A DNA stretch of 64,000 bases from an uncultured Armatimonadetes bacterium (GCA_963716175.1 OY970296.1:2816001-2880000), one strand, 5' to 3'. Positions 1 to 64,000 are shown, counted from the stretch's first letter. Translations and numbers: made by a program. The notes: generated by a model from the letters alone, not told the origin.

Positions 1-369
1 CTGTCGCTCGCCTTCTCCGCCCTGGAGGAAGAGCTGTCGTCACTACTGGCCGAGCGCGGAGTTCGCACTGAGGCCGCCACGCTGCCCGGCACGCACCGCC
101 TGCTCGATCTGCCCGGACTCATGCGGGACCTGACACCATATCTCGCGGAGCGGCTCCCGAAAAGCATCCAGTGCGGTCTGTCCTTCGGCCAGGACCGCGA
201 TCGATGCTGCTTCTGCCTGGGAGAGGAGCGGGCCGACCTGGAGCTAGGGGCCTCGGTGGAACTGGTACTGGGCAGTCCCCGGGCACCGGTGGTAGGACGG
301 CAACTGGGAGAGGTGTTGGCGCAGGTATTCCCGGTGCCGTTCCCCACACCTGGGATGAACATGGTGTGA
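1..369 (+). CDS. 3' part of a gene running off the window edge; possibly GNAT-family acetyltransferase C-terminus
   Basis: Frame 1 is open from base 1 to TGA at 367-369 and ends FPVPFPTPGMNMV; a short hairpin ATGGGA-ACGCA-TCCCAT follows. Family guess rests on the C-terminal pattern only. Confidence 0.45.
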   Translation: MSLAFSALEEELSSLLAERGVRTEAATLPGTHRLLDLPGLMRDLTPYLAERLPKSIQCGLSFGQDRDRCCFCLGEERADLELGASVELVLGSPRAPVVGRQLGEVLAQVFPVPFPTPGMNMV

Positions 370-440
370 CGGATGGGAACGCATCCCATTGCGCCAATCG
401 CAGTCACGCCCTGAGCGGCCAGGAGGTCGTGGGGCCCCAG

Positions 441-665
441 TGTGTGGGTGTCAGACGGCGATGGAACCGGTCTGGGACACCGACAGCAAGGAGACAGAGC
501 CGCCGACAGGGGACAGCGAGTCGGCCTCCACCGCGGACGCAGCCTAGCTAGGCATATGTGGGATTACCGCGTCAGCATTCCCCCGGCCCGGCTGTCTGCA
601 GTTGCGCCTGTGAGAGTGAGCGCAGACCCTGCTAGGTGGTTCCATCGCCGCCTGACACCCACACC
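441..665. mobile_element. MITE-like element with 27-bp terminal inverted repeats
   Basis: GTGTGGGTGTCAGACGGCGATGGAACC (442-468) and GGTTCCATCGCCGCCTGACACCCACAC (638-664) differ by 1 mismatch. The TGTGTGGGTGT terminus matches the IR of the IS at 57122-58638. Confidence 0.6.
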
Positions 666-870
666 TGGACTGAGCGGGCCTGCCCGTGATCGCCACCTTG
701 GCCTGGCTGCTGCGCCGGGCCGACGCGTGCGACCCGCTGTGCATTCGCGACGGAACCCCGTGCAGTGATTCCGCGCCGAGGGAGTAGCCGGAGTCGGGGG
801 GTGACCGGGGTGCCGAACCGCGCTCTCATCTGGGTATGGCGGAGTGCGGGAGATAGCCGACCCAGGCAAG

Positions 871-915
871 CCCACAACCCGCTCAAGGCGGCCCTACTGG
901 CACCCAGCACACGCA
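871..915. mobile_element. Solo IS-end remnant related to the end of the IS at 8706-10101
   Basis: CACAACCCGCTCAAGGCGGCCCTACTGGCACCCAGCACACGCA resembles CACAGCCCGCTCAGAACGGTCCTACGGACGCCCAACACCCGCA (10059-10101). Confidence 0.45.
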
Positions 916-961
916 GGATGCTTCGATCCGAACGCCCTCGTGGGCTACGCCGTGTATGACG

Positions 962-3529
962 TCATCCCGCTCGCACCACCTTGACATCCTCGGCCCCGAT
1001 CTTAAGGCTCAGCCGCCCTCCCGGCGCGTCGAGCTTTTCGCCGGAGAGCACCTCCGTCAGCGCCGCCGGCGCCGAGTCGAAGCTGACCGTCGTCCGCTGC
1101 ACCGTGTCGCTATCATTGAAGAGGGTGAAGTACATCTGCCCGCCGGACTTGCCAAAGCGTTCCACGTACACCTTCGGGTTGTCTGATCGCGCTAGCGTCA
1201 CCGGTTCCCAACCGGCCGCGCTCAGCGTCTTGATCACGGGGATGTAGGTCTTGAACAGAGGGCGGTCACGGTCGTACAGCTCGGGCCGCCGCCAGTACGG
1301 GTCATCCGAGGCATTGTGACTGAAGAAGCTTGGGAAGATGCCGTAGGCGGCCGACCGCTTCATGTATCGCTCCACCCACTCCTTGGGGAATTGCTCGAAG
1401 CGCGTGTTCTGCAGGAGCAGGTAGGGCCGCTGGTAAGAGAGCGCCCGGAAGTAGCTGAGGGTCTCGTCCGATGGCGGTGAGTACTTCCCCCCAGCAGCCC
1501 AGCTCATCTCGATTCCCATCACGTCGAACCAGGCACAGCCCCAGGGGAACTCAATGGGAAGCGAGTTCGCGAAGGTCATGAGTTGTCGCCCCCACATGCG
1601 TCGCGCCAGGTCCTTTGCGAATTCCGTCGTGTTGAAGATCCCCAACTGGCAGACGCGCCCCTGCCGGTCAAAGACGAGCGGCGTCTCGGCGCTACGGAAG
1701 TGCTCGCGCCGGTAGTTTCGTTGGCTCGCAGCCATCTCGAAGCTGTCCACGTAGACCCCACTGAGCTTGGGGTTATCCCGGAGCGATCGGTTCACGGCCT
1801 CCCAGTTCAGGCTGTACTTGGCATCCTGCCCCGTTCGGCCCAGCGCCGGGCTCGGGTTCAGGTAGTAGACGACGCCATCGCACCAGGGCGTGTTTCGGAT
1901 GTCGCCGACCCAGTTGCCCTGGGAATCCTTCTCAGCGGAGACCATCGCGGCCTTTGCCTCCTGCTGGCCCGCCGCTGCCTGTTGCTGCGCGTAGGCGAAG
2001 GCGCTCTCCGGCGTGCGTTCCACTTCCTTGGGCAGCGCCAGCCACCAGCTCATCGGCTCGATGTAGACGAAGGTGTTGATGCCGTGCGCGCTGTCGAAGG
2101 GGACATTATCGTCGCCCTCCTTGAACTGAAAGCCGAAGTCCTCCCAGCCTTTCACCGTGGCGATGTCGGAGAAAGGCATCCAGATACCTTCCCGCGTGTT
2201 GCGCTTGGTGAAGCACTGCGGGAAGAGCTGGTAGTAGGTGGCCAGCGCGGAGCGAAAGCCCCAGCTGGGATCCGGCCGGTAGAGCACCAAGCTGAAAGTT
2301 GCGGAAGAGGGGAACTTCGCGGTCTCCTTTGAGAGCCCGAGATCGAAGGCCGCGTACAGCTCCTTCGAGCTGGCGTCGTATCCGAACCGCACCAGTCGGG
2401 GCACGTCCAGCGGCACCGCCATCGCCACCGCGTCCCGCGGGCCGGCGATGCACGCCAGGGGATAGCGCGAGGCCGAGCCATTTGCGCCGGCCCCAATGTT
2501 CCCGACGTTCTGGTACTTCTGCCCCGCCTCGATTCGCCGTGCCCTCCTCTGATCGTCGTACCAGTTCCACCCGATGGCGTCCACCGGATAGGTGAAGTAG
2601 ACTGTCACCGCCCGGTCCCGGCCGGTGAGGGCCTGCACCGTGCCATCGATACGAATGCTGCCGACATCTCCGGCCCGATAGCTCACGGTGAGCCCCAGTT
2701 CCAGGCGGGCCTCCCGCGCCTCATAGACAGCGCCGCCGGCAGTCCTGTGCCCGTTGCCCTGGGGCCGGTAAAAGCTCGAGTTAGCGGCTGCGTCGCGGAG
2801 CAGGAAGCCCCCCACCGCGTCCGTGACGACGCCACCGTCCTGGGCGAGGCGCAGCACGAAGCCCGGCGCCTTTCCCACCTGGAGCGTCACCGCCGGCAGC
2901 TTGGCCGACTGGCGGACGGTCTGCACCGGGATGGCGTCGAACTGATCAATGCCGTCGGCGGCGTCTGCGCTCCACAGGCGGAAATCGTCGAACCAGGCCG
3001 TACCAGAATGGTTGCGGAAGATCCCGCAGACGTTGATCGCGCACACCGGCTTGGAGGGGATGACCGTGACCGTGGGCTTCTGCCAACCGTGCGTTCCCGT
3101 ATCGAACGGCGCCGTCTGACCCCAGAGAGGAGTGCCGTCGACGTACTCCAGGTCCAGGTAGAGGGAGTAGTCGTTGTCCGGTCCGCCGGAGATCTTGCTG
3201 GCTCTGCTCCAGCACTCGACCGTGATGGGGAGCGCGGCCTTCTGGTCGAGCTGAAGGCGATACACGAGGCCGCGCTGGTCCTCGGGGGAGGCATTGGCGC
3301 AGCGGGCGCAGTAGCGGCCGGAATGCGGGGCCTCTGCGTCCACCTCATACCCCGACTCCCACTTGCTCCAATGGGCAAAGTCGCCACCCGAGACGCTTGC
3401 TAGGTTACCATTCTGCAGGCGATCTGCGCCCGCAGCCATCGAAAATGAGAGAGCCTTCTTCATCACGGTGCCATGGGCGAACACATTGGTGCTTGAGAGT
3501 AGGATGAGCAGCAGCAGGCATAGTCTCAC
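962..3529 (-). CDS. Secreted putative glycoside hydrolase with N-terminal CBM4/9-like carbohydrate-binding domain
   Basis: 855-aa ORF; signal peptide MRLCLLLLILLSSTNVFA; galactose-binding-like motifs (GTHGWQ, GTAWFDDFRL); TIM-barrel-like 'LSGVYVDS'; last gene of a glycosidase operon. Confidence 0.65.
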   Translation of the reverse strand: MRLCLLLLILLSSTNVFAHGTVMKKALSFSMAAGADRLQNGNLASVSGGDFAHWSKWESGYEVDAEAPHSGRYCARCANASPEDQRGLVYRLQLDQKAALPITVECWSRASKISGGPDNDYSLYLDLEYVDGTPLWGQTAPFDTGTHGWQKPTVTVIPSKPVCAINVCGIFRNHSGTAWFDDFRLWSADAADGIDQFDAIPVQTVRQSAKLPAVTLQVGKAPGFVLRLAQDGGVVTDAVGGFLLRDAAANSSFYRPQGNGHRTAGGAVYEAREARLELGLTVSYRAGDVGSIRIDGTVQALTGRDRAVTVYFTYPVDAIGWNWYDDQRRARRIEAGQKYQNVGNIGAGANGSASRYPLACIAGPRDAVAMAVPLDVPRLVRFGYDASSKELYAAFDLGLSKETAKFPSSATFSLVLYRPDPSWGFRSALATYYQLFPQCFTKRNTREGIWMPFSDIATVKGWEDFGFQFKEGDDNVPFDSAHGINTFVYIEPMSWWLALPKEVERTPESAFAYAQQQAAAGQQEAKAAMVSAEKDSQGNWVGDIRNTPWCDGVVYYLNPSPALGRTGQDAKYSLNWEAVNRSLRDNPKLSGVYVDSFEMAASQRNYRREHFRSAETPLVFDRQGRVCQLGIFNTTEFAKDLARRMWGRQLMTFANSLPIEFPWGCAWFDVMGIEMSWAAGGKYSPPSDETLSYFRALSYQRPYLLLQNTRFEQFPKEWVERYMKRSAAYGIFPSFFSHNASDDPYWRRPELYDRDRPLFKTYIPVIKTLSAAGWEPVTLARSDNPKVYVERFGKSGGQMYFTLFNDSDTVQRTTVSFDSAPAALTEVLSGEKLDAPGGRLSLKIGAEDVKVVRAG

Positions 3530-3531
3530 AG

Positions 3532-6253
3532 TTAGGCTCCTGGTGGTAGGGCCTCTGGCGACCCGGACCCACGCTCGCGCCTGAGAATCGGTTTGCGCTT
3601 CTCCGCGGCGGCGGCCGTCACCGCCACGATGCGGGCGCCGCTCTCCAGCAGGGCGGGCGCGGGCACGAAGAGCAGCTCACGAACCTTCCGCTCCGGGTAG
3701 GGGTTGCCCCATTCCCGCACTAGGTAGCGGCCGCCGTGGGATTCGACTAGCCAGCATGGGTCATCGAGACGAACGGGCAGGGAGGCGACATCGGCAGACA
3801 GCACCTCTCTCCCATAACGGACCGGGATGGGTTCCATTGTGCCGTCCTCATATCGCACCTGCCACTCACCCAAGGGAGTCCCGGCCGAACTCATGTGATC
3901 ACTGGTCATAGCTAGATAGAGTGCCACGATCTGCGCACCTACTGGGAGACGCGTGGCGCGCTGGGCCAGCGCTCGGTCGAGATCCTGCCGCTTCCCACCG
4001 CGTTCGAGCAGGAAGTGGATAGTGTCGCCCGGATGTAGCGCCTGCAGCGCGGCCGCCGCTTCCTGCGCACCCTGGTGGACGGAGAGCACGTAGCCATCAG
4101 GAGGGATGGCGGCGTTCCCAACGCCGGTCTGCACCTCTGCCACCTTGCCCCCGCGGACGGTCACCTCCACGCCGTACTGGTTGGTCTGGGTGTGGCCATC
4201 GCCGTAGCCGGGATGATAGAGCACTAGCTGGTCGGCCCCTCGGTCGGTGTCCTCGCCCTCGATGCGGAAGGCGCGACCATCGGGCAGCTCGACTAGCAGC
4301 AGCATCGGTTCACTCCCCCCAAGCCACTGCCCCTGCGCGTCGAGCACCGTCACCCGGTCGCCGGGGTGAAGGGAGAGCAGCCGTTCGGCCTTGTAGCCAT
4401 CGCCCCCCGGGTGGGCCGAGAGCACGAAGCCACCCGGCGGAATCGCATGATCGCCGGCGCCTTCGTTGCTCACCTCCAGCACGACACCGTTCGCCGCCAC
4501 CATCACCTCGCAGCCATAGCTGTTCGTGCCGGTCCGCTCCTGCGGCGCGGCGTAGAGGATGAGTTGCCCTTCCCCTCTCTCGGTGTTCACCCCGTCGAGC
4601 GCGAGGGTAGGCCCGCCGGGAAGTCGCACCCGAGCGGCCCCCGCGGCGGACGTCAGCGGCTTGCTATTTTCCGGCAGAGGCGGGAGAACCACTGGGTGCG
4701 CCGTGTCCAGAGGCACGCCGAAGGACTGCTGGCGCGCGGCACTTACCCACTGGCGCGTGGGGCCAGTAGGAGAGAGCAACAGCGCGGTGTCACTGGGGAA
4801 CGCTAAGCTGTTACGGCGCCAGAGCACGCCGTTGACCGCGTGCTGGGCGGCCCCAGTGAGTTCCGGTTCCGGGCGCACCGCCGACGATGCAACCGATGCG
4901 TTCCACGTGGCCTGCGCGTAGAGCGCGGACACCGGGCTGAAGGTCGGCGTGGCGAAGCAGCCCGGCGGGTCGGCCCAGATCGTCCCCAGGGTAGGCGCCT
5001 GCCGCGCCGAGGCGAAGCGCACGAACGAGAAGGGCGTCTGCCATGGGCTGGCCCACACCGTGAAGCCCTGGGAGCGGAGGTAGTCCAGCCCGGGATAGGC
5101 CGGCAGCGGGTCGTAGAACCAGTAGTCCAGGATCACGTCCTTTGGGATCTTGGCGAGGGCCGCGGCTGTGTTCTGTGGCGGACCGCCGTTCGCGGGGCCG
5201 GCCGGCGCGCCCAGTTCCTTCTCCAGATCCGGCGAGATCAGCATGTCATGCCAGATCACCATCTTCACCCCACGTGCCTTCAGGAACGAGTCCACTCGCT
5301 CGATGTGCCGCGCCAGGAGCGTGGTCACGTCATAGCTCTCGGCCGAAAGCCAGGTGAACAACTCCCACGCCTCGTCCATGCCGCAGTGGAAGTACTCTAC
5401 CGGGCCGTACACGTCGAGCATCTCGAAGAGAACCGGATAGATGAACTTGTCGTAGGTCTCGTCATTGCGGATATCGAGGCCGCCGTGTTGCGTATACGGC
5501 ACCTTCTGATAGCCCCGGTCAACGTGCCCCAGCAAGTTCAGGTAGCCCATCGGTCTGATCCCCAGGCTCCACCGCGTACTCCACCACCTCGCGCGCCTGG
5601 GCCTTGGTGAACCGCTGCCCCTGTGCCATGGTTGGATCGAAGTTGAGCACCACCTGGGGCCCGAACTCCATCGCCACATAGGTGATGTGTTGCCGCGCCA
5701 GCAGCTTCAGCGTCTGCCGGTAGTCCTCGAGACTGTGGACCCACGCGCCCTCGATCATGAAGGCCCGGAAGGTGGTGTCCGGCCAGTCACGTATCCCGGG
5801 GATGGTCACCAGGTAGCCCTCTGGCGTCCGGCGCGCCTGTCCCAGAAGCACCGCCAGTGTATGCACCGCCCAAAACGCGCCCTGCGCGTCATGCGCCTCC
5901 AATGACACCTCACCACGCCACGCCGCGACCGTGTACTCCTCAGGCCGAGTGAGATCCCCCGGCGCCAGCGCCAGCCGGATCACTGTTCCGCGCTTGCCCG
6001 TTGCGGCCTGGGGGCCGAACAGCGTGTCCACCTCCCGCCGCATCAGCGCGGCCGGGCCCGCCAACTCGGCCGAGGCCTCCACCCGGATCGGCAGTCGCAC
6101 CTGCAGCTCCGTGGCCGGTCTGACCTCCCGCGGCTGCGGCCAGAGCAGCGAAACGGGATCGCTCCAGGACGATGAGGCCGCGCCGGCCGGCAATGCCGCG
6201 AGTGCGCTCAACCCGATCATGACAGCGACAGCGAAGAAGCCCTTCTCTGACAC
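3532..6253 (-). pseudogene. GH20-type beta-N-acetylhexosaminidase split by a frameshift near 5572 (or a sequencing error)
   Basis: GTG at 6253 with AGGGGAG RBS and signal peptide; GH20b N-domain (LWPQPREV..EEY..GAFWAVHTL..IRDWPD) in one frame. Catalytic part (SLGIRP..LLGH..FHCGMDEA..MVIWHDM) continues in another frame. Two C-terminal 'TNxYGxEV..IPPxGxVLS' repeats. Confidence 0.75.
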
Positions 6254-6421
6254 AGCGCTCCCCTGGAGACGGCTCAGATACTGCTGACTTCGCCAGGCAA
6301 GGGGATATCCTCCTCTCCCGCGCAGCCCACCAGCCGGTTGGCACTGGAAACTCGGCTGATCCGGTGGCATGGGAAGCCGCGGTTTGACATGGTGGGACAG
6401 AGGCGGCGATGACGGCACCCG

Positions 6422-8629
6422 CTATCGTCTGTGTACTTTGTAGGCCACGTCGGTGGTGAGTCCCGGCGGCGTGGTGATGGTGATACGGCCGTCGGTTGAC
6501 GTCACATCTGACCTGCCGACGACGGCGCCGGTGGCCGTGTCCCACTGTTCGATGCGGTAGGCGCCCGGAGCGAAACCAGCCAGGACGATCTCGCTGGGGT
6601 TGACGGCCTTGGGCGCGATGCCGCTGCGATGGTTCCACCAAGTGTGCTCCTTATTCTGCACCCACACCAGAGCCGAGGCGGCGTTCGCGAGTGCCAGGAC
6701 GCGGAGGTCCGGCCCGTTCAAGTAGTTCGTGAGGCGATAGGAAACGTAGAACCAGTCCGCCCCGGTGTCTTCCACGGTGATAGTGTGAGGGCCGGCCGGA
6801 ACCTCTATGGTGTACGCCCGGTCATACTGGCGCATGGTTCGGTGATCGTCGGGCGACGTGTCTGGGAAGTCGGCGGTGAGAAGCTTCGCGCCGTCGCGGG
6901 AGATGGTGAGCGCGGCGCCCCCGTAGCCAGAGACGCCGGAGACCAGCACCTCGAAGGTGCCGGCCGCGGGGTAGTTCACCTGGAAGGTGGTGGGGTTGTG
7001 CCAGCTGGGATGGTTCATCACTCCGTGCAGGACGCGGCTGAGAGACTCGAAGTTGGCGACGCTGCCGTCATTGCGGACCGTACACGTCTGCGGCCGATTG
7101 TAGACAGAGCCGTCGCCCCAGCTCTCCCCAGGTGGCTCGATAGTGGTGCTGGCATACGTCTTCGGATTCTGGCCTGGGTCATACTGCACGGTGGCGGGTG
7201 CGGGAGAGTAGTCCTCCTTGGGCCAGTCAATGCCGGCCACGTAGGCGGCGATTGGGCTGAACTCGCGATAGAGCTGTCTGGGCTCCACGTAGTTGTCCCA
7301 CCACCAGAGCATGGCGGTGCCCGCGGAGAAGGAGTGCACGGCCGCCCACAGGCCGTTGTGCAGGTGAATACCCTCGGTGTCGGTGGTGTCGCCTCTTCCG
7401 GTCACATCGGCCCCGAACTCGCCGAAGTAGTGGGGCTTGTGATATCTCGCGGCCTTATCGAGATCAACGGAGCTCACCGTGCCGGCGAGGTCCTTGGAGC
7501 CATAGCTGTGGGACTGCACGAAATCCATCTCGGGCAGGCCGTCCACCGCCGGATCACCTGAGGTGTCGCCATAGCTGGTGGTCATGAGGTGCGCCCAGGG
7601 ATCAATGGAGCGAAGATACCGGCCCATCTCCCGGTGCCAGGCGGCGATGTTGGCGGAGTTGTACCCAGTGACACCGTCCACCTCGTTCCAGAACTCCCAG
7701 GCGAAGACGGAGGTGCTATATCCCCACCTAGCGACCAGATACCGGAGGCGCTGCTGGAAGAAACGCCTGGCCTCGGCGTCGGTGAAGAAGTCGGCTGGCG
7801 CGGCGCAGGGGCCGCCGTTGGCCTGGTTGGAGGGATACCGGCTCCAGTTGCCGTCCTCGCCCCCGGCGGCCAGGGAGTTGAAGGACTCTATGCACATCAG
7901 GGCGCGAATGCCCAGGCGCTCGCCCAGGTTCAGGATATAGTCTATGCGCCACGAGGCCTGCTGATCGTAGCGGCCCAGGCCGTTGCCTTCCCCGAGATGT
8001 TCCAGGCCAAGCTTGTTCCAGTCGTTGATCAGCCAGAGCCGGAGATAGCTGGCGCCGTGGCTGCCAAGACCGCCCATCCAGGTGTCGTAGTCATAGGTTC
8101 CACCTTCTCCGGGCCAGCAGACATTCTCTCCGATGGGGAAGTACGGCGCGCCGGAGTCGAGCTGAAAGTAGGACGGTGAGGCGCTGCGGCGGACGTAGCC
8201 GCCGCTTTCCGAGGCGCCCACGGAGAAGGCACCCGCGCCCAGACGCCGCAGGCCCGATGCATCCCGGACGGTGACTTCATAACGATAGCGCCCCACCTCC
8301 CCCCAGGCGAAGCGGATCTTGAACGCAGGCATGCCGGAGGCGGTGAGGATCTCGCGCCCGTCTGCGTCCCGCGAGCGCACAAACGGCTGGTAGAAGAACC
8401 CGGGCACACGAACGGTTTGGCCGGAGGGAGCGGTGAAGACGCCGACAATGTCAACCTCAGCCGGATCGTAGGGGTTCCCATAGAGGCCGGGGGATGAGAC
8501 GGTCAACTCGATCTTCTGAAAGCGGCCGACCGAAGACGCACTCTGACTGACCAGTTGGGCGTTTGCTGCAGGAAAGGCCAAAAGTACTAAGACGATAGCG
8601 GCCGGGAATGGTGCGAAGGGCTTCTTCAC
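6422..8629 (-). CDS. Secreted DUF5060-domain clan GH-A (GH5-like) glycoside hydrolase
   Basis: Signal peptide; NPYDP..F.APSG..VPGF N-domain; acid/base WEFWNE and nucleophile YFGEFG motifs. Confidence 0.8.
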   Translation of the reverse strand: MKKPFAPFPAAIVLVLLAFPAANAQLVSQSASSVGRFQKIELTVSSPGLYGNPYDPAEVDIVGVFTAPSGQTVRVPGFFYQPFVRSRDADGREILTASGMPAFKIRFAWGEVGRYRYEVTVRDASGLRRLGAGAFSVGASESGGYVRRSASPSYFQLDSGAPYFPIGENVCWPGEGGTYDYDTWMGGLGSHGASYLRLWLINDWNKLGLEHLGEGNGLGRYDQQASWRIDYILNLGERLGIRALMCIESFNSLAAGGEDGNWSRYPSNQANGGPCAAPADFFTDAEARRFFQQRLRYLVARWGYSTSVFAWEFWNEVDGVTGYNSANIAAWHREMGRYLRSIDPWAHLMTTSYGDTSGDPAVDGLPEMDFVQSHSYGSKDLAGTVSSVDLDKAARYHKPHYFGEFGADVTGRGDTTDTEGIHLHNGLWAAVHSFSAGTAMLWWWDNYVEPRQLYREFSPIAAYVAGIDWPKEDYSPAPATVQYDPGQNPKTYASTTIEPPGESWGDGSVYNRPQTCTVRNDGSVANFESLSRVLHGVMNHPSWHNPTTFQVNYPAAGTFEVLVSGVSGYGGAALTISRDGAKLLTADFPDTSPDDHRTMRQYDRAYTIEVPAGPHTITVEDTGADWFYVSYRLTNYLNGPDLRVLALANAASALVWVQNKEHTWWNHRSGIAPKAVNPSEIVLAGFAPGAYRIEQWDTATGAVVGRSDVTSTDGRITITTPPGLTTDVAYKVHRR

Positions 8630-8705
8630 GTTGTACCCCTTAGCTGGGTGAGCTGCGGCCCCACACCAGTGAGCAGGATGCTTCGGGCAACGAACTCGCG
8701 CCGGC

Positions 8706-10101
8706 TGCGGGTGTTGAGGCCTCGTGAGACCGCAATCTGGGCAGGATACTGGCCATCGACGCCGCTCAGGCAGCCAGCTCGTAGACAGTGATTCGCTGCT
8801 CAGGGAAGTGCCGCAGCCGGATCGGGCGCTGGAGCGTCTTCGCCGAGCGATCGGGCTTCTGCCAGCTGCCTCCCGCGTAGATCATCGAAGGAGTCGCGCC
8901 GCCCAGCCGCCGATGGCACCGGTGCTGGTCGTAGTACACTTCGAAGTCCACCAGCAGTTTGCTCAAGTGATCCAGTCCCCGGATGAGCGGCACCCGCGCC
9001 AGCCACTCCCGCTTAAGCGTCCAGATCAGCCTTTCTGTCACCGCGATAGAACCATGCTTGCCCACTGCACCGAGGCGATGCTTGATGTCCCAATCCGTGA
9101 GCAGCTTGGCGAACACCTCGCCCATGAAGATACCCTCCTGGTCGCTGATTAGGTGCTTCGGGGGTCCATGGCGCAGGAAGGCCTCTTCCAGCAGCTCCAC
9201 CACCCAGCCGGCATTGGGGCCTTCCAGCGGGGCGATGGCCGTCACCGCCCGGGAGAAGTGATCGATGGCTACCAACACCCACGTGGGCCAGACTCCCCAG
9301 CGCCACACCCGGGTGCGGTCAACCGACCACACATGGTTGGGATAGCGGGCGATGATCTGCCGCGGCTTCCCCGCCTCCTTTGCCTGGGCGGGCGCGGGAG
9401 TTGATGCCTGCGGTTTCGGGCGCAGGAGAATGTCCCGGACGGTGGTGGCGGAGATGAACACGCCCAGCGCCCACAGCGTCATCGCCATCCGATGCCGGCC
9501 CCACATCGGGTTCCGAGCGAAGATATCCCAGATCAGCTCCGCGATCTCCCTGGGCGTCTTGTTGACGGGCTCGGCAGCCCTCCGGCGACCTCCGACCTTG
9601 CCCTCTTGGAAGGCTCTGAGCCAGCGGTGAACACTTGAGCGAGCCACACCGAAGGTATCCTCGACCCTCCTTTTCGGGATCTGGTAATACCCGATGAGCC
9701 AGAGAAGGCGCAGGCGATCCAGCAGCGGATAGGGCCGTCGCGGCCGCTCCTTCCCGAGCCGTCTCTCCAGCACCTCCAGGCGCGCATCCCGGAACGCCAC
9801 CGCGTCCTCCAGCCTCATGACGCGTGCCTCCAGCTGCGCCACCCGTCCCGCCTCCCCGCGGGCGCAGGCCCGTTCCAGGCTGAGAGCTCTACTGCGGGCC
9901 GCCCACCGGGCGCTCACCACCAGCGCCCGCACCATCAAAGACACCGATGCTTCGTAGATATCCATCTTGCCGACTCCCCAAGAGAAGAGGGAACGGCAAC
10001 CGAAGGCGCCGCTCACCGGTCCCAGATCATACCGGAAGGGAGTCAGCAAAGACAGGTCCACAGCCCGCTCAGAACGGTCCTACGGACGCCCAACACCCGC
10101 A
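8706..10101 (-). mobile_element. IS481/IS3-like insertion sequence (rve DDE transposase)
   Basis: Imperfect 27-bp IRs TGCGGGTGTTGAGGCCTCGTGAGACCG / TGCGGGTGTTGGGCGTCCGTAGGACCG; no target duplication seen. Confidence 0.75.
8766..9965 (-). CDS. Integrase-core (rve) DDE transposase
   Basis: HTH (FGVARSSVHRWL), WSVD..AIDHFSR..ISDQE..VTER triad; ends YELAA. Start taken at MDIYEAS by alignment to paralogues. Confidence 0.85.
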   Translation of the reverse strand: MDIYEASVSLMVRALVVSARWAARSRALSLERACARGEAGRVAQLEARVMRLEDAVAFRDARLEVLERRLGKERPRRPYPLLDRLRLLWLIGYYQIPKRRVEDTFGVARSSVHRWLRAFQEGKVGGRRRAAEPVNKTPREIAELIWDIFARNPMWGRHRMAMTLWALGVFISATTVRDILLRPKPQASTPAPAQAKEAGKPRQIIARYPNHVWSVDRTRVWRWGVWPTWVLVAIDHFSRAVTAIAPLEGPNAGWVVELLEEAFLRHGPPKHLISDQEGIFMGEVFAKLLTDWDIKHRLGAVGKHGSIAVTERLIWTLKREWLARVPLIRGLDHLSKLLVDFEVYYDQHRCHRRLGGATPSMIYAGGSWQKPDRSAKTLQRPIRLRHFPEQRITVYELAA

Positions 10102-10126
10102 AGCGGGAACACAGCTATACGCAGGT

Positions 10127-11686
10127 TCAACCCCCGCGGTGGCCGAATGGGAGAAAGGAGTAGCTAAACCGGTGCCAGGTCCTTCCACCGTCCTGGGACC
10201 GGTATACCCCTCGCCGTGAGCCGGCGTAGATCCTGCGCGGGTCAGTGGGGTCAACGGCGATGCATGATACCGCGCTGCGCAAGGCCCTCCAGGTCACCCC
10301 GAGGTCCTCCGACGCGTAGAGCTGATTCTCGACGAGAAGGTAGATCGTGGGCGGAACGGTGGGCGCGCCGGCGACCCTTGGATCCCCTCCCTCTGGACGC
10401 TTGAGGCGGCGCCAGTGGCGGCCTTCGTCGGAGGAGACCAGCAGACCCCACCAGGTGGCGACCGCTACGATCTCGGGGCTTCCGGGGATGATCGCGATGT
10501 CATCTATCTGCTCACCCGAGTCGTACTCCACATCCACAAGTAGGGGGATAGTGACTTTCTCCCAGGTCTCTCCAAAATCGCGCGTGCGGCATAGCGCCCC
10601 GCGCCACGTTTCCTCGCCGGCCTCTGTCCCGCTGATACCATACTCAACGGCGAGCATGACAACCCCGGGCTGTTTCGAGCTGGCAGCCAGCAGGTAGGGG
10701 AAGGCGCGCACCCGCCCTCTGGCCTCAGTCCTCGGAAGCTTCAAGGGCCGCTTCTCCCAGTCTCCCACTTCACCGCTGCGGTCGACCCACAGCGTCTCAA
10801 AGGCGTGGTCGTGCTTCGCGTAAATGGCGCTCCTGGTTGAGAGAACGTAGTCTGGAGGGGGCAGGCCAGCCACCGGATGCCAGGTCCTACCGGCGTCGCG
10901 GGATTCCAGGAGGTTCGTGGTCAGGGCATTCGGCATTTGAAGGCCCGCCCACACCAGCATGGCATTGCGCACGTCTGCGACCACCATGGTGGCGGGCCTT
11001 CCCAGCGACCCACAGCGCAGATAGCGGAGGATCGTGGTTCCCGGGCCAGCGGCGAAGAGCCCGGCTCGCGTCGCCACGTAGACCCGCCCCGACGGCGAGA
11101 CGCTCAGTTGTTCGATGCTCTGCGCTCGTTCGGCGAAGTCAGTCACCGCGTATCTCCCCATGAACGCGATTCCAGCCGTCACGAGCGTTGCCAGAGTGAC
11201 GCGCATGACTATCCTCGTCCGGCGGTGGGAGACGATAGCGTGAACAATGACGGCCCACATCATCGGCACGGGGAAAGCCGCGGCTGCCACAGTCAGCGGC
11301 AGCGCGACCGACCACAAGAGGATCGACGAGTCTGGACGAGCTCGAACGAAGCATACGAGGAATACGAGCGCGCCGCAGAAAAGGGCTGCCGCCCTGGCAC
11401 CCAAACCGATAAGCAACCAGGAGCACACGGGCCTAGGCGGGCGCGCCTGACGCGCGAGGATGCCTCCTGCCACTGCCGCTACTAGAGGCGTGAGACAAGC
11501 AGGCACCAACAGCAGCAGTCGCAGGTGCCAAGGCCATGGTCCGATGATAGCCTCGTGGATACTGATGATCAGGAAGGCCGCGAGCACTAACTCGGGGAAA
11601 CAGGCGAAGATGGCCGAGAGCAGCGCTGCCTCGACCACGTCAAGTCGCGTGCGCCACACAGAGCGGGGAACTTGGTGCGCCGTCAT
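10127..11686 (-). CDS. Membrane-anchored BNR/Asp-box (sialidase/VPS10-like) beta-propeller protein
   Basis: About 5 N-terminal TM segments; Asp-boxes SRDAGRTW, TRDFGETW, SSDEGRHW, SEDLGVTW, SQDGGRTW. Confidence 0.75.
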   Translation of the reverse strand: MTAHQVPRSVWRTRLDVVEAALLSAIFACFPELVLAAFLIISIHEAIIGPWPWHLRLLLLVPACLTPLVAAVAGGILARQARPPRPVCSWLLIGLGARAAALFCGALVFLVCFVRARPDSSILLWSVALPLTVAAAAFPVPMMWAVIVHAIVSHRRTRIVMRVTLATLVTAGIAFMGRYAVTDFAERAQSIEQLSVSPSGRVYVATRAGLFAAGPGTTILRYLRCGSLGRPATMVVADVRNAMLVWAGLQMPNALTTNLLESRDAGRTWHPVAGLPPPDYVLSTRSAIYAKHDHAFETLWVDRSGEVGDWEKRPLKLPRTEARGRVRAFPYLLAASSKQPGVVMLAVEYGISGTEAGEETWRGALCRTRDFGETWEKVTIPLLVDVEYDSGEQIDDIAIIPGSPEIVAVATWWGLLVSSDEGRHWRRLKRPEGGDPRVAGAPTVPPTIYLLVENQLYASEDLGVTWRALRSAVSCIAVDPTDPRRIYAGSRRGVYRSQDGGRTWHRFSYSFLPFGHRGG

Positions 11687-11711
11687 CCCGCTTGCTGTTT
11701 CGGCACTTCAG

Positions 11712-12080
11712 TGTAGAGTGTCAGCGAAAGTGGGACAGAAGGGGGTCTTGGGTTAGCTACACCTCCGGCATTCCCGCTCTTGTATCTGTGCATCCTCCCC
11801 TCAGCCTTCGGTAACGTTCCCGGCGCGCGATCACGGTGCGGATCTGCAACGCCTTTCGCCGAGCCAGGATCTCCTCCCTCCTCGCAAACCACACACCGTC
11901 CGGGGTGACGTTGTGCAGCACCTCGTGGTAGCGCGCCGAGTTGTAGTGGGCCACAGACTGGGCAATCGCCGCCCACCGTTCTCCCGGGCTCATCCGGACC
12001 ACCAGCTCTACGTCGTCCTTCATGGTGCGCTGCACCCGCCCAGTTTTGCCGGTGGTCTGGGGATGATGGGAGCGGGACCG
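11712..12080 (-). pseudogene. IS481/IS3-family transposase 3' fragment with terminal repeat
   Basis: HPQTTGK..YNSARYHEVLHNVTP..RREEILARR; terminus TGTAGAGTGTCAGCGAAAGTGGGACA, nearly identical to 56732. Confidence 0.75.
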
Positions 12081-12457
12081 TAGGGGCCGCAGCCTGTCCG
12101 TGTCAACCGCCCGCGAAGCCGGCATCAGTGGGGTGCTATCGCTCCTTCCCGGCCTACTCCCTAAGCCAGACGCCCTATGCGGATCCTCCAATCGGCGCGG
12201 GTCGCCCACAGGCAGATGGCCACGCTTACCACCTAATGTCGCCTAAGTCGGAGTTTGCAGCGGGAAAGTAGGCACAGCGTTCGCGCTGTGCGAGTGTGCC
12301 GCACATCAGACCCCGAGGCCGGCAGGCTCCAGGCTCATCTTCTTGAGTTCGGAAGCGCCGCCAGACCCCTTCGCCACTGCAATCCAGGTCCCTGAGAACG
12401 CTGCCTCGGGATTCCCGAGATACCGCAGGATCAAAAGGGTGCCACTGGACGGGACGG

Positions 12458-13846
12458 CTAGGGCTTGGGTTTGTCGTTTGAGGATAGGATGCGCTTCATG
12501 GGATTGTCCTCGACTACGACGTAGCTGGCGACAGCTTGCTGCCCGCCAGGCAGGTCGTGACCGATATGTACTGCGTACCTGCACGCGGGTGGCCACCGCG
12601 TGCCCTGTGGGAATGGGCACAGATAAAGGCCGGCGGGTGCGATGAACATGCCATAAGTGGGGGATCCCCGCCAGAACTGGCTGTCAGCAGTCGGAAAGCC
12701 TGGAGCAGACCTGAGCCGTCGGAGTTGCCGAACATCATCTTCGAGCTCCATCCCAACGCTGTAAGAGTCCGTGACCAAGCTCCCCGGTGCCCGGCACTCA
12801 TCGGCAACCTTCGCCAGGAGTGTCTCAAAGCGAGCGGGCTCACGGCCGTGGACCCAGAGCTCCCGCGCACTTCCCTCCATACGAGGTGCCTGCACTTCGC
12901 CCAAGCGAGAGGCTAGCTGCTGAGCCGCCTCACACCGCGTAACAGCAAGCGCTGATGCAAATGCGCGCGCCATATACCGCTCACCGGGCGGGAAGTCGGA
13001 ACACCGCGCGATGTTGCGCATGAGGGTTTCGCCGGCCTCATAGGAATCAACGTCATCAACGTTGGGGCCGCTGTTGGCGAGTCCGCGCATTGCTGAGGTG
13101 AACCGTCCTATGTCTCCGTATGGTCCAGAGAACGCGGCATATTGCACGATCGCTTCCGCAATCGCTAGCAGGACTAGAGCGGCCACGAAGCGCTGGAACG
13201 CTGGAACCAGCCGGATGGCGCGAGATCGCATTGCGGACGTCACGCGCGCCAGGAACAGCAGCCACGCGAGCGATAGTATCGCCACGAGCCCCAGTCTGAG
13301 CGGTCTCTCAGATGCCCAATACCATAGGAGTACTGACCACGATGGTCGCGATACGAGGGCTCCAGTAGGGTGAGCGTGCGGCCAGATGGAAGTTGGGCTG
13401 ACTATGGGCGAAAGGACCGCACTGATCGGTACGTAGTAAGCGCTCCCATATAGAAGCGCGATCAGCATTAGCTCATATTGCCGCCGCCGAGCGAGGCCAA
13501 AGACCATCCCGGCAAAGCCAAGCAGCACAGCATTCCCGAGCAGCGCACCTAGAAGACTAGTCGGCAGTTCCGTCGACAAGAGAGCGTGACCATTCCCGCC
13601 CGTCAGACGTGCGACACACACAGCGAGCACCGCATTCATGGCGAAGAAGAACACGGGCCCGGTGTATGTGTGCCCGGTCTCCCCCTTCAACTGCCTTGGG
13701 AGTTTGGCCGCGAATACTCGCGGCATGAACACGACATGAGCAAGGGTCCGAGGGTAGAAACCCAGCTCAAGCCACGTGCTCTGCACGACCTGTGTGAGGG
13801 CGGGTAAGCGCGACCAATCGATCATGGCCAGCTCCCTCTTGGCCAT
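12458..13846 (-). CDS. Hypothetical multi-pass membrane protein
   Basis: 462-aa ORF with several hydrophobic segments; hairpin GCACAGCG-TT-CGCGCTGTGC downstream at about 12272-12290. Confidence 0.55.
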   Translation of the reverse strand: MAKRELAMIDWSRLPALTQVVQSTWLELGFYPRTLAHVVFMPRVFAAKLPRQLKGETGHTYTGPVFFFAMNAVLAVCVARLTGGNGHALLSTELPTSLLGALLGNAVLLGFAGMVFGLARRRQYELMLIALLYGSAYYVPISAVLSPIVSPTSIWPHAHPTGALVSRPSWSVLLWYWASERPLRLGLVAILSLAWLLFLARVTSAMRSRAIRLVPAFQRFVAALVLLAIAEAIVQYAAFSGPYGDIGRFTSAMRGLANSGPNVDDVDSYEAGETLMRNIARCSDFPPGERYMARAFASALAVTRCEAAQQLASRLGEVQAPRMEGSARELWVHGREPARFETLLAKVADECRAPGSLVTDSYSVGMELEDDVRQLRRLRSAPGFPTADSQFWRGSPTYGMFIAPAGLYLCPFPQGTRWPPACRYAVHIGHDLPGGQQAVASYVVVEDNPMKRILSSNDKPKP

Positions 13847-14375
13847 TGCAGCGACAGATTGCTGCCGCTGCCTCCCGGTCCCCCATCATCCACGCTGCTG
13901 TCTCCCCCACCTGTCCTGCCTAGGCAGAATGTCGGTTGCCCGATCATGTCATCGGCTCACTATTGCCCAGACTGGCCCATTGTAACCCGGTGCGGGTCTG
14001 GCGGCAAGGTGCTGAAGGAATCAGAGTGATGGAGCGGCGGGGTTTTGGCATGCTCGAATGCTTGCTGAGGAAGCCGCAAGCCCAGACCGCAGGTTCCGCG
14101 TCTTCCGCTAGGCATTCCGACTCAGCGCGGAAGATTCGACGAGGCTCAGGCTGAACATCGCAAACGTCAGTCAGATGCATCTACTCATAGGAAACTGGTC
14201 TTTCGGTGCTGGGCCGGCCATACGCATTCTCCGCGTTCGCGAATCCTGAGTACGCGCTAGTGTTACTTGTGATGCCGAGATACCTCCTGTGCCTTAGCAC
14301 ACATGTCTCTCATCGCGCGCGGTGGCTACATAAGCGCCGTTCTGGGCCCACAGCGCTGACTCCCAAGCCTTCCGA

Positions 14376-15689
14376 TCAGGCCCGCTCGAATCGCGGCAGA
14401 TGCTGCGCCTGCGCCGCGAGTAACTCGCCCGCCAGCTGCGTCGCCATCTCGACGCTCTTGACCCAGCCGTCAAGGATAAGCGCCTGGATGAACTTCTGGC
14501 GGCTGCACTCTAACGCGGCCTCGATGACCGTCTCAACCCAGGCCAGCCGGGTGGCGAGAGTGCCCATCACACCCGAGGGGAGAGGCCGCTGTGCGATCGG
14601 CTTCAGGCCGCTGCCCGTGGCCATTGCAGGCGCCTCTATGACGGCCTCGGGTGGGAGGTTCGGGGCCTGACCGCCATTGGGCATGTTGGTGGAGAAGATC
14701 TTCCCGCCATCGGTGCGAACGCTCTCCACGATATCGGTCACTTGCTGTAGCTCTCCCTCGCCGCCGGCGTGCTCGAAGTAATCTTCCTCCAGCGGTTCCT
14801 TGGAGAAGGCCCGCTCCCGCATCTGGGCGTAGATCCTGTCTCCGGATGCAATGATGTCCTCAAAGGGATGCCACTCCACGCCGACCTTCTTCCCGCCCAC
14901 TGTCCCGTCGGGGAACAGACTCGGGAAGAATTCCATCACGTGTCCGTCGCCCACCGCGGGAAACGCGCCGAAGACTCTGAGCAACTGCCAGCACAGTGTC
15001 CCAGGCTGGTAGCCCTTCGCTAGCGCCTTGTCAGCGATCTCGCGCAGCCGCGGCATCGCGTCTTGGCCGCGCACCCGCGCCTCGAGGAACCAGGTCAGAT
15101 GGTTGAGCCCAACGGCCGTGTACTGGAAGTCACCCCAATCAGCCCCGACCTGCCTGCATAGGTCTTCCCCGACCGACCATACGCCGCTGCACAGCCCGAT
15201 CATCTGCGCCCCGGTTGCTTTCCGAACAGCACGACAAACCGCGGTCATCGGGTTGGCGTAGTTGAAGAACAATGCCCGGGGCGCCAGGTCGAGGACATCC
15301 TCGGCAATCGCCACCATGGGTGGGATCATCCGGAGACAGCGCGAGGTGCCGCCTGGCATAACTGAGTCGCCCACTGGCTGGTAGATCCCATACTTGCGGG
15401 GGATGAACACATCCTGCTCCCACGCCCGTCGGCCGCCCACCGCAATCGTGGTGACCACCACGGTCGCGCCTGGCAAGATGTCCCGTCGATCTGTCGCCGC
15501 CGAGAGCCTGATGGGAGCTCTCTTGGCCTCGATCACCTTCTTGGAAAGCCCCTCGGCTATGGCCAGGGCGTCTGGGTCTATGTCCACGAGTCCCAGCTCG
15601 CACTCCCAGCCTCGCTTCACCACGTCCGTCACCAGAGCGCCCGTGAACATCGCGCTGCCCGCGCCGACCAGAACAACCTTCTCTCTCAT
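14376..15689 (-). CDS. Family 4 glycoside hydrolase (NAD+/Mn2+-dependent, alpha-galactosidase-like)
   Basis: KVVLVGAGS Rossmann motif, IPRKYGI..GD..PGG, NYANPM, GLC, GLNHLTWF. Confidence 0.9.
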   Translation of the reverse strand: MREKVVLVGAGSAMFTGALVTDVVKRGWECELGLVDIDPDALAIAEGLSKKVIEAKRAPIRLSAATDRRDILPGATVVVTTIAVGGRRAWEQDVFIPRKYGIYQPVGDSVMPGGTSRCLRMIPPMVAIAEDVLDLAPRALFFNYANPMTAVCRAVRKATGAQMIGLCSGVWSVGEDLCRQVGADWGDFQYTAVGLNHLTWFLEARVRGQDAMPRLREIADKALAKGYQPGTLCWQLLRVFGAFPAVGDGHVMEFFPSLFPDGTVGGKKVGVEWHPFEDIIASGDRIYAQMRERAFSKEPLEEDYFEHAGGEGELQQVTDIVESVRTDGGKIFSTNMPNGGQAPNLPPEAVIEAPAMATGSGLKPIAQRPLPSGVMGTLATRLAWVETVIEAALECSRQKFIQALILDGWVKSVEMATQLAGELLAAQAQHLPRFERA

Positions 15690-16070
15690 CGCTTGGCTCC
15701 TGCCTCACGTTTGTCGCCCGAGAAACGCCAGTATGGGGTCACCAGGGACCGGCGAGCTGGCTCTGCGCCATGCCGCACTCCCGCCACCGAAGCAAGCAGC
15801 AGGTGCAGAGATGACCCGGGGCGAACGCGCCAGGTGAATTAGGCGTTCCAGACCGTCGGACCTGCAAAGGGCCGAGGTGGCTAAGCGCGAACGGCGTGGG
15901 CTTGCCAGGAGAGACAGGCAAGCGGATAACGGAGTGTGGGGCCCGGCAGACCCCAGGTGAAGGGAGGTGAAGGAAAGACAGCTGATTCTGTCGTCGACTG
16001 TGATCGGCTCATACTTCGGATGCTTGCGGTGCATCGTTTCGTGAGCTATCCCAAGGAGGTGAGGAGTTCC

Positions 16071-17165
16071 ATGTTGGCACACAGACGACGTGGGTTCACT
16101 CTGATTGAGCTGCTGGTCGTCATCGCGATTATCGCGATCCTCGCTGCAATGCTATTCCCGGTCTTCGCACGGGCGCGTGAATCGGCCCGCAAGATCCAGT
16201 GCCTCTCCAACGTGAAGAACATCGCGATGGCGATCCAGATGTACCTGAACGACTACGATGATAGGCTGTGGCCGGGAGAGACGCGCCAGGAGGTTCTTCA
16301 GTACTTCGCCGAAGGTCCTGGTGGCGGCGACCCGAGCCAGATCTGGTGCCCGGCCTCTGACGGGCAGCGCGCCTACTGGGCCAACCCATACCTAAGGACC
16401 CCTGTACTCCTTGACGAGTACATAAAGAACCGCGATGTCTGGAACTGCCCCAGTTCCCGTATGCGTGCAGGGGCCACCTTTATCGTACCCTACGCAGACT
16501 GGTTTGGGTACCTGAAGGCGACCGAGGGGCAGTGGGGTGAGTCGCAGGGCTTTGGGCCATGTGATCAGTCATGGCCGCAGGGATGGGGCGGCGCGGTCAC
16601 GGACTCCATCGCGCAGCAGCGTCTGGCGGGAGCGATCGACGCGTGGACTCAGAACAACTCCGAACAGAATGCCTTCGTGCAAAGCATCGGCACGCTCCCG
16701 TGGAAGGACACGGGTGCTGGGTTCAGCGGCCTGCGCAGCATGTCTCAGGTTGGGGATGCCGCCTCATTCGTCGTATGCGGAGATGCCGGACCGTGGACCG
16801 ACTACTATGACGGCCTCGGTCCCGCGGCCTATCCAGACATCTGCGCCGCTGAGTGTGGGAACGAGATCTGCGCCTCGGCGGACTGGGCGAACTGCTCCGA
16901 CGCGGCGAGTTGCGGGCTGGTGGCCCCCAAAGACTTCCTGTCCAAGCCTGACTTGATGAGGAAGTACACCCGGCATATGGGTGGCAGTAACCTCGGCTTC
17001 CTCGATGGGCACGCACAGTGGGCCGCCGCCGGACAGATCGTCTCAATGGTGGCGAACCGGAAGATCCAAGGCATCTATCCTTGGGGCCCGAATACCCAGG
17101 GGTATGGCGCAATCTGGGCTACCGGCTTCCATCAGTGCTACCCGAATGTGCCGACGCTGTTCTAG
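16071..17165 (+). CDS. Prepilin-type N-terminal cleavage/methylation protein with DUF1559-like/H-X9-DG C-terminus
   Basis: [36 protein letters not shown]; [14 protein letters not shown]; RBS upstream of ATG 16071; stem-loop at about 17207-17237. Confidence 0.9.
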
Positions 17166-17305
17166 GCTGGCTTGAGTTCGCTTGCGGCGAATGGACGGAT
17201 GTGAACGGGCGGAGCGGCCTGCTCGGCGCTCCGCCTGAGCTTCGCGAGCGCTTCCTCTGCAGGCAGATAGCGTAGCGTCCGCGCTCTAGCCAGAGGAGCT
17301 TGCCT

Positions 17306-19327
17306 ATGGTCCCGATCGAGAGGGGCAGGAATGGCTCGGCAGAGCCCACCCGTTCCCTGGCGACGGTCAGTAGCAATTCGGAAGGCCGACGCAGCGCGGA
17401 GGCGCGGCTACCGAGACAGGGACAAGTAGTCACCTGGCGGTCCGTTCTCCTTGCCCTCGTGATCATGCCGGCGCAGGCCTGGTGGATCGTCCAGATGGAG
17501 GTGATCCGCAGCAACACCTGGCCCTCAATGCTCTCCCTGCCACTCGAGACGCTTTTCATCGTGCTCCTGCTCGTAGCTGCGAACGCCCTCTTGAGGCGCC
17601 GGAGGCCCGCATGGGTCCTATCCCAGGGGGAGCTCCTGACAATCTACCTGATGCTGGCCATCAGCGGGGTGATCGTTGGCTTCGGGCTCCTCCAGCAAAT
17701 CATCTCGTGGGTCATCGCTCCGGTCGGCCGCGCCAGGCCGGAGAACCAGTGGGACAAGCTTTTCTGGAGCTACCTGCCCGACTGGCTGGTGCTCAAGGAC
17801 AAAGAAGAACTCACATCGCTCTTCGACGGCGGGAGCTCCTTTCTGACTGCCGATCATCTGCGGGAGTGGGCTCCGGTTGCGCTGTCATGGAGTGCCTTCT
17901 TCGTCGCCTTCTTCACGGTCATCATGTCTCTCAACGTGCTGCTGCGCCGACGGTGGATCGAGGAAGAGCGCCTCGCCTTTCCTTTGGTCCAGGTCCCATT
18001 GGCTATCACTGAGCCCGCTGGGAGGCTGTTCCGCAGTCGGCTGATGTGGCTTGGCTTCGGACTGGCGGTGTCTCTGGGTTTCCTCAACGGACTCCATACC
18101 CTCTTACCGAACATGCCGGGCTTCCAACCCGATCTGAGCGCCGCCAACGAAGTCCTGGGCCGACGCTGGAGCTGCTTCCAGCAGCACGGGGGTACGTTCT
18201 GGCCTCCCTATCTGTGGGCCATCGGGGTGTCCATCTTGATGCCCCTCGACGTCTCCTTCTCCTACTGGTTCTTCTTCTGGCTCGTCAAAGTGGAGCAGTT
18301 GCTGACCCTGGTATGGGGATGGGACGTGGCCCCCGATGCGCCCTTCGTCTACCAGCAGGCTGCCAGCGCTCTGGTCGCGATCGGCATCTACGCCCTATGG
18401 TCAGCGCGCCGGCACCTGCTGCAGGTTGTTAGCCGAGCTGTGCGGCCTGGTGCGGAGATGGGTGACTCCGGTGAACCGCTGCAATACCGGTGGGCACTCG
18501 GCCTCCTGGTAGTCTCGGTGGGTTTTCTGAGCGTCTTCGTATCCCGGGCCGGGGCCCCGGCATGGCTCGTGCCAGCATACTTGGGTCTCTACCTCAGTGC
18601 CAGCCTCGCGCTATCCCGGATCCGGGCGGAACTGGGAGCGCCGGCCAACGAGATCCACGACGCCGGGCCGCACCAGGTGCTGACCCAAATCGTGACCCCA
18701 GCGTCCTTCCCCATCCCGGCGCTCACCGTTCTCACGTTGCTGGGGTGGACGTCACGAAGCTACGGCATAGACCCGACGCCCTTCCAGATGGAGGGGTTCA
18801 AGATGGCCGAGCGGACAGGTCTTCGTACTCGAGGCCTCGTGGGCGCTACCTTCGTCGCGGTCGTGGCGGGCCTGGTGTTTGGTTACACCGCTCTCCTCGT
18901 CCCCCTCTACCATCTGGGCGCAGACAGCAGCAAGCTGCAGTTCAACAACAGCGGAGTCTACGCCTTCGCGGAACTCCAGACCTGGCTGACCGGCGTCGCG
19001 CGGGCGCCCGGTTATCGCAGCCTCGCGATGGGGTGGGGCCTGCTTTTCACCTTCTTCCTCTACGCGATGCGCAGCCGGTTCCTGTGGTGGCCGTTCCACC
19101 CGGTCGGATACGTCCTGGCACCGATGTGGTTTACTCATCACCTGTGGCTGTCCGTGTTCATTGCTTGGCTGACCAAGCTGCTGCTGCTCAGGTACGGCGG
19201 CATGCGCAGGTACGTCGCGGCCTTGCCTTTCTTCCTGGGCCTCGTACTCGGCGACTGCGTGATAGGAAGCATATGGGCCCTGGCGAATCTCGCCTTCCAT
19301 ATCCCTACCTTCAGTGTCTGGATGTAG
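17306..19327 (+). CDS. DUF6785/DUF6784-like polytopic membrane protein (OPT-like putative transporter)
   Basis: Many TM helices; 'LSQGELLTIY', 'RRRWIEEERLAFPL', 'WWPFHPVGY..KLLLLRYGG..PFFLGLVLGD'. Confidence 0.7.
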   Translation: MVPIERGRNGSAEPTRSLATVSSNSEGRRSAEARLPRQGQVVTWRSVLLALVIMPAQAWWIVQMEVIRSNTWPSMLSLPLETLFIVLLLVAANALLRRRRPAWVLSQGELLTIYLMLAISGVIVGFGLLQQIISWVIAPVGRARPENQWDKLFWSYLPDWLVLKDKEELTSLFDGGSSFLTADHLREWAPVALSWSAFFVAFFTVIMSLNVLLRRRWIEEERLAFPLVQVPLAITEPAGRLFRSRLMWLGFGLAVSLGFLNGLHTLLPNMPGFQPDLSAANEVLGRRWSCFQQHGGTFWPPYLWAIGVSILMPLDVSFSYWFFFWLVKVEQLLTLVWGWDVAPDAPFVYQQAASALVAIGIYALWSARRHLLQVVSRAVRPGAEMGDSGEPLQYRWALGLLVVSVGFLSVFVSRAGAPAWLVPAYLGLYLSASLALSRIRAELGAPANEIHDAGPHQVLTQIVTPASFPIPALTVLTLLGWTSRSYGIDPTPFQMEGFKMAERTGLRTRGLVGATFVAVVAGLVFGYTALLVPLYHLGADSSKLQFNNSGVYAFAELQTWLTGVARAPGYRSLAMGWGLLFTFFLYAMRSRFLWWPFHPVGYVLAPMWFTHHLWLSVFIAWLTKLLLLRYGGMRRYVAALPFFLGLVLGDCVIGSIWALANLAFHIPTFSVWM

Positions 19328-19413
19328 CGGGTCCACGTCGGACCACGTGGCCGACAACTTGACTCGGTAAGCGGACCTGCACCATGCGGGATATCAGAGA
19401 AAGGGAATGTGAT

Positions 19414-20775
19414 ATGAGGCAGAAGGTCCTCATCATCGGAGCTGGCAGCGCATATTTCACTCGGAAGCTGCTCGTGGACCTCATCCAACGGAACGAGGCG
19501 CTGACCCTGGGGCTTGTTGACGTGGACGCAACCGCGGTGGAGATGGCCGACAGGCTGTCCCGCAAGATGATCGCCCTCAAGGGCGCGCCCATCGAGGTGC
19601 AGTCATCCACAGATCGGCGCGATCTGCTTCCTGGAGCCACCGCCGTGATCAGTACGATAGCTGTCGGCGGCCGTAGAGCCTGGGAGACCGATGTGCAGAT
19701 CCCCCGCAAGTACGGCATCTACCACCCGGGCGGGGATACGTGTATGCCGGCCGGCACTGTGCGGGCGCTGCGCGTTATCCCTCCGGCGATAGATATCGCG
19801 AAGGATGTCCTGGATCTGGCACCACAAGCGCTCTACTTCAACTATACCAACCCGATGGCTGTCGTCTGCAGGGCGATCCGCAAGCATACCGAGGCCGATG
19901 TGATTGGGCTCTGCACTGGCGTCAGGGACGTTGCCGAGTGGCTCGCTGGCATCCTCGAGGTGCACAGGTCGCGCATGCGTTACAACGCGGTCGGCATCAA
20001 CCACCTCACCTGGTTCACCGAGATACGCGTGGATGGCGAGGATGCGAAGCCCCAGTTGCGCCAGATCGCCGTCGACCGCGTCGCTCGCGCCCGGAAGCTC
20101 GCCAAGTCGGTTGACGACACCCCGGACAAGGCCGAGATCCGGGGGCAGATCTGGGGACTTCACCCCTTCTCGTGGGGGATGTTTCTGCTGATGGATGCAT
20201 TCCCGGCGGTGCTGGATGGCCACGTCGTTGAGTTCTTCCCCCACCTATTCAGAGGCAAGAGAAGCTACTACGGAATGACGCTCGGACTCGGCTTTGAGGA
20301 GCATCGGGCCTCGGAGGACCAGACCTATGCTCACATGCAGGAGGCTGCCTTTTCCAACGATCCGCTGCCGCAGGACTACTGCGAACAAACTGCGGGAGGC
20401 CATCGCGAGGATGTCATCGACGTCATGTACAGCATCAGGAATGATGACGGCGCGACTTACGCGGTGAATCTGCCGAACAGGGGTCGCATCCCTGAGCTAC
20501 CCGATGCCTGTATCCTCGAAGCGCTGGCGGCGGCGACCGCGGATGGGCTACGCCCCCTTGCCCAGCCTCCGCTCTCCCCAGGCGTGCTCGGCACATTGGC
20601 GACGCGCTTTCAGTGGGCGGAGGCAACGGTGGAAGCGGCCGTTGAGGGCAATCGCGACAAGGTCGTCCAGGCTCTGATCCTCGACGGTGCAGTTGACTCC
20701 TATGAGGGCGCCGAGGCGCTGACGGACGAGCTGCTCGCCGCCCACGCGCAGCACCTTCCACGCTTCTCCAGGTGA
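19414..20775 (+). CDS. Family 4 glycoside hydrolase (second paralogue)
   Basis: KVLIIGAGS, IPRKYGI, NYTNPM, GLC, GINHLTWF. Confidence 0.9.
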   Translation: MRQKVLIIGAGSAYFTRKLLVDLIQRNEALTLGLVDVDATAVEMADRLSRKMIALKGAPIEVQSSTDRRDLLPGATAVISTIAVGGRRAWETDVQIPRKYGIYHPGGDTCMPAGTVRALRVIPPAIDIAKDVLDLAPQALYFNYTNPMAVVCRAIRKHTEADVIGLCTGVRDVAEWLAGILEVHRSRMRYNAVGINHLTWFTEIRVDGEDAKPQLRQIAVDRVARARKLAKSVDDTPDKAEIRGQIWGLHPFSWGMFLLMDAFPAVLDGHVVEFFPHLFRGKRSYYGMTLGLGFEEHRASEDQTYAHMQEAAFSNDPLPQDYCEQTAGGHREDVIDVMYSIRNDDGATYAVNLPNRGRIPELPDACILEALAAATADGLRPLAQPPLSPGVLGTLATRFQWAEATVEAAVEGNRDKVVQALILDGAVDSYEGAEALTDELLAAHAQHLPRFSR

Positions 20776-20809
20776 GGCGTCGGCGGACCAAAGAGAGAGG
20801 AGGCCGATT

Positions 20810-22225
20810 GTGGCACCAATTTTCTACAGCCCGCTGGATCCCCCCGGCGTGAAGGAGATCCACCATTCCGCGTTGCGAGTGCTGCACGAGGTCGGGGTGC
20901 AGGTTGAATCCCGCGACCTGCTGTCGCTGTTGGCCGACCATGGGGCGGACGTGGACATGGCAGAGCAGCGGGCGCGCTTCGCACCGGCACGCGTGCAACA
21001 GTTCGTTTCTGACTCGGAGAAGTATGACTGGGATGGTCACCAGCCCAGCTTCGGCTGTTACGCTGGGATCTACGCCTGCCTCTACCTGAACCCCTGGACA
21101 GATCAACTCGAGCCCTTCACAGAAGACGCTCTGCGTGACTACATCCGGCTGGCGAACGCGCTGCCCGAGATCAGCGGGGTCAGCCTGCTGGGCCTGCCGT
21201 TCACGCCGGTTGGCATTCCTGCCGCCTACGCTCCGCTCGCGGAGAAGCTCTACGCCTGGAAGTACGGCGCCGGGCCCTCGGGAACGGTTCAGTTCACCGG
21301 GCTCTGCCCGTATCTCGAGGAGATGTACGCACGTCGGGCACAGGAGATCGGGCAAAGCCTGAAGGACTGCTTCGGCGCGGTGGGTTATCTGGTCAGTCCG
21401 CTACGGCTGGCGCGGTCGGAATGCGAGCAACTGCTGTACTTCAGGTCCCGCGGCCTACGGATGCACATCGGTCATATGCTGTCTATGGGAGCGTCGGCGC
21501 CAGTCACCACCGCGGGCGCTGCGGTTCTGAAGCTCGCGGAGTCCCTGTTCCTGGGCATTCTCCACAGGGCGCTGTGGGGCGGCCGGTCCTTCCACGTCGG
21601 AGGGTTCGGTGTAGTGATGGATATGCGGAGCGCCCACAGCATGGGCGGGCGACCTGAACGCGCCGTCGTCAAGGCGATACTCGCGCAGGTGGCGCGCTTC
21701 TACGGAGTGCCATCCGGCGCAGGCGGAGGCCTCACTGACGCGAAGGAACCCTCGGCGCAGGCAGGGATGCAGAAGGCCATGATCTCGGTGGCAGCTCTTC
21801 TGTCCTCCGGAAGCGCAGTCCTGGACGTGGGTCTGCTCTCGCTCGACGAAGTATGCTCTCCTGAACAGATGATCTACGACGTCGAGCTGGCAAGCGCGAT
21901 TCGCCGCATTGTACGGCCGGTCGAGATCAGTCCGGAGACATGTGCCGTCCAGGACATCAAGGAGGTCGGCCCGGGAGGGAACTTCCTCGGATCCGACTTG
22001 ACCGCAGAGCGCTTCCGCCAGGAACTCTGGGAACCGCAGGTCTGGGACCGGCAATCGCTCCAGGACTGGAGAGCATCGGGGGCGTACCCCGAGCGAGAAC
22101 GAGTCAAGGAACGCATTCGCGCTCTGCTGTCTGCTCCGTTCGAGGACCCGCGCATGACGCCGGAGTGCGAACAGGACCTGAGGGCTATAATAGGTCGCGC
22201 AGTCGGGGCAGTAGCTGCGGTGTGA
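20810..22225 (+). CDS. MttB-superfamily corrinoid methyltransferase (non-pyrrolysine)
   Basis: IH..ALRVL.EVGV, SPL, GASAPVT.AG, MDMRS, DAK.P.AQAG.QK, I.EVGPGGNFL; no in-frame amber codon. Confidence 0.85.
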   Translation: MAPIFYSPLDPPGVKEIHHSALRVLHEVGVQVESRDLLSLLADHGADVDMAEQRARFAPARVQQFVSDSEKYDWDGHQPSFGCYAGIYACLYLNPWTDQLEPFTEDALRDYIRLANALPEISGVSLLGLPFTPVGIPAAYAPLAEKLYAWKYGAGPSGTVQFTGLCPYLEEMYARRAQEIGQSLKDCFGAVGYLVSPLRLARSECEQLLYFRSRGLRMHIGHMLSMGASAPVTTAGAAVLKLAESLFLGILHRALWGGRSFHVGGFGVVMDMRSAHSMGGRPERAVVKAILAQVARFYGVPSGAGGGLTDAKEPSAQAGMQKAMISVAALLSSGSAVLDVGLLSLDEVCSPEQMIYDVELASAIRRIVRPVEISPETCAVQDIKEVGPGGNFLGSDLTAERFRQELWEPQVWDRQSLQDWRASGAYPERERVKERIRALLSAPFEDPRMTPECEQDLRAIIGRAVGAVAAV

Positions 22226-22500
22226 AGCTGATCTGCTGTCGCCGGGATTCGACGGCACAGACAGTCTCCCCGTGCAATGCCGAGAGAAGGGGTCTCACTT
22301 GAGTACCCGGATCGTCCTGAACCCAGTGCCGGTGACGCCAGAGACAATGAGGCAACTGGAGCGGATGGGGGTGGTGATTCGGGAGTCGACTCCGCACAGA
22401 AGTGCCAATCTGGGTCCACTGGCTGTGGTCTCATCCACGGTTGACATCCGCACTAGGCCGCTCTCTGGGGCTCGCATGCAGCTTCATCATGGGAGCCTCA

Positions 22501-24366
22501 TCAATTGGGGAGTTGGAAGGCACGGCTGGCGTAGACGGCCGTCTGGTCGCGGGTGACGAGGGCGGAGGGGCGGTAGCCGTCCCAGTAGCCCTGGACGATG
22601 TTCTCGCCTTTGAGGTACTCGATGTACTTGTAGGCCCAGAAGCCGATGGGGACATCCGGGAAGCTGGGGGTCTCGGGAGGGAAGTAGTTGGCGAGGCCGG
22701 CGTCGCCGGTGGGGTCAACGGAGGCGCGGGCCACGAACACGGACATCTGGGCGCGGTCAACGGGGGCGGAGGGGCGGTAGCCGTCCCAGTAGCCCTCGAC
22801 GATGTTGTTGGCCTTCGCATACTCGATGTATTTGTAGGCCCAGTGATCGATTGGCACATCCGCGAAGGAGGGCTGGGCGGGGCCGGAGGGGACGTTGGCA
22901 TCATCGCCGGCGAGGGCGCGAGAGATATACACGGCCATCTGGTCACGGGTGACGGTTTCAGCGGGACGGTAGTTGCCGTCGGGATCGCCGAAGACCACGC
23001 CGCCGTTGAGGCAGGCGTCAACGTCGTAGTAGGCCCAGTGGGTGAGGGGAACATCGGGGAAAGAGAGGCGGTCGCGGAGGAAGATGTCGCCGAAGTTGTT
23101 GGTGTCGCCGGCGATGAGATCATCGCCGAAGGAAGTGAAGACGACGTAGCGGCCGTCGGAGGAGAGGCGAGCATAGTTGGAGTCCATATCGGGGAGGTAG
23201 CAGTCGAAGGTGCGGGTGACGGTCTGGGTGCGGGCGGCGACGCGATCGCGAAGGAAGCAGTTGCTATAGTAGGTGCTCTCGCCGGTGTAGAGGTCCGGGG
23301 AATGGGAGGAGAAGGTGACGAAACGACCGTCGGCACTGATGCTGGGATAATCGGGGTCGGCCCCCTCGGCGAGCTGTTGGCCGGAGTCGGTGAGGCTGAC
23401 GCGCTCGGTGGTTCCGGCAACGCGGTCGCGGAGGAACACGTCGTCCACGTTGTTAGTATCCCCCGGGACGAGGTTGTCAGCCCTGGAGATGAAGGCGACG
23501 TAGCGGCCGTCGGCGCTGATGGCGCCCTGATAGCACACGTTGTTGGCGGGAGCGCCTTGCGGGTCGAGGGTGATGCACTCGGTGATGCCGAGGACTAGGT
23601 CGCGGACGTAGATCTGGCGGTCGGGGACGGCGACCCCGGGGACTAGGTTCTGTGCCCAGGAGCCGAAGACGACGAAGCGGCCTTCCGCGCTGACGGCGGG
23701 GAAGTCCCAAGCATCGCAAGCGTCGTCGGCCTGATCACCGGAGGTGGAGACGCTGACGCGCTCGGTGGCCCCACCGACGCGGTCGCGAAGGAAGACGTCG
23801 GTGACGTTGTTGGTGTCTCCGGCGACGAAGTTGTTGGCACCGGAGATGAAGGCGACGTAGCGGCCGTCGGCGCTGATAGCGGCAGAATGGGAAGCGCCAT
23901 CGGCCTGCTGGCCGCCCGAGGTGACGCTGATGAGTTCGAGGGTGCCGGCCTCGCGGTCGAGGAGAAAGACGTCCCCGATGTCGTTGACGTCATTGGCGAT
24001 GAGGTTGGTGGAGTCGGAGTCGAAGACGATGAAGCGGGCGTCGGGGGTGATGGAGGCGGCCCAGGCGCCGGCGTTGCCCAGCTCGCCGTCGAGGCCGACG
24101 TCGACACCGATGGTGGTGCCAGCGACGCGATCGCGGAGAAAGACGTCCCAGGAGCCGTTGGTGTCATTGGGGACGAGGTCGGTGGCGGCGGAGGCGAAGA
24201 CGATGTAGCGGCCCTCCGCGCTGACGTCGGGGAAGAGGGATTCGCCGTTGGCCTCGGCGCCGGTGCTGGTGAGGCTGACGCGCTCGATGTGGCCGGCGAG
24301 GGCGGGGAAAGGCGGGGCGAGGCAGAGGAAGATAAGGAGTGCTTGCACCCAAGGCCGAGGGTTCAC
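22501..24366 (-). CDS. Surface protein: TolB/PD40-like beta-propeller with C-terminal SLH domains
   Basis: GTG 24366 with RBS and signal peptide; repeats 'ISADGRYVAF.S..NLV.GDTN...DVFLRDR'; three 'F.DVP..HWA' / 'VTRDQ' SLH motifs. Confidence 0.85.
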   Translation of the reverse strand: MNPRPWVQALLIFLCLAPPFPALAGHIERVSLTSTGAEANGESLFPDVSAEGRYIVFASAATDLVPNDTNGSWDVFLRDRVAGTTIGVDVGLDGELGNAGAWAASITPDARFIVFDSDSTNLIANDVNDIGDVFLLDREAGTLELISVTSGGQQADGASHSAAISADGRYVAFISGANNFVAGDTNNVTDVFLRDRVGGATERVSVSTSGDQADDACDAWDFPAVSAEGRFVVFGSWAQNLVPGVAVPDRQIYVRDLVLGITECITLDPQGAPANNVCYQGAISADGRYVAFISRADNLVPGDTNNVDDVFLRDRVAGTTERVSLTDSGQQLAEGADPDYPSISADGRFVTFSSHSPDLYTGESTYYSNCFLRDRVAARTQTVTRTFDCYLPDMDSNYARLSSDGRYVVFTSFGDDLIAGDTNNFGDIFLRDRLSFPDVPLTHWAYYDVDACLNGGVVFGDPDGNYRPAETVTRDQMAVYISRALAGDDANVPSGPAQPSFADVPIDHWAYKYIEYAKANNIVEGYWDGYRPSAPVDRAQMSVFVARASVDPTGDAGLANYFPPETPSFPDVPIGFWAYKYIEYLKGENIVQGYWDGYRPSALVTRDQTAVYASRAFQLPN

Positions 24367-24730
24367 GCTCTCCCTCCTGATCTGAATCTGGCGCACGCGG
24401 CGCTCTGCCCGGCTGGGGTGATGCGCCGCACTCACGATGGGCGGTGGGCAGGAGTCTCTACTGCCAGGCTACGCCGCAGCCCGAGGTGTGTCAAGAGGAA
24501 GCTGCCGCCCGTTGCTCCTGCTAGAGACCCGCGAGAGCGGCCAGAATGGCACTGTAGGTGCCGGTATGGCGCCACTCAAAAGGAGCCTGTGGCCTCATAG
24601 CGCTTACCCCAACGTTTGCTGCCGGTGCCCGGTCGACAGGACGAAGTCACTTCTGCGGGGAATCTAACGTAGGCTCACTTCCGTCGCCCTGTGTCGTCCA
24701 GGCTGGCCGTGACAGAGAGGGATCGTTCCC

Positions 24731-25480
24731 ATGCGACACAGCCGTCCAGAGGCATCAGCGAAGGCGCGTAAGCTCCTGTTCCTGCTTGGCGGGAGCAGCG
24801 AGATCTTCGATGCCGTCGCCGAACACTTCGTGCCTGCGGCGGGTGGGGCCGACGCGACCATTGCGCTGCTGCTTAGGGCCGGACCGGGGTGGCAGGAGTA
24901 CGTGAGCCAGTACGCCCAGCCCTGGACGCGACTGGGCGTGACTCGCCACCACGTGATCGTGCCGGCCGATGATGACGCTCTAGATCAGGAGGAGGCATGT
25001 ACGAAGCTGCGGGACGCTACTGGGGTCTTCATCGGGGGCGGCGACACGGCTGTTTACCACAGTCTGTATGCCACCGAGCCAATCCGGAGCATCGTCCGTG
25101 AGTCCTATCAACGAGGCGTGCCGATCGCTGGCCTCTCTGCTGGAGCTATGCTTCTGCCGGAGATCTGCGCGATCCCTCCACGTGATTCCGGCGATTCCCC
25201 AGCCAGAATCCTCCCTGGACTCGGCTTGCTCAGCGGCCTAATCATCGGGGTCCATTTCACCGAACGCCATGCCCTGCCTCACGTTCTCGAGACAATGGCA
25301 TCGACGCGCACCTCGCGGGCCCTTGGCCTTGATGAGAAGTCCTGTGCACTACTCGTCGACGGTACCCTCGAGCGGGTCCTCTGCGGGTCCGTCTACCAGA
25401 TCGCGATGACCGACTTCGGGAGCAAGGCCCATACGTTGGAGCGGATCGCAGGGAGCAGAGAGCCAGTGGACAGCGCTTGA
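24731..25480 (+). CDS. Cyanophycinase-like / peptidase S51 family protein
   Basis: GVFIGGGD, GLSAGA nucleophile elbow, HFTER, GLDE. Confidence 0.8.
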   Translation: MRHSRPEASAKARKLLFLLGGSSEIFDAVAEHFVPAAGGADATIALLLRAGPGWQEYVSQYAQPWTRLGVTRHHVIVPADDDALDQEEACTKLRDATGVFIGGGDTAVYHSLYATEPIRSIVRESYQRGVPIAGLSAGAMLLPEICAIPPRDSGDSPARILPGLGLLSGLIIGVHFTERHALPHVLETMASTRTSRALGLDEKSCALLVDGTLERVLCGSVYQIAMTDFGSKAHTLERIAGSREPVDSA

Positions 25481-25560
25481 GGTCGCCCCCTTCCCTCTGA
25501 CATCAGATGTGCCGTTCTCGCGCCACAAACCTCGTATATTGGCTGTGGGCGGTCCCGAGG

Positions 25561-26487
25561 CTAACCTGCCTGATCGCCGGCCGGCTGGAGCATCCCCTCC
25601 AGCTTCTCAACGGCGGCCAGCTTGGTGCGCACATCCGAATGCAGGTAGCGCGCGGTGGTCCCGATGTCTGCGTGCCCCAGCAGTTCCTGCACGGTGCGGA
25701 TGTCGGCCCCGGAGCGGATGAGGTGGGTGGCAAAGGTGTGGCGGAGTTTGTGAGGGGTGATGCCTCTGCCTGAGAGGCCTGCTTTCCCCAGGGTGCGCGC
25801 CAGCATCCGGCTGATGGCCCGGCCGCAGATGGGCTCCCCGAACTGGCTCACGAAGAGCCGGTGGCTCTGGGTCTTGACCCGGTGGGGCAAGTAGTGCTCA
25901 ATGGCTGCCACGGCCTGATCGGCCAAGGGCACCACTCTCTCCTTCGCCCCTTTCCCGTGCACCAGCAACTGGCGGTTCTCCAGGTCCAGATCCTCCAGGC
26001 TGATCTGGGCGATCTCGCTGCGCCGCATGCCGGTGGAGAGCAGCAGCACCACCAGGCACTTGTGCCAGGGGCGCCCGGCGGCCTCCAGCAACCGCTGGGC
26101 ATCTGCTTCCGTGAGCGTCACGGGCACCTGCTGTTCGAGTCTGGGCAGCGGCAGCCTGCGGGCGGGATTGCCCGAGACATGGCCCATGTCCTGGAGGAAG
26201 CCGAAGAAGGAGGACAACACCCAGAGCTTCCTTCTCACCGTCAGGGGTGCTCGGTGTGACAGGCTCACCGCGAACTGCATCACCTGCTGGCGCGTGATCT
26301 GATCGGGAGGGGGCGGCTGACCCAGGCGCTGGGAGAGGCACTCCGAGAAGGCGCGCAAGTCGCGGCGGTAAGCCTTGACGGAGATAGGAGCGCAGCTGCG
26401 ATAGCCCTTGAGATACTCCAGGAACATCGCCACCGCCTCCTCAAAGGAGAGCGTACCGGCCCGGATGGCGTCGTGGGGAGCGGTCAT
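25561..26487 (-). CDS. XerC/XerD-like tyrosine recombinase (second of tandem pair)
   Basis: Start MTAPHD overlaps upstream stop (ATGA); catalytic R (GMRRSE), K (HGKG), HKLRH, LLGH, TTARY. Confidence 0.92.
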   Translation of the reverse strand: MTAPHDAIRAGTLSFEEAVAMFLEYLKGYRSCAPISVKAYRRDLRAFSECLSQRLGQPPPPDQITRQQVMQFAVSLSHRAPLTVRRKLWVLSSFFGFLQDMGHVSGNPARRLPLPRLEQQVPVTLTEADAQRLLEAAGRPWHKCLVVLLLSTGMRRSEIAQISLEDLDLENRQLLVHGKGAKERVVPLADQAVAAIEHYLPHRVKTQSHRLFVSQFGEPICGRAISRMLARTLGKAGLSGRGITPHKLRHTFATHLIRSGADIRTVQELLGHADIGTTARYLHSDVRTKLAAVEKLEGMLQPAGDQAG

Positions 26488-27449
26488 GGCTGTGCTCCCT
26501 CCTCCGTCTGCGGTATGCTCTCCCCGAGCAGACCCGTCAGCCTCCCGACGGCCGCCAGCTTCGTCCGCACATCTGAGTGCAGGTAGCGGGCCGTCGTCCC
26601 CAGGTCGGCATGGCCCAGCAGCTCCTGCACGGTGCGCACGTCCACGCCCTTGTGGATGAGCTGGGTAGCGAAGGTGTGGCGCAGCTTGTGAGGGGTAATC
26701 CCCTGGCCCGCCAGCCCCGCCTTCACCAGCACCTGGTCCAGCATGGTGTTGATCACGTGGCCCCGGATGGGTTGCCCACGGGAGTTCACAAAGAGCCGCC
26801 GGCTCTGGGTGCTGGGCCGGTGGGGCAGGTAGTGCTGGATGGCCGCCACGGCCTGACGGGTGAGGGGGACGATGCGCTGCTTGGCTCCCTTGCCGTGCAC
26901 CAGCAGCTGCCGGTTGGTCAGGTCCACCTCCTCCAGGCTGATCAGCACCGCTTCGCTTCTGCGGATGCCCGTCGCCAGCAGCAGCATGATGAGGCACCGA
27001 TGCCAGGGGAGTTGGGCCGCCGCCAGGAGCTGCTGCGCCTGCTCCTCTGAGAGCGTCACCGGGATGTGCTGCTCCAGCTTCGGCAGGGGCAGTCTCTTGG
27101 CGGGATTGCCCTGGAGATAGCCCATATCCTGGAGGAAGCCGAAGAAGGAGGAGAGACAGGCCAGCTTGCTGCGCACCGTGATCGGGGACCAGTGCGACAG
27201 GGAGATCGCGTACTGGATCACCAGCTGGCGGGTGATCGCAGCCGGAGCTGGCAGCGGCCCGGGCTGCGAGCAGAGGAACTGCTGGAAGTGACGCAGGTTC
27301 CCTGCGTAGGCTTGGACAGAGGCAGGAGCGCAGCTGCGGTAGCTCCGCAGGTACTCCAGGAACATCGGCACCGCCTGCTCCAGGGGGAGCTCGTTCCCGG
27401 TGGAGGGCGGCGCGGCACGGGCCGCTTCGGCCTGGGCACGAGTGGTCAT
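26484..27449 (-). CDS. XerC/XerD-like tyrosine recombinase (first of tandem pair)
   Basis: AAGGAGG RBS before MTTRAQ; GIRRSE, HGKG, HKLRH, LLGH, TTARY. Confidence 0.92.
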   Translation of the reverse strand: MTTRAQAEAARAAPPSTGNELPLEQAVPMFLEYLRSYRSCAPASVQAYAGNLRHFQQFLCSQPGPLPAPAAITRQLVIQYAISLSHWSPITVRSKLACLSSFFGFLQDMGYLQGNPAKRLPLPKLEQHIPVTLSEEQAQQLLAAAQLPWHRCLIMLLLATGIRRSEAVLISLEEVDLTNRQLLVHGKGAKQRIVPLTRQAVAAIQHYLPHRPSTQSRRLFVNSRGQPIRGHVINTMLDQVLVKAGLAGQGITPHKLRHTFATQLIHKGVDVRTVQELLGHADLGTTARYLHSDVRTKLAAVGRLTGLLGESIPQTEEGAQP

Positions 27450-27487
27450 GGACGCCTCCTTTAGTAGGTCGTCTGCGGCGTCCAATA

Positions 27488-27520
27488 CATCACTTGAAGA
27501 CCCGAACAAGTCCAGGCCTT
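27488..27520. promoter_or_regulatory. Conserved motif upstream of recombinase genes (ACTTG-N10/11-CAAGT inverted repeat)
   Basis: CATCACTTGAAGACCCGAACAAGTCCAGGCCTT is matched by CATCACTTGGAGGCCGCCAACAAGTCCAGGCCTT at 60828-60861. Confidence 0.55.
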
Positions 27521-27609
27521 TGTGCAAGTATTCTGTGGGGTGGGCCCTAGTGCAGGTATTTCGTATCCCCTCGATTTCGGGCCAGGATGGCTCTAGGAGC
27601 CACGAGAAG

Positions 27610-27642
27610 GGTGGAGTGGGCCGATAAGCCGAGGTCGCGATT
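27610..27642 (-). repeat. Putative att site: 33-bp direct repeat containing an RNase P RNA (rnpB) 3'-end fragment
   Basis: Identical to 61088-61120; minus strand CTCGGCTTATCGGCCCACTCCACC resembles E. coli rnpB 3' end ..CCCGGCTTATCGGTCAGTTTCACC. Confidence 0.75.
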
Positions 27643-27645
27643 CAC

Positions 27646-27915
27646 CGGTGGAGGAACGGTGGAGGTTTGGTGGAGGATTTCGGGCGTGTCTTGCGGTTTT
27701 GGCGCGATTACGCGCTGGTTTCCAGGGCAGACGATGGTGCCGTTTCGCTAGGCGATTGCTGACAAAAAAGGCTCCCGCGGCTGCGCGAACGCGTGCTCGC
27801 CCCGACCCAGCTGCGGTGGAGGATCGGTGGAGGAACGGTGGAGGGTAGGTGCCGATCGCGGTGGAGGAACGGTGGAGGGTGCGGTGGAGGGGGCAGAGCG
27901 GGCGGTGGATGGTGG
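27646..27915 (+). repeat. Clusters of ~11-bp CGGTGGAGG(A/G) tandem repeats (arm-type/iteron-like)
   Basis: About 9-10 copies, e.g. CGGTGGAGGAT-CGGTGGAGGAA-CGGTGGAGGGT. Confidence 0.75.
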
Positions 27916-28047
27916 GGGGGAAGGGACCGGCGGATCACCCTCCCTGCGTGTTGCCAAGGTGTCCGGGGATATCGGCGTGTGTCTGGTAGCTGCCGCGCGT
28001 GGAACGGTGGCGGCCGGCTCGCGGCAGTGAGTGGAACGGGTCGCGGC

Positions 28048-29085
28048 TCAGCCCGCCGGCGGCTTGCGGGTTCGGCCGGGCCGCCGGTAGTAGGTGCGCT
28101 GCCGGGTAGCATCGCCACAGGCGGTGCTGCAGTACTGCTTGTTGGCGCGTCCGGGGTAGAACAACCGGCTGCAGCCCGGGCACTGGCGCAGCAGCTCACG
28201 TCGCTGCACGAGTTCCCCCAGCTGAAGATAGATCGGAGCCATCAGGTCGTGGAAGTGCACGACCCGGACGACGTCCAGATCCTCTCCACCGGAGTCGGCC
28301 TCCGGCGATCTTGGCGGAGTGTCAATGGGCCAGTAGATCCGCCATGACCTAGCGACGCGGGCCTCCGCTTCGGTGAGCTGGCGGGCAACCAGAGCCGCAG
28401 CCCACAGGCAGCAGTCCTTTCCACTCATCGGCTCGAGTCCGGCTGGCTCCCGGCCAGGCCCGGAGTCGCCTTCCGCAGTCACCGGGACCGGGAGCTGGGG
28501 GTCGGCGACATCGCGGAACAGCCTCCCCTCAACGATGTAGATGTCGGCTATTTGCTTCCCCACCGGCACCCCGCCCAGGAGGCGCCGCAGAGAAGGCAGG
28601 TCGTTCTGCCTCAGGCCGAGGTAGAGATCGTAGGTGAGCCGGAGCTCCCGCGCCTGCTCGCGGACCCACCACAGCGGCTCGCAGGCGAATCGGAACACCT
28701 CCTTGGGCAGCAGCCGCCGGTCGGTCGGCCGCAGGCGCGCCGCCCAGCTAGGGAGGGGCCCCTCATCGGTGTCGGCAACCCCTGCCAGCGGCCCATAGCG
28801 ACGGTAGAACGCGACCACCTCATCGTCCGAGGGAGACTGCTCGCGGCCGAACAGATGCATGACAGTGGTGAGAAGATCCCGCTCCTGCAGAGGCTGGTAG
28901 AGAGAGGAGTCGATCAGGTCTATGAGCGCAGTGTCTCCCGCACCCTTGAAGTACTCGACCATGCGGTGGTCGTCGACAACCCCGGTGGCAGGTGCCTCGC
29001 CCTCCCGCAGCCGCCGTAACCGGGCCTGAACCCCGTACTGGCCCCCTCTCGTCAGTTCCCGCGGTGTCTTCCGCTTATCTGCCAT
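28048..29085 (-). CDS. Protein with C-terminal CGNR-type zinc finger, putative regulator
   Basis: CPGCSRLFY...KQYCSTAC...RQRTYY. Confidence 0.7.
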   Translation of the reverse strand: MADKRKTPRELTRGGQYGVQARLRRLREGEAPATGVVDDHRMVEYFKGAGDTALIDLIDSSLYQPLQERDLLTTVMHLFGREQSPSDDEVVAFYRRYGPLAGVADTDEGPLPSWAARLRPTDRRLLPKEVFRFACEPLWWVREQARELRLTYDLYLGLRQNDLPSLRRLLGGVPVGKQIADIYIVEGRLFRDVADPQLPVPVTAEGDSGPGREPAGLEPMSGKDCCLWAAALVARQLTEAEARVARSWRIYWPIDTPPRSPEADSGGEDLDVVRVVHFHDLMAPIYLQLGELVQRRELLRQCPGCSRLFYPGRANKQYCSTACGDATRQRTYYRRPGRTRKPPAG

Positions 29086-29092
29086 CTGTCTC

Positions 29093-29169
29093 TCGCTAGA
29101 GAATTATTGATAACACACGTCGTCAGTCGCTAGGAAGCTATTGACAACACATCATTGGAGTCGTACCAT
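29093..29169 (+). promoter_or_regulatory. Sigma70 promoter for the terminase operon overlapped by a ~25-bp direct repeat
   Basis: TTGACA(29141)-N17-TACCAT(29164); TCGCTAGAGAATTATTGATAACACA / TCGCTAGGAAGCTATTGACAACACA. Confidence 0.6.
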
Positions 29170-29236
29170 ACAGCAGTTTATACCACAGTCAGCGGCCGGA
29201 GTCAAGGGAGAGGGACCGGCCAGGGAGATCACAGTC

Positions 29237-29884
29237 ATGTCCACAACACAGCAGCAACCACAGCCATGGGCGCAACTGCCGGGCGAGAGCGGACCCGCCT
29301 ATGAGGCCTTTCGCACCTTCCTGGAGCTGGGATCCAGGCGCAAGGTCGCGGAGGTGGTGCGCCGCTTGGGCAAGAAAGAGAGCCTGATCTGGCGCTGGGT
29401 CAGCCGTCACGACTGGCGGCACCGGGCATGGCTGTGGGAGGTGCGCCAAGCAGGGGAAGACGAGGCGGCCGTGCGCCAGCATCGCGAGGGGGTGCTACAA
29501 GAGCGGCTGGAGGATCTCGATCGCATGGGGCGGGCCTGCCTGGCCTTCTTTCGCACCATGGTGCGCCGGGACCCGGAGACCGGCGAGGTCAGCTTCGACG
29601 CCCGCTTCACTCCCCAGGTCGCGCTGCGGTTTCTCGAGCTCGCACTGAGAGCGCAGGGGGCCTTCGAGCGGCCGGCCGCTGAGGACAAGTCCGATGAGCG
29701 GCCGTCGGCCGACCTGTTTGGGCTGGCCGATGCAGAGCTGATGGAACTGATCGATCTCGCCCGAGAGCGGGCCGACCAACAAGACCAGAGAAAGGACGAG
29801 AGCAATGAGTCAGACCAGGGCAGCACGCAGCAGGAACAGCACGAGGAGGAAGACCGCGAGGAAGACCGGGCCGAGCGCGACTGA
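29237..29884 (+). CDS. Phage small-terminase-like HTH protein
   Basis: W..LPGES..AYEAF..FL.LG..R...V...GK....I.RW...H.W..RA motif, seen upstream of terminases; position in operon. Confidence 0.6.
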   Translation: MSTTQQQPQPWAQLPGESGPAYEAFRTFLELGSRRKVAEVVRRLGKKESLIWRWVSRHDWRHRAWLWEVRQAGEDEAAVRQHREGVLQERLEDLDRMGRACLAFFRTMVRRDPETGEVSFDARFTPQVALRFLELALRAQGAFERPAAEDKSDERPSADLFGLADAELMELIDLARERADQQDQRKDESNESDQGSTQQEQHEEEDREEDRAERD

Positions 29885-31133
29885 TCGCCTCCAGCTCGAC
29901 ATCACCCAGGTGGCGATTGAGCGGCTCCGGCCCTGGCCGGGCAATCCACGGGCGATGCCGGCCTCCGAGATGGAGAGCTTGCGCCGGTCGGTGTCTCACT
30001 GGGGGATGGTGGAGCCGTTGGTGGTGCGTCGCTCCGATCAGCTGGTGATCGGCGGGAATCAACGATTGGAAACAGCGAAGGCGTTGGGAATGGCAGCGGT
30101 GCCAGTGGTGTATGTCGAGCTGTCAGATGCCGAGGCGAAGGCGCTCAATCTTGCCCTCAACCGGATCCGGGGAGAGTGGGATCTGCCGAAGCTGGGGGAG
30201 CTGCTGGAGGATCTCCAGCGCCTGCCCGAGATCGACGAGAGCCTCACCGGCTTCAGCGGCGATGAAATCGACGCGCTGTTGGCCGAACTCGAACGCGATC
30301 GGGCCCCCGATCCCCGGGAGGAGAGCTTCCCGGAGGCGGCGGAGGCGCTGCAAGCATGGCGGGAGCAAGCCCCGACGAGAGTCAGCAAGGGAGAGCTATG
30401 GCAGCTGGGGCGGCACCGGGTCTACTGCGGGGATAGCCTGGCACCGGGAGGGCTCGAGCGTCTCTGCAATCGCGAGAAGGTCGACCTGGTGCTGACCGAT
30501 CCGCCCTATGGGATTTCGTATCAGTCGACGCTGGCAAGACGAGGCCGGCGTAAGAAGGCGATCGCCAACGATGGTCAGGAGGAGTTCGAGGGGTTTCTGA
30601 ATCGCGCGCTTCCTGCCATCAGATCGGCGATGAAGCGAGGCGCGGCCCTCTACTGGTTTGCCGGGGGTGGTGGAGGAGAGCCGGTGCTGGCGAAGGCCCT
30701 GCTCGCGATCAGCCAGCACTTCACCCTCCTCAATACCATTGTGTGGGATAAGGTAGATCCCGGGTTGGGCTGGCGATGGCGCCGAAGCTGGGAGGCCGTC
30801 ATCGAGGCCTCCGTAGGCCGGCCCCGGATCTGGCATGGAGGCACTGCTAGGCGCAATGTGCTGCGGTTCCCCCGTGCCATTCCCCAGAGCGAGGATCATC
30901 CCACCCCGAAACCGATCCCGTTGCTCGCCGAGCTCATCCTGGCGGCCGCTCCCGCCCGGGGCACCGTCCTTGACCCATTCGCCGGCTCCGGCTCCACCTT
31001 GATCGCGGCGGAGCGCACTGGCCGCAGCTGTCTGGCGGCGGAGTTAGAGCCGCGCTATTGCGATATCGCGCTCGCCAGGTGGGAGGCAGTCAGCGGAGGC
31101 CGCGCCCAGCGGCTGGAAGGCGGTGCGCGATGA
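29805..31133 (+). CDS. ParB N-terminal domain plus N6/N4 DNA methyltransferase (phage type)
   Basis: NPR..WGMVEPLVV..GNQRL; TDPPY; HPTPKP; LDPFAGSGS. Confidence 0.9.
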   Translation: MSQTRAARSRNSTRRKTARKTGPSATDRLQLDITQVAIERLRPWPGNPRAMPASEMESLRRSVSHWGMVEPLVVRRSDQLVIGGNQRLETAKALGMAAVPVVYVELSDAEAKALNLALNRIRGEWDLPKLGELLEDLQRLPEIDESLTGFSGDEIDALLAELERDRAPDPREESFPEAAEALQAWREQAPTRVSKGELWQLGRHRVYCGDSLAPGGLERLCNREKVDLVLTDPPYGISYQSTLARRGRRKKAIANDGQEEFEGFLNRALPAIRSAMKRGAALYWFAGGGGGEPVLAKALLAISQHFTLLNTIVWDKVDPGLGWRWRRSWEAVIEASVGRPRIWHGGTARRNVLRFPRAIPQSEDHPTPKPIPLLAELILAAAPARGTVLDPFAGSGSTLIAAERTGRSCLAAELEPRYCDIALARWEAVSGGRAQRLEGGAR

Positions 31134-32713
31134 CCACCGCTAATGCCCTGCCCAATGATGGCGATGGCTACCTGCGGCTGCTGGATCGCGCGCAAGAGGT
31201 GCTGTCCCTGCGGTCCGATCCCCGGCGCTGGATCGAGGCGAACCTGTGGCTGCGCAGCAAGGACCAGCGGATGGTGCCCTTTCGTCTCTGGCCGGCGCAG
31301 GCCCACTGGTATGAGCGTCGCTCCCACTGGGACGTCATCTTGAAGGCCCGCCAACTGGGCTTCACCAGTATCATCGACGGCTGCTTCTTCGCCGACACGG
31401 TGCTGCGGCCTAACACCACCTCGGTCATCGTTGCCCATGACCTGGACTCCAGCGAGAAGATCTTCGCCACGGTCCGGGGATTCTGGGAGCGGCTGCCGGA
31501 AGACGAGCGGAAACGCATCGGTGAGCCTCGCTATCTGACCCGCAGGGAGCTCTACTGGCCCTCCCTCAACAGCCGCTTCTGGGTGGGGACGGCCGGATCG
31601 GTTGCTTCCGGCCGGGGCCACACCATCAACAACCTGCACTGCTCGGAGTTCGCTTACTGGCCCGACCCGGAGCGGGCGTTGGCGGGACTGACGGAAGCGG
31701 TGCCCTTGAGCGGCCGGATCGTGATCGAGTCCACCGGCAACGGAATGGGCAACCCATTCCACGATCTCTGGATACAGGCAAAGCAGGGAGAGAACCCCTA
31801 CCGGCCTCACTTCTACCCTTGGTGGTGGGATCAGGGCTATCGGATGGCGGGCCCACCGTTGGGGGAGCTGATTGAAGAGGAGCAGCACCTCAGAGATACC
31901 TGCAATCTGGATGACGACCAGCTGCGGTGGCGGCGGGAGAAGAGGAAACACCTGCGCGATCGATTCGCCCAGGAGTACCCCGAGAACGATGGTCACTGCT
32001 TCCTGGCAAGTGGCCGCTGTTGCTTCGAGATGGCGCCACTGCTGGGGGCGCGGGCGCGCATCGCGGCCGAGCCGGAGCCGCAGGCCCTTTCCCATCTCTC
32101 GGATGAGGAGGGGAATCCCATCAGCCTGTCACCGGCGCGGCTGCTGGTGTGGCGCCAGCCGGAGCAGGGGAAGGAGTATGTGATCGGTGCCGATGTGGGG
32201 GAGGGCCTGGCCCATGGCGATCCCTCCGCCGCCTGTGTGCTGGACAGGGAGACAGGGGAGCAGGTGGCGGAGCTGCACGGGCGCATTGCCCCGGGGAGGT
32301 TCGCCCGGTTGCTGGCGGCGCTCGGGATGCTCTACCTTGGGGCGGAGCTGGCGGTGGAGTCCAACAACCACGGCCATGCCACCCTGGACGCGCTCCACAA
32401 CACCCTCAACTACTCGCCCCTGCACCGCTACCGGCGCTATGACCAATCGGGGCTGGCCGGGGAGGCGCTGGGCTGGCCCACCAACGCCCGCACCAAGCCG
32501 CTGATGATCGACGAGCTGGCGGAGGCAATTGCGGAGGGGCACCTGCTGATCCATTCAGAGGGGCTGGTGGATGAATGTCTCACCTTCATCACCACCGACA
32601 GCGGATCGCGGGAAGCCCAGCCCGGCAAACACGATGACCGGGTGATGGCAGCAGCCATCGCCTGGCAGGTGAGAAAGCGACCGTGGCCTCAGGTGTGGGG
32701 CTTTCAGGTGTAG
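31130..32713 (+). CDS. terL: Phage terminase large subunit
   Basis: ILKARQLGFTS (Walker A), LHCSEFAYW (Walker B), IESTGNG, YVIGADVGEG, VESNNHG, HDDRVMA; ATGA coupling to the methylase gene. Confidence 0.9.
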   Translation: MTTANALPNDGDGYLRLLDRAQEVLSLRSDPRRWIEANLWLRSKDQRMVPFRLWPAQAHWYERRSHWDVILKARQLGFTSIIDGCFFADTVLRPNTTSVIVAHDLDSSEKIFATVRGFWERLPEDERKRIGEPRYLTRRELYWPSLNSRFWVGTAGSVASGRGHTINNLHCSEFAYWPDPERALAGLTEAVPLSGRIVIESTGNGMGNPFHDLWIQAKQGENPYRPHFYPWWWDQGYRMAGPPLGELIEEEQHLRDTCNLDDDQLRWRREKRKHLRDRFAQEYPENDGHCFLASGRCCFEMAPLLGARARIAAEPEPQALSHLSDEEGNPISLSPARLLVWRQPEQGKEYVIGADVGEGLAHGDPSAACVLDRETGEQVAELHGRIAPGRFARLLAALGMLYLGAELAVESNNHGHATLDALHNTLNYSPLHRYRRYDQSGLAGEALGWPTNARTKPLMIDELAEAIAEGHLLIHSEGLVDECLTFITTDSGSREAQPGKHDDRVMAAAIAWQVRKRPWPQVWGFQV

Positions 32714-32763
32714 CCGCCAGCGGCGGGAAGTGCCGACCCCGCGCGTGCCCGGCAATGGGCACG

Positions 32764-32879
32764 CGCGCTTGTGGCGTCAGAAGATGCTATACCCTCTGCC
32801 AAGCGGCCTGGGCCCGAACCGGCGTTTGTGGCGCGAGAAGATGCTATGGCATTTGTCAAGCGGCCTGAGGCACCGAACT
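32764..32879. repeat. Two ~57-bp imperfect tandem copies of IS110 right end plus target half
   Basis: TTGTGGCGTCAGAAGATGCTATACCCTCTGCCAAGCGGCCTG vs TTGTGGCGCGAGAAGATGCTATGGCATTTGTCAAGCGGCCTG. Confidence 0.7.
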
Positions 32880-34055
32880 GCGTGTCATGAGATGGTTGGC
32901 TTCGTAGTCCGGATCAAAGGGCCGGCCCGTCTTGAGGAGGGCGAAGATGATCCGGAGCAGCTTGCTCATGCAGGCGATGATTGCTGCCTTGGGACGCTTG
33001 CCCTCGGCCAGTTTCCGAAGGTAGTACTGTCGCAGGACGGGGTTGCGATTGCGTACCGAGAGGGCGGCCAGGCAGAGGGCATGACGCAGGGCAGCAGGCC
33101 CACACTTGGATAGCTTGACCTTCCCCGCGAAGCGCCCTGACTGCCGGAACCGGGGATTGAGGCCAGCGAAAGCGATTGCTCGGGTGTCCGTATCCAGCTG
33201 CTCGACGGGGAGCTCAGCCAGGATCACTGGGACGGTGGCGGCGCCCAGGCCCTCGATGGTGAAGAGCAGATTCCCCTGCACTTGCTCCGCGATGGTGTTC
33301 TCCAGCGCCGCGAGACTGCGCTGCAGCTGGCGGATCGCCGCCACCAGCTGCCGCACCACCACGGCGTCGGTTGTGGTACCTTGCTCTCCTGGGATCGATC
33401 TGGCTGACGCCACCAGACGGTCGGCCCGCAGCTTTCCCACCCGGCGGGTGTTCGCTTTCAGCTGTGCCGCTCTGTCTGGCCGCGCCCGTGCCAGCATGCC
33501 TCCGGTGGGGTATCGATCGAGCACCGCCAACGCGCCGTAGCAGTCAAGGCGGTAGAACCCGCGCTCCACACTGGGGTTGACGCGCTCCAGCAAGCTGTGG
33601 AGCAGGTTCACCTGAGCCACCAGACTCGTCAGCAACGTGTGGCGGCTGCGAGTGAGCCGGGCCAGAGCTGCTTGCTCTGCAGCCACCGTTGCGCGAGGTC
33701 GGAGGGCTCGGCAGTAGCGAGCCAAGACGACGGCATCCACCCGATCGGTCTTCGTGCGCGCCATCAACACCTTGGCGAAGTGATGGCTGGAGCGAGCATT
33801 GACCACGCTCACCGTAAAGCCGGGCCGGGAGCGCAGGAACGCTGCCAGCCGGTGACCGTAGTTGCCGGTGGCTTCCAGGCAGACATGCAGCTCGCGGCCG
33901 TCGGGCAGCTTCGCCAGTGTGGTCAGCAGGCTCTCATAGCCAGCCGCATCATCGGTGAATTCGAAATCCTTCGTCCGCAGCTCGCCGTCTCCGTCCACCA
34001 CCGCCGCCATATGGCGGCCCTTGCTCACGTCGATCCCCACGAAGTACTGGCGCAT
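32856..34055 (-). CDS. IS110 DEDD recombinase
   Basis: VGIDVSK, CLEATG, KTDRVDA, AFAGLNP..SG (catalytic Ser region); RBS before MRQYF. Confidence 0.93.
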   Translation of the reverse strand: MRQYFVGIDVSKGRHMAAVVDGDGELRTKDFEFTDDAAGYESLLTTLAKLPDGRELHVCLEATGNYGHRLAAFLRSRPGFTVSVVNARSSHHFAKVLMARTKTDRVDAVVLARYCRALRPRATVAAEQAALARLTRSRHTLLTSLVAQVNLLHSLLERVNPSVERGFYRLDCYGALAVLDRYPTGGMLARARPDRAAQLKANTRRVGKLRADRLVASARSIPGEQGTTTDAVVVRQLVAAIRQLQRSLAALENTIAEQVQGNLLFTIEGLGAATVPVILAELPVEQLDTDTRAIAFAGLNPRFRQSGRFAGKVKLSKCGPAALRHALCLAALSVRNRNPVLRQYYLRKLAEGKRPKAAIIACMSKLLRIIFALLKTGRPFDPDYEANHLMTRSSVPQAA

Positions 34056-34074
34056 TCTCCTTGCCTCCACTATC

Positions 34075-34300
34075 ATGGACGTGCGGTGGCCGGGGCCTCC
34101 TGGCTGCTCAGTCCTAACCCTCACTCGGCTCAATGTGTGGTCGTCTGCCACAAGATGCTTGATCTGGGCTTGAGGCTGGGCCGGGAGCGACGTTCTTCTC
34201 GGTTGGGTCAAGGCCCGAGTCGGAATAGTGTCGTCTCCCGGCTCACCGCCTCCCCCAACTTGCCTAACGGCCACTCCCCAATCCTGCATGAAGCCACCAC
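34075..34300 (-). ncRNA. Predicted IS110 bridge RNA (ends approximate)
   Basis: Target loop TCCGACT..CGAGAAG within stem 34181-34241 matches target TCCGA-CT-TCTCG; donor loop AGCATCT..TGAG matches donor AGCAT-CT-CG. Confidence 0.75.
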
Positions 34301-34476
34301 CATCCATGATACGAGTCGGATTCGCGCGGCCGGCGATGCCGAAGTGATACTCTCGGGGTGATCTTACCGTGGGCTGACAGGCATAGGTTGCTTTGCCACC
34401 GGGATGGACGGTCGCGGAGAAGGCTCTCGACCGAGGTCCGTCTGCTGCTGCGGTGGGCCGCTGTCGATCGCTGCGG

Positions 34477-36057
34477 CTAGTGAAGAGAGAAACCGGGTGC
34501 CGCCCGCGACGACACCGGGTTCAGAATATGAGGCGATTCTGTGGACTGGCCCGACCGCGCGTCGAAGTCTGCCAGTTCGCCATGTTCCCAGAGGTCGGTC
34601 AGCGCTTCCACGACAGTGGGATCGAACTGGGTGCCAGCCAGAGCCTGGATCTGCAGAACTGCTGCCAGAGGGATTGCCCCGCGCCGGTAAGGCCGGTTGG
34701 AGACGATGGCGTGGAAAGCATCTGCCACGGTAACCACGCGCGCCAGGAGGGGTATCTCCTCACCTTTCAGCCCGTCCGGATAGCCGCTGCCATCCCACCA
34801 CTCGTGGTGGCTGCGGATCATGGCGAGGGCCGAGGGACCAGGATTCAGGGGCTGGACAATGTCCTGGCCGATCAGCGTGTGCTGGTGGCAGGTATCAAGC
34901 TCTTCCTCCGTCAGAGGCCCCCGCTTCAGGAGCACGGCATCAGCGATCCCGATCTTGCCCAGATCGTGCAGAGGGCAGTAGGCCTCCAGGGCCTCGGCGG
35001 CACGCTCTCCCAGACCGAGCCTCTCGGCCAAGCGGAGCGCCAGCCAGGTGACGGCCTCCCCGTGGGCGGCGCTGTAGAAATCGCGGGCGGCGAGCGAACG
35101 CACCAGCGCGTGTAGGGTTCTGAAATAGGATTGCCTCAACTGCTGGTGAAGCTCCGCGCTCTCGATGGCTTTGCTGGCCATGTTGGCCAGGGTGGTGAGC
35201 AGGTTCAGGTCCTCGGTATCGAAGGTCGCCTGTCGGGTCGCTGCCAGGGAGCCGCTCACGACATCGGAGACCTTCATCGGGGCGGAGATAGTGGCGCGGA
35301 TCTGATCCCAGGTTCGCAGTCGGTGCCCGATCTCGGGTGCGTCATGCAGACAGCGGGGCGACGGGCCTGTCTTGGCCGCAGCCTTGGCGGCCGCAACCGG
35401 GTCGTCGGGACCTCCGTCGCTTGGGCCGAGCAGGCCCGCGCTGCGCGTGTGAATGCACTCGCCTTTCGAGTTGTCCAGCAGCACGAGCGAGGCGGCATCG
35501 GCCTGCACCTGGGCTACCAGGGCCTCCACTACCAGCTCCGAGATGCGCTCGATATCTAGTGTCCCGGCCAGATGAACGCTGGTTTCGCAGAGCTTGTTGA
35601 GGCGGCTGATCCGGGCATCGAGGGCCCGGGCAGTGTCGTGGAGTTGGTCGATCAGGCTGCGGTTCTGGGCGCGCTGCTCGCGTTCCTTATCGGCGAAATA
35701 GGCAACGGTGCAAGCGAGAAATGCCAGCAGGCCGATGAGCAGCAGCGGCTCGGAGTAGTCGGCCGTCGTGATCTCCTGCCCATAGGCGACCAGGAGCACG
35801 AAAGCCAGGCCCAGCACCCCCACCAAGCAGAGGGCCACCCATAGGAGCTGCTGCCTGCGCCGGTCCGGGGTGTAATCCCCCTGCCGGGCCAGCGACATCA
35901 GGCCTGCCAGGCTGTCTTGTGCAGCGCCCAACTCTGCCCCCCTTTCACCGGTGGCCGCGGGAGCGCCCACCTGGCCGCTCCAAGGAGCAGGCGACCGACG
36001 ATCTCGCCAGAGCTGGTCCCGGACAGGCGGTTCTATGCCCTTGTGGCGTACCCGCAC
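34477..36057 (-). CDS. Membrane-bound GAF plus HD-GYP cyclic-di-nucleotide phosphodiesterase
   Basis: Two TM segments; GAF-like region; LHDLGKIG, HHEWWDGSGYP. True start may be 35898. Confidence 0.88.
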   Translation of the reverse strand: MRVRHKGIEPPVRDQLWRDRRSPAPWSGQVGAPAATGERGAELGAAQDSLAGLMSLARQGDYTPDRRRQQLLWVALCLVGVLGLAFVLLVAYGQEITTADYSEPLLLIGLLAFLACTVAYFADKEREQRAQNRSLIDQLHDTARALDARISRLNKLCETSVHLAGTLDIERISELVVEALVAQVQADAASLVLLDNSKGECIHTRSAGLLGPSDGGPDDPVAAAKAAAKTGPSPRCLHDAPEIGHRLRTWDQIRATISAPMKVSDVVSGSLAATRQATFDTEDLNLLTTLANMASKAIESAELHQQLRQSYFRTLHALVRSLAARDFYSAAHGEAVTWLALRLAERLGLGERAAEALEAYCPLHDLGKIGIADAVLLKRGPLTEEELDTCHQHTLIGQDIVQPLNPGPSALAMIRSHHEWWDGSGYPDGLKGEEIPLLARVVTVADAFHAIVSNRPYRRGAIPLAAVLQIQALAGTQFDPTVVEALTDLWEHGELADFDARSGQSTESPHILNPVSSRAAPGFSLH

Positions 36058-36110
36058 TCCGCGAGAGAGTCGCTTCCGTCAGTGTGGCCTTCGCGCGGCA
36101 GTCCGGAATG

Positions 36111-36145
36111 AGATTGGACGCCCAGCGAGACTGGGCGTCCAATCT
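36111..36145. terminator. Perfect 15-bp stem-loop
   Basis: AGATTGGACGCCCAG-CGAGA-CTGGGCGTCCAATCT; no clear U-tract. Confidence 0.4.
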
Positions 36146-36980
36146 TCGCGCGAGAGCAAGCAGTCTTACCGACACATATCTTATTCCATAGCTCACACCT
36201 AATGTATAAACGGCCGTATATTGCGGAGTCATCTCGTGACTGGCGCACTACTTCGGGGCCCCCTGGGAGTACCGCGTCAACGTCAGACCGCACGCAGCTG
36301 TCGGGCGCCGCCGAGACCCCTCGTGGCGGTCAAGAGGTGGCCAGGATCTCCTGGCAAGGCAGGGGGTCTGACTAGCCCCGTCGCATAGATCACTGCGTGG
36401 ACGCGGCGCTAAGCCGAGACGCCAGGGGCGTTGCGACATTGCTCCCGGCTGGCGCTGCTACCCTCACGACGGCCTCATCGGTAGCCAACAGGCATAGCCG
36501 GCTCCAGGGCGAGATGACTAGTACACTTGGTTTGCTTCGGAATCCGCGCGCGGTTTGGATCGGAATCAGTGTTCAGTTTCCCCCGGAATATCCAGAAGTA
36601 TCCAGATCTCGCCGAGCGCTATGCCCCTCGTTCAGCGGAGACAGGCGCCCCTTCTACAGGTCTCGACTGGAGTGCGGCGGCGATGACGGCAGTTGTCATC
36701 CTGGGCGAGGAGTGCAGACTGGTCGCGTAGAGACTCTGCACAGCGGCCGCAGACTGGCCGCCGTATGCCGCATGGAGGAGGACAGGTGGAGGCAGGTTCA
36801 GGAGTCCTGCTGCGCAGCCAGAAGTGTGGCGCGCTGTCAGGCCGCAGGGGCTGGACTAGCTCCCGCCGGTCGACACCAGGGTGTGCGGCACATGGCCAAT
36901 AGCCTGTCGAGTTGCTGCATCACGTGTGGTATATACATAGTGTAAGGGTTACGGAAGCATTCCAGTAGGAAAGGCAATCC

Positions 36981-37409
36981 ATGAACCGGCTCAAGAAAAC
37001 TCGAGGTCGGCCCAATATAGTGGGCATTGATAAAGGAGTCGGCCCGCTGGAGGCGCAGGTGATGCGGGCGATCTCCACACTCCCTCTGCCTGTTTCGGTT
37101 CGCGACGTTTGCGACGCCCTGGCCAAGGACGGGTACTTCGCTTACCAAGGCGTGCTGAACTGCATGAACCGCCTGGTGCGTAAGGGCATCCTGGAGCGCA
37201 CCAAGCATGGCAACCTATTCCAGTACCGCCCCCTGGTGAGTGCCGAGGAATTGTCCGCCCAAGTGGTCACCAACGTGCTAGATCACATGGGCGGAGAGCT
37301 CGACCGGGTGATCTGCCGGGTGCTCGATCTGGATCCAGATGTCGGGGCCGAGCAACTTGCCGAGTTGAGGCGCAGAGTGCAGGCCATGTCTCACCGAAAG
37401 AAGAGATGA
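36981..37409 (+). CDS. BlaI/MecI/CopY family transcriptional repressor
   Basis: LEAQVM..VSVRDV..AY..V..MNRLV.KG.L.R; TACA-TAG-TGTA palindrome upstream (36934-36944). Confidence 0.85.
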   Translation: MNRLKKTRGRPNIVGIDKGVGPLEAQVMRAISTLPLPVSVRDVCDALAKDGYFAYQGVLNCMNRLVRKGILERTKHGNLFQYRPLVSAEELSAQVVTNVLDHMGGELDRVICRVLDLDPDVGAEQLAELRRRVQAMSHRKKR

Positions 37410-37413
37410 CCAC

Positions 37414-38493
37414 GTGTCGGTCTGGCAGTTGGTGACAGACCTGGTGGGACAGCATCTCATCCCCGCGCTTCTTGCCTCGGCTGCTATCTACCTGGCGCTA
37501 CGCCTGCTGTTTGCTGTCGGGCGACTCCGGAGGCCTCGCGACCAGGTGGTCTTCCTCCAGGCCTGCATGCTGAAGGCGCTGCTGGCTCTCTGGGCAGGAG
37601 CCAGCGTCTCCTGTTTGGCTAAAGGTGCCCCACTGTTCGGCTACTTCGCCGTTCGCCTGCCTAGCCCCTTACCGGATAGTCTGCCACTGGAATCCCGGAA
37701 GCTGGCAGCGGCATTGACCGATTCGACCCTCGCGGTGCCTGTGCTAGTAGTAGTGCTGATGCTGGCAGGGGGGTTGCTGTGTTACCGCTGGCTGCGCTTG
37801 GCTCCGGTCTACCGTGGTGTCTACACAACCCGGATGGCGGACCCGGCAGCATTTCGAGAGCTGGTCCGCCTTTTCGAAGATCTGGTGGCAAGGGCGTACC
37901 AGAGATGCCATTGGCTTCCACGCCCCAGGCTGATGCTGGTTGAGGAGGCGCCCTGTCCTGCCTTCACCATGGGCGTCCGCCCTCCCATCATCGTGCTGTC
38001 GGCCGCACTGGCTCAACGCCTCGGGCCGCGCGAACTCGCGGGGGTCCTCGCCCATGAGATCGCGCACGCCCGTCGGCTTGACTATCTCGGAAGATGGTTC
38101 GCTACAGTGCTGCGGGACATCATGATCTGGAACCCCTTCGTAGTGGCCTGGTACGAGCAATTGCTGCAGCGGCAGGAAGAGGCCAGTGACGACCACGCGG
38201 CCGAGCTGCTCGATGATCCAGTTGCGGTGGCAAGCGCCCTGGTGGAGGTCGGTGCATACGGACGGCACCGCCCTGCGATCTCGATGGGCCCATTGGCGGT
38301 CTGGCGAATGGGGAAGGATGTGCGGAGACTCAAGGAGCGACTGGATCGTCTCGAGCAGAGAGTGCTGGGGCTCTGCCTCCCCCGGTGGCCATCGTGCCTG
38401 CTGTACTCCGTTGTCGCGGTTTTCCTTGTGGCTCAGCCCTACGTGGGTCTGTCGCTCCCGAATCTGCTCCTGCTGTTGATGGTCGCCCACTGA
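37414..38493 (+). CDS. M56 family (BlaR1-like) membrane metallopeptidase without penicillin-binding domain
   Basis: TM segments; AFT.G..PPIIVLS; VLAHEIAH; WNP; EEASD. Confidence 0.85.
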   Translation: MSVWQLVTDLVGQHLIPALLASAAIYLALRLLFAVGRLRRPRDQVVFLQACMLKALLALWAGASVSCLAKGAPLFGYFAVRLPSPLPDSLPLESRKLAAALTDSTLAVPVLVVVLMLAGGLLCYRWLRLAPVYRGVYTTRMADPAAFRELVRLFEDLVARAYQRCHWLPRPRLMLVEEAPCPAFTMGVRPPIIVLSAALAQRLGPRELAGVLAHEIAHARRLDYLGRWFATVLRDIMIWNPFVVAWYEQLLQRQEEASDDHAAELLDDPVAVASALVEVGAYGRHRPAISMGPLAVWRMGKDVRRLKERLDRLEQRVLGLCLPRWPSCLLYSVVAVFLVAQPYVGLSLPNLLLLLMVAH

Positions 38494-38544
38494 GACGGCT
38501 CCAGGCCTCACGCTAAGCCTCTACGAGAGAGGTGCCTCGACCCC

Positions 38545-38594
38545 TTGACAGGATGTGCCGGCCCCGCTATGATATATCAGCTGGCGTATATATC
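38545..38594 (+). promoter_or_regulatory. Near-consensus sigma70 promoter with overlapping palindrome
   Basis: TTGACA(38545)-N17-TATGAT(38568); GATATAT-N10-ATATATC at 38571-38594. Confidence 0.75.
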
Positions 38595-38620
38595 TCAGTA
38601 TCCATAAGAGGCGGAAGACC

Positions 38621-38779
38621 ATGACAGCATTGAACCAGACGGCTGAGCTATGGACCAGTCAGCTCCTGCACCTTGCTGCGGCAGGGACGCTGCCGGGCGC
38701 AGGTGAGGCAGGCTCCGACCAGCCCGGGCCCGCCTGCTGCTACCTGCTCTGTCACATCTGCTGTTGGGTTGTCTGCTGA
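38621..38779 (+). CDS. Cys-rich RiPP precursor peptide (52 aa; absent from the ORF track)
   Basis: MTALNQTAELWTSQLLHLAAAGTLPGAGEAGSDQPGPACCYLLCHICCWVVC*; AAGAGG RBS; first gene after the promoter, directly before the rSAM. Confidence 0.8.
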   Translation: MTALNQTAELWTSQLLHLAAAGTLPGAGEAGSDQPGPACCYLLCHICCWVVC

Positions 38780-38807
38780 CTCGGAGGTTCCGGAACCCGG
38801 GAATCGG

Positions 38808-40202
38808 ATGCACCTTACGCGGCTCGCCAGTCTTCATCGGTTGAGTTCAGACGCGAGCCTACTGGTCAACGCCCTGTCGGGCGCGGTAGACTTGGTCAAC
38901 AACGCCATCAGGACCAAGCTACTGCAGATCAGCCTTGGTCAGCAACCGGCTCTTCCCGAACATGACCGCCAGGCCCTAACGGAGCGTGGTTACCTGTTTG
39001 AGAGCGAGGAGGCGGAGCGATCGACCTTGCAGGAAATGTACCGCGCCTATCAGCAGGCGACGGCCTCTCGACCCTTGCAGTTGGTTGTGTGTCCCACCTA
39101 TGGCTGCAACCTGGCCTGTAGCTACTGCTTTCAGGCCGCCGACATGCGGGCCAGACCTGAGGTGATGACAGAACGTCAGGTGCAGGACCTATTCGTCGCC
39201 TTGCCACACCTTCTCGCGTCCAGGCCGAGCAAGTCCTCCCAGATCGTGCTCTTTGGGGGAGAGCCTCTGCTGCCCGCTACGGAGCTGGCGGTGGCCGCAA
39301 TCTTGGCAAGGGCAGAGGCCAGTGGCAGTAAGGTCCAGATCGTCACGAATGGCTTCCACTTGGAGCGATTCGCCGCCCTGCTGAAGCGGCACCGAGCGAT
39401 TCTCCAAGGCGTGCAGATCACTCTGGATGGGCCAGCAGCTGTCCATGACACGCGCCGCAAGCGTACCAACGGGCAGGGCTCGTTCGAGAGAGTGGTGCGA
39501 GCGGTCGGGATCTGCCTAGACCTGGGCCTGGGCGTCAACCTGAGAGTCAACTTGGATGCCCAGAATCTCGGTTCGCTGGAAGAGCTGGTTCAGTTGCTGC
39601 AGGAGCAGGGCTGGATCGGCCGCGAACGGTTCCGGTGCCAACTCGCGCCTGTAACCGACCACTTGGGTACGAGCACCTACCCTTTCCTGATGAGGGAAGA
39701 CGAACTAGTGGAGCCGGTGCTGGGGCTGTGGCGTCGCCGGCCTGAACTCAGGGACGCGCTTGATTTCCAGCTGTTCCGCGTGCTTCACCATCTGATCGCG
39801 GTGATGGAGCCCGGGCAGAGGGCGAGAACGTTCCCCCGGTTCCATTACTGCGAGGCCGCTCGCGGTGAGATGCTTGCCTTCGGCCCCGACGGACTGGTCT
39901 ACGTTTGCCCGGAGTCAATGGGGACGGCGCGCTGGGCAATCGGCACCTACTCCCCGCGCTACCGCCTGTGGTCTCGACGGCTGCGTCAGTGGGAGGCAAG
40001 AAGCGTGCTGGATCTGCCCGAGTGCCAGGACTGCACCCTGGCTACCTTCTGTGGCGGCGGATGCGCCTATGCCGCGCTGCGGCGGTTCGGCAGCCCGGGG
40101 CATGGTATGTGTGAGGGAGCACCGGAGGTGACGAGGGCTTACATAGGGTTGTTGGGAGAACGGATGAGCCGATCAGGCTTGCCGAAAGCGGCTACCGCTT
40201 AG
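38808..40202 (+). CDS. Radical SAM/SPASM peptide maturase
   Basis: CNLACSYC, FGGEPLL, SPASM C..GPDG.VY.C..CQDC..FCGGGC..C; N-terminal extension may be RRE-like. Confidence 0.9.
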   Translation: MHLTRLASLHRLSSDASLLVNALSGAVDLVNNAIRTKLLQISLGQQPALPEHDRQALTERGYLFESEEAERSTLQEMYRAYQQATASRPLQLVVCPTYGCNLACSYCFQAADMRARPEVMTERQVQDLFVALPHLLASRPSKSSQIVLFGGEPLLPATELAVAAILARAEASGSKVQIVTNGFHLERFAALLKRHRAILQGVQITLDGPAAVHDTRRKRTNGQGSFERVVRAVGICLDLGLGVNLRVNLDAQNLGSLEELVQLLQEQGWIGRERFRCQLAPVTDHLGTSTYPFLMREDELVEPVLGLWRRRPELRDALDFQLFRVLHHLIAVMEPGQRARTFPRFHYCEAARGEMLAFGPDGLVYVCPESMGTARWAIGTYSPRYRLWSRRLRQWEARSVLDLPECQDCTLATFCGGGCAYAALRRFGSPGHGMCEGAPEVTRAYIGLLGERMSRSGLPKAATA

Positions 40203-40303
40203 CCTCCTTAGTTGATGGAGCTCAGTTTCTGCCTTGCTTCTCAGCGGGACCTGCTCAAGGCCGGTTTGGCCTAGGAGTTCGGGGTGCCAGGAAGGACAAG
40301 CGA

Positions 40304-40447
40304 ATGATGGCAGATGCTGCCAGCACAAGTTCTGCGGCCTGTCCTACACCTTCCGAGGATCTGGACTGGCGGCCTGAAGCACTTGTTCGTGGCTGCGCTA
40401 CGACGACCTGCCAACTGCCGGCGAGAGTTCATGGCCGTGGATGCTGA
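40304..40447 (+). CDS. Possible second small peptide (47 aa, 4 Cys)
   Basis: MMADAASTSSAACPTPSEDLDWRPEALVRGCATTTCQLPARVHGRGC* after GGAAGGA; overlaps the start of the next rSAM. Confidence 0.3.
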   Translation: MMADAASTSSAACPTPSEDLDWRPEALVRGCATTTCQLPARVHGRGC

Positions 40448-42347
40448 TCACAAGAGCGCCCGGCACTCGCTCACGGGAACGCTTCAGGGGGCCGGTGATG
40501 AGTCGCAAGCTGTACTCGCCCGCGGAGTGGTTCCATCCACGGGGATGTCGCCCACTGTGCATCGACAGAAGTTGCTGCCTTCTGTCGAGTTGAGCGTTAC
40601 TCATCGCTGTACCATGCGCTGTCGCTACTGCTACTCGGGCCACGATAAGGCTTCGCGAGGTGGGCCGCTGGACATGGCGGACGAGGTCATCGAGGCTGCC
40701 CTGGACTGGGCTGTGAATGACTTCGCACGGGATTGCCCTCGCCTCCATGTCACCACTGGTATCACCGGCGAGGGTCTGCACCGCATCGACGCCTACGAGC
40801 GCATTCGCCGCCGCGCTGAGGAACTCCAGGCAGAGACCGGAAAGCATATCACCTGCGCCATAGGGAACACCAACCTGACCCTGGCTGCCTACCAGGGACG
40901 CTGGGCGCTGCTGACTAGCCCGGCCTCCCACGTATCCAGCATCAGCATTGACGGCCCTCGCCACATCCATGACGCCATGCGCGTTTTCCCCGACGGCCGC
41001 GGTACCTATGACACGATCGCGCCTTCCATTGCTGGACTCGTTGCGAGGGGCGCGCAGCTATCCGCACAGGCCGTCATCACCGGCCAGTACCCGAACGTCA
41101 CGGAGGTCTTCCTCCACCTGTGCGAGCTGGGATTCCGGGCGATCGAACTGCGGCCGGTCCGCGCGCCACACGATCAGCCGTTTGCGATCAGCCCGCGGAC
41201 TGTCGACGCGGTGAAGCAGGGGTTCAGCGAGTTCGCTGACTTCCTATTCTCTCAGGAGGATCGCCTCCTGCTCGCCTACCTCGCAAAGATATGGCACATC
41301 GAGGACTGCCTGGGACGCTTCCTGGTGCGCGTGGCATCGGGTCACCAGGTCAACTACCGCTGCCCGGCCGGCAAAGACGGCGTTTGCGTCGACACCGATG
41401 GGGGGGTATATCCCTGCCCTGGCATGGTCGGTGTGCCTGAGCTTCGTATGGGTTCGATCTACCGTGGAATCGACGAGGGCGCCTACAGATTGTACTACGA
41501 GGACCTGCTGGTGACCAGCAAGTCGGTCTGCAAAGACTGCGCGATCCGCCACCTCTGTGGTGGCGGGTGCTACCACGCGGCCTTCCTGGCAAACGGCCGG
41601 GTTGACACGCCGGATCCCTGCGACTGTGAGCTCACGCGCCACCTGGTCGAGCTCGCCGCGGGCATGGTAGCGCGCCTGAGGGAGGAACGGCCAGCTGTGT
41701 TCGCCGCTATCCGCCATCCCCTTGGGGGAAGGGTGCATCCTTCCAGCCAGCTGCTCTGCATCGCCACTAAAGGTCCACTCTCACTCGACGGACCCGCGGC
41801 GGAGTGGCGCTCCCGCGCGCCGCTGCGGTTCAACCGAGCTGAGCAGTTGAAATGGATGATCTGGGGAGGACCCTCCGAGATCTCAGGTGAGATTCACATG
41901 CGTTGGGATTCCCGACAGTTGTACGTGATGGCCGAACTCGCAGGTTGCCTGGTCGCACGGCACCTGGCAGGACGCCTCCTGGAGATCTACCTGGTTTCAC
42001 TCAGGGACCTCAGCGATGGGTTGATCCCAGAGTGGTGGAAGCTGTTCGCTAACTACCACCTCTTGGCGTATACCCCGGCCGAGCCGGCCGCAGCAGTTCG
42101 CACTGGCGGAGGTGCTGTTGCGCGGGACCAGGTTGGTGTAAGGGTCGCGACCCGTGTAGAGCACCAGGGCGAGGCGATGCGCGTGCGCATGATCATCCCG
42201 TGGTCGGCGCTTCCCCTGTTGGACGTCCGCCGTGACGAGTATCTGGCTGTCAATGCATTCATCTATCCGTTTGGTGGGCACAGCGAAGAGGGCGCGATGG
42301 TGTGGCTGCCCGGCCAGCCGTTCGGAATGCTTCGGCTGGAGAGGTAG
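40431..42347 (+). CDS. Radical SAM/SPASM protein with C-terminal CBM9/DOMON-like domain
   Basis: CTMRCRYC, SIDGP..HD..R, CPAG..DG.VYPC, CKDC..LCGGGC; tail LDG..EW..WGG..ISG....WD...LYV. Start uncertain. Confidence 0.82.
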   Translation: MAVDADHKSARHSLTGTLQGAGDESQAVLARGVVPSTGMSPTVHRQKLLPSVELSVTHRCTMRCRYCYSGHDKASRGGPLDMADEVIEAALDWAVNDFARDCPRLHVTTGITGEGLHRIDAYERIRRRAEELQAETGKHITCAIGNTNLTLAAYQGRWALLTSPASHVSSISIDGPRHIHDAMRVFPDGRGTYDTIAPSIAGLVARGAQLSAQAVITGQYPNVTEVFLHLCELGFRAIELRPVRAPHDQPFAISPRTVDAVKQGFSEFADFLFSQEDRLLLAYLAKIWHIEDCLGRFLVRVASGHQVNYRCPAGKDGVCVDTDGGVYPCPGMVGVPELRMGSIYRGIDEGAYRLYYEDLLVTSKSVCKDCAIRHLCGGGCYHAAFLANGRVDTPDPCDCELTRHLVELAAGMVARLREERPAVFAAIRHPLGGRVHPSSQLLCIATKGPLSLDGPAAEWRSRAPLRFNRAEQLKWMIWGGPSEISGEIHMRWDSRQLYVMAELAGCLVARHLAGRLLEIYLVSLRDLSDGLIPEWWKLFANYHLLAYTPAEPAAAVRTGGGAVARDQVGVRVATRVEHQGEAMRVRMIIPWSALPLLDVRRDEYLAVNAFIYPFGGHSEEGAMVWLPGQPFGMLRLER

Positions 42348-42588
42348 CCTCGTACTGCTCCCAACACGGGAGTCGCGGGCAGGGCCTCGCGCATGGGGCG
42401 ACTGTGAGGCGGATTGCCAAGTGGGTGCTATCGGTCGAGCGGACTGCTCTCGCAGACAGAGTGTACGACCCGGCCCCGGACAGTGCGCAAGCTGGGGCGC
42501 TGAAGAGGGGGCCTGCGCCACGTGCCGGGGCCGGGCATCTCTGCGGGCTTGGGCAGAGGCTGAGAAGGGTCCAGATAGCCATTCGCCC

Positions 42589-42712
42589 TGTCACCGGTCG
42601 GTTCAAAACCAGCCAGTTAGTTATCCTTCTTAGCCTTGCTGTGTTCCTGCTTGCTTGAAGGTCTTGTCGCCGCTTCTTGGGGTGTGTCTTTGAGCCGGTA
42701 GCTGCGGCCAGC
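42589..42712 (-). pseudogene. istB: IS21-family right end with istB 3' fragment
   Basis: Terminus TGTCACCGGTCGGTTCAAAACCAGCCA; peptide ..GRSYRLKD. Confidence 0.6.
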
Positions 42713-44200
42713 TGTGGTGGTCACTTCGCCGTAGAACCGCGCCAGCCTTGCTCTGAGGAGGCTTTCTGCTGTATCGTGGGCGCTCCATTTCGGCGGAGGA
42801 TGCACCCACGTGGAAGCAGCTGGGACCTCTGTTTGTCTGGTGATGAAAGCAGTGCTGCTGAGTGCCCGCTGGGCGGGACGGACACGGCGGCTGGCGCTGG
42901 AGCAGGCAGCGAAGGCTGCCGGTGATGGAGCGCAGGCGCAACCCGAAAACGTCATGCTTCGGGACACCATCGAGCTGCTGGTTGAGCAGCTCGCCTGCGC
43001 GCAGCGCCGCCTGAAGGCAGCCAACATCCGAATGCCCTACTCCCCGGCAGAACGGCTCCATATCCTGTGGTGCATCCACTACTTCCGCATCCCCCGGCGG
43101 CAGATCCCGAAGCACTTCGGTGTGGCGCGCTCCACCGTCTGGCGATGGCTCCGCCGACTGCAGGATGGCATTGGGCTCTGCGGCAGGAAGTGCCAGGCCT
43201 CGGTGCGCCGGACCTCGGAGGCACTGGAGGGGCTGGTGTGGGAGATGGCATCGGCCAATGCTGACTGGGGTCGACGCCACATTGCCCTGGTGCTGGGAAC
43301 CTTGGGCATCTTCCTGGCGGCCTCTACGGTCCGCAACATCTTGCTCAGGCCGAAACCCCGGCCAGCAGGTACGCCCGCTACTGCGGCCGGGAAGCCGGAA
43401 GAGAAGAAGCCGCGCCAGATCGTCGCCCGTTATCCCAACCATGTGTGGAGCGCGGATCGCACTCGGGTCTGGAGATGGCGCATCTGGCCCACCTGGGCGC
43501 TGGTTGCCATCGATCACTTCTCCCGCAAGGTGGTCGCCTGCTGTCACCTGGAGGGCCCCAATGCCGGCTGGGTGGTGGAAGCTCTGGAGGAGGCGTTCCT
43601 GCGCTACGGACCGCCGAAACACATCATCACCGATCAAGAGGGCGTGTTCACCTCTGATGTGTTCCGTGACCTGCTCTGGCGATGGCACGTGAAGCAGCGA
43701 TTCGGTGCGGTGGGAAAGCACGGATCGATTGCCGTGACCGAACGCGTCATCCGGACGCTGAAGTACGAGTGGCTGCGGCGCGTACCGGTGATCCGGGGGC
43801 TGGATCACCTGGAGATGCTGCTGGCCGACTTCGCCTGCTACTACAACTGCTGGCGGCCCCACACCACCCTTAACGGCGCGGTCCCGGAGCTCATTCACGC
43901 TGGGCAGCAATGGGCGGTCCCGCCGAAGACGGCGAAGACCATTCCTGCTCACATCGAGCACCGTTTCTTCCCCGAGACTCGCGTCACAGGCTTCCGTCTC
44001 GCGGCCTAGCTGCCTCGACTGGTTGCCCTCTGTTCCTCCCTCGCGCTCAGCCGCGCACTGTACGCGCACACCACCGCAGGCCATGTCGCCATCATCTTGC
44101 CGCCGTCGCGGTCTCAGTCGGCAATATCCAGTGTCATCCCCAGCGCTGACAGCTCCCGAGAGAGCGGCTCAGGCGGTTCTACGGCGAAGTGACCACTTCA
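42713..44200 (+). mobile_element. IS481-like element
   Basis: 28-bp IRs TGTGGTGGTCACTTCGCCGTAGAACCGC / TGAAGTGGTCACTTCGCCGTAGAACCGC. Confidence 0.85.
42810..44009 (+). CDS. rve DDE transposase
   Basis: WSAD..AIDHFSR..ITDQE..VTER; ends FRLAA. Confidence 0.88.
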   Translation: MEAAGTSVCLVMKAVLLSARWAGRTRRLALEQAAKAAGDGAQAQPENVMLRDTIELLVEQLACAQRRLKAANIRMPYSPAERLHILWCIHYFRIPRRQIPKHFGVARSTVWRWLRRLQDGIGLCGRKCQASVRRTSEALEGLVWEMASANADWGRRHIALVLGTLGIFLAASTVRNILLRPKPRPAGTPATAAGKPEEKKPRQIVARYPNHVWSADRTRVWRWRIWPTWALVAIDHFSRKVVACCHLEGPNAGWVVEALEEAFLRYGPPKHIITDQEGVFTSDVFRDLLWRWHVKQRFGAVGKHGSIAVTERVIRTLKYEWLRRVPVIRGLDHLEMLLADFACYYNCWRPHTTLNGAVPELIHAGQQWAVPPKTAKTIPAHIEHRFFPETRVTGFRLAA

Positions 44201-44573
44201 GCCGGCCCCAACTGGGCCAGCACCTCCGCTGGCTCGGGGAAGGGCCCAGCGGAGTCCAGATAGCCTCTCATCTTCGCCAGATCCCGATAGCGGCGCACCG
44301 TCCCGCGGGAATGTCCCAGATCCCGACAGATCGCCCGTACGGACTGGCCGCGTCGTAACCGATACACGATGTCCACGATGAGATCCACGCTGAGTCGCTC
44401 CATGTCTCCTCCTGACCGGTCTCTCAGGTCAGGAGGGAATGCCTTGTGGCAACGACCCAGCACCGCCTCAGGGGTGGTACCCACCCCCGACTATGGGGTG
44501 GTACATACCCCCGAACATCGGGTGGTACAGATGGGGCGACTACGCGTGGTACAGTCTAGCCCGGCGGCCGACA
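44201..44573 (-). pseudogene. istA: IS21-family left end with subterminal repeats and truncated istA
   Basis: TGTCGGCCGCCGGGCTAGACTGTACCAC terminus; four ~24-bp GTGGTAC repeats; ATG 44403, HTH GQSVRAICRDLGHSRGTVRRY, cut by the IS at 44200. Confidence 0.75.
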
Positions 44574-44649
44574 CCGGCCGCGGAACCCCTTGGCTACCGG
44601 CAGCGCGTATGGATCACCACCGAGTGTTAGTCGGCGTGCCGGCATGACC

Positions 44650-44808
44650 CAGCCAGAGGCGAAATCGGCGTCGAGACTTGACCCACTGGACATGAGAGCC
44701 GGAGAATCAAGAGGAGGAATTCACGGACCAGACTGAACTGATCTCGCTAATCCAGGGCGGGTCAGTATTGGCCGCCGATGGTGGGTCAGTTTTGGATGCC
44801 GATTGACA
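44650..44808 (+). mobile_element. Second IS21-family right-end remnant
   Basis: GGGTCAGTATTG..GTGGGTCAGTTTTGGATGCCGATTGACA repeated-end pattern; degenerate istB-like tail TGHESRRIK. Confidence 0.55.
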
Positions 44809-44856
44809 GGTCAGCCTAACCGGCGTCCCCAGCTTGCTCTGCACGCACTCAATGCC

Positions 44857-45794
44857 CTACGGCAGGGGCAGGTGCTCCCTGCAGAGCCCCGGGCCTTCAC
44901 TATCGAGCACCCAGCATCTTCCGACGGCGAACGCCGGAAGAGCAACCACTGTGCCATCGCTGTAGATATCGAATCTGCAGTGCCCATGGCAAGGGACTGC
45001 CGCATAGAGACCCGCCGTAGCGATCATGTCATTGCCGATGGCTTCGAGGAGTTCCGGGGTTCCCAACGTCCCACCAAGGATGATGCTTTGACCATCGGGC
45101 ACATGTTGGTGCAATACACCTCGACGGGCTTCCCAGATGCGGCGATGTGCTCAATGACCTGGGGACTGGGCAACGCATAGGCCCCTGGGCCGCCACCTGC
45201 CGATATCACGATGATACTCCCTTCGTCGCGCAGTATCTTCGCCCACAGCGCCGCTGACGACCCGGTCGCGGAGCCATGGTGGCTCACTTTGACAAGGTGC
45301 GACGCGATCGGTCGACCGACTATACTGGCCGCGAACACCTCATACGCGGCCAGCGCCTCCTCAAGAGCCGTCGTTGTGCTGTCTCCGAGCAACAGGATAG
45401 ACACTGGCCCAACGAGTAACCAGACGACACAGGAGATGGCGTTTGGACTGATTGGCTCCGGTGCTTCTCCCTCAAGGAGAGAGTCTATGAACGCGTCCCA
45501 CACGGTCGCCTCGTGCTGATCCGCGACGTGACTAGTCGGACCCAGCGCGTATACGTCCAGCCACTCTTCCAGGCGGATGACGTGTGACGGAGAGCTGATC
45601 CGCCAATATGGATAGGGCGCGCTTTCCCACTGCCCTTGGACTTGCAGGAAGCTGTCATAGATCCGACCAAACTCTTGGTGCCTATCACCAACGGTGGCGT
45701 ACAGGGACGCCATCAGTTCTCGGGTCTTCTCATCCTGCATCGCGTCGTCGGCCGATGTCGCGCGCAGCTCCTCAAGCCGCCCAGCAAGGCGCGA
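44857..45794 (-). pseudogene. 5'-truncated ComEC/MBL-fold hydrolase-like gene
   Basis: LLLGDS, KVSHHGS, VISAG, VYCTN; frame open up to the IS boundary at 45795; 3' end probably frameshifted. Confidence 0.55.
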
Positions 45795-47222
45795 CCCGTC
45801 GTGTCCAGAAACTCATCTGCCCCACAGGATGCTCCTGGAGCCTCTCTCGTGATATCCTCGGCACTCGCTGATACCCCCGTTGCGGGAGGCTACCGAGGAT
45901 GGAGAGGGATGCTGAGCGAGGAGTGGACTGGGTCCACCTCCCCGTGATCGCCACCGTGGCCCGGCTGCTGTGCCGGGAACTGACACTGCAGAACGAGTAC
46001 CTGCTGTTGGAGAACCGGACGCTCAAGTCCAAGGTCCCGGGCCGGCTGCGCTTCACCGATGAGGAACGTCGCTCTCTCACCGAAGCCGCGCTGGCGATGG
46101 GCCGGTCGCTGATGAAGGAAGTGGTCAGCATCGTCAAGCCGGAGACGATCCTGGCTTGGCAGCGCCGCCTGGAGCGGAAGAAATGGGACTACAGCGCGCG
46201 GCGAACTCGCGGACCGGGCCGGCCCCGGACAGCGGATGCCATTGCGGCCCTGGTCTGTCGGCTGGCACGGGAGAACCTTTGGGGGTATCAGCGCCTCCGC
46301 GGGGAGCTGCTCAAGCTCCGCGTCATTCTCTCCAAGGGCTGCATCGCGGATATCCTGCGCCGGAACGGACTGCCTCCCGCCCCGCAGCGCGCCGGGCTCA
46401 CCTGGCAGCAGTTCCTCTCCCGCCATGCGGAGGTGCTGGTCTGTGCCGACCTGTTCACCAAGGAGGTGTGGACGCTGTCTGGCCTGAAGACGGCCTATGT
46501 GCTGTTCGTGCTGCACCTGGGTACCCGCCGCATCTTACTCGCCGAGGCCACCTTCTTTCCTCACGGACAGTGGATGGGCCAGATGGCGCGCAACCTGCTG
46601 ATGGCGTGCGAGGACGCTGGGGTCCCGCCTCGCTTCGTCCTGCATGATCGGGACAAGCTCCTGATCTGGGACTTCGATGCGGTCCTCACCGGGGCCGAGG
46701 CGAAGGTGGTGAAGACGCCCTTCCGCGCACCCGACGCGAATGCCCATGCGGAACGCTGGGTGCGCAGCGTGACGGAGGAGTGCCTGAACCACCTCGTTCT
46801 CTTTGGCCTGGGCAGTCTTCAGCGGGCGCTGCGGATCTACCGGGACTTCTTCAACGGCCATCGTCCCCATCAGGGGATCGGCAATCGGATACCGGGGCGC
46901 CGTGCGTCAGAGGAGATGTCGCGGGATTGCGCTGGCGCGATGACGGATGGGGATCTTACGGTGGAGTGCCAGCAGTTCCTGGGCGGACTGCTTAACTCGT
47001 ACTACCGCAAGGCCGCGTAGTCAGCACGGGAGGCGTTTGGCCGACGTGAACGCCGGGCACGCATCGCCACCGGCGCTCTCGGTCGCGCGGCCAGGGCCTC
47101 TGAAAGCCACCCCAGCCCCTGCCTCCGAAGCCGGATGCTGCCACTCCATTGGCCATCACCCTGTCATCGAATCGGTCCGCATGCCTCCCGGGCAGCGCCG
47201 ATGAGTTATTGGACATGACGGG
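45795..47222 (+). mobile_element. Insertion sequence with CCCGT-type ends
   Basis: 23-bp IRs CCCGTCGTGTCCAGAAACTCATC / CCCGTCATGTCCAATAACTCATC. Confidence 0.8.
45899..47020 (+). CDS. Integrase-core DDE transposase
   Basis: CADLF..LHDRD..P.ANAHAERWVRS..ECL..RPHQG..LGGLLNSYYRKAA. Confidence 0.88.
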   Translation: MERDAERGVDWVHLPVIATVARLLCRELTLQNEYLLLENRTLKSKVPGRLRFTDEERRSLTEAALAMGRSLMKEVVSIVKPETILAWQRRLERKKWDYSARRTRGPGRPRTADAIAALVCRLARENLWGYQRLRGELLKLRVILSKGCIADILRRNGLPPAPQRAGLTWQQFLSRHAEVLVCADLFTKEVWTLSGLKTAYVLFVLHLGTRRILLAEATFFPHGQWMGQMARNLLMACEDAGVPPRFVLHDRDKLLIWDFDAVLTGAEAKVVKTPFRAPDANAHAERWVRSVTEECLNHLVLFGLGSLQRALRIYRDFFNGHRPHQGIGNRIPGRRASEEMSRDCAGAMTDGDLTVECQQFLGGLLNSYYRKAA

Positions 47223-47236
47223 CTACCCTCACGGAC

Positions 47237-48106
47237 GTGATGGCGAGCTCAGCGGGCGAAGTGAACGGGGCCTTCGCCGCCTTGCGGCTGGCCGACCTCT
47301 ACAAGTACGAGATCGACGACTGTGAGACCGGGAGAGGGATCTACGAGGCTGTGCGCGACGCCTATCCGGGGACAGCATTCATGCGAGAGGCGGAGCTGGG
47401 CATTGCCGAGTGCATATCGTGGGGTCCCCTGGCCGACCAGGGAGAAGCGCTTCGGATGTTCACAGAAGTGGCGGAGAACGGGGTCGAGTATCGCTTCCAG
47501 TTGCGGGCGGTGTTCGAGGTGGGCCATACCCTGTTCGTGACGGGGGAACTGCCCACCGCGCTGGCGGTGTTCGCCCAGATCATGCAGCACTATCCGGGGA
47601 CCTGTTTCTGGGACTACTCCGAACTCGAGAGCGCTTTCTGCCACGAGCGGTTGCAGCAGCCCGAGGTCGCTTTCGTGGAGGTCACCGACTACCTGTCCCG
47701 GGACCACGATGAGCCGTTCTACCTGGGCTGGGCGCACTATCTTCGGGGATCGCTCTGCGTCCGGCGCCAGGACTTCGAGACTGCTGAAACCGAGTTCCGC
47801 GCCGTGCTGGCGAACCGCAAGGCCGAAGCAGCAGCCAGGACCCTCTCTTACCGCGGGCTGGCCCAGTGCCTGAGGGGTAAGAGCGACCTGAAGGGCGCGC
47901 TCGAGGCCTTGCTGGCAGGGGCCGACACCGCGGCTAACTCGGGCGATAAGGCGCTGCTGCTCTATCTGGCAGTATCCTGCGCCAGGCGGATGGGCGACCA
48001 GGCAACTGCCGACGCGCTCATCGGGCGGATGGTGGCCGAGGTGCCGGGAAGCCACCTCACCACACGCCTGGTGGGGCACCAAGTGCTGCCACCTCCGGAA
48101 ATCTGA
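47237..48106 (+). CDS. Tetratricopeptide-repeat protein, probably 5'-truncated by the IS
   Basis: Helical repeats 'YPGT..AELGIA', 'HYPGT', 'AHYLRG', 'VPGS'; directly upstream of the Rhs gene. Confidence 0.65.
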   Translation: MMASSAGEVNGAFAALRLADLYKYEIDDCETGRGIYEAVRDAYPGTAFMREAELGIAECISWGPLADQGEALRMFTEVAENGVEYRFQLRAVFEVGHTLFVTGELPTALAVFAQIMQHYPGTCFWDYSELESAFCHERLQQPEVAFVEVTDYLSRDHDEPFYLGWAHYLRGSLCVRRQDFETAETEFRAVLANRKAEAAARTLSYRGLAQCLRGKSDLKGALEALLAGADTAANSGDKALLLYLAVSCARRMGDQATADALIGRMVAEVPGSHLTTRLVGHQVLPPPEI

Positions 48107-48147
48107 GGCGCGCGATGGCACGAGCAGGAGCAGAGGGAGGAACTGAG

Positions 48148-51100
48148 ATGCTCAGCGGTCATGTGTGGCGGAGGGCTGTCCCCTGGGTGATGGCCGCGCT
48201 GCTGGTGGGCGGGGCGATGCCCCTGTTCGCCTGGCCGAGCGGCCGGCCTACGAACCCCACCGGGGGGCCAGGTCCTGCCCGAAGTTGTGGGGCCAGCAAT
48301 CCCGGACTCGCGGGCGGAGACGAGTGTGGAGGCAAGCCGGTAGACAGCATCAATACCTATACTGGGAACCTGACCATCAGTGATATGCCGGTTTGGTATT
48401 ACAGCGTGGGGGATGCCATACCGTTTGTGATCAGCTTCAACTCGAAAAGCGGGCGAACGGGAGGACCGCTGGGGGCCAAATGGACCCACAGTTACGATGT
48501 CCGGATCGTGGACGAATCCCCGAACGGGGCCTGGGTGATGGAGGGGAACGGGTGGGAGAACTACTTCTGGCTGAACCCCGACACTGGCTTCTATGACTCG
48601 CAACAGAACGTATTCGACAAGCTGGAGGCCGAGGGGTCAGGCTGGAAGCTGACCCGGCCCGATCAGCACAAGCTTCACTTCGACTCGACCGGGAAGTTGA
48701 CAAGCATTCAGGATGCAGACGGCCTCACCTGGACCCTGGCGTACAGCGGCAGCGTGCTCAGCACAGTCACTGACCCGAAGAACGGTCAGACCACTTTTGC
48801 CTACACGCGCGCCCGGCTAACTCAGGTGATGATGCCGGGGGGCATACATGCCGATTTCACCTACGACTCCAGCAAGCGGCTCTCGACCGCCAAGGACGCC
48901 GCAGGGCATACTTACACCTTCTACTATAGCGGCACGGACACCAAGGTCGCCAGCTTGAGAGACCCGTCGGACCGCCTGGTGCGCTACTACTACAACGGGG
49001 GGCAGGTGTACTACACCGAGATCGTCAGTCCATCCGGGTTGGCCGTTCACTATGACTTCTACCTGCCTGGCATCGGGCCCAACCCGGCCGGCAGCGGGCA
49101 GCTGTATGTGGATATCACCGAGACTAAGGATGGCGCCGACCGGATCACCCGACACATCTACGAGAACACCGACGACCCGGGCAATGGGCGCTACTTCGGG
49201 ACGCTGCTCTCCGTGATCAAGGACGTGGGCGGGGTGGCGGCCACTCAGGCCTACGCCTACGATTCCGAGCTGCGCCTGGTCAGGTACCGAGACAGCTATC
49301 AGCCCGAGACCGGCGGTAAGTCGCATCGCCATTTCTTCTACTACGATGATCTCGACAATCCGAGCCTGGTTACCAAGTACATTGACCCACAGAACTCTGA
49401 TGCTAGCCCCAGTGACACCGGCACGCCATCTCCTACCTGCCCGGGGTGGAAGTTCGAGTACGACAATAACGGGGACGGCGCCCACCTCGGCCGTCTCACC
49501 AAGATCACCCACCCGGAGTACCCAGCAGCTCGGTACACGACGTTCTCCTACTTCTCCAGCACCAGTCGGCTGTACTCGGTCACGGTGAACGACCTGGACC
49601 GGAACGGCCTTCCCTATGAGCATACCACTTGGTTCAACTGGGGGCCGGACTACCAACTCAGCTACATCTGTGACGCGCTCGGCAATGAGACCAGGATCTA
49701 CTACGACAGCAATGGGTACCTGGATTACGTGGACCTGCCGGGCGGGAATGTCCCGCCGGCCAAGGACCGGGATTTCACGGCCGACGCGGCGGGCAACATC
49801 ACCGCGGTCACCGATGGCAATGGAAATACCACCAGCTACCAGTACGATGGCCTCCACCGGCTGCTCCAGATCACCTATCCCGACGTCGGCAGCGGGCAGA
49901 AGACGAAGACGTTCACCTGGAACTGCTGCGGGCTAGACCTGGTGACAGATGAGAACGGGGTGCAGACCAAGTACGAGTACGACCAGTACACCAAGCGCCT
50001 GTGGAAGGTCCACGAGGACTACACCGCCCTCAACTACGTTACTGAATACGGCTACGACGAGGTGGGCAATCTGAAGACGGTGAAGGATGCTCGTTCCAAG
50101 ACTACCACTTACTTCTACGATGGCGCGGACCGCAGGTATCACGCGGATTACCCCGACTCCACCCATGAGAGCTGGACTTACCGGGACGACGGCCGGGTTT
50201 ACAGCCACACCGATGCCCGGGGCCGGCAGACCGTCTACCGCTACGACGCCGACGACCGGCTCTGGGGGCCGGCCGGATCGGGGTATGTGGCGATCAACTA
50301 CCCCAATGACACCGATGTCAGCATCAGCCGGGATGCCGACGGGCTGGTGACCAGCTTCAGCGATGCCAGCGGGACGACTGCGATCAGCTACTACCCCAGC
50401 GGCTGGGTGAAGCAGGTGACGAATGGGTACGGGCGGACAGTGACCTATGACTACAATGATGTAGGCGATGCCGCCAAGGTCTGGAGCCAGCTCAGCCCGG
50501 AGCGGTCGTACGCTTATACCTACACCAGCCGCAACCAGACCGAGACCGTGACCGACTGGACCGGGGCGCTGGTAAGTAGCTTCCTCTACGACAATGGCGG
50601 GCGTTTGACGCGGATCACCCGGCCGGGGAGCTATGTCGCCTACGAGTACAATGCCCGGGATTGGGTGACGCGGGTGAACAACCACACCACCGGCGGGGTG
50701 CAGATTCACGATGTGCGGTATCTGTACACCTGGGGCAGCAACCCGGGCCACACCGGCAATCCGGGGCTGAAGCTGGAGTACATGCCCGGGGTGCTGCACG
50801 GCTACAACACCATCTACGAGCACGACGCCCTGGGGCGACTGACCCGGGACACCAAGGGGCTGTGCTGCGGGGCCACCCAGTACTCGGAGAACTTCACCTA
50901 TGACGGGGTGGGCAATCGCCTCACCCGGCCCATGTGGGGCGGGACCAGTGTCACCTACACCTATGATAACAACAACAAGCTGGTCTCGGCCTCAGGGGAT
51001 GGCCTGAGCGCGAGTTTCGGCTATGACAGCAACGGCAACGTGAGCAGCGTTTCCGGGAGCATGTTCGGGAATTGGAGCTTCACCCACAACGACGAGAATC

Positions 51101-52095
51101 GGCTGGTGTCGGTGACCTCGGCCGGGGGCACGGACAGCTATCTGTACAACGCTCTGGGGCAGCGGATGCGCATGGCGCGGGGCAACGGGCTCACCTGGCG
51201 CTTCCAGTACAACGGGGAGCGGACCGTGGGGGAGACCAATGATGCCAATGTACCCCTGGTGTACCGGGCCACCGTGAACGGGAGCTACTATGCGCCCTCG
51301 CTGCGGAGCGCGACGGAGGGGAGTTGGTGTCCGAACTCGCCGCTGGTGAGGTACCCGGCGTACGATGCGGGGGGGAACTTTGTAGAGCTGGTGGACCCGA
51401 ACGGGAATGCCTGCGACCGGCATGCCTTCGACGCCTTTGGGGTACTGACTTCCGACCCTTCGCCGCAGCTTTACTCCTGGGGCGGGGCCTGGGGGTACAT
51501 GGAGGAGCGCCCGGGGAACGGATTGGTGCAGCTGGGCGCGAGGTGGTACTGGCCGGAGATCGGCCGGTTCCTGGAGCAGGACCCGGACGGGGATGGGGTC
51601 AACTGGTACGCCTACGCCGACAACAACCCCCTGACCGGGATTGACCCGGAGGGCCAGCAAATATACGCGCCCTGGAATCCCGAGTCCACTTGGTACCACG
51701 TCTTCAGTAACGACGAGGGGGCTTGGTCCGAATTCCCGAAGGGCGCAGCGGCGGCTGCCGACTTCGCATATCCCTTCGGCGATCCCTTCGCTGCCAGAGG
51801 GGTCTACAATCCGTGTGAGCAATGGGTGCCCGGCACGCGAATCATGACGGGCATTGCTATCGCAGCGGCAGGTTCGGCGGCTGCGATTGCGGGGGCAGAG
51901 GCTGCGGGCGTTCTCAGATTTCCAGAACACGTTGGCGGCTTTGAATTGAACCTTGGTAGAAACCTGCGGATCGGATGGCACCGTTTGCCCACCAAAGGAA
52001 GCTGGCGGGTAGCTTGGGCGCGGGGTAGAAGCCTGCTCCATGCGCATTTGAGAGCGTTTGGTCGGGGCATCGGCAGACACTGGCCATGGCAATAG
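48148..52095 (+). CDS. rhs: Rhs/YD-repeat polymorphic toxin with signal peptide
   Basis: GGAGG RBS; signal peptide; PVD..TGNL; many YD repeats; core end RWYWPEIGRFLEQDP..NWYAY.DNNP...DPEG; ~146-aa tip. Confidence 0.9.
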   Translation: MLSGHVWRRAVPWVMAALLVGGAMPLFAWPSGRPTNPTGGPGPARSCGASNPGLAGGDECGGKPVDSINTYTGNLTISDMPVWYYSVGDAIPFVISFNSKSGRTGGPLGAKWTHSYDVRIVDESPNGAWVMEGNGWENYFWLNPDTGFYDSQQNVFDKLEAEGSGWKLTRPDQHKLHFDSTGKLTSIQDADGLTWTLAYSGSVLSTVTDPKNGQTTFAYTRARLTQVMMPGGIHADFTYDSSKRLSTAKDAAGHTYTFYYSGTDTKVASLRDPSDRLVRYYYNGGQVYYTEIVSPSGLAVHYDFYLPGIGPNPAGSGQLYVDITETKDGADRITRHIYENTDDPGNGRYFGTLLSVIKDVGGVAATQAYAYDSELRLVRYRDSYQPETGGKSHRHFFYYDDLDNPSLVTKYIDPQNSDASPSDTGTPSPTCPGWKFEYDNNGDGAHLGRLTKITHPEYPAARYTTFSYFSSTSRLYSVTVNDLDRNGLPYEHTTWFNWGPDYQLSYICDALGNETRIYYDSNGYLDYVDLPGGNVPPAKDRDFTADAAGNITAVTDGNGNTTSYQYDGLHRLLQITYPDVGSGQKTKTFTWNCCGLDLVTDENGVQTKYEYDQYTKRLWKVHEDYTALNYVTEYGYDEVGNLKTVKDARSKTTTYFYDGADRRYHADYPDSTHESWTYRDDGRVYSHTDARGRQTVYRYDADDRLWGPAGSGYVAINYPNDTDVSISRDADGLVTSFSDASGTTAISYYPSGWVKQVTNGYGRTVTYDYNDVGDAAKVWSQLSPERSYAYTYTSRNQTETVTDWTGALVSSFLYDNGGRLTRITRPGSYVAYEYNARDWVTRVNNHTTGGVQIHDVRYLYTWGSNPGHTGNPGLKLEYMPGVLHGYNTIYEHDALGRLTRDTKGLCCGATQYSENFTYDGVGNRLTRPMWGGTSVTYTYDNNNKLVSASGDGLSASFGYDSNGNVSSVSGSMFGNWSFTHNDENRLVSVTSAGGTDSYLYNALGQRMRMARGNGLTWRFQYNGERTVGETNDANVPLVYRATVNGSYYAPSLRSATEGSWCPNSPLVRYPAYDAGGNFVELVDPNGNACDRHAFDAFGVLTSDPSPQLYSWGGAWGYMEERPGNGLVQLGARWYWPEIGRFLEQDPDGDGVNWYAYADNNPLTGIDPEGQQIYAPWNPESTWYHVFSNDEGAWSEFPKGAAAAADFAYPFGDPFAARGVYNPCEQWVPGTRIMTGIAIAAAGSAAAIAGAEAAGVLRFPEHVGGFELNLGRNLRIGWHRLPTKGSWRVAWARGRSLLHAHLRAFGRGIGRHWPWQ

Positions 52096-52106
52096 TGGAG
52101 AGACGG

Positions 52107-52484
52107 ATGGCGGTCCAGTTCCCTCTATTCGTATACGAGCCGGGCGATCCCACATCACTCTATGTAGTCCAGTCGCTCGATGCTGCAGAACGCGGAGAGA
52201 TCGAGCAGCTCGATGTTGAACATGAGAACTTCGTGTTTTGGGACGCGACCGGCGTAAGAGTACGCGCTGCGGTGAGGCGTGCTGGCGACCACTGGCTGGA
52301 ACTGACGGCTACTGGGCCGGAGGACATGCCGGGCTTGCGCCGAGCGATCGTGGATTATGCTCTGAGTGTTGGAGTCCCGCCCGAGGATGTGTTGGCATTA
52401 GCCCCCTCAGATGCGGTGAACAAGCTAGAGGAGGCCGCAGCACGGCGCGGTGGTCCGCGCCGTTGGTACCAGTTCTGGCGCTAA
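52107..52484 (+). CDS. Putative immunity protein for the Rhs tip
   Basis: Small ORF with GGAG RBS 11 bp after the rhs stop. Confidence 0.6.
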   Translation: MAVQFPLFVYEPGDPTSLYVVQSLDAAERGEIEQLDVEHENFVFWDATGVRVRAAVRRAGDHWLELTATGPEDMPGLRRAIVDYALSVGVPPEDVLALAPSDAVNKLEEAAARRGGPRRWYQFWR

Positions 52485-52571
52485 GCGCTGATACACCAGA
52501 TCGCCGGGGCCTGCGGGTATCTGCGTGACCCCTCGGACCTGCTGTGGCGGTCAGCCGACTCTGAGACCGCC

Positions 52572-54063
52572 TGCAGTGGTTACTTCGCCGTAGAACCGCC
52601 CCAGCCTTGCTCTGACGGCATCCCATGGTGTATCGTGGGCACTCCATTTCCCTGGAGGGTGAACCCACGTGGAAGCAGCTGAAACTGCGGTCTGCCCGGT
52701 GATGAAGGCGGTGTTGTTGAGTGGTCGGTGGGCGGGCCGGAGCAGGCAGCTGGGCCTGGAGCAAGCGGCGAAGGCTTCGGGCGATGGGGCGGAGGTGTAG
52801 GCCGAGAACGCCATACTCCGGGACACCATCGAATTTCTGGTTGAGCGGCTTGCCCGTGCGGAGCGGCGCCTGAAGGCCGCCCACATCCGGAAGCCCTACT
52901 CCCTGGCAGAGCGGCTCCATATCCTGTGGTGTATCGAGTACTTCGGCATCTCCCGGCGGCAGATTCCCAAGTGCTTCGGCGTGGCGCGTTCCACGGTCTG
53001 GCGCTGGCTGCGACGGCTGCAGGATGGGATCGGCTTGTGCGGGCGGAAGTCTCAGGCTTCGGTGCGCCGGACGTCTGAGGCACTGGAGGGGCTGGTATGG
53101 GAGCTGGCATCGGCGAATCCTGGCTGGGGGCGGCGCCGTATCTCCTTGGTGCTGGGGACACTGGGCATCTTCCTGGCGGCGTCCACGGTGCGCAACATCT
53201 TGCTCCGTCCTCGACCGCGACCCGAAGGCACACCCGCGGCGGCCGGAACGCCTGAAGAGAAGCAGCCGCGCCAGATCATCGCCCGCTATCCGAACCACGT
53301 GTGGAGCGTGGATCGCACTCGGGTGTGGTGCTGGCGCATCTGGCCCACCTGGGCGTTGGTGGCGATCGATCACTTCTCCCGAAAGGTCGTCGCCAGTTGT
53401 CACCTGGAGGGCCCGAATGCCGACTGGGTGGTGGAGGCGCTGGAGGAGGCGTTTCTGCGTCATGGAGCGCCCAAGCACATCATCACCGATCAGGAAGGCG
53501 TGCTCACCTCCGAGGTGTTCCGTGACTTGCTCTGGCGATGGGAGGTGAAGCAGCGATTCGGCGCAGTGGGCAGGCATGGCTCCATCGCGGTGACCGAACG
53601 GGTCATTCGGACATTGGAGTACGAGTGGTTGCGTCGCGTACCGGTGATCAAGGGGCTGGCTCACCTGGAGATCCTGCTGGCCGAGTTCGCCTGCTACTAC
53701 AACTCCTGGCGGCCGCACACGACCTTGGAGGGCGCGGTGCCAGAGCGTATCCACGCCGGAGAGCACTGGCAGAAGCCGGCGCGGACGGCGAAGGCCGTCC
53801 CCGCTCACACCGAGCGGCACTTCTCCCCCGAGACCCGCGTCACCGCATTCCGCCTCGCGGCCTAGCTGACTCCATAACCCCTGCCGTGGCACCGCGCTCG
53901 CCTTTGTCTCCGCAGCCCAGGAGCAGGGCCGCTATTGCGCACGGCTCCGTCCCCCAACCCAAGCTGAACAACGGTCTCACCTGGCGGACCATGGGACAGA
54001 CGCAGGACGCGAGGCCACCGCCGCAGAAGCCCGGAGCGGTACTACAGCAACGTGACCACTACA
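52572..54063 (+). mobile_element. IS481-like element, relative of 42713-44200
   Basis: IRs TGCAGTGGTTACTTCGCCGTAGAACCGC / TGTAGTGGTCACGTTGCTGTAGTACCGC. Confidence 0.8.
52669..53865 (+). pseudogene. rve transposase with in-frame TAG at 52798-52800
   Basis: Colinear with 42810-44009; a Gln codon is replaced by TAG. Confidence 0.85.
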
Positions 54064-54167
54064 ACCGGTCCCGGATCATACGAAAGGCAGTCAGCTGGGA
54101 CCCGCCCAGCGCGGTCCTACGGGCCCTTGACATACGCACCAGGAACATCCCTTTCTGCCGCGGAACG

Positions 54168-55007
54168 TCATTCGGGTCTGGCGCTCCATCCGCAGATCAC
54201 GAAGTGGCCGAGTCCAGAGCTGTCGCGGACTGTCACATGCACTTTGCCAGACGCGGTTCTCGGGCTGTCAAAGGTCCCTTCTACGGGTGCCTGTGCGCTT
54301 CCGAATTTCCCCCTGTTGATGGCCAGTTCATCAGGAACTGAGAATACGGCTGACTCTTTCACCATATCCACCCCTCTTGGGGTGATCCACTCAGAGATCC
54401 CGGCGATACTTCTCACGGCTTTGCCGCCTTTGACCACTACAAAATGGATTGTCACGCCAGAGTAGAGTAGACTTCCGCTTCCGACCCAGCCTCCACTCAC
54501 AGGTGCTTCGGGGGCCATCGCTCTTGTTCTCCAAGAGTCGCGCTTTGTTGGCCCGGTCTCTGATCGAGCAGGGAGCGCAAGCCTTTCACCTGAACCAGGA
54601 TGGGCGATTATTGCCCTTTGATTCGCAGCGTCCCACTGCACTTGTGCGCCGAGGGCCTCACCGACAAATCGCAGGGGTACATAGGTCACTCCACTGCGCT
54701 CGATAGCCGGGCTGGACAGCATAGTCGGTGCATCGTTTATGAATGCTTGTTTTGCCCCTAAGTGTAGGCGTATCGATTTCCCCCTCAGAGCAAGAGTCAT
54801 GGAATTCTCCCTCGCGTTGAAGTCCACTTGCGCTCCCAGCCATTCCGCGATGTATCGTAAGGGTACAAGCGTGCTTCCGTGGAGCGTGATGGCTCTTACC
54901 GGTGGCGGTGTGGCACTAGCGCCCAGACTCGGGGTTAGGAACAGAGCCAATCCCAAGACAACGGGCCCGCTCAACCAGCTTGGCACTGTGGAAGAACCCA
55001 CCCGCAT
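54168..55007 (-). CDS. Secreted copper-amine-oxidase N-terminal (stalk) domain protein
   Basis: TLVPLRYIAEWLGAQV and GVTYVPLRFVGEALGAQVQWD. Confidence 0.85.
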   Translation of the reverse strand: MRVGSSTVPSWLSGPVVLGLALFLTPSLGASATPPPVRAITLHGSTLVPLRYIAEWLGAQVDFNARENSMTLALRGKSIRLHLGAKQAFINDAPTMLSSPAIERSGVTYVPLRFVGEALGAQVQWDAANQRAIIAHPGSGERLALPARSETGPTKRDSWRTRAMAPEAPVSGGWVGSGSLLYSGVTIHFVVVKGGKAVRSIAGISEWITPRGVDMVKESAVFSVPDELAINRGKFGSAQAPVEGTFDSPRTASGKVHVTVRDSSGLGHFVICGWSARPE

Positions 55008-55098
55008 TTCTCTTCCTCCTCATTAGTGTGGATTGTCTCGCCGGAAGGGGCCCCGCCTAGACGCGGACTGTGCCCCAAGCCCTGGCCGCCCTGGCTCG

Positions 55099-56643
55099 CT
55101 ACTGCAACCGCGCTTCCACCGCCAGGAACTGCCTGCCGCGGAAGCCTATTGCCCGGACCGCCTGCGGATCATCTTCCGCGAAGCGCAGTCGGCACGTGCC
55201 CAGGAAGCCGTCGTATGGCAGTGTGCTTTGCGAATCCACAACCAGGGACTCGCCGCTGCCCTGCATTACAACATACGCGACGTGACGGCTGTCCGGGCTG
55301 AAGACAGGCGATCTGAGGCCGTCGTGCCGTTGTCCCTCCTTGCCATCGACAACTAAGAACGACTTCCCGCCGGCCCGTGTTCCGTACCCAAGGTGCTGGC
55401 TATCGGGGCTGAACGCCACCTCGTAGATGCCGTCGTATGGCTGTCCTGCCGCGCCGTCCAGAACGATCTGCCACCTCCCGGAGCTCTTGGCTCCATATGC
55501 CAAGTGCTTGCTGTCCGGACTGAACACTGGTTTCCCGATGGCCTCGTATCGGGTCCCCTCTTTTCCGTCTGCGACCAACAGCATCTTCCCTCCGTCTTGC
55601 ACTGCCCAAGCCACACGCGAGCCGTCGGGGCTGAAAACCGGATCAGTATAGCCTTCGTAGCCCCTGCTTCCACTCACCCCATCCAAGATTGGAAACCACC
55701 TGCCTCGTCGGTATGCCGCATAGGCAACGTGCCTGGAGTCCGGGCTGAAGACGGGATCACTGACACCCTCGTGGCGGTCGCCCTCCTGTCCATTTACCAC
55801 CATGAACCGCTGTCCCCCCTGTACGGCCGCGTAGCCGACGCGTGCGCCGTCAGGGCTGATGACCGGCGCCCTCAGACCGGCATAGTGCTTGCCCTCGACG
55901 CCAGTCCCAGTTGCCACGAACCACTGGCCGCCTTCGACGACGGGATACGCCAAGCGACGTCCGTCCGGAGACAACACGGGAGCGCCCACCCCGTCGTACC
56001 CCTTGCCTTCTTGCCCGTTCATGACGATGAAACACTTGTCACCAGCCTTTGCTCGGTAGGCAAGACAGAGGCCATTCTGGCTGAACGCGAGAGAGCCGAC
56101 GGCGTCATACGGTGTCTGCTCCTGGCCGTCGCTGACCACCAGCATCTTGCCGCCTCTGGTCGCTCCGTAGCCCAAGTGCTTGCTGTCGGGGCTAAACACA
56201 GGGGCTGGCCCCACCACATCATAGGTGCTGCCGTCCCGCCCATCGCTCACCACTAGCATCTTCCCACCTCTCTCAACGGAAAACGCGAGATGGCGGTTAT
56301 CCGGGCTGCAAGCGTAGTAATACTCGACATCGAAGCGTGATTCGTCAATGGTCCGTGAGAGAGTCTGCGAGAGTACGGGCCCAAGGCTTGCCTGCTCTGG
56401 CGGAGCGCCAATGGTCAACCTGTGAGTACCTGACAGGGCGAGCGTGGGATTGGCAGTCTTGTCCACTGGGACCAGCTCGTCTCTGGTGCTCGCGATGGCC
56501 GTGATCATCCCGGTCTCGACTCGGCCGAGAAAAGACTCCTTCACATCGACGCGGCTGCTGCCTCCCGCTGGCAGACCCGAGAACAGCACAGGCAACAAAG
56601 CGACAGCGAGCATGGTACGCCGCAGGAACCGCCAGACCGTCAT
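55099..56643 (-). CDS. Secreted PD40/TolB-like beta-propeller repeat protein
   Basis: Signal peptide; about 9 repeats 'PVFSPDS.H.AY...GG....V.DG.EG..Y'. Confidence 0.8.
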   Translation of the reverse strand: MTVWRFLRRTMLAVALLPVLFSGLPAGGSSRVDVKESFLGRVETGMITAIASTRDELVPVDKTANPTLALSGTHRLTIGAPPEQASLGPVLSQTLSRTIDESRFDVEYYYACSPDNRHLAFSVERGGKMLVVSDGRDGSTYDVVGPAPVFSPDSKHLGYGATRGGKMLVVSDGQEQTPYDAVGSLAFSQNGLCLAYRAKAGDKCFIVMNGQEGKGYDGVGAPVLSPDGRRLAYPVVEGGQWFVATGTGVEGKHYAGLRAPVISPDGARVGYAAVQGGQRFMVVNGQEGDRHEGVSDPVFSPDSRHVAYAAYRRGRWFPILDGVSGSRGYEGYTDPVFSPDGSRVAWAVQDGGKMLLVADGKEGTRYEAIGKPVFSPDSKHLAYGAKSSGRWQIVLDGAAGQPYDGIYEVAFSPDSQHLGYGTRAGGKSFLVVDGKEGQRHDGLRSPVFSPDSRHVAYVVMQGSGESLVVDSQSTLPYDGFLGTCRLRFAEDDPQAVRAIGFRGRQFLAVEARLQ

Positions 56644-56731
56644 GGTGCAGCCCTCCCTTCCAGGCCTGTTTCCCTCCCGTCGCTCCGGAACTGCGCTGCC
56701 GAAGCCCTGCTGACCGGACGATATAGAGTGT

Positions 56732-56955
56732 TGTAGAGCGTCAGCGAAGGTGGGACAAAAGGGGGTGCTGGGTTAGCTACACCTCCGGCGTTCCAGCGCT
56801 GATGCTCTCGCATCTCCCCCTCCGCCTTCGGTAGCACTCCCGGCGCGCGACCAGGCTGCGGATCTACAATCCTTTCGCCGGGCTAGAATCTCCTCCCTTC
56901 TCCCAAACCAGACAGCGTCCGGGGTGACCCTGTGGAGCGCTTCGTGGTAGGGGTG
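56732..56955 (-). pseudogene. IS481/IS3-family 3' fragment and terminus (same family as 11712)
   Basis: TGTAGAGCGTCAGCGAAGGTGGGACA; YHEALHRVTPDAVWFGRREEILARR. Confidence 0.7.
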
Positions 56956-57121
56956 CCGGCCTCTCTGCAGAGGCCTTCACACAGCCGCTTGTGCTCGTAA
57001 CATTGGTTCGCGGTGGACTCCGGACTTGAGCTCAGGCGCCCCAAAGGCGGTGCCACCGCTGTTTCGCAGGTGCAGTCTGTCTCACAGTCGCCGAAGACGT
57101 ACAGCAGCTGGTAGAATCATC

Positions 57122-58638
57122 CGTGCCCATGTTAAATGGCGGTGGGACACCGCTGACAGCCCCGTAGGCTTGTCTGCGAGCCTGAGACATTCTATCATAT
57201 AGGACCTTTGGGGCGGCGCCTTCGGGCGCCGTTCCCCTTTTTGGAGCGTGATGCTGTGGAGGTCTTGCGAACAGCCGCTGCCCTGATGGTTCGATCCCTG
57301 GTGTTGAGTGCCCAGTCTGCAGGCCACCAGCGGCTGCTCTGGCTCCAGCAGAGCGCCGCCGTGGGCGGAGACGTGGGTGAGGTGGCCCGGCTGCGGGATG
57401 AGAATCGCCAGCTGCAGTGGGAGAACCGCCTCCTCAAGGCACGCCACGCTGACGTTCCCTGCCGGAAGCGCTACTCTCCCCTGCAGCGGCTCCACATCCT
57501 ATGGCACATGGCCTACTACCGCATTCCCAGGAGCCGGGTGAAGGAGCACTTCCTGATTGCCAACTCGACTCTGTATCGCTGGCTGCATGCGGCCCAGGAG
57601 GGCGATCTGGGTGAGCGCAAGAGCAAGCTAGAGAGCCCCAGGAAGACGCCCGCCGAGCTCGCCCGGATGATCTGGGACGTTTTCGAAGCGGATCCGCACT
57701 TTGGCCGCAAGCGTATTGCCAACACCCTCTGGTTGCTGGGTGTGTTCGTGGCGGCCTCGACGGTCAGGAATGTGCTGCTGCAACCCAAGCCCAAGACCGC
57801 GCCGGCCGCGGCAAAGGCCCAGGAGGCGCCCGCCGTGCCCCGCCAGATTGTTGCCCGCTACCCGAACCACGTGTGGAGCGTGGACCGCACGCGGGTGCTC
57901 CGCTGGGGACTCTGGCCCACTTGGGTGCTGGTCGCCATTGATCACTTCTCCCGCGCGGTGATGGTCGTGGTGCCTCTGGAAGGACCTAACGCAGGCTGGG
58001 TAGTGGAGGCGATGGAGGAGGCCTTCGTCCAGCACGGAGCTCCTCGGCACCTCGTCAGCGACCAGGAGAAAGTCTTCATCTCCGAGGTGCTCGCTGACCT
58101 CCTCTATCAGTGGAATGTCAAGCACCGCCTCGGTGCGGTGGGCAAACGCGGTTCTATCGCGGTCACCGAGCGCGTCATCCTGACCCTGAAGTACGAATGG
58201 CTCAAGCGCGTTCCCGTCATCCGCGGACTCGATCACCTGGACCGATTATTGCGCGACTTCGCTCTCTACTACAACGACTGCCGCGGGCATACCACGCTGG
58301 GGGGCGCGGTCCCCACAGTGAGGTATCGGGGTGAGCGCTGGGATAAGCCGGAGAAGTCAGCCAAGAGACTGCCGACCAACCTGGAGCGCCGCCTCTTCCC
58401 CGATACTCAGATCACCGCCTACCGACTCGCGGCCTGAGCTCTCTGCCGACCGCGGCCGGTGTCGCTTCGCCGTCGGACGTGCGCGCCTTCGCGGTCACTT
58501 GCCGTCCCACCGGATGCCGCGATGGCCCAGCCATGTCCCATCGTCGTGGTCACGCGCTCCGCCGCCCCGCCACCCCTGGGGGCCGGAGCCGGCCTGGGCT
58601 ATCCAAGTGGTGTCCCACGCCCACCTAACACCCACACA
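57122..58638 (+). mobile_element. IS481-like element
   Basis: Degenerate 30-bp IRs CGTGCCCATGTTAAATGGCGGTGGGACACC / TGTGTGGGTGTTAGGTGGGCGTGGGACACC. Confidence 0.65.
57256..58437 (+). CDS. rve DDE transposase
   Basis: WSVD..AIDHFSR..VSDQE..VTER; ends YRLAA. Start uncertain (frame open from 57208). Confidence 0.85.
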   Translation: MEVLRTAAALMVRSLVLSAQSAGHQRLLWLQQSAAVGGDVGEVARLRDENRQLQWENRLLKARHADVPCRKRYSPLQRLHILWHMAYYRIPRSRVKEHFLIANSTLYRWLHAAQEGDLGERKSKLESPRKTPAELARMIWDVFEADPHFGRKRIANTLWLLGVFVAASTVRNVLLQPKPKTAPAAAKAQEAPAVPRQIVARYPNHVWSVDRTRVLRWGLWPTWVLVAIDHFSRAVMVVVPLEGPNAGWVVEAMEEAFVQHGAPRHLVSDQEKVFISEVLADLLYQWNVKHRLGAVGKRGSIAVTERVILTLKYEWLKRVPVIRGLDHLDRLLRDFALYYNDCRGHTTLGGAVPTVRYRGERWDKPEKSAKRLPTNLERRLFPDTQITAYRLAA

Positions 58639-59062
58639 GTCTTGCATGCTCTGCCAGCGCTCGAACCACTCGAGCCAGTTCACCTGTGTATCTGCAGTCC
58701 CCATTGCCCCTAGTTCCTGCGTGCCTTACGGGGAATCCCGCGGGCGGGGCGATCATACCAGAAGCCAGGGAGGGCAGGCAATGTCACTGTCCGCGAACGC
58801 GCGCTGTCAGCGCTGGCAGAGATGTGCCATCCAGGCCTCACTCCCCGTCGTCTGGAGCTTGCCCGAGTGGAGCCAGCTGTGATGGTCAAACGGGGATGCC
58901 TAGTCCTTGGGTGCCTCGTGGGGGCAATACGGCCCGAGGATCGTTCGGCGTGTGCGCAGAAGAACACAGCCATAGATCCGGGGAATCACTCCATTGGCTT
59001 AGCAGGGCCTGGCCTGGGGGGCGGGAGTGGTTCTGCCCAGTGGGCGGTTCAAGGAGGCCGGC

Positions 59063-59545
59063 ATGGGAAGGCTGGAAGAGGCGGTTCGTTCTGAGATCCT
59101 GCGCTTGGTGAGGAGGGAGCTGCGAGGCGTGGTGCTCCCTCTTGGCAAGGAGGTACGCCAGCTGAAGCGGGGCCTGGGGCGGCTCACCAAGGGCGTTGCC
59201 AGGTTGGAGCGAGTGGTGGCGGCGCAAGTACGAGAGGCCGAGGCCAGGAAGGATCGTCTGGAGCTCTCTGAGGAGGAAGCAAGAAGGGCTCGGCTGTCGG
59301 GGCGTCTGATCCGGGCACTTCGCACCCGGTTGGGGATCACTCAAGGTCAGCTGGCTGTGCTTGTGGGGGTGAGCACGCGCGGGGTGACGCGGTGGGAACA
59401 GGGAGAGATCTCGCCGCGGGGTCAGAACCGGGCGACGCTGGTGGCACTGCGCAAGCTGGGCCGGCGCGATGTCAGGCGGATGCTGGCACAGAAGGCCGCG
59501 GCCCTACCCAGCAAGAGACGACCGCGCAGAGGCAAAGGCGGCTGA
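59063..59545 (+). CDS. XRE-family HTH regulator with coiled-coil N-terminus
   Basis: AAGGAGG RBS; IRALRTRLGITQGQLAVLVGVS...VTRWEQG..SP. Confidence 0.85.
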   Translation: MGRLEEAVRSEILRLVRRELRGVVLPLGKEVRQLKRGLGRLTKGVARLERVVAAQVREAEARKDRLELSEEEARRARLSGRLIRALRTRLGITQGQLAVLVGVSTRGVTRWEQGEISPRGQNRATLVALRKLGRRDVRRMLAQKAAALPSKRRPRRGKGG

Positions 59546-59778
59546 GCACGCTGGGACAGGGGCTACCAGTGAGAGAAGAGCGGCCCCTGCGCCCCTGCGC
59601 GGCAAGGGCCGGTGGTCCGGCCTAACGGCGAAGGTGGGCACCCCGGGGAGGCCGGTCAAGACTGCGGTTCGGGACCCACGTTGTGCGGACAGGGCAGGCG
59701 CTGAGGAAGGCCCGACCGCCCGGGTCGTTCCAGGCGGTCGTGGAGGAGGCGAAGGGTTCACCCTGATTGAGCTGGTGG

Positions 59779-60792
59779 TCAGGCTATACCCGCGGGTGTG
59801 TCCGGACGATGGAGGGCATGGGAAACTTCCGTGGCGGTATCCGGCTGAGGCAGTGGCTCTGGTCGGCTCGGCTCTGTTCCCAGGAGCCCGTTCAGCTTCC
59901 CCACTGCCGCCTGCTTCGTCCGCGTGTCCGAGTGCAGGTACTTTGCGGTGGTTTCCAGCTCGGAATGCCCCAGTAGCTCCTGCACGGTGCGGATGTCCAC
60001 GCCGTTGCGGATGAGGTGGGTGGCGAAGGTGTGCCGCAGCTTGTGAGGCGTGATTCCTTGGCCGGCTAGGCCGGCCTTCTGGATCACGATCTTCAGCATG
60101 CGGTTGATGCAGCGGCCGTGAATGGGACGGCCTTGCCAGGCGCTCACGAACAGGTGTCGGCTCTGGGTCTTGGTGCGGTTGGGCAGGTAGGCCTGGATGG
60201 CTTCCACGGCCTGGTCGGTGAGCGGGACCACCCGCTCCTTGTCCCCCTTGCCCCGGATGAGGAGCTGGCGGTTCTCCAGGTCGATGTCGTCCAAGGTGAT
60301 GCCCACCGCCTCCGATCTGCGGATGCCGGTAGACAGCAACAGCACCACCGCGCACTTGGTCCAGGGCGAGTCGGCGGCCGCGATCAGTTGCTGGGCCATC
60401 TCCTCGCTCAGGAACACCGGCACGTACTCAGAGACCCGGGGCAGGGGGAGTCGCCGGGCGGGGTTGCCCTGGAGGTATCCCATGTCCTGCAGGAACCCGT
60501 AGAGGGAGGAGAGGCAGGCGTACTTGCGCCGCAGGGTGAGCGGGGCTGAGCCCTTCCGGCTGACCCCAAACTGGATGATCTGCTCCCGCCTGATCTCTGC
60601 CGGAGGGGGGACCCGGCCCAGTCGGCTCTCCAGGAACTCCCGGAACATGCGCAGATCCGCGGCGTAGCCGCGTACGGTCAAGGGGGAGTAGCTGCGGTAG
60701 TGAGTGAGGTAGTCCAGGAACTCCTTGACCGCCTGATCGTAGCTGATGGCGGCCGCAACTTCTTCAGGCTCTGCTGTTGGTGAGCTGGTCAT
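59779..60792 (-). CDS. XerC/XerD-like tyrosine recombinase
   Basis: GIRRSE, RGKG, HKLRH, LLGH, TTAKY; close paralogue of the genes at 25561-27449. Confidence 0.92.
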   Translation of the reverse strand: MTSSPTAEPEEVAAAISYDQAVKEFLDYLTHYRSYSPLTVRGYAADLRMFREFLESRLGRVPPPAEIRREQIIQFGVSRKGSAPLTLRRKYACLSSLYGFLQDMGYLQGNPARRLPLPRVSEYVPVFLSEEMAQQLIAAADSPWTKCAVVLLLSTGIRRSEAVGITLDDIDLENRQLLIRGKGDKERVVPLTDQAVEAIQAYLPNRTKTQSRHLFVSAWQGRPIHGRCINRMLKIVIQKAGLAGQGITPHKLRHTFATHLIRNGVDIRTVQELLGHSELETTAKYLHSDTRTKQAAVGKLNGLLGTEPSRPEPLPQPDTATEVSHALHRPDTPAGIA

Positions 60793-61087
60793 ACTGACGC
60801 CTCCCATGGCGCGTGTGCTGGGTGATTCATCACTTGGAGGCCGCCAACAAGTCCAGGCCTTGAGTGGGCTCTTTTTCCCTGCTTATGTGACACTTTGCAG
60901 ACGAGGCCGAAGGGGCGAAAGAGCTCGCAAATCGCTGGCTTTTCTGGCTCTCGGAAGAGGCACGGCGAGCAAGCGCCAACAGGGGTAACGCGAGGCACCG
61001 GCCGGGTTCACCGGACACCTCGATGAGCGCCAGAAAAGCTAGCAATCATCGAGCTTTCTCAGGGATAGGGGAGGAGAGAGGAAAAGA

Positions 61088-61120
61088 GGTGGAGTGGGCC
61101 GATAAGCCGAGGTCGCGATT
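61088..61120 (-). repeat. Putative att site, second copy of the rnpB-3'-like 33-bp repeat
   Basis: GGTGGAGTGGGCCGATAAGCCGAGGTCGCGATT, identical to 27610-27642. Confidence 0.75.
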
Positions 61121-61127
61121 GACTGGA

Positions 61128-61380
61128 GTAGCGGAACGGTAGCGGTTCGGTGGCGCTTTTGCGGGCTGCGCGCTGTTTTCGGGTTTCTTGAGGGCCCGAA
61201 GCGCGTACTGGCGAATAGGCGCTGACGGCACCAGGACGCTCTCTAAAGCACCTCCGTGGCTCGCGAGGTCGCGTCGGGGCGACGTCGCACGCGGTGGCGG
61301 TTTGGTGGCGGATCGGTAGCGTTTTGGTGGCGGTCGCGCACCCCCAAGAGTGTACACTTGGTAGCGGATCGGTGGCGGTC
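61128..61380 (+). repeat. Clusters of GGT(A/G)GCGG tandem repeats (arm-type/iteron-like)
   Basis: GTAGCGGAACGGTAGCGGTTCGGTGGCG; CGGTGGCGGTTTGGTGGCGGATCGGTAGCG; TGGTAGCGGATCGGTGGCGG. Confidence 0.7.
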
Positions 61381-61513
61381 GCGGCCTCCGCGAGCGCTGC
61401 CAGCGCGTCTCCACGGCTCTCCGCGCTGAGACGCGTAGAGAGCGGAGAGGTAAGGGCATGGCTATGGCGAACAGGCGTTTTGCTGAAGCCGATGTCGGAG
61501 ATAAGAGGGAGCC

Positions 61514-62545
61514 ATGACCACCACAGACGGAGAGGCGGGCCAACCGCCGCCGGTTCCTGGCGAGGAGGCGACGAGGCGAGACGCGCGCTCGCCCGCCCCG
61601 TTGCCCGACTGGCTGCGTGACCTCACCCAGTACGCCAGCCAATTGGGGAGCATGTTGCCCCCCGCCTTGGCATGGCTCACCCCACTGCTGGAATCGCTTC
61701 GGCCGCTTGCGGCGCGAATGCAGGCCGCGGTCGAAGCGTGGCAGCGGGCGCTCGACAGCCCGCAAGCTCGCAAGCTTCTCCAGGGCCTTGTCGCATTGGC
61801 CGAAGTGATAGAGGCTGCTCCCGCTTACTGCGCCCCCTACAACCAGCAGATCGCCGAGCTGGGTCTGACGCCGCTGAGCAAGGATGAGGAGCGGGACTTC
61901 GCGGTGATGGCCGCGCTCATCGGCCGAGAGGACGAGCTCGGGACCGGGCGACGCGTACCCCTCGTGCAGGTCGCTCTGGCGGGGAACCGATCGGATATCG
62001 CGCTGGCGCTGATGCTCCAGCGGGGGCTGGGGCAGACGGCCATTCGCAGCGTGCAGGTGGCCGATGCTGACCGACGGGATGACCTCGACGGAGAGGCCGT
62101 CGTGGCGCTGGGCGAGGAGATCCTGCCCGACTTCGAGCGGCGCCTGAAGGAGATCCGGCTCTCCGAGGCCAGGGCCCGCTTGGGCCCACTCCTCCGAGAT
62201 GTCACCAAGGACGCCTACCTCGTCACCGCCATCCGCCGGGAGTTGGTGCGCTATCTGGTGAAGGAGCAGCAGCGTGCCAGCCGGGAGCATCTCGCGGAGC
62301 CGGCGGAAATCGCGGTGCGCGTGGAAGCGTTGTCAATAGACGCCCTGCAGGTGAAGAAGCTCATCTCGCGATTCGCCCATCGGGGTGGTGCCAAGCCAAT
62401 CGACGCCCAGCTCGTCGCCGCCCTCTGCGATGACTCCACGCGCAGCATGGCCTCTCTTGCCCGGGAGCTGGGCGTGGCCGAACGGACGCTGCGGCATCGC
62501 CGGAGGTTGCTGAGGGAGTTCATCAGCGAGCACCTGGTGGAATAG
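61514..62545 (+). CDS. Protein with C-terminal HTH (sigma region 4 / late-activator-like)
   Basis: SMASLARELGVAERTLRHRRRLL at the C-terminus; directly upstream of the terS-like gene. Confidence 0.55.
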   Translation: MTTTDGEAGQPPPVPGEEATRRDARSPAPLPDWLRDLTQYASQLGSMLPPALAWLTPLLESLRPLAARMQAAVEAWQRALDSPQARKLLQGLVALAEVIEAAPAYCAPYNQQIAELGLTPLSKDEERDFAVMAALIGREDELGTGRRVPLVQVALAGNRSDIALALMLQRGLGQTAIRSVQVADADRRDDLDGEAVVALGEEILPDFERRLKEIRLSEARARLGPLLRDVTKDAYLVTAIRRELVRYLVKEQQRASREHLAEPAEIAVRVEALSIDALQVKKLISRFAHRGGAKPIDAQLVAALCDDSTRSMASLARELGVAERTLRHRRRLLREFISEHLVE

Positions 62546-62696
62546 GCGCGAAAGATAACTTGCCGATTCCGTCCCCGGCTCTCCTTATAGAGAGTGTATC
62601 GGGGCGGAGCGTGTGACAGGGCCCGCCGCCGAGGTGGGCCCTGTTGTTCTCCGGGTGACTCGGCGCCTCCGCCCCCACTTGAGAAGGGAGACGTCG

Positions 62697-63269
62697 ATGA
62701 CCGACAACAGGACGGACCCGCCGCCCTGGGCGAGAGGGCCCGACGAATCACCGGTGGCCCACGCCGCTTTCTTGGCGTATCGCGACCTGGGCCAGGGGCG
62801 CAGCTTCGTGGGTGCCGGCCGGGCGGTGGGCAAGAGCGACTCCTTGATTCGGCGCTGGGCACTGCGGCATCGCTGGAAGGCGCGCGCCTGGGCCTGGGAT
62901 GTCGCCCAGTCACAACAGGACGAGGCGGTGGCGCGTCGGGAGCGGGATGACACAGTACGGCAGCTGATGGACGACGCGTCGCGCCTATGGCGGGCGGCGA
63001 TGGCGTATTTCTGGTCCCTCATCGACCGCGATCCGGAAACCGGCAAGCCAGTATTCGGTCCCAAGTTCACGCCCGTGGTGGCGTTGAGATTCTGCGAACT
63101 CGCACTCAGGGTGCAGACGGGCCTGGCGGAACGCCGCGATCCGGCCGAGTCGGACCAGCCGGCCGACCCCTTCCAGCTCACCAACTCGGAGCTCAAAGAA
63201 CTCGTCGGCCTGGCGAGAGAGTTGACGCAGGGAAAGGAGCCAACAGATGAAGACACTCACCAACAGTAG
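62697..63269 (+). CDS. Phage small-terminase-like protein, paralogue of 29237-29884
   Basis: W.RGPDESP.AHAAFLAYRDLG.GRS; shared RDPETG...F...FTP.VALRF.ELALR. Confidence 0.62.
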   Translation: MTDNRTDPPPWARGPDESPVAHAAFLAYRDLGQGRSFVGAGRAVGKSDSLIRRWALRHRWKARAWAWDVAQSQQDEAVARRERDDTVRQLMDDASRLWRAAMAYFWSLIDRDPETGKPVFGPKFTPVVALRFCELALRVQTGLAERRDPAESDQPADPFQLTNSELKELVGLARELTQGKEPTDEDTHQQ

Positions 63270-64000
63270 CAGCACGCGCGCCTCAGGCAAACAGCCGAAT
63301 CGCCCGCTCCACGCCGCCCGGCCCGGGCAGTCCAACACCGCCCGGGTGCGGGTCGAACACGTTCCCGTCGACAGCATCCATCCATGGGAGGCCAATCCCC
63401 GCCACATGCCACCGGGGGAGATGGAGAGCCTCCAGCGATCGGTCGCTCAGTGGGGATTGGTGCAGCCCTTGCTGGTGCGCCGCGCCGACAACACCATCAT
63501 CGCCGGGCACCAGCGACTGGAGGCGGCCATGGCGCTGGGGCTCAAGACCGTGCCGGTCGTGTTTGTCGACATCTCGGCGGAGGAGGCGACGGCGCTGAAC
63601 CTGGCCCTCAACCGCATCTCCGGTGAGTGGGATGTGGCGAAACTCGGCGAGCTGCTGGAGGAACTGCAGCGCCTACCCGGCATCGACGAAACGCTCACCG
63701 GCTTCTCTACCGATGAGATCAATGACATCCTGGCCGAGCTTGAACGGCAGAAGGCGCCGGACCCGCGGGAAGAGAGCTTCCCGCTTGCGGCCGAGGCGCT
63801 GCAGCAGTGGATGGAGCAGGCTCCCACCCGAGTAAGCAAAGGAGAGCTGTGGATCCTGGGTCGTCACCGGCTGCTCTGCGGTGACAGCTTGGCCAACGGC
63901 ATGCTCGACCGGCTGTGTGAGACCAACCGAGTTGACTTGGTACTGACGGATCCGCCATACGGCATCGGCTATCAGTCATCCCAGCCCGGCCCCGGTCGGC
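63247..64000 (+). CDS. ParB plus DNA methyltransferase, paralogue of 29805-31133, running off the window
   Basis: Translated by hand from ATG 63247: NPRHMP..WGLVQPLLVRR..IAGHQRL..GRHRLLCGDS..VLTDPPY. Confidence 0.88.
   Translation, partial: MKTLTNSSSTRASGKQPNRPLHAARPGQSNTARVRVEHVPVDSIHPWEANPRHMPPGEMESLQRSVAQWGLVQPLLVRRADNTIIAGHQRLEAAMALGLKTVPVVFVDISAEEATALNLALNRISGEWDVAKLGELLEELQRLPGIDETLTGFSTDEINDILAELERQKAPDPREESFPLAAEALQQWMEQAPTRVSKGELWILGRHRLLCGDSLANGMLDRLCETNRVDLVLTDPPYGIGYQSSQPGPGR

Follow-up and report, generated by a model that had tools for sequence, protein, structure and literature searches.

Evidence for a tandem array of integrative islands at the RNase P RNA gene's 3′ end in an uncultured Armatimonadetes bacterium

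We describe a 33-bp direct repeat whose copies are very probably the junctions of a tandem array of integrative islands inserted at the 3′ end of rnpB, the RNase P RNA gene. The window, i.e. the whole 64,000-nucleotide stretch of DNA analyzed here, belongs to a 4.56-Mb genome, and all data considered are assemblies of uncultured organisms. Two copies of the 33-mer GGTGGAGTGGGCCGATAAGCCGAGGTCGCGATT lie 33,478 bp apart in the window, and their identity, already pointed out in a preliminary description, was confirmed by a whole-genome search. With up to 3 mismatches allowed, this search returned exactly three matches, all of them exact, the third being located at genome position 2961778-2961810, 84.7 kb to the right of the window's right-hand copy. 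The reversed pattern, used as a control, gave no match in the whole genome, and the chance occurrence of an exact 33-mer in 4.56 Mb is negligible.

Integration into the 3′ end of tRNA or tmRNA genes with regeneration of the gene is a textbook mechanism. ARAGORN found no tRNA or tmRNA gene in the window. The preliminary description had read the repeat as a 3′ fragment of rnpB and had predicted that the full gene lies beyond the window's right edge, in minus-strand orientation. Infernal located the sole intact RNaseP_bact_a gene on the minus strand at genome position 3034214-3034609 (RF00010, 282.9 bits against a cut-off of 100, model positions 1-367), which classifies it as a bacterial RNase P RNA of class A. 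The gene starts with GGAGTGGGCC and ends with ...CTCGGCTTATCGGCCCACTCCAC, as had been predicted; its direction from the window was right, but it lies 154 kb beyond the window's end and not just outside it. The rnpB-derived part of the repeat matches the final 23 nt of this gene exactly, which supports the reading as a gene fragment. Going by E. coli M1 RNA, this 23-nt core presumably consists of the 3′ strands of helices P4 and P1, joined by a short linker. The core occurs exactly four times in the genome and on one strand only, once in the intact rnpB and three times as a displaced fragment; the next-best sites carry 4-5 mismatches. All three displaced cores and their 9-10 flanking bases are exact and lie on the same strand as rnpB, which makes them direct repeats at the far ends of the islands.

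Leftward from rnpB, on the plus strand, the array consists of island D (72.4 kb), island C (84.7 kb), island B (33.5 kb) and a remnant A. Island B is the whole island contained in the window (Table 1). Remnant A is a 2.1-kb recombinase-only module left of position 27610, for which a genome search found no intact distal core within 5 mismatches. At least three stacked elements had been proposed, one of them to the right of position 61120. Three whole islands were indeed found, but the unit left of 27610 is reduced to its recombinase module, and two whole islands, C and D, separate the right-hand repeat from rnpB where a single element had been expected. Two decayed att junctions in inverted orientation were also detected about 46 kb left of remnant A, at about 2.797 Mb. 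G+C content is 64.0-64.2% in the islands, compared with 66.2% genome-wide and 66-68% in the flanking DNA. Among the products of the island B cargo are a GAF-HD-GYP protein, a BlaI/BlaR-like pair, several proteins of the radical SAM, TPR and RHS-repeat types, rve transposases, a PD40 protein and an HTH_3 protein. Beyond its IS110 insertion, the sequence of island B matches the sequence found directly after terL in island C.

Table 1. Features of the array in the window (positions counted from its first nucleotide).
Feature	Position	Strand	Remarks
IntY of remnant A, Xer-like tyrosine recombinase	25561..26487	-	Pfam PF00589 E 7e-47
IntX of remnant A, Xer-like tyrosine recombinase adjoining core	26484..27527 (maximal ORF)	-	Pfam PF00589 E 7e-43
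Recombinase-side arm (P′) of IntXY-type module	27528..27609	-	near-identical sequence directly behind intact rnpB
att junction 1	27610..27642	-	displaced rnpB 3′ fragment and neighbouring element's end
att junction 1 core, 23 nt (rnpB 3′ fragment)	27611..27633		identical to intact rnpB 3′ end
att junction 1, 9 conserved nt of neighbouring element's end	27634..27642		GTCGCGATT
Island B far-end iteron cluster 1	27646..27680	+	three GGTGGAGG sites, 11-bp spacing
Island B far-end iteron cluster 2	27814..27890	+	about six GGTGGAGG sites
Island B regulator-like protein, C-terminal CGNR zinc finger	28048..29085	-	borderline: zf-CGNR 23.8 bits, cut-off 24
terS-like gene, island B	29141..29884	+	phrog_6299 E 8e-15
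ParB_N-DNA methyltransferase fusion, island B	29805..31133	+	Pfam N6_N4_Mtase 2.8e-26, ParB_N 6.6e-9; phrog_498 1.7e-101
terL-like large terminase, island B	31058..32713	+	phrog_2 E 9.5e-31
IS110-family transposase just after terL of island B	32856..34307	-	Pfam DEDD_Tnp_IS110, Transposase_20
Island B cargo	34477..59545		no phage structural genes found
IntB, single Xer-like tyrosine recombinase of island B	59779..60807	-	Pfam PF00589 E 4e-45
att junction 2	61088..61120	-	same build as junction 1; core at 61089-61111
Island C far-end iterons GGTRGCGG	61126..61381	+	two clusters, 61126-61160 and 61293-61381
Island C regulator-like protein	61514..62545	+	weak HTH_AsnC-type, 23.6 bits, below cut-off 27
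terS-like gene, island C	62613..63269	+	phrog_6299 E 2.2e-16
ParB-methylase, island C	63247..64000, continues past window edge	+	71% identity to island B copy (tblastn)

The features that the preliminary description had placed on either side of each window copy of the repeat, recombinases to the left and short repeats, regulator-like, terS-like and ParB-methylase genes to the right, were recovered (Table 1), together with a terL-like gene. Every core has one or two tyrosine recombinase genes at a distance of 80-280 bp; for instance, the IntX gene at genome position 3033093-3034067 adjoins the rnpB 3′ end at 3034214. All seven recombinase ORFs of the array are open and full length. The proteins have 308-347 aa, and IntX, IntY and IntB reach 146.8-159.8 bits with PF00589 for a gathering cut-off of 27.1. 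Tyrosine recombinases use the catalytic residues R, K, H-x-x-R, H/W and Y. The positions R..K..HxxR..H..Y are conserved in our alignment A1, with invariant RRSE, GKGxK, HxLRHT and LGH motifs, and the catalytic tyrosine lies in ARYLH or AKYLH in all five full-length sequences of the alignment. Besides the catalytic domain, Pfam detected SAM-like core-binding domains (PF02899, PF13495) and no lambda-type N-terminal arm-binding domain. In remnant A, the ATG of IntY overlaps the stop codon of IntX (ATGA) and is preceded by a GGAGGAGGGAG stretch. IntX of remnant A shares 93-94% identity with the copies beside rnpB and beside junction 3, and its closest solved structure is XerD (1a0p). IntB is 61% identical to IntX and 59-89% identical to the recombinases of single-recombinase metagenome loci. 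Assignment of the array recombinases to the XerC/XerD dimer-resolution proteins was rejected, as they score 220.7-229.5 bits with the XerC equivalog TIGR02224 (cut-off 335.15) and 193.7-202.8 bits with the XerD equivalog TIGR02225 (cut-off 329.6), below both NCBIfam cut-offs.

The far end of each island has 8-10 conserved bases followed by two clusters of 11-bp-phased iterons, which we predict to be sites for accessory proteins of the att region. By reading, 27 loci were checked for this architecture; 23 show it clearly, 2 ambiguously and 2 not at all. The regulator-like protein of island B has a 39.5% identical homologue at the same position in locus L047. The terS, methylase and terL genes are intact in islands B, C and D, the terL gene of island C following its ParB-methylase gene beyond the window. 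The terL product of island B is 56-64% identical to those of IMG/VR phage contigs that bear portal and capsid genes, and the methylase-terL region is all that the islands share with these phages. With the portal, scaffold and capsid proteins of these phages as tblastn queries, we found no portal, scaffold or capsid homologue in the source genome; a minor-head segment of 54 aa gave the sole match, at about 1.96 Mb and well away from the array. The islands are thus not intact tailed prophages, since portal and major capsid genes are missing beside the terminase. Because they keep the terminase module without portal or capsid genes, islands B, C and D are prophage-derived, their terS/ParB-methylase/terL module stemming from a lineage of tailed phages; defective prophages are the most likely reading, and possibly they depend on a helper.

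The association between these recombinases and rnpB, which the preliminary description had suggested surveying, extends to relatives and metagenomes. Homologues with 60-68% identity lie directly after rnpB in three other genera of the family, and a recombinase gene stands beside an intact rnpB in G002, G008 and G011. Either the core or a whole rnpB is found upstream on the same strand in 13 of 22 loci on genome contigs, G013 containing 5 cores on 5 contigs and G011 containing 4. In G020, a member of a second family of the class, a broken recombinase gene follows rnpB by 74 bp, and a displaced rnpB fragment is accompanied by iterons and a ParB-methylase gene. The rnpB gene of G006 has no recombinase gene within 1.5 kb, indicating a sporadic presence among relatives; L041 has a recombinase without a core, and the gene order near rnpB shows poor conservation from genus to genus. 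Homologous recombinases are encoded on 80 metagenome contigs, of which 24 have no upstream sequence and 56 have usable upstream sequence. An rnpB-derived core lies just upstream of the recombinase in 51 of these 56 loci and none was found in the other 5; rnpB is complete in 14 of the 51, truncated by the contig start in 9, and represented by no more than a fragment in 28. Three contigs, L206, L207 and L208, are 100% identical over 1,300 bp from the core onward and diverge exactly at its 5′ edge, to the left of which L206 has an intact rnpB, and L207 and L208 have the far ends of two different islands. No excision product, circle junction or empty site was seen; the runs covered gave short Logan contigs of related organisms, with at most 25% of the words, and the two att sites are more than 20 kb apart.

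In the model that we consider very probable, each island brings its own 23-nt copy of the rnpB end as the attP core. The recombinase encoded beside the core, whether of the single IntB type or an IntX-IntY pair with translational coupling, would catalyze recombination with rnpB and thereby split the gene, whose end would be restored by the island's copy while the old end would be displaced to the island's far side. Repeated insertions, in a presumed order, would stack the islands. The islands may be mobile at present, although the array copies perhaps no longer are, given the IS110 and rve transposases and the lack of portal and capsid genes.

A coincidental match of 23 nt, or a regulatory or terminator motif that has no relation to rnpB or to recombination, is hardly credible: nothing was found in favor of it, and it is refuted by the four exact copies on one strand and by the 51 of 56 informative metagenome loci in which recombinase genes adjoin the core. 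Segmental duplication of, or homologous recombination between, copies of one ancestral island could also generate repeats without separate site-specific insertions, and blastn indeed gives 91-93% identity among the 2.1-kb IntXY modules found in A, C and D. We consider this origin very unlikely and already disfavored; the islands are not collinear and near-identical. The methylase-terL modules of B, C and D share just 68-72% identity at the DNA level and 57-61% at the protein level, a divergence that would speak for an independent origin of the islands. Moreover, iteron sequences are island-specific, cargo differs among B, C and D, island B has a different, single recombinase, and dozens of unrelated contigs show this junction structure as well. 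Judging from the high IntXY identity, homologous recombination or gene conversion may nevertheless have shaped the array.

The more serious question is whether the insertions at rnpB are ancient, such that the islands are now immobile defective-prophage remnants and the repeats functionless scars. The IS insertions, the absence of any portal or capsid homologue from the genome, the missing distal att site of remnant A and the inverted decayed junctions at about 2.797 Mb would fit this scenario, which we regard as possible but, on balance, doubtful. It is at odds with the open, full-length state of all seven recombinase ORFs, the exact conservation of the three cores and their flanking bases, the intact packaging genes of all three islands, and the exchange of partners between closely related elements in natural populations seen in L206, L207 and L208. 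It is unlikely that islands B, C and D are instead helper-dependent phage satellites, which would carry a packaging module only and use helper capsids, and not decayed prophages. In each of the three diverged islands the module is retained intact, at the same end, as the sole part of the phage lineage, and in the related IMG/VR phages terL is directly followed by portal, head and capsid genes. On the other hand, at 33-85 kb the islands equal or exceed the related phage contigs (30-84 kb), no helper is known, the source genome has no other terL or capsid homologue, the IS110 element directly after terL in island B suggests decay, and the iterons go with the att site and not with the terminase. 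Equally unlikely, in our opinion, is a more elaborate scheme in which an rnpB-specialized clade of Xer-like recombinases would include a coupled IntX-IntY hetero-oligomer, an island-encoded specificity factor would read the island-specific phased iterons, the capsid-less islands would be new, large helper-dependent satellites, and tandem arrays would move or be packaged together.

Insertion of a tandem array at rnpB, our preferred reading, would add RNase P RNA to the integration targets regularly used in one bacterial class, with a dedicated recombinase clade and arrays of up to five att cores per genome. About 190-237 kb (4-5%) of the genome would have accumulated at this single site. Full-text searches turned up no paper naming rnpB as an integration target, and the large TIGER/Islander catalogue may already hold such islands. 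rnpB could serve as a new anchor gene for island-finding software, and rnpB arrays would explain the frequent assembly breaks at rnpB in these organisms. Candidate tools may also be found in the small Xer-like recombinases, whose defined 23-nt site lies in an essential and universal gene. These findings raise the question of how a strand of a ribozyme's catalytic core came to serve also as a recombination site.

Phage-inducible chromosomal islands and other phage satellites (see PMC10111431) resemble the rnpB islands in combining an integrase with a partial packaging module and no capsid genes; unlike typical satellites, the rnpB islands are far larger (33-85 kb), have both terS and terL, lack a known helper and carry IS insertions suggestive of decay. 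The IMG/VR tailed phages L062-L077 have homologous ParB-methylase and terL genes in the same order, but their contigs go on with genes for portal, minor head, scaffold and major capsid proteins, with no homologous recombinase, rnpB core or 11-bp iterons within 10 kb of terL. XerC and XerD share with the array recombinases a SAM-like N domain and a catalytic domain, XerD 1a0p being the best solved match, and one island type likewise encodes two related recombinases, as a coupled pair. They differ in that the array proteins, at 194-230 bits, score under the equivalog cut-offs of 335 and 330, and in that the array genes lie at island ends beside rnpB and not at a dif site. Since the single IntB type uses the same core, the site does not need a recombinase pair. 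More than one tyrosine recombinase is also encoded by strand-biased circularizing integrative elements. This likeness to the IntXY-type islands does not imply homology, and these elements (see PMC9345347 and PMC10214605) transpose among sites in Gammaproteobacteria, whereas the rnpB islands insert at one RNA gene and regenerate it. Compared with the islands and prophages whose insertion site is the 3′ portion of a tRNA or tmRNA gene (Islander/TIGER type; see PMC4383910), the rnpB islands stand apart by their target, the RNase P RNA gene, by a core that presumably spans the P4 and P1 3′ strands of a ribozyme, by small Xer-like recombinases with no arm-binding domain detected, and by their host, an uncultured Armatimonadota lineage. 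Both types have a tyrosine recombinase gene adjoining the regenerated target gene, an island-borne copy of the gene's 3′ end, a displaced fragment at the far end and tandem arrays at one gene.

The source genome (G000) is a single contig of 4,560,930 bp with a G+C content of 66.2%, in which the window occupies C1:2816001-2880000. Both copies of the 33-bp direct repeat reported in the preliminary description were recovered in the window, where GGTGGAGTGGGCCGATAAGCCGAGGTCGCGATT occupies positions 27610-27642 and 61088-61120 with a spacing of 33,478 bp. A genome-wide search allowing up to three mismatches returned three perfect copies, each on the forward strand, the third at genome positions 2961778-2961810; the reversed pattern, used as a control, had no match genome-wide. 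Within the window, no sequence exceeds the threshold of any Rfam family, and tRNA and tmRNA genes are absent. A single intact RNase P RNA gene of class A was detected in the genome by Infernal (282.9 bits, E-value 3.6e-93; gathering score 100), at positions 3034214-3034609 on the minus strand. It starts with GGAGTGGGCC and ends in ...CAAAACTCGGCTTATCGGCCCACTCCAC, as had been predicted for a minus-strand rnpB gene to the right of the window, and lies 154 kb beyond the window end. The 23 nt that terminate rnpB, CTCGGCTTATCGGCCCACTCCAC (hereafter the core), occur exactly four times in the genome, always in one orientation: once as the rnpB terminus and once in each repeat. The next-best sites have four or five mismatches. 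The 33-bp repeat thus combines the rnpB 3′ end with 9-10 nt (GTCGCGATT) contributed by the terminus of the adjacent element. According to the Rfam alignment, the last ~11 nt of the core form the 3′ strand of P1. The first eight, CUCGGCUU, can pair with AAGUCCGAG near the rnpB 5′ end with one bulged U, a pairing that we take to be helix P4 of the catalytic core, the pseudoknot being absent from the Rfam structure line. The rnpB gene of G000 also has an extra hairpin of ~31 nt (GCGACAU...AUGUCGC; positions 1531-1575 of the extracted locus L001, genome ~3034244-3034288) between the 3′ strand of P2 and the conserved ACAGAA region, which here reads CCAAAAC. This insertion is missing from relatives and resembles an optional P19-type helix.

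Viewed on the plus strand, tyrosine recombinase genes lie on the minus strand to the left of every core, and the far end of the next island lies to the right of every displaced fragment. The far end comprises, in order, GTCGCGATT, three 8-mers at 11-bp spacing, a spacer of ~130-170 bp, three to six further 8-mers in a second cluster, the gene for a regulator-like protein, terS (phrog_6299), a ParB_N-methyltransferase fusion gene and terL (phrog_2). At least three related elements had been proposed to be stacked at rnpB, and we found the whole islands D, C and B together with remnant A, which retains only its recombinases. Taken together, this organization very probably represents an array of integrative islands targeted to the 3′ end of rnpB.

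Recombinase genes and units of the rnpB array.
Feature	Position	Strand	Size	Description
IntY of remnant A	window 25561-26487	-		tyrosine recombinase
IntX of remnant A	window 26484-27527	-		tyrosine recombinase
IntB of island B	window 59779-60807	-		tyrosine recombinase, sole recombinase of the island
Two recombinase genes	genome 2959751-2961630	-		left of the third repeat
Two recombinase genes	genome 3032188-3034067	-		directly behind rnpB
Island D			72.4 kb	first unit leftward from rnpB
Island C			84.7 kb	second unit leftward from rnpB
Island B	window 27634 to 61088		33.5 kb	third unit leftward from rnpB
Remnant A			2.1 kb	fourth unit leftward from rnpB, recombinase module

Units A, C and D carry coupled recombinases, IntX and IntY. 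The IntX copies share 93-94% identity with one another, 63-67% with IntY and 61% with IntB. Each of the three types combines the Pfam catalytic domain (146.8-159.8 bits) with a SAM-like core-binding domain, and Pfam detected no arm-binding domain; the conserved catalytic positions are present in their alignment (A1), and the best match among solved structures is XerD (1a0p). Scores against the XerC and XerD models (194-230 bits) are below both cut-offs (335 and 330), hence these recombinases are Xer-like but neither XerC nor XerD. The IntX stop and IntY start codons overlap as ATGA, with a purine-rich stretch upstream. By manual count, IntY follows IntX in 19 of the 20 IntX-type metagenome loci with room downstream, locus L182 being the exception. 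The site itself needs no two proteins, since the single IntB type shares the same core.

We compared rnpB loci from relatives within the Armatimonadota/Candidatus Hebobacteria, 17 of which are full-length, including 14 with ~1.5 kb of downstream flank. A co-directional recombinase gene (60-68% identity) directly follows rnpB in three of these 14 loci, belonging to three genera (G002, G008 and G011); a fourth (G020) has a weak recombinase match downstream, and the other ten have no recombinase within ~1.5 kb. Three further contigs from relatives stop no more than 275 bp from the 3′ end of rnpB. Draft contigs were also seen to end at or inside rnpB (G007:C103, G013:C10 and G015:C142), with cut matches in G003, G005, G010 and G024; such ends would be expected if repeated att/recombinase modules break short-read assemblies. 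Scanning the genome contigs revealed a core (up to four mismatches) upstream and on the same strand in 13 of 22 loci, three of them with a whole rnpB, and core counts reached four in G011, five on five contigs in G013, and two in G002. Comparison of empty sites by synteny found that rnpB flanks are not conserved from one genus to another, the upstream flank of G008 being the only one that matches G000. In G020, a member of a different family of the class, the recombinase gene 74 bp after rnpB is apparently broken, and an inverted copy of the rnpB end with one mismatch is found 1.92 Mb away, preceded by a two-cluster iteron arm and a ParB-methylase gene.

Two complete relatives have some cores far from rnpB and in the opposite orientation (G011:C1:281386 and 382524 versus 4561824 and 4610271; G020:C1:1964389 versus 3885179), which suggests large chromosomal inversions between island copies. 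G011 further harbours two full-length rnpB copies 7 kb apart (4610269-4610631 and 4617273-4617635, in locus L256, G011:C1:4606000-4620000), separated by a BlaI-like repressor gene and IS21 (IstA/IstB). The upstream copy has kept its ancestral upstream neighbour and lost the 3′ strand of P1 after CTCGGCGTATCGG, a break point that may mark the place of strand exchange in the core. A Chloroflexota locus (L049) was discarded as a candidate: its 32%-identical recombinase gene is convergent with rnpB, and the rnpB tail is unrepeated in this 12.8-kb locus.

The association extends to metagenomes. Among the best 80 of 519 recombinase relatives (53-92% identity), 24 loci lack upstream sequence; the core was found upstream and on the same strand in 51 of the 56 usable loci, mostly 83-330 bp from the gene, and was missing from the other five. 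It belongs to a full-length rnpB in 14 cases, to an rnpB cut by the contig start in 9, and to a fragment following an island far end in 28. Together with the rnpB-adjacent genes of G002, G008 and G011, this survey supports the adjacency to rnpB that the preliminary description had proposed to look for among homologous recombinases. Three loci from three assemblies (L206, L207 and L208) share 100% identity over a 1,300-bp stretch that begins at the core and extends into the recombinase gene. What differs is the sequence left of the core: an intact rnpB in L206, a far end with GTAGAGG-type iterons in L207, and a far end with GGTAGCG iterons in L208. The break coincides exactly with the 5′ boundary of the 23-nt core, as predicted by site-specific recombination at this sequence, and the comparison shows that the order of the array varies in nature. 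Among sediment metagenomes, the Logan contigs contained no more than 0.25 of the words sampled, and four of the 23 listed runs, compared over window positions 57000-64000, yielded short pieces of related organisms, none spanning the stretch. Several of these pieces match up to position 61126, then diverge or skip 1.8-2.4 kb, with two joints starting at 61124 and 61126; the divergence fits with other islands having the same end sequence.

Manual reading showed a clear common far-end layout in 23 of the 27 loci inspected (two ambiguous, two without it), in which the core is followed by 8-10 conserved nt (GTCGCGAT, GTACCGAT or TTGTCGAT), then by three iterons starting at ~+13 and by a further cluster located ~+180 to +260. 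Iterons vary in sequence among elements: B has GGTGGAGG, C has GGTRGCGG and D has RGTAGAGG. A function as terminase recognition sites is less likely, given that no such iterons occur within 10 kb of terL in the related IMG/VR phages, and that Hebobacteria islands have iterons with no terminase module nearby, one of them carrying glycoside hydrolase and acyltransferase genes. For the same reasons, the iterons appear to travel with the att site. Reading of the iterons by the recombinase itself is disfavoured, as C and D have near-identical IntXY and differing iterons. We infer that the iterons would rather bind an accessory recombination factor.

Islands B, C and D are separate acquisitions, differing in their iterons and their cargo. 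Their methylase-terL regions share 68-72% DNA identity and their TerL proteins 57-61% identity. Our cargo survey covered a sample of the ~150 ORFs called in the array with a crude caller based on G+C by codon position. It revealed IS110, GAF-HD-GYP, BlaI/BlaR-like, radical SAM, rve transposase, RHS and PD40 genes in B; secretin, AraC regulator and DUF6785 protein genes in the sampled part of C; and genes for glycosyltransferases, cell-wall hydrolases and RHS proteins in that of D. Members of an rve-type transposase family (70-86% identity) are scattered within B (window 42810-44009, 52981-53865 and 57208-58437) and to its left (8766-10061). A 220-bp repeat (83-88% identity) is found at 11712-11931 and 56732-56950, beside BNR-repeat and PD40 genes. 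Large RHS-repeat proteins with DUF6531 are encoded in B (window 48115-52095) and D (L058 1333-3255, followed by a 2031-aa ORF of the same group), and are probably polymorphic toxin loci carried as cargo.

The genome has three copies of terL, all in the array. Relatives of terL in IMG/VR (56-64% identity) are on contigs of 30-84 kb that continue beyond terL with portal, minor head, scaffold and major capsid genes. We found no homologue of the portal, scaffold or capsid genes of these phages in the G000 genome, the sole structural match being a minor-head segment of 54 aa that lies away from the array, at ~1.96 Mb. A tblastx comparison of the array with 16 viral loci gave noisy output, in which the three methylase-terL regions alone matched every locus. 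B, C and D thus descend from that terL phage lineage, yet none of them is an intact prophage. Decay or a satellite-like lifestyle could account for this state, and we favour decay; in B, IS110 lies directly after terL. Within 10 kb of terL, the IMG/VR relatives lack both the core and a homologous recombinase, and pattern scans of IMG/VR for phages with this attP returned a single 10.5-kb contig, identical to locus L142.

At the left end, a genome-wide search within five mismatches of the 23 nt found no fifth core, leaving remnant A without a distal att site, and the similarity between the A, C and D modules ends ~50-100 bp beyond IntY. Half-site searches for this distal site returned only two decayed inverted junctions. 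Genome-wide, six iteron clusters show 11-bp phasing. Five belong to the far ends of islands B, C and D; the sixth, which is inverted at 2797341-2797373 and marks the first of these junctions, is followed by AATCGCGGC, CTCGGCTT and diverged sequence. The second junction lies 553 bp beyond the first. G+C content is 64.0-64.2% in B, C and D, ~63-65% from ~2.795 Mb onward, and 66-68% on either side. We read these junctions as older islands whose distal end has been inverted and has decayed. If this interpretation holds, island-derived DNA would span ~2.797-3.034 Mb and would probably also include the leftmost 25 kb of the window. A ~6.6-kb block is duplicated between 2798293-2804936 and 2895509-2900330, inside C (90-97% identity). 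A paralogous gene pair, coding for a prepilin-type N-methyl/DUF1559 protein and a DUF6785/DUF6784 protein, is found to the left of remnant A (window 15936-19327) and inside C (L053 5720-8994).

In the portions of the literature accessible to us, rnpB is mentioned as a phylogenetic marker or in annotation lists, and we found no report of it as an att site; supplements or the TIGER/Islander database may list such islands. Comparative evidence supports well the view that these islands target rnpB. As far as the accessible descriptions of tRNA and tmRNA gene islands (Islander) go, the logic of integration is the same, but the islands described here differ from them in their rnpB target, their own recombinase clade, their coupled recombinase pair and their iteron arm.
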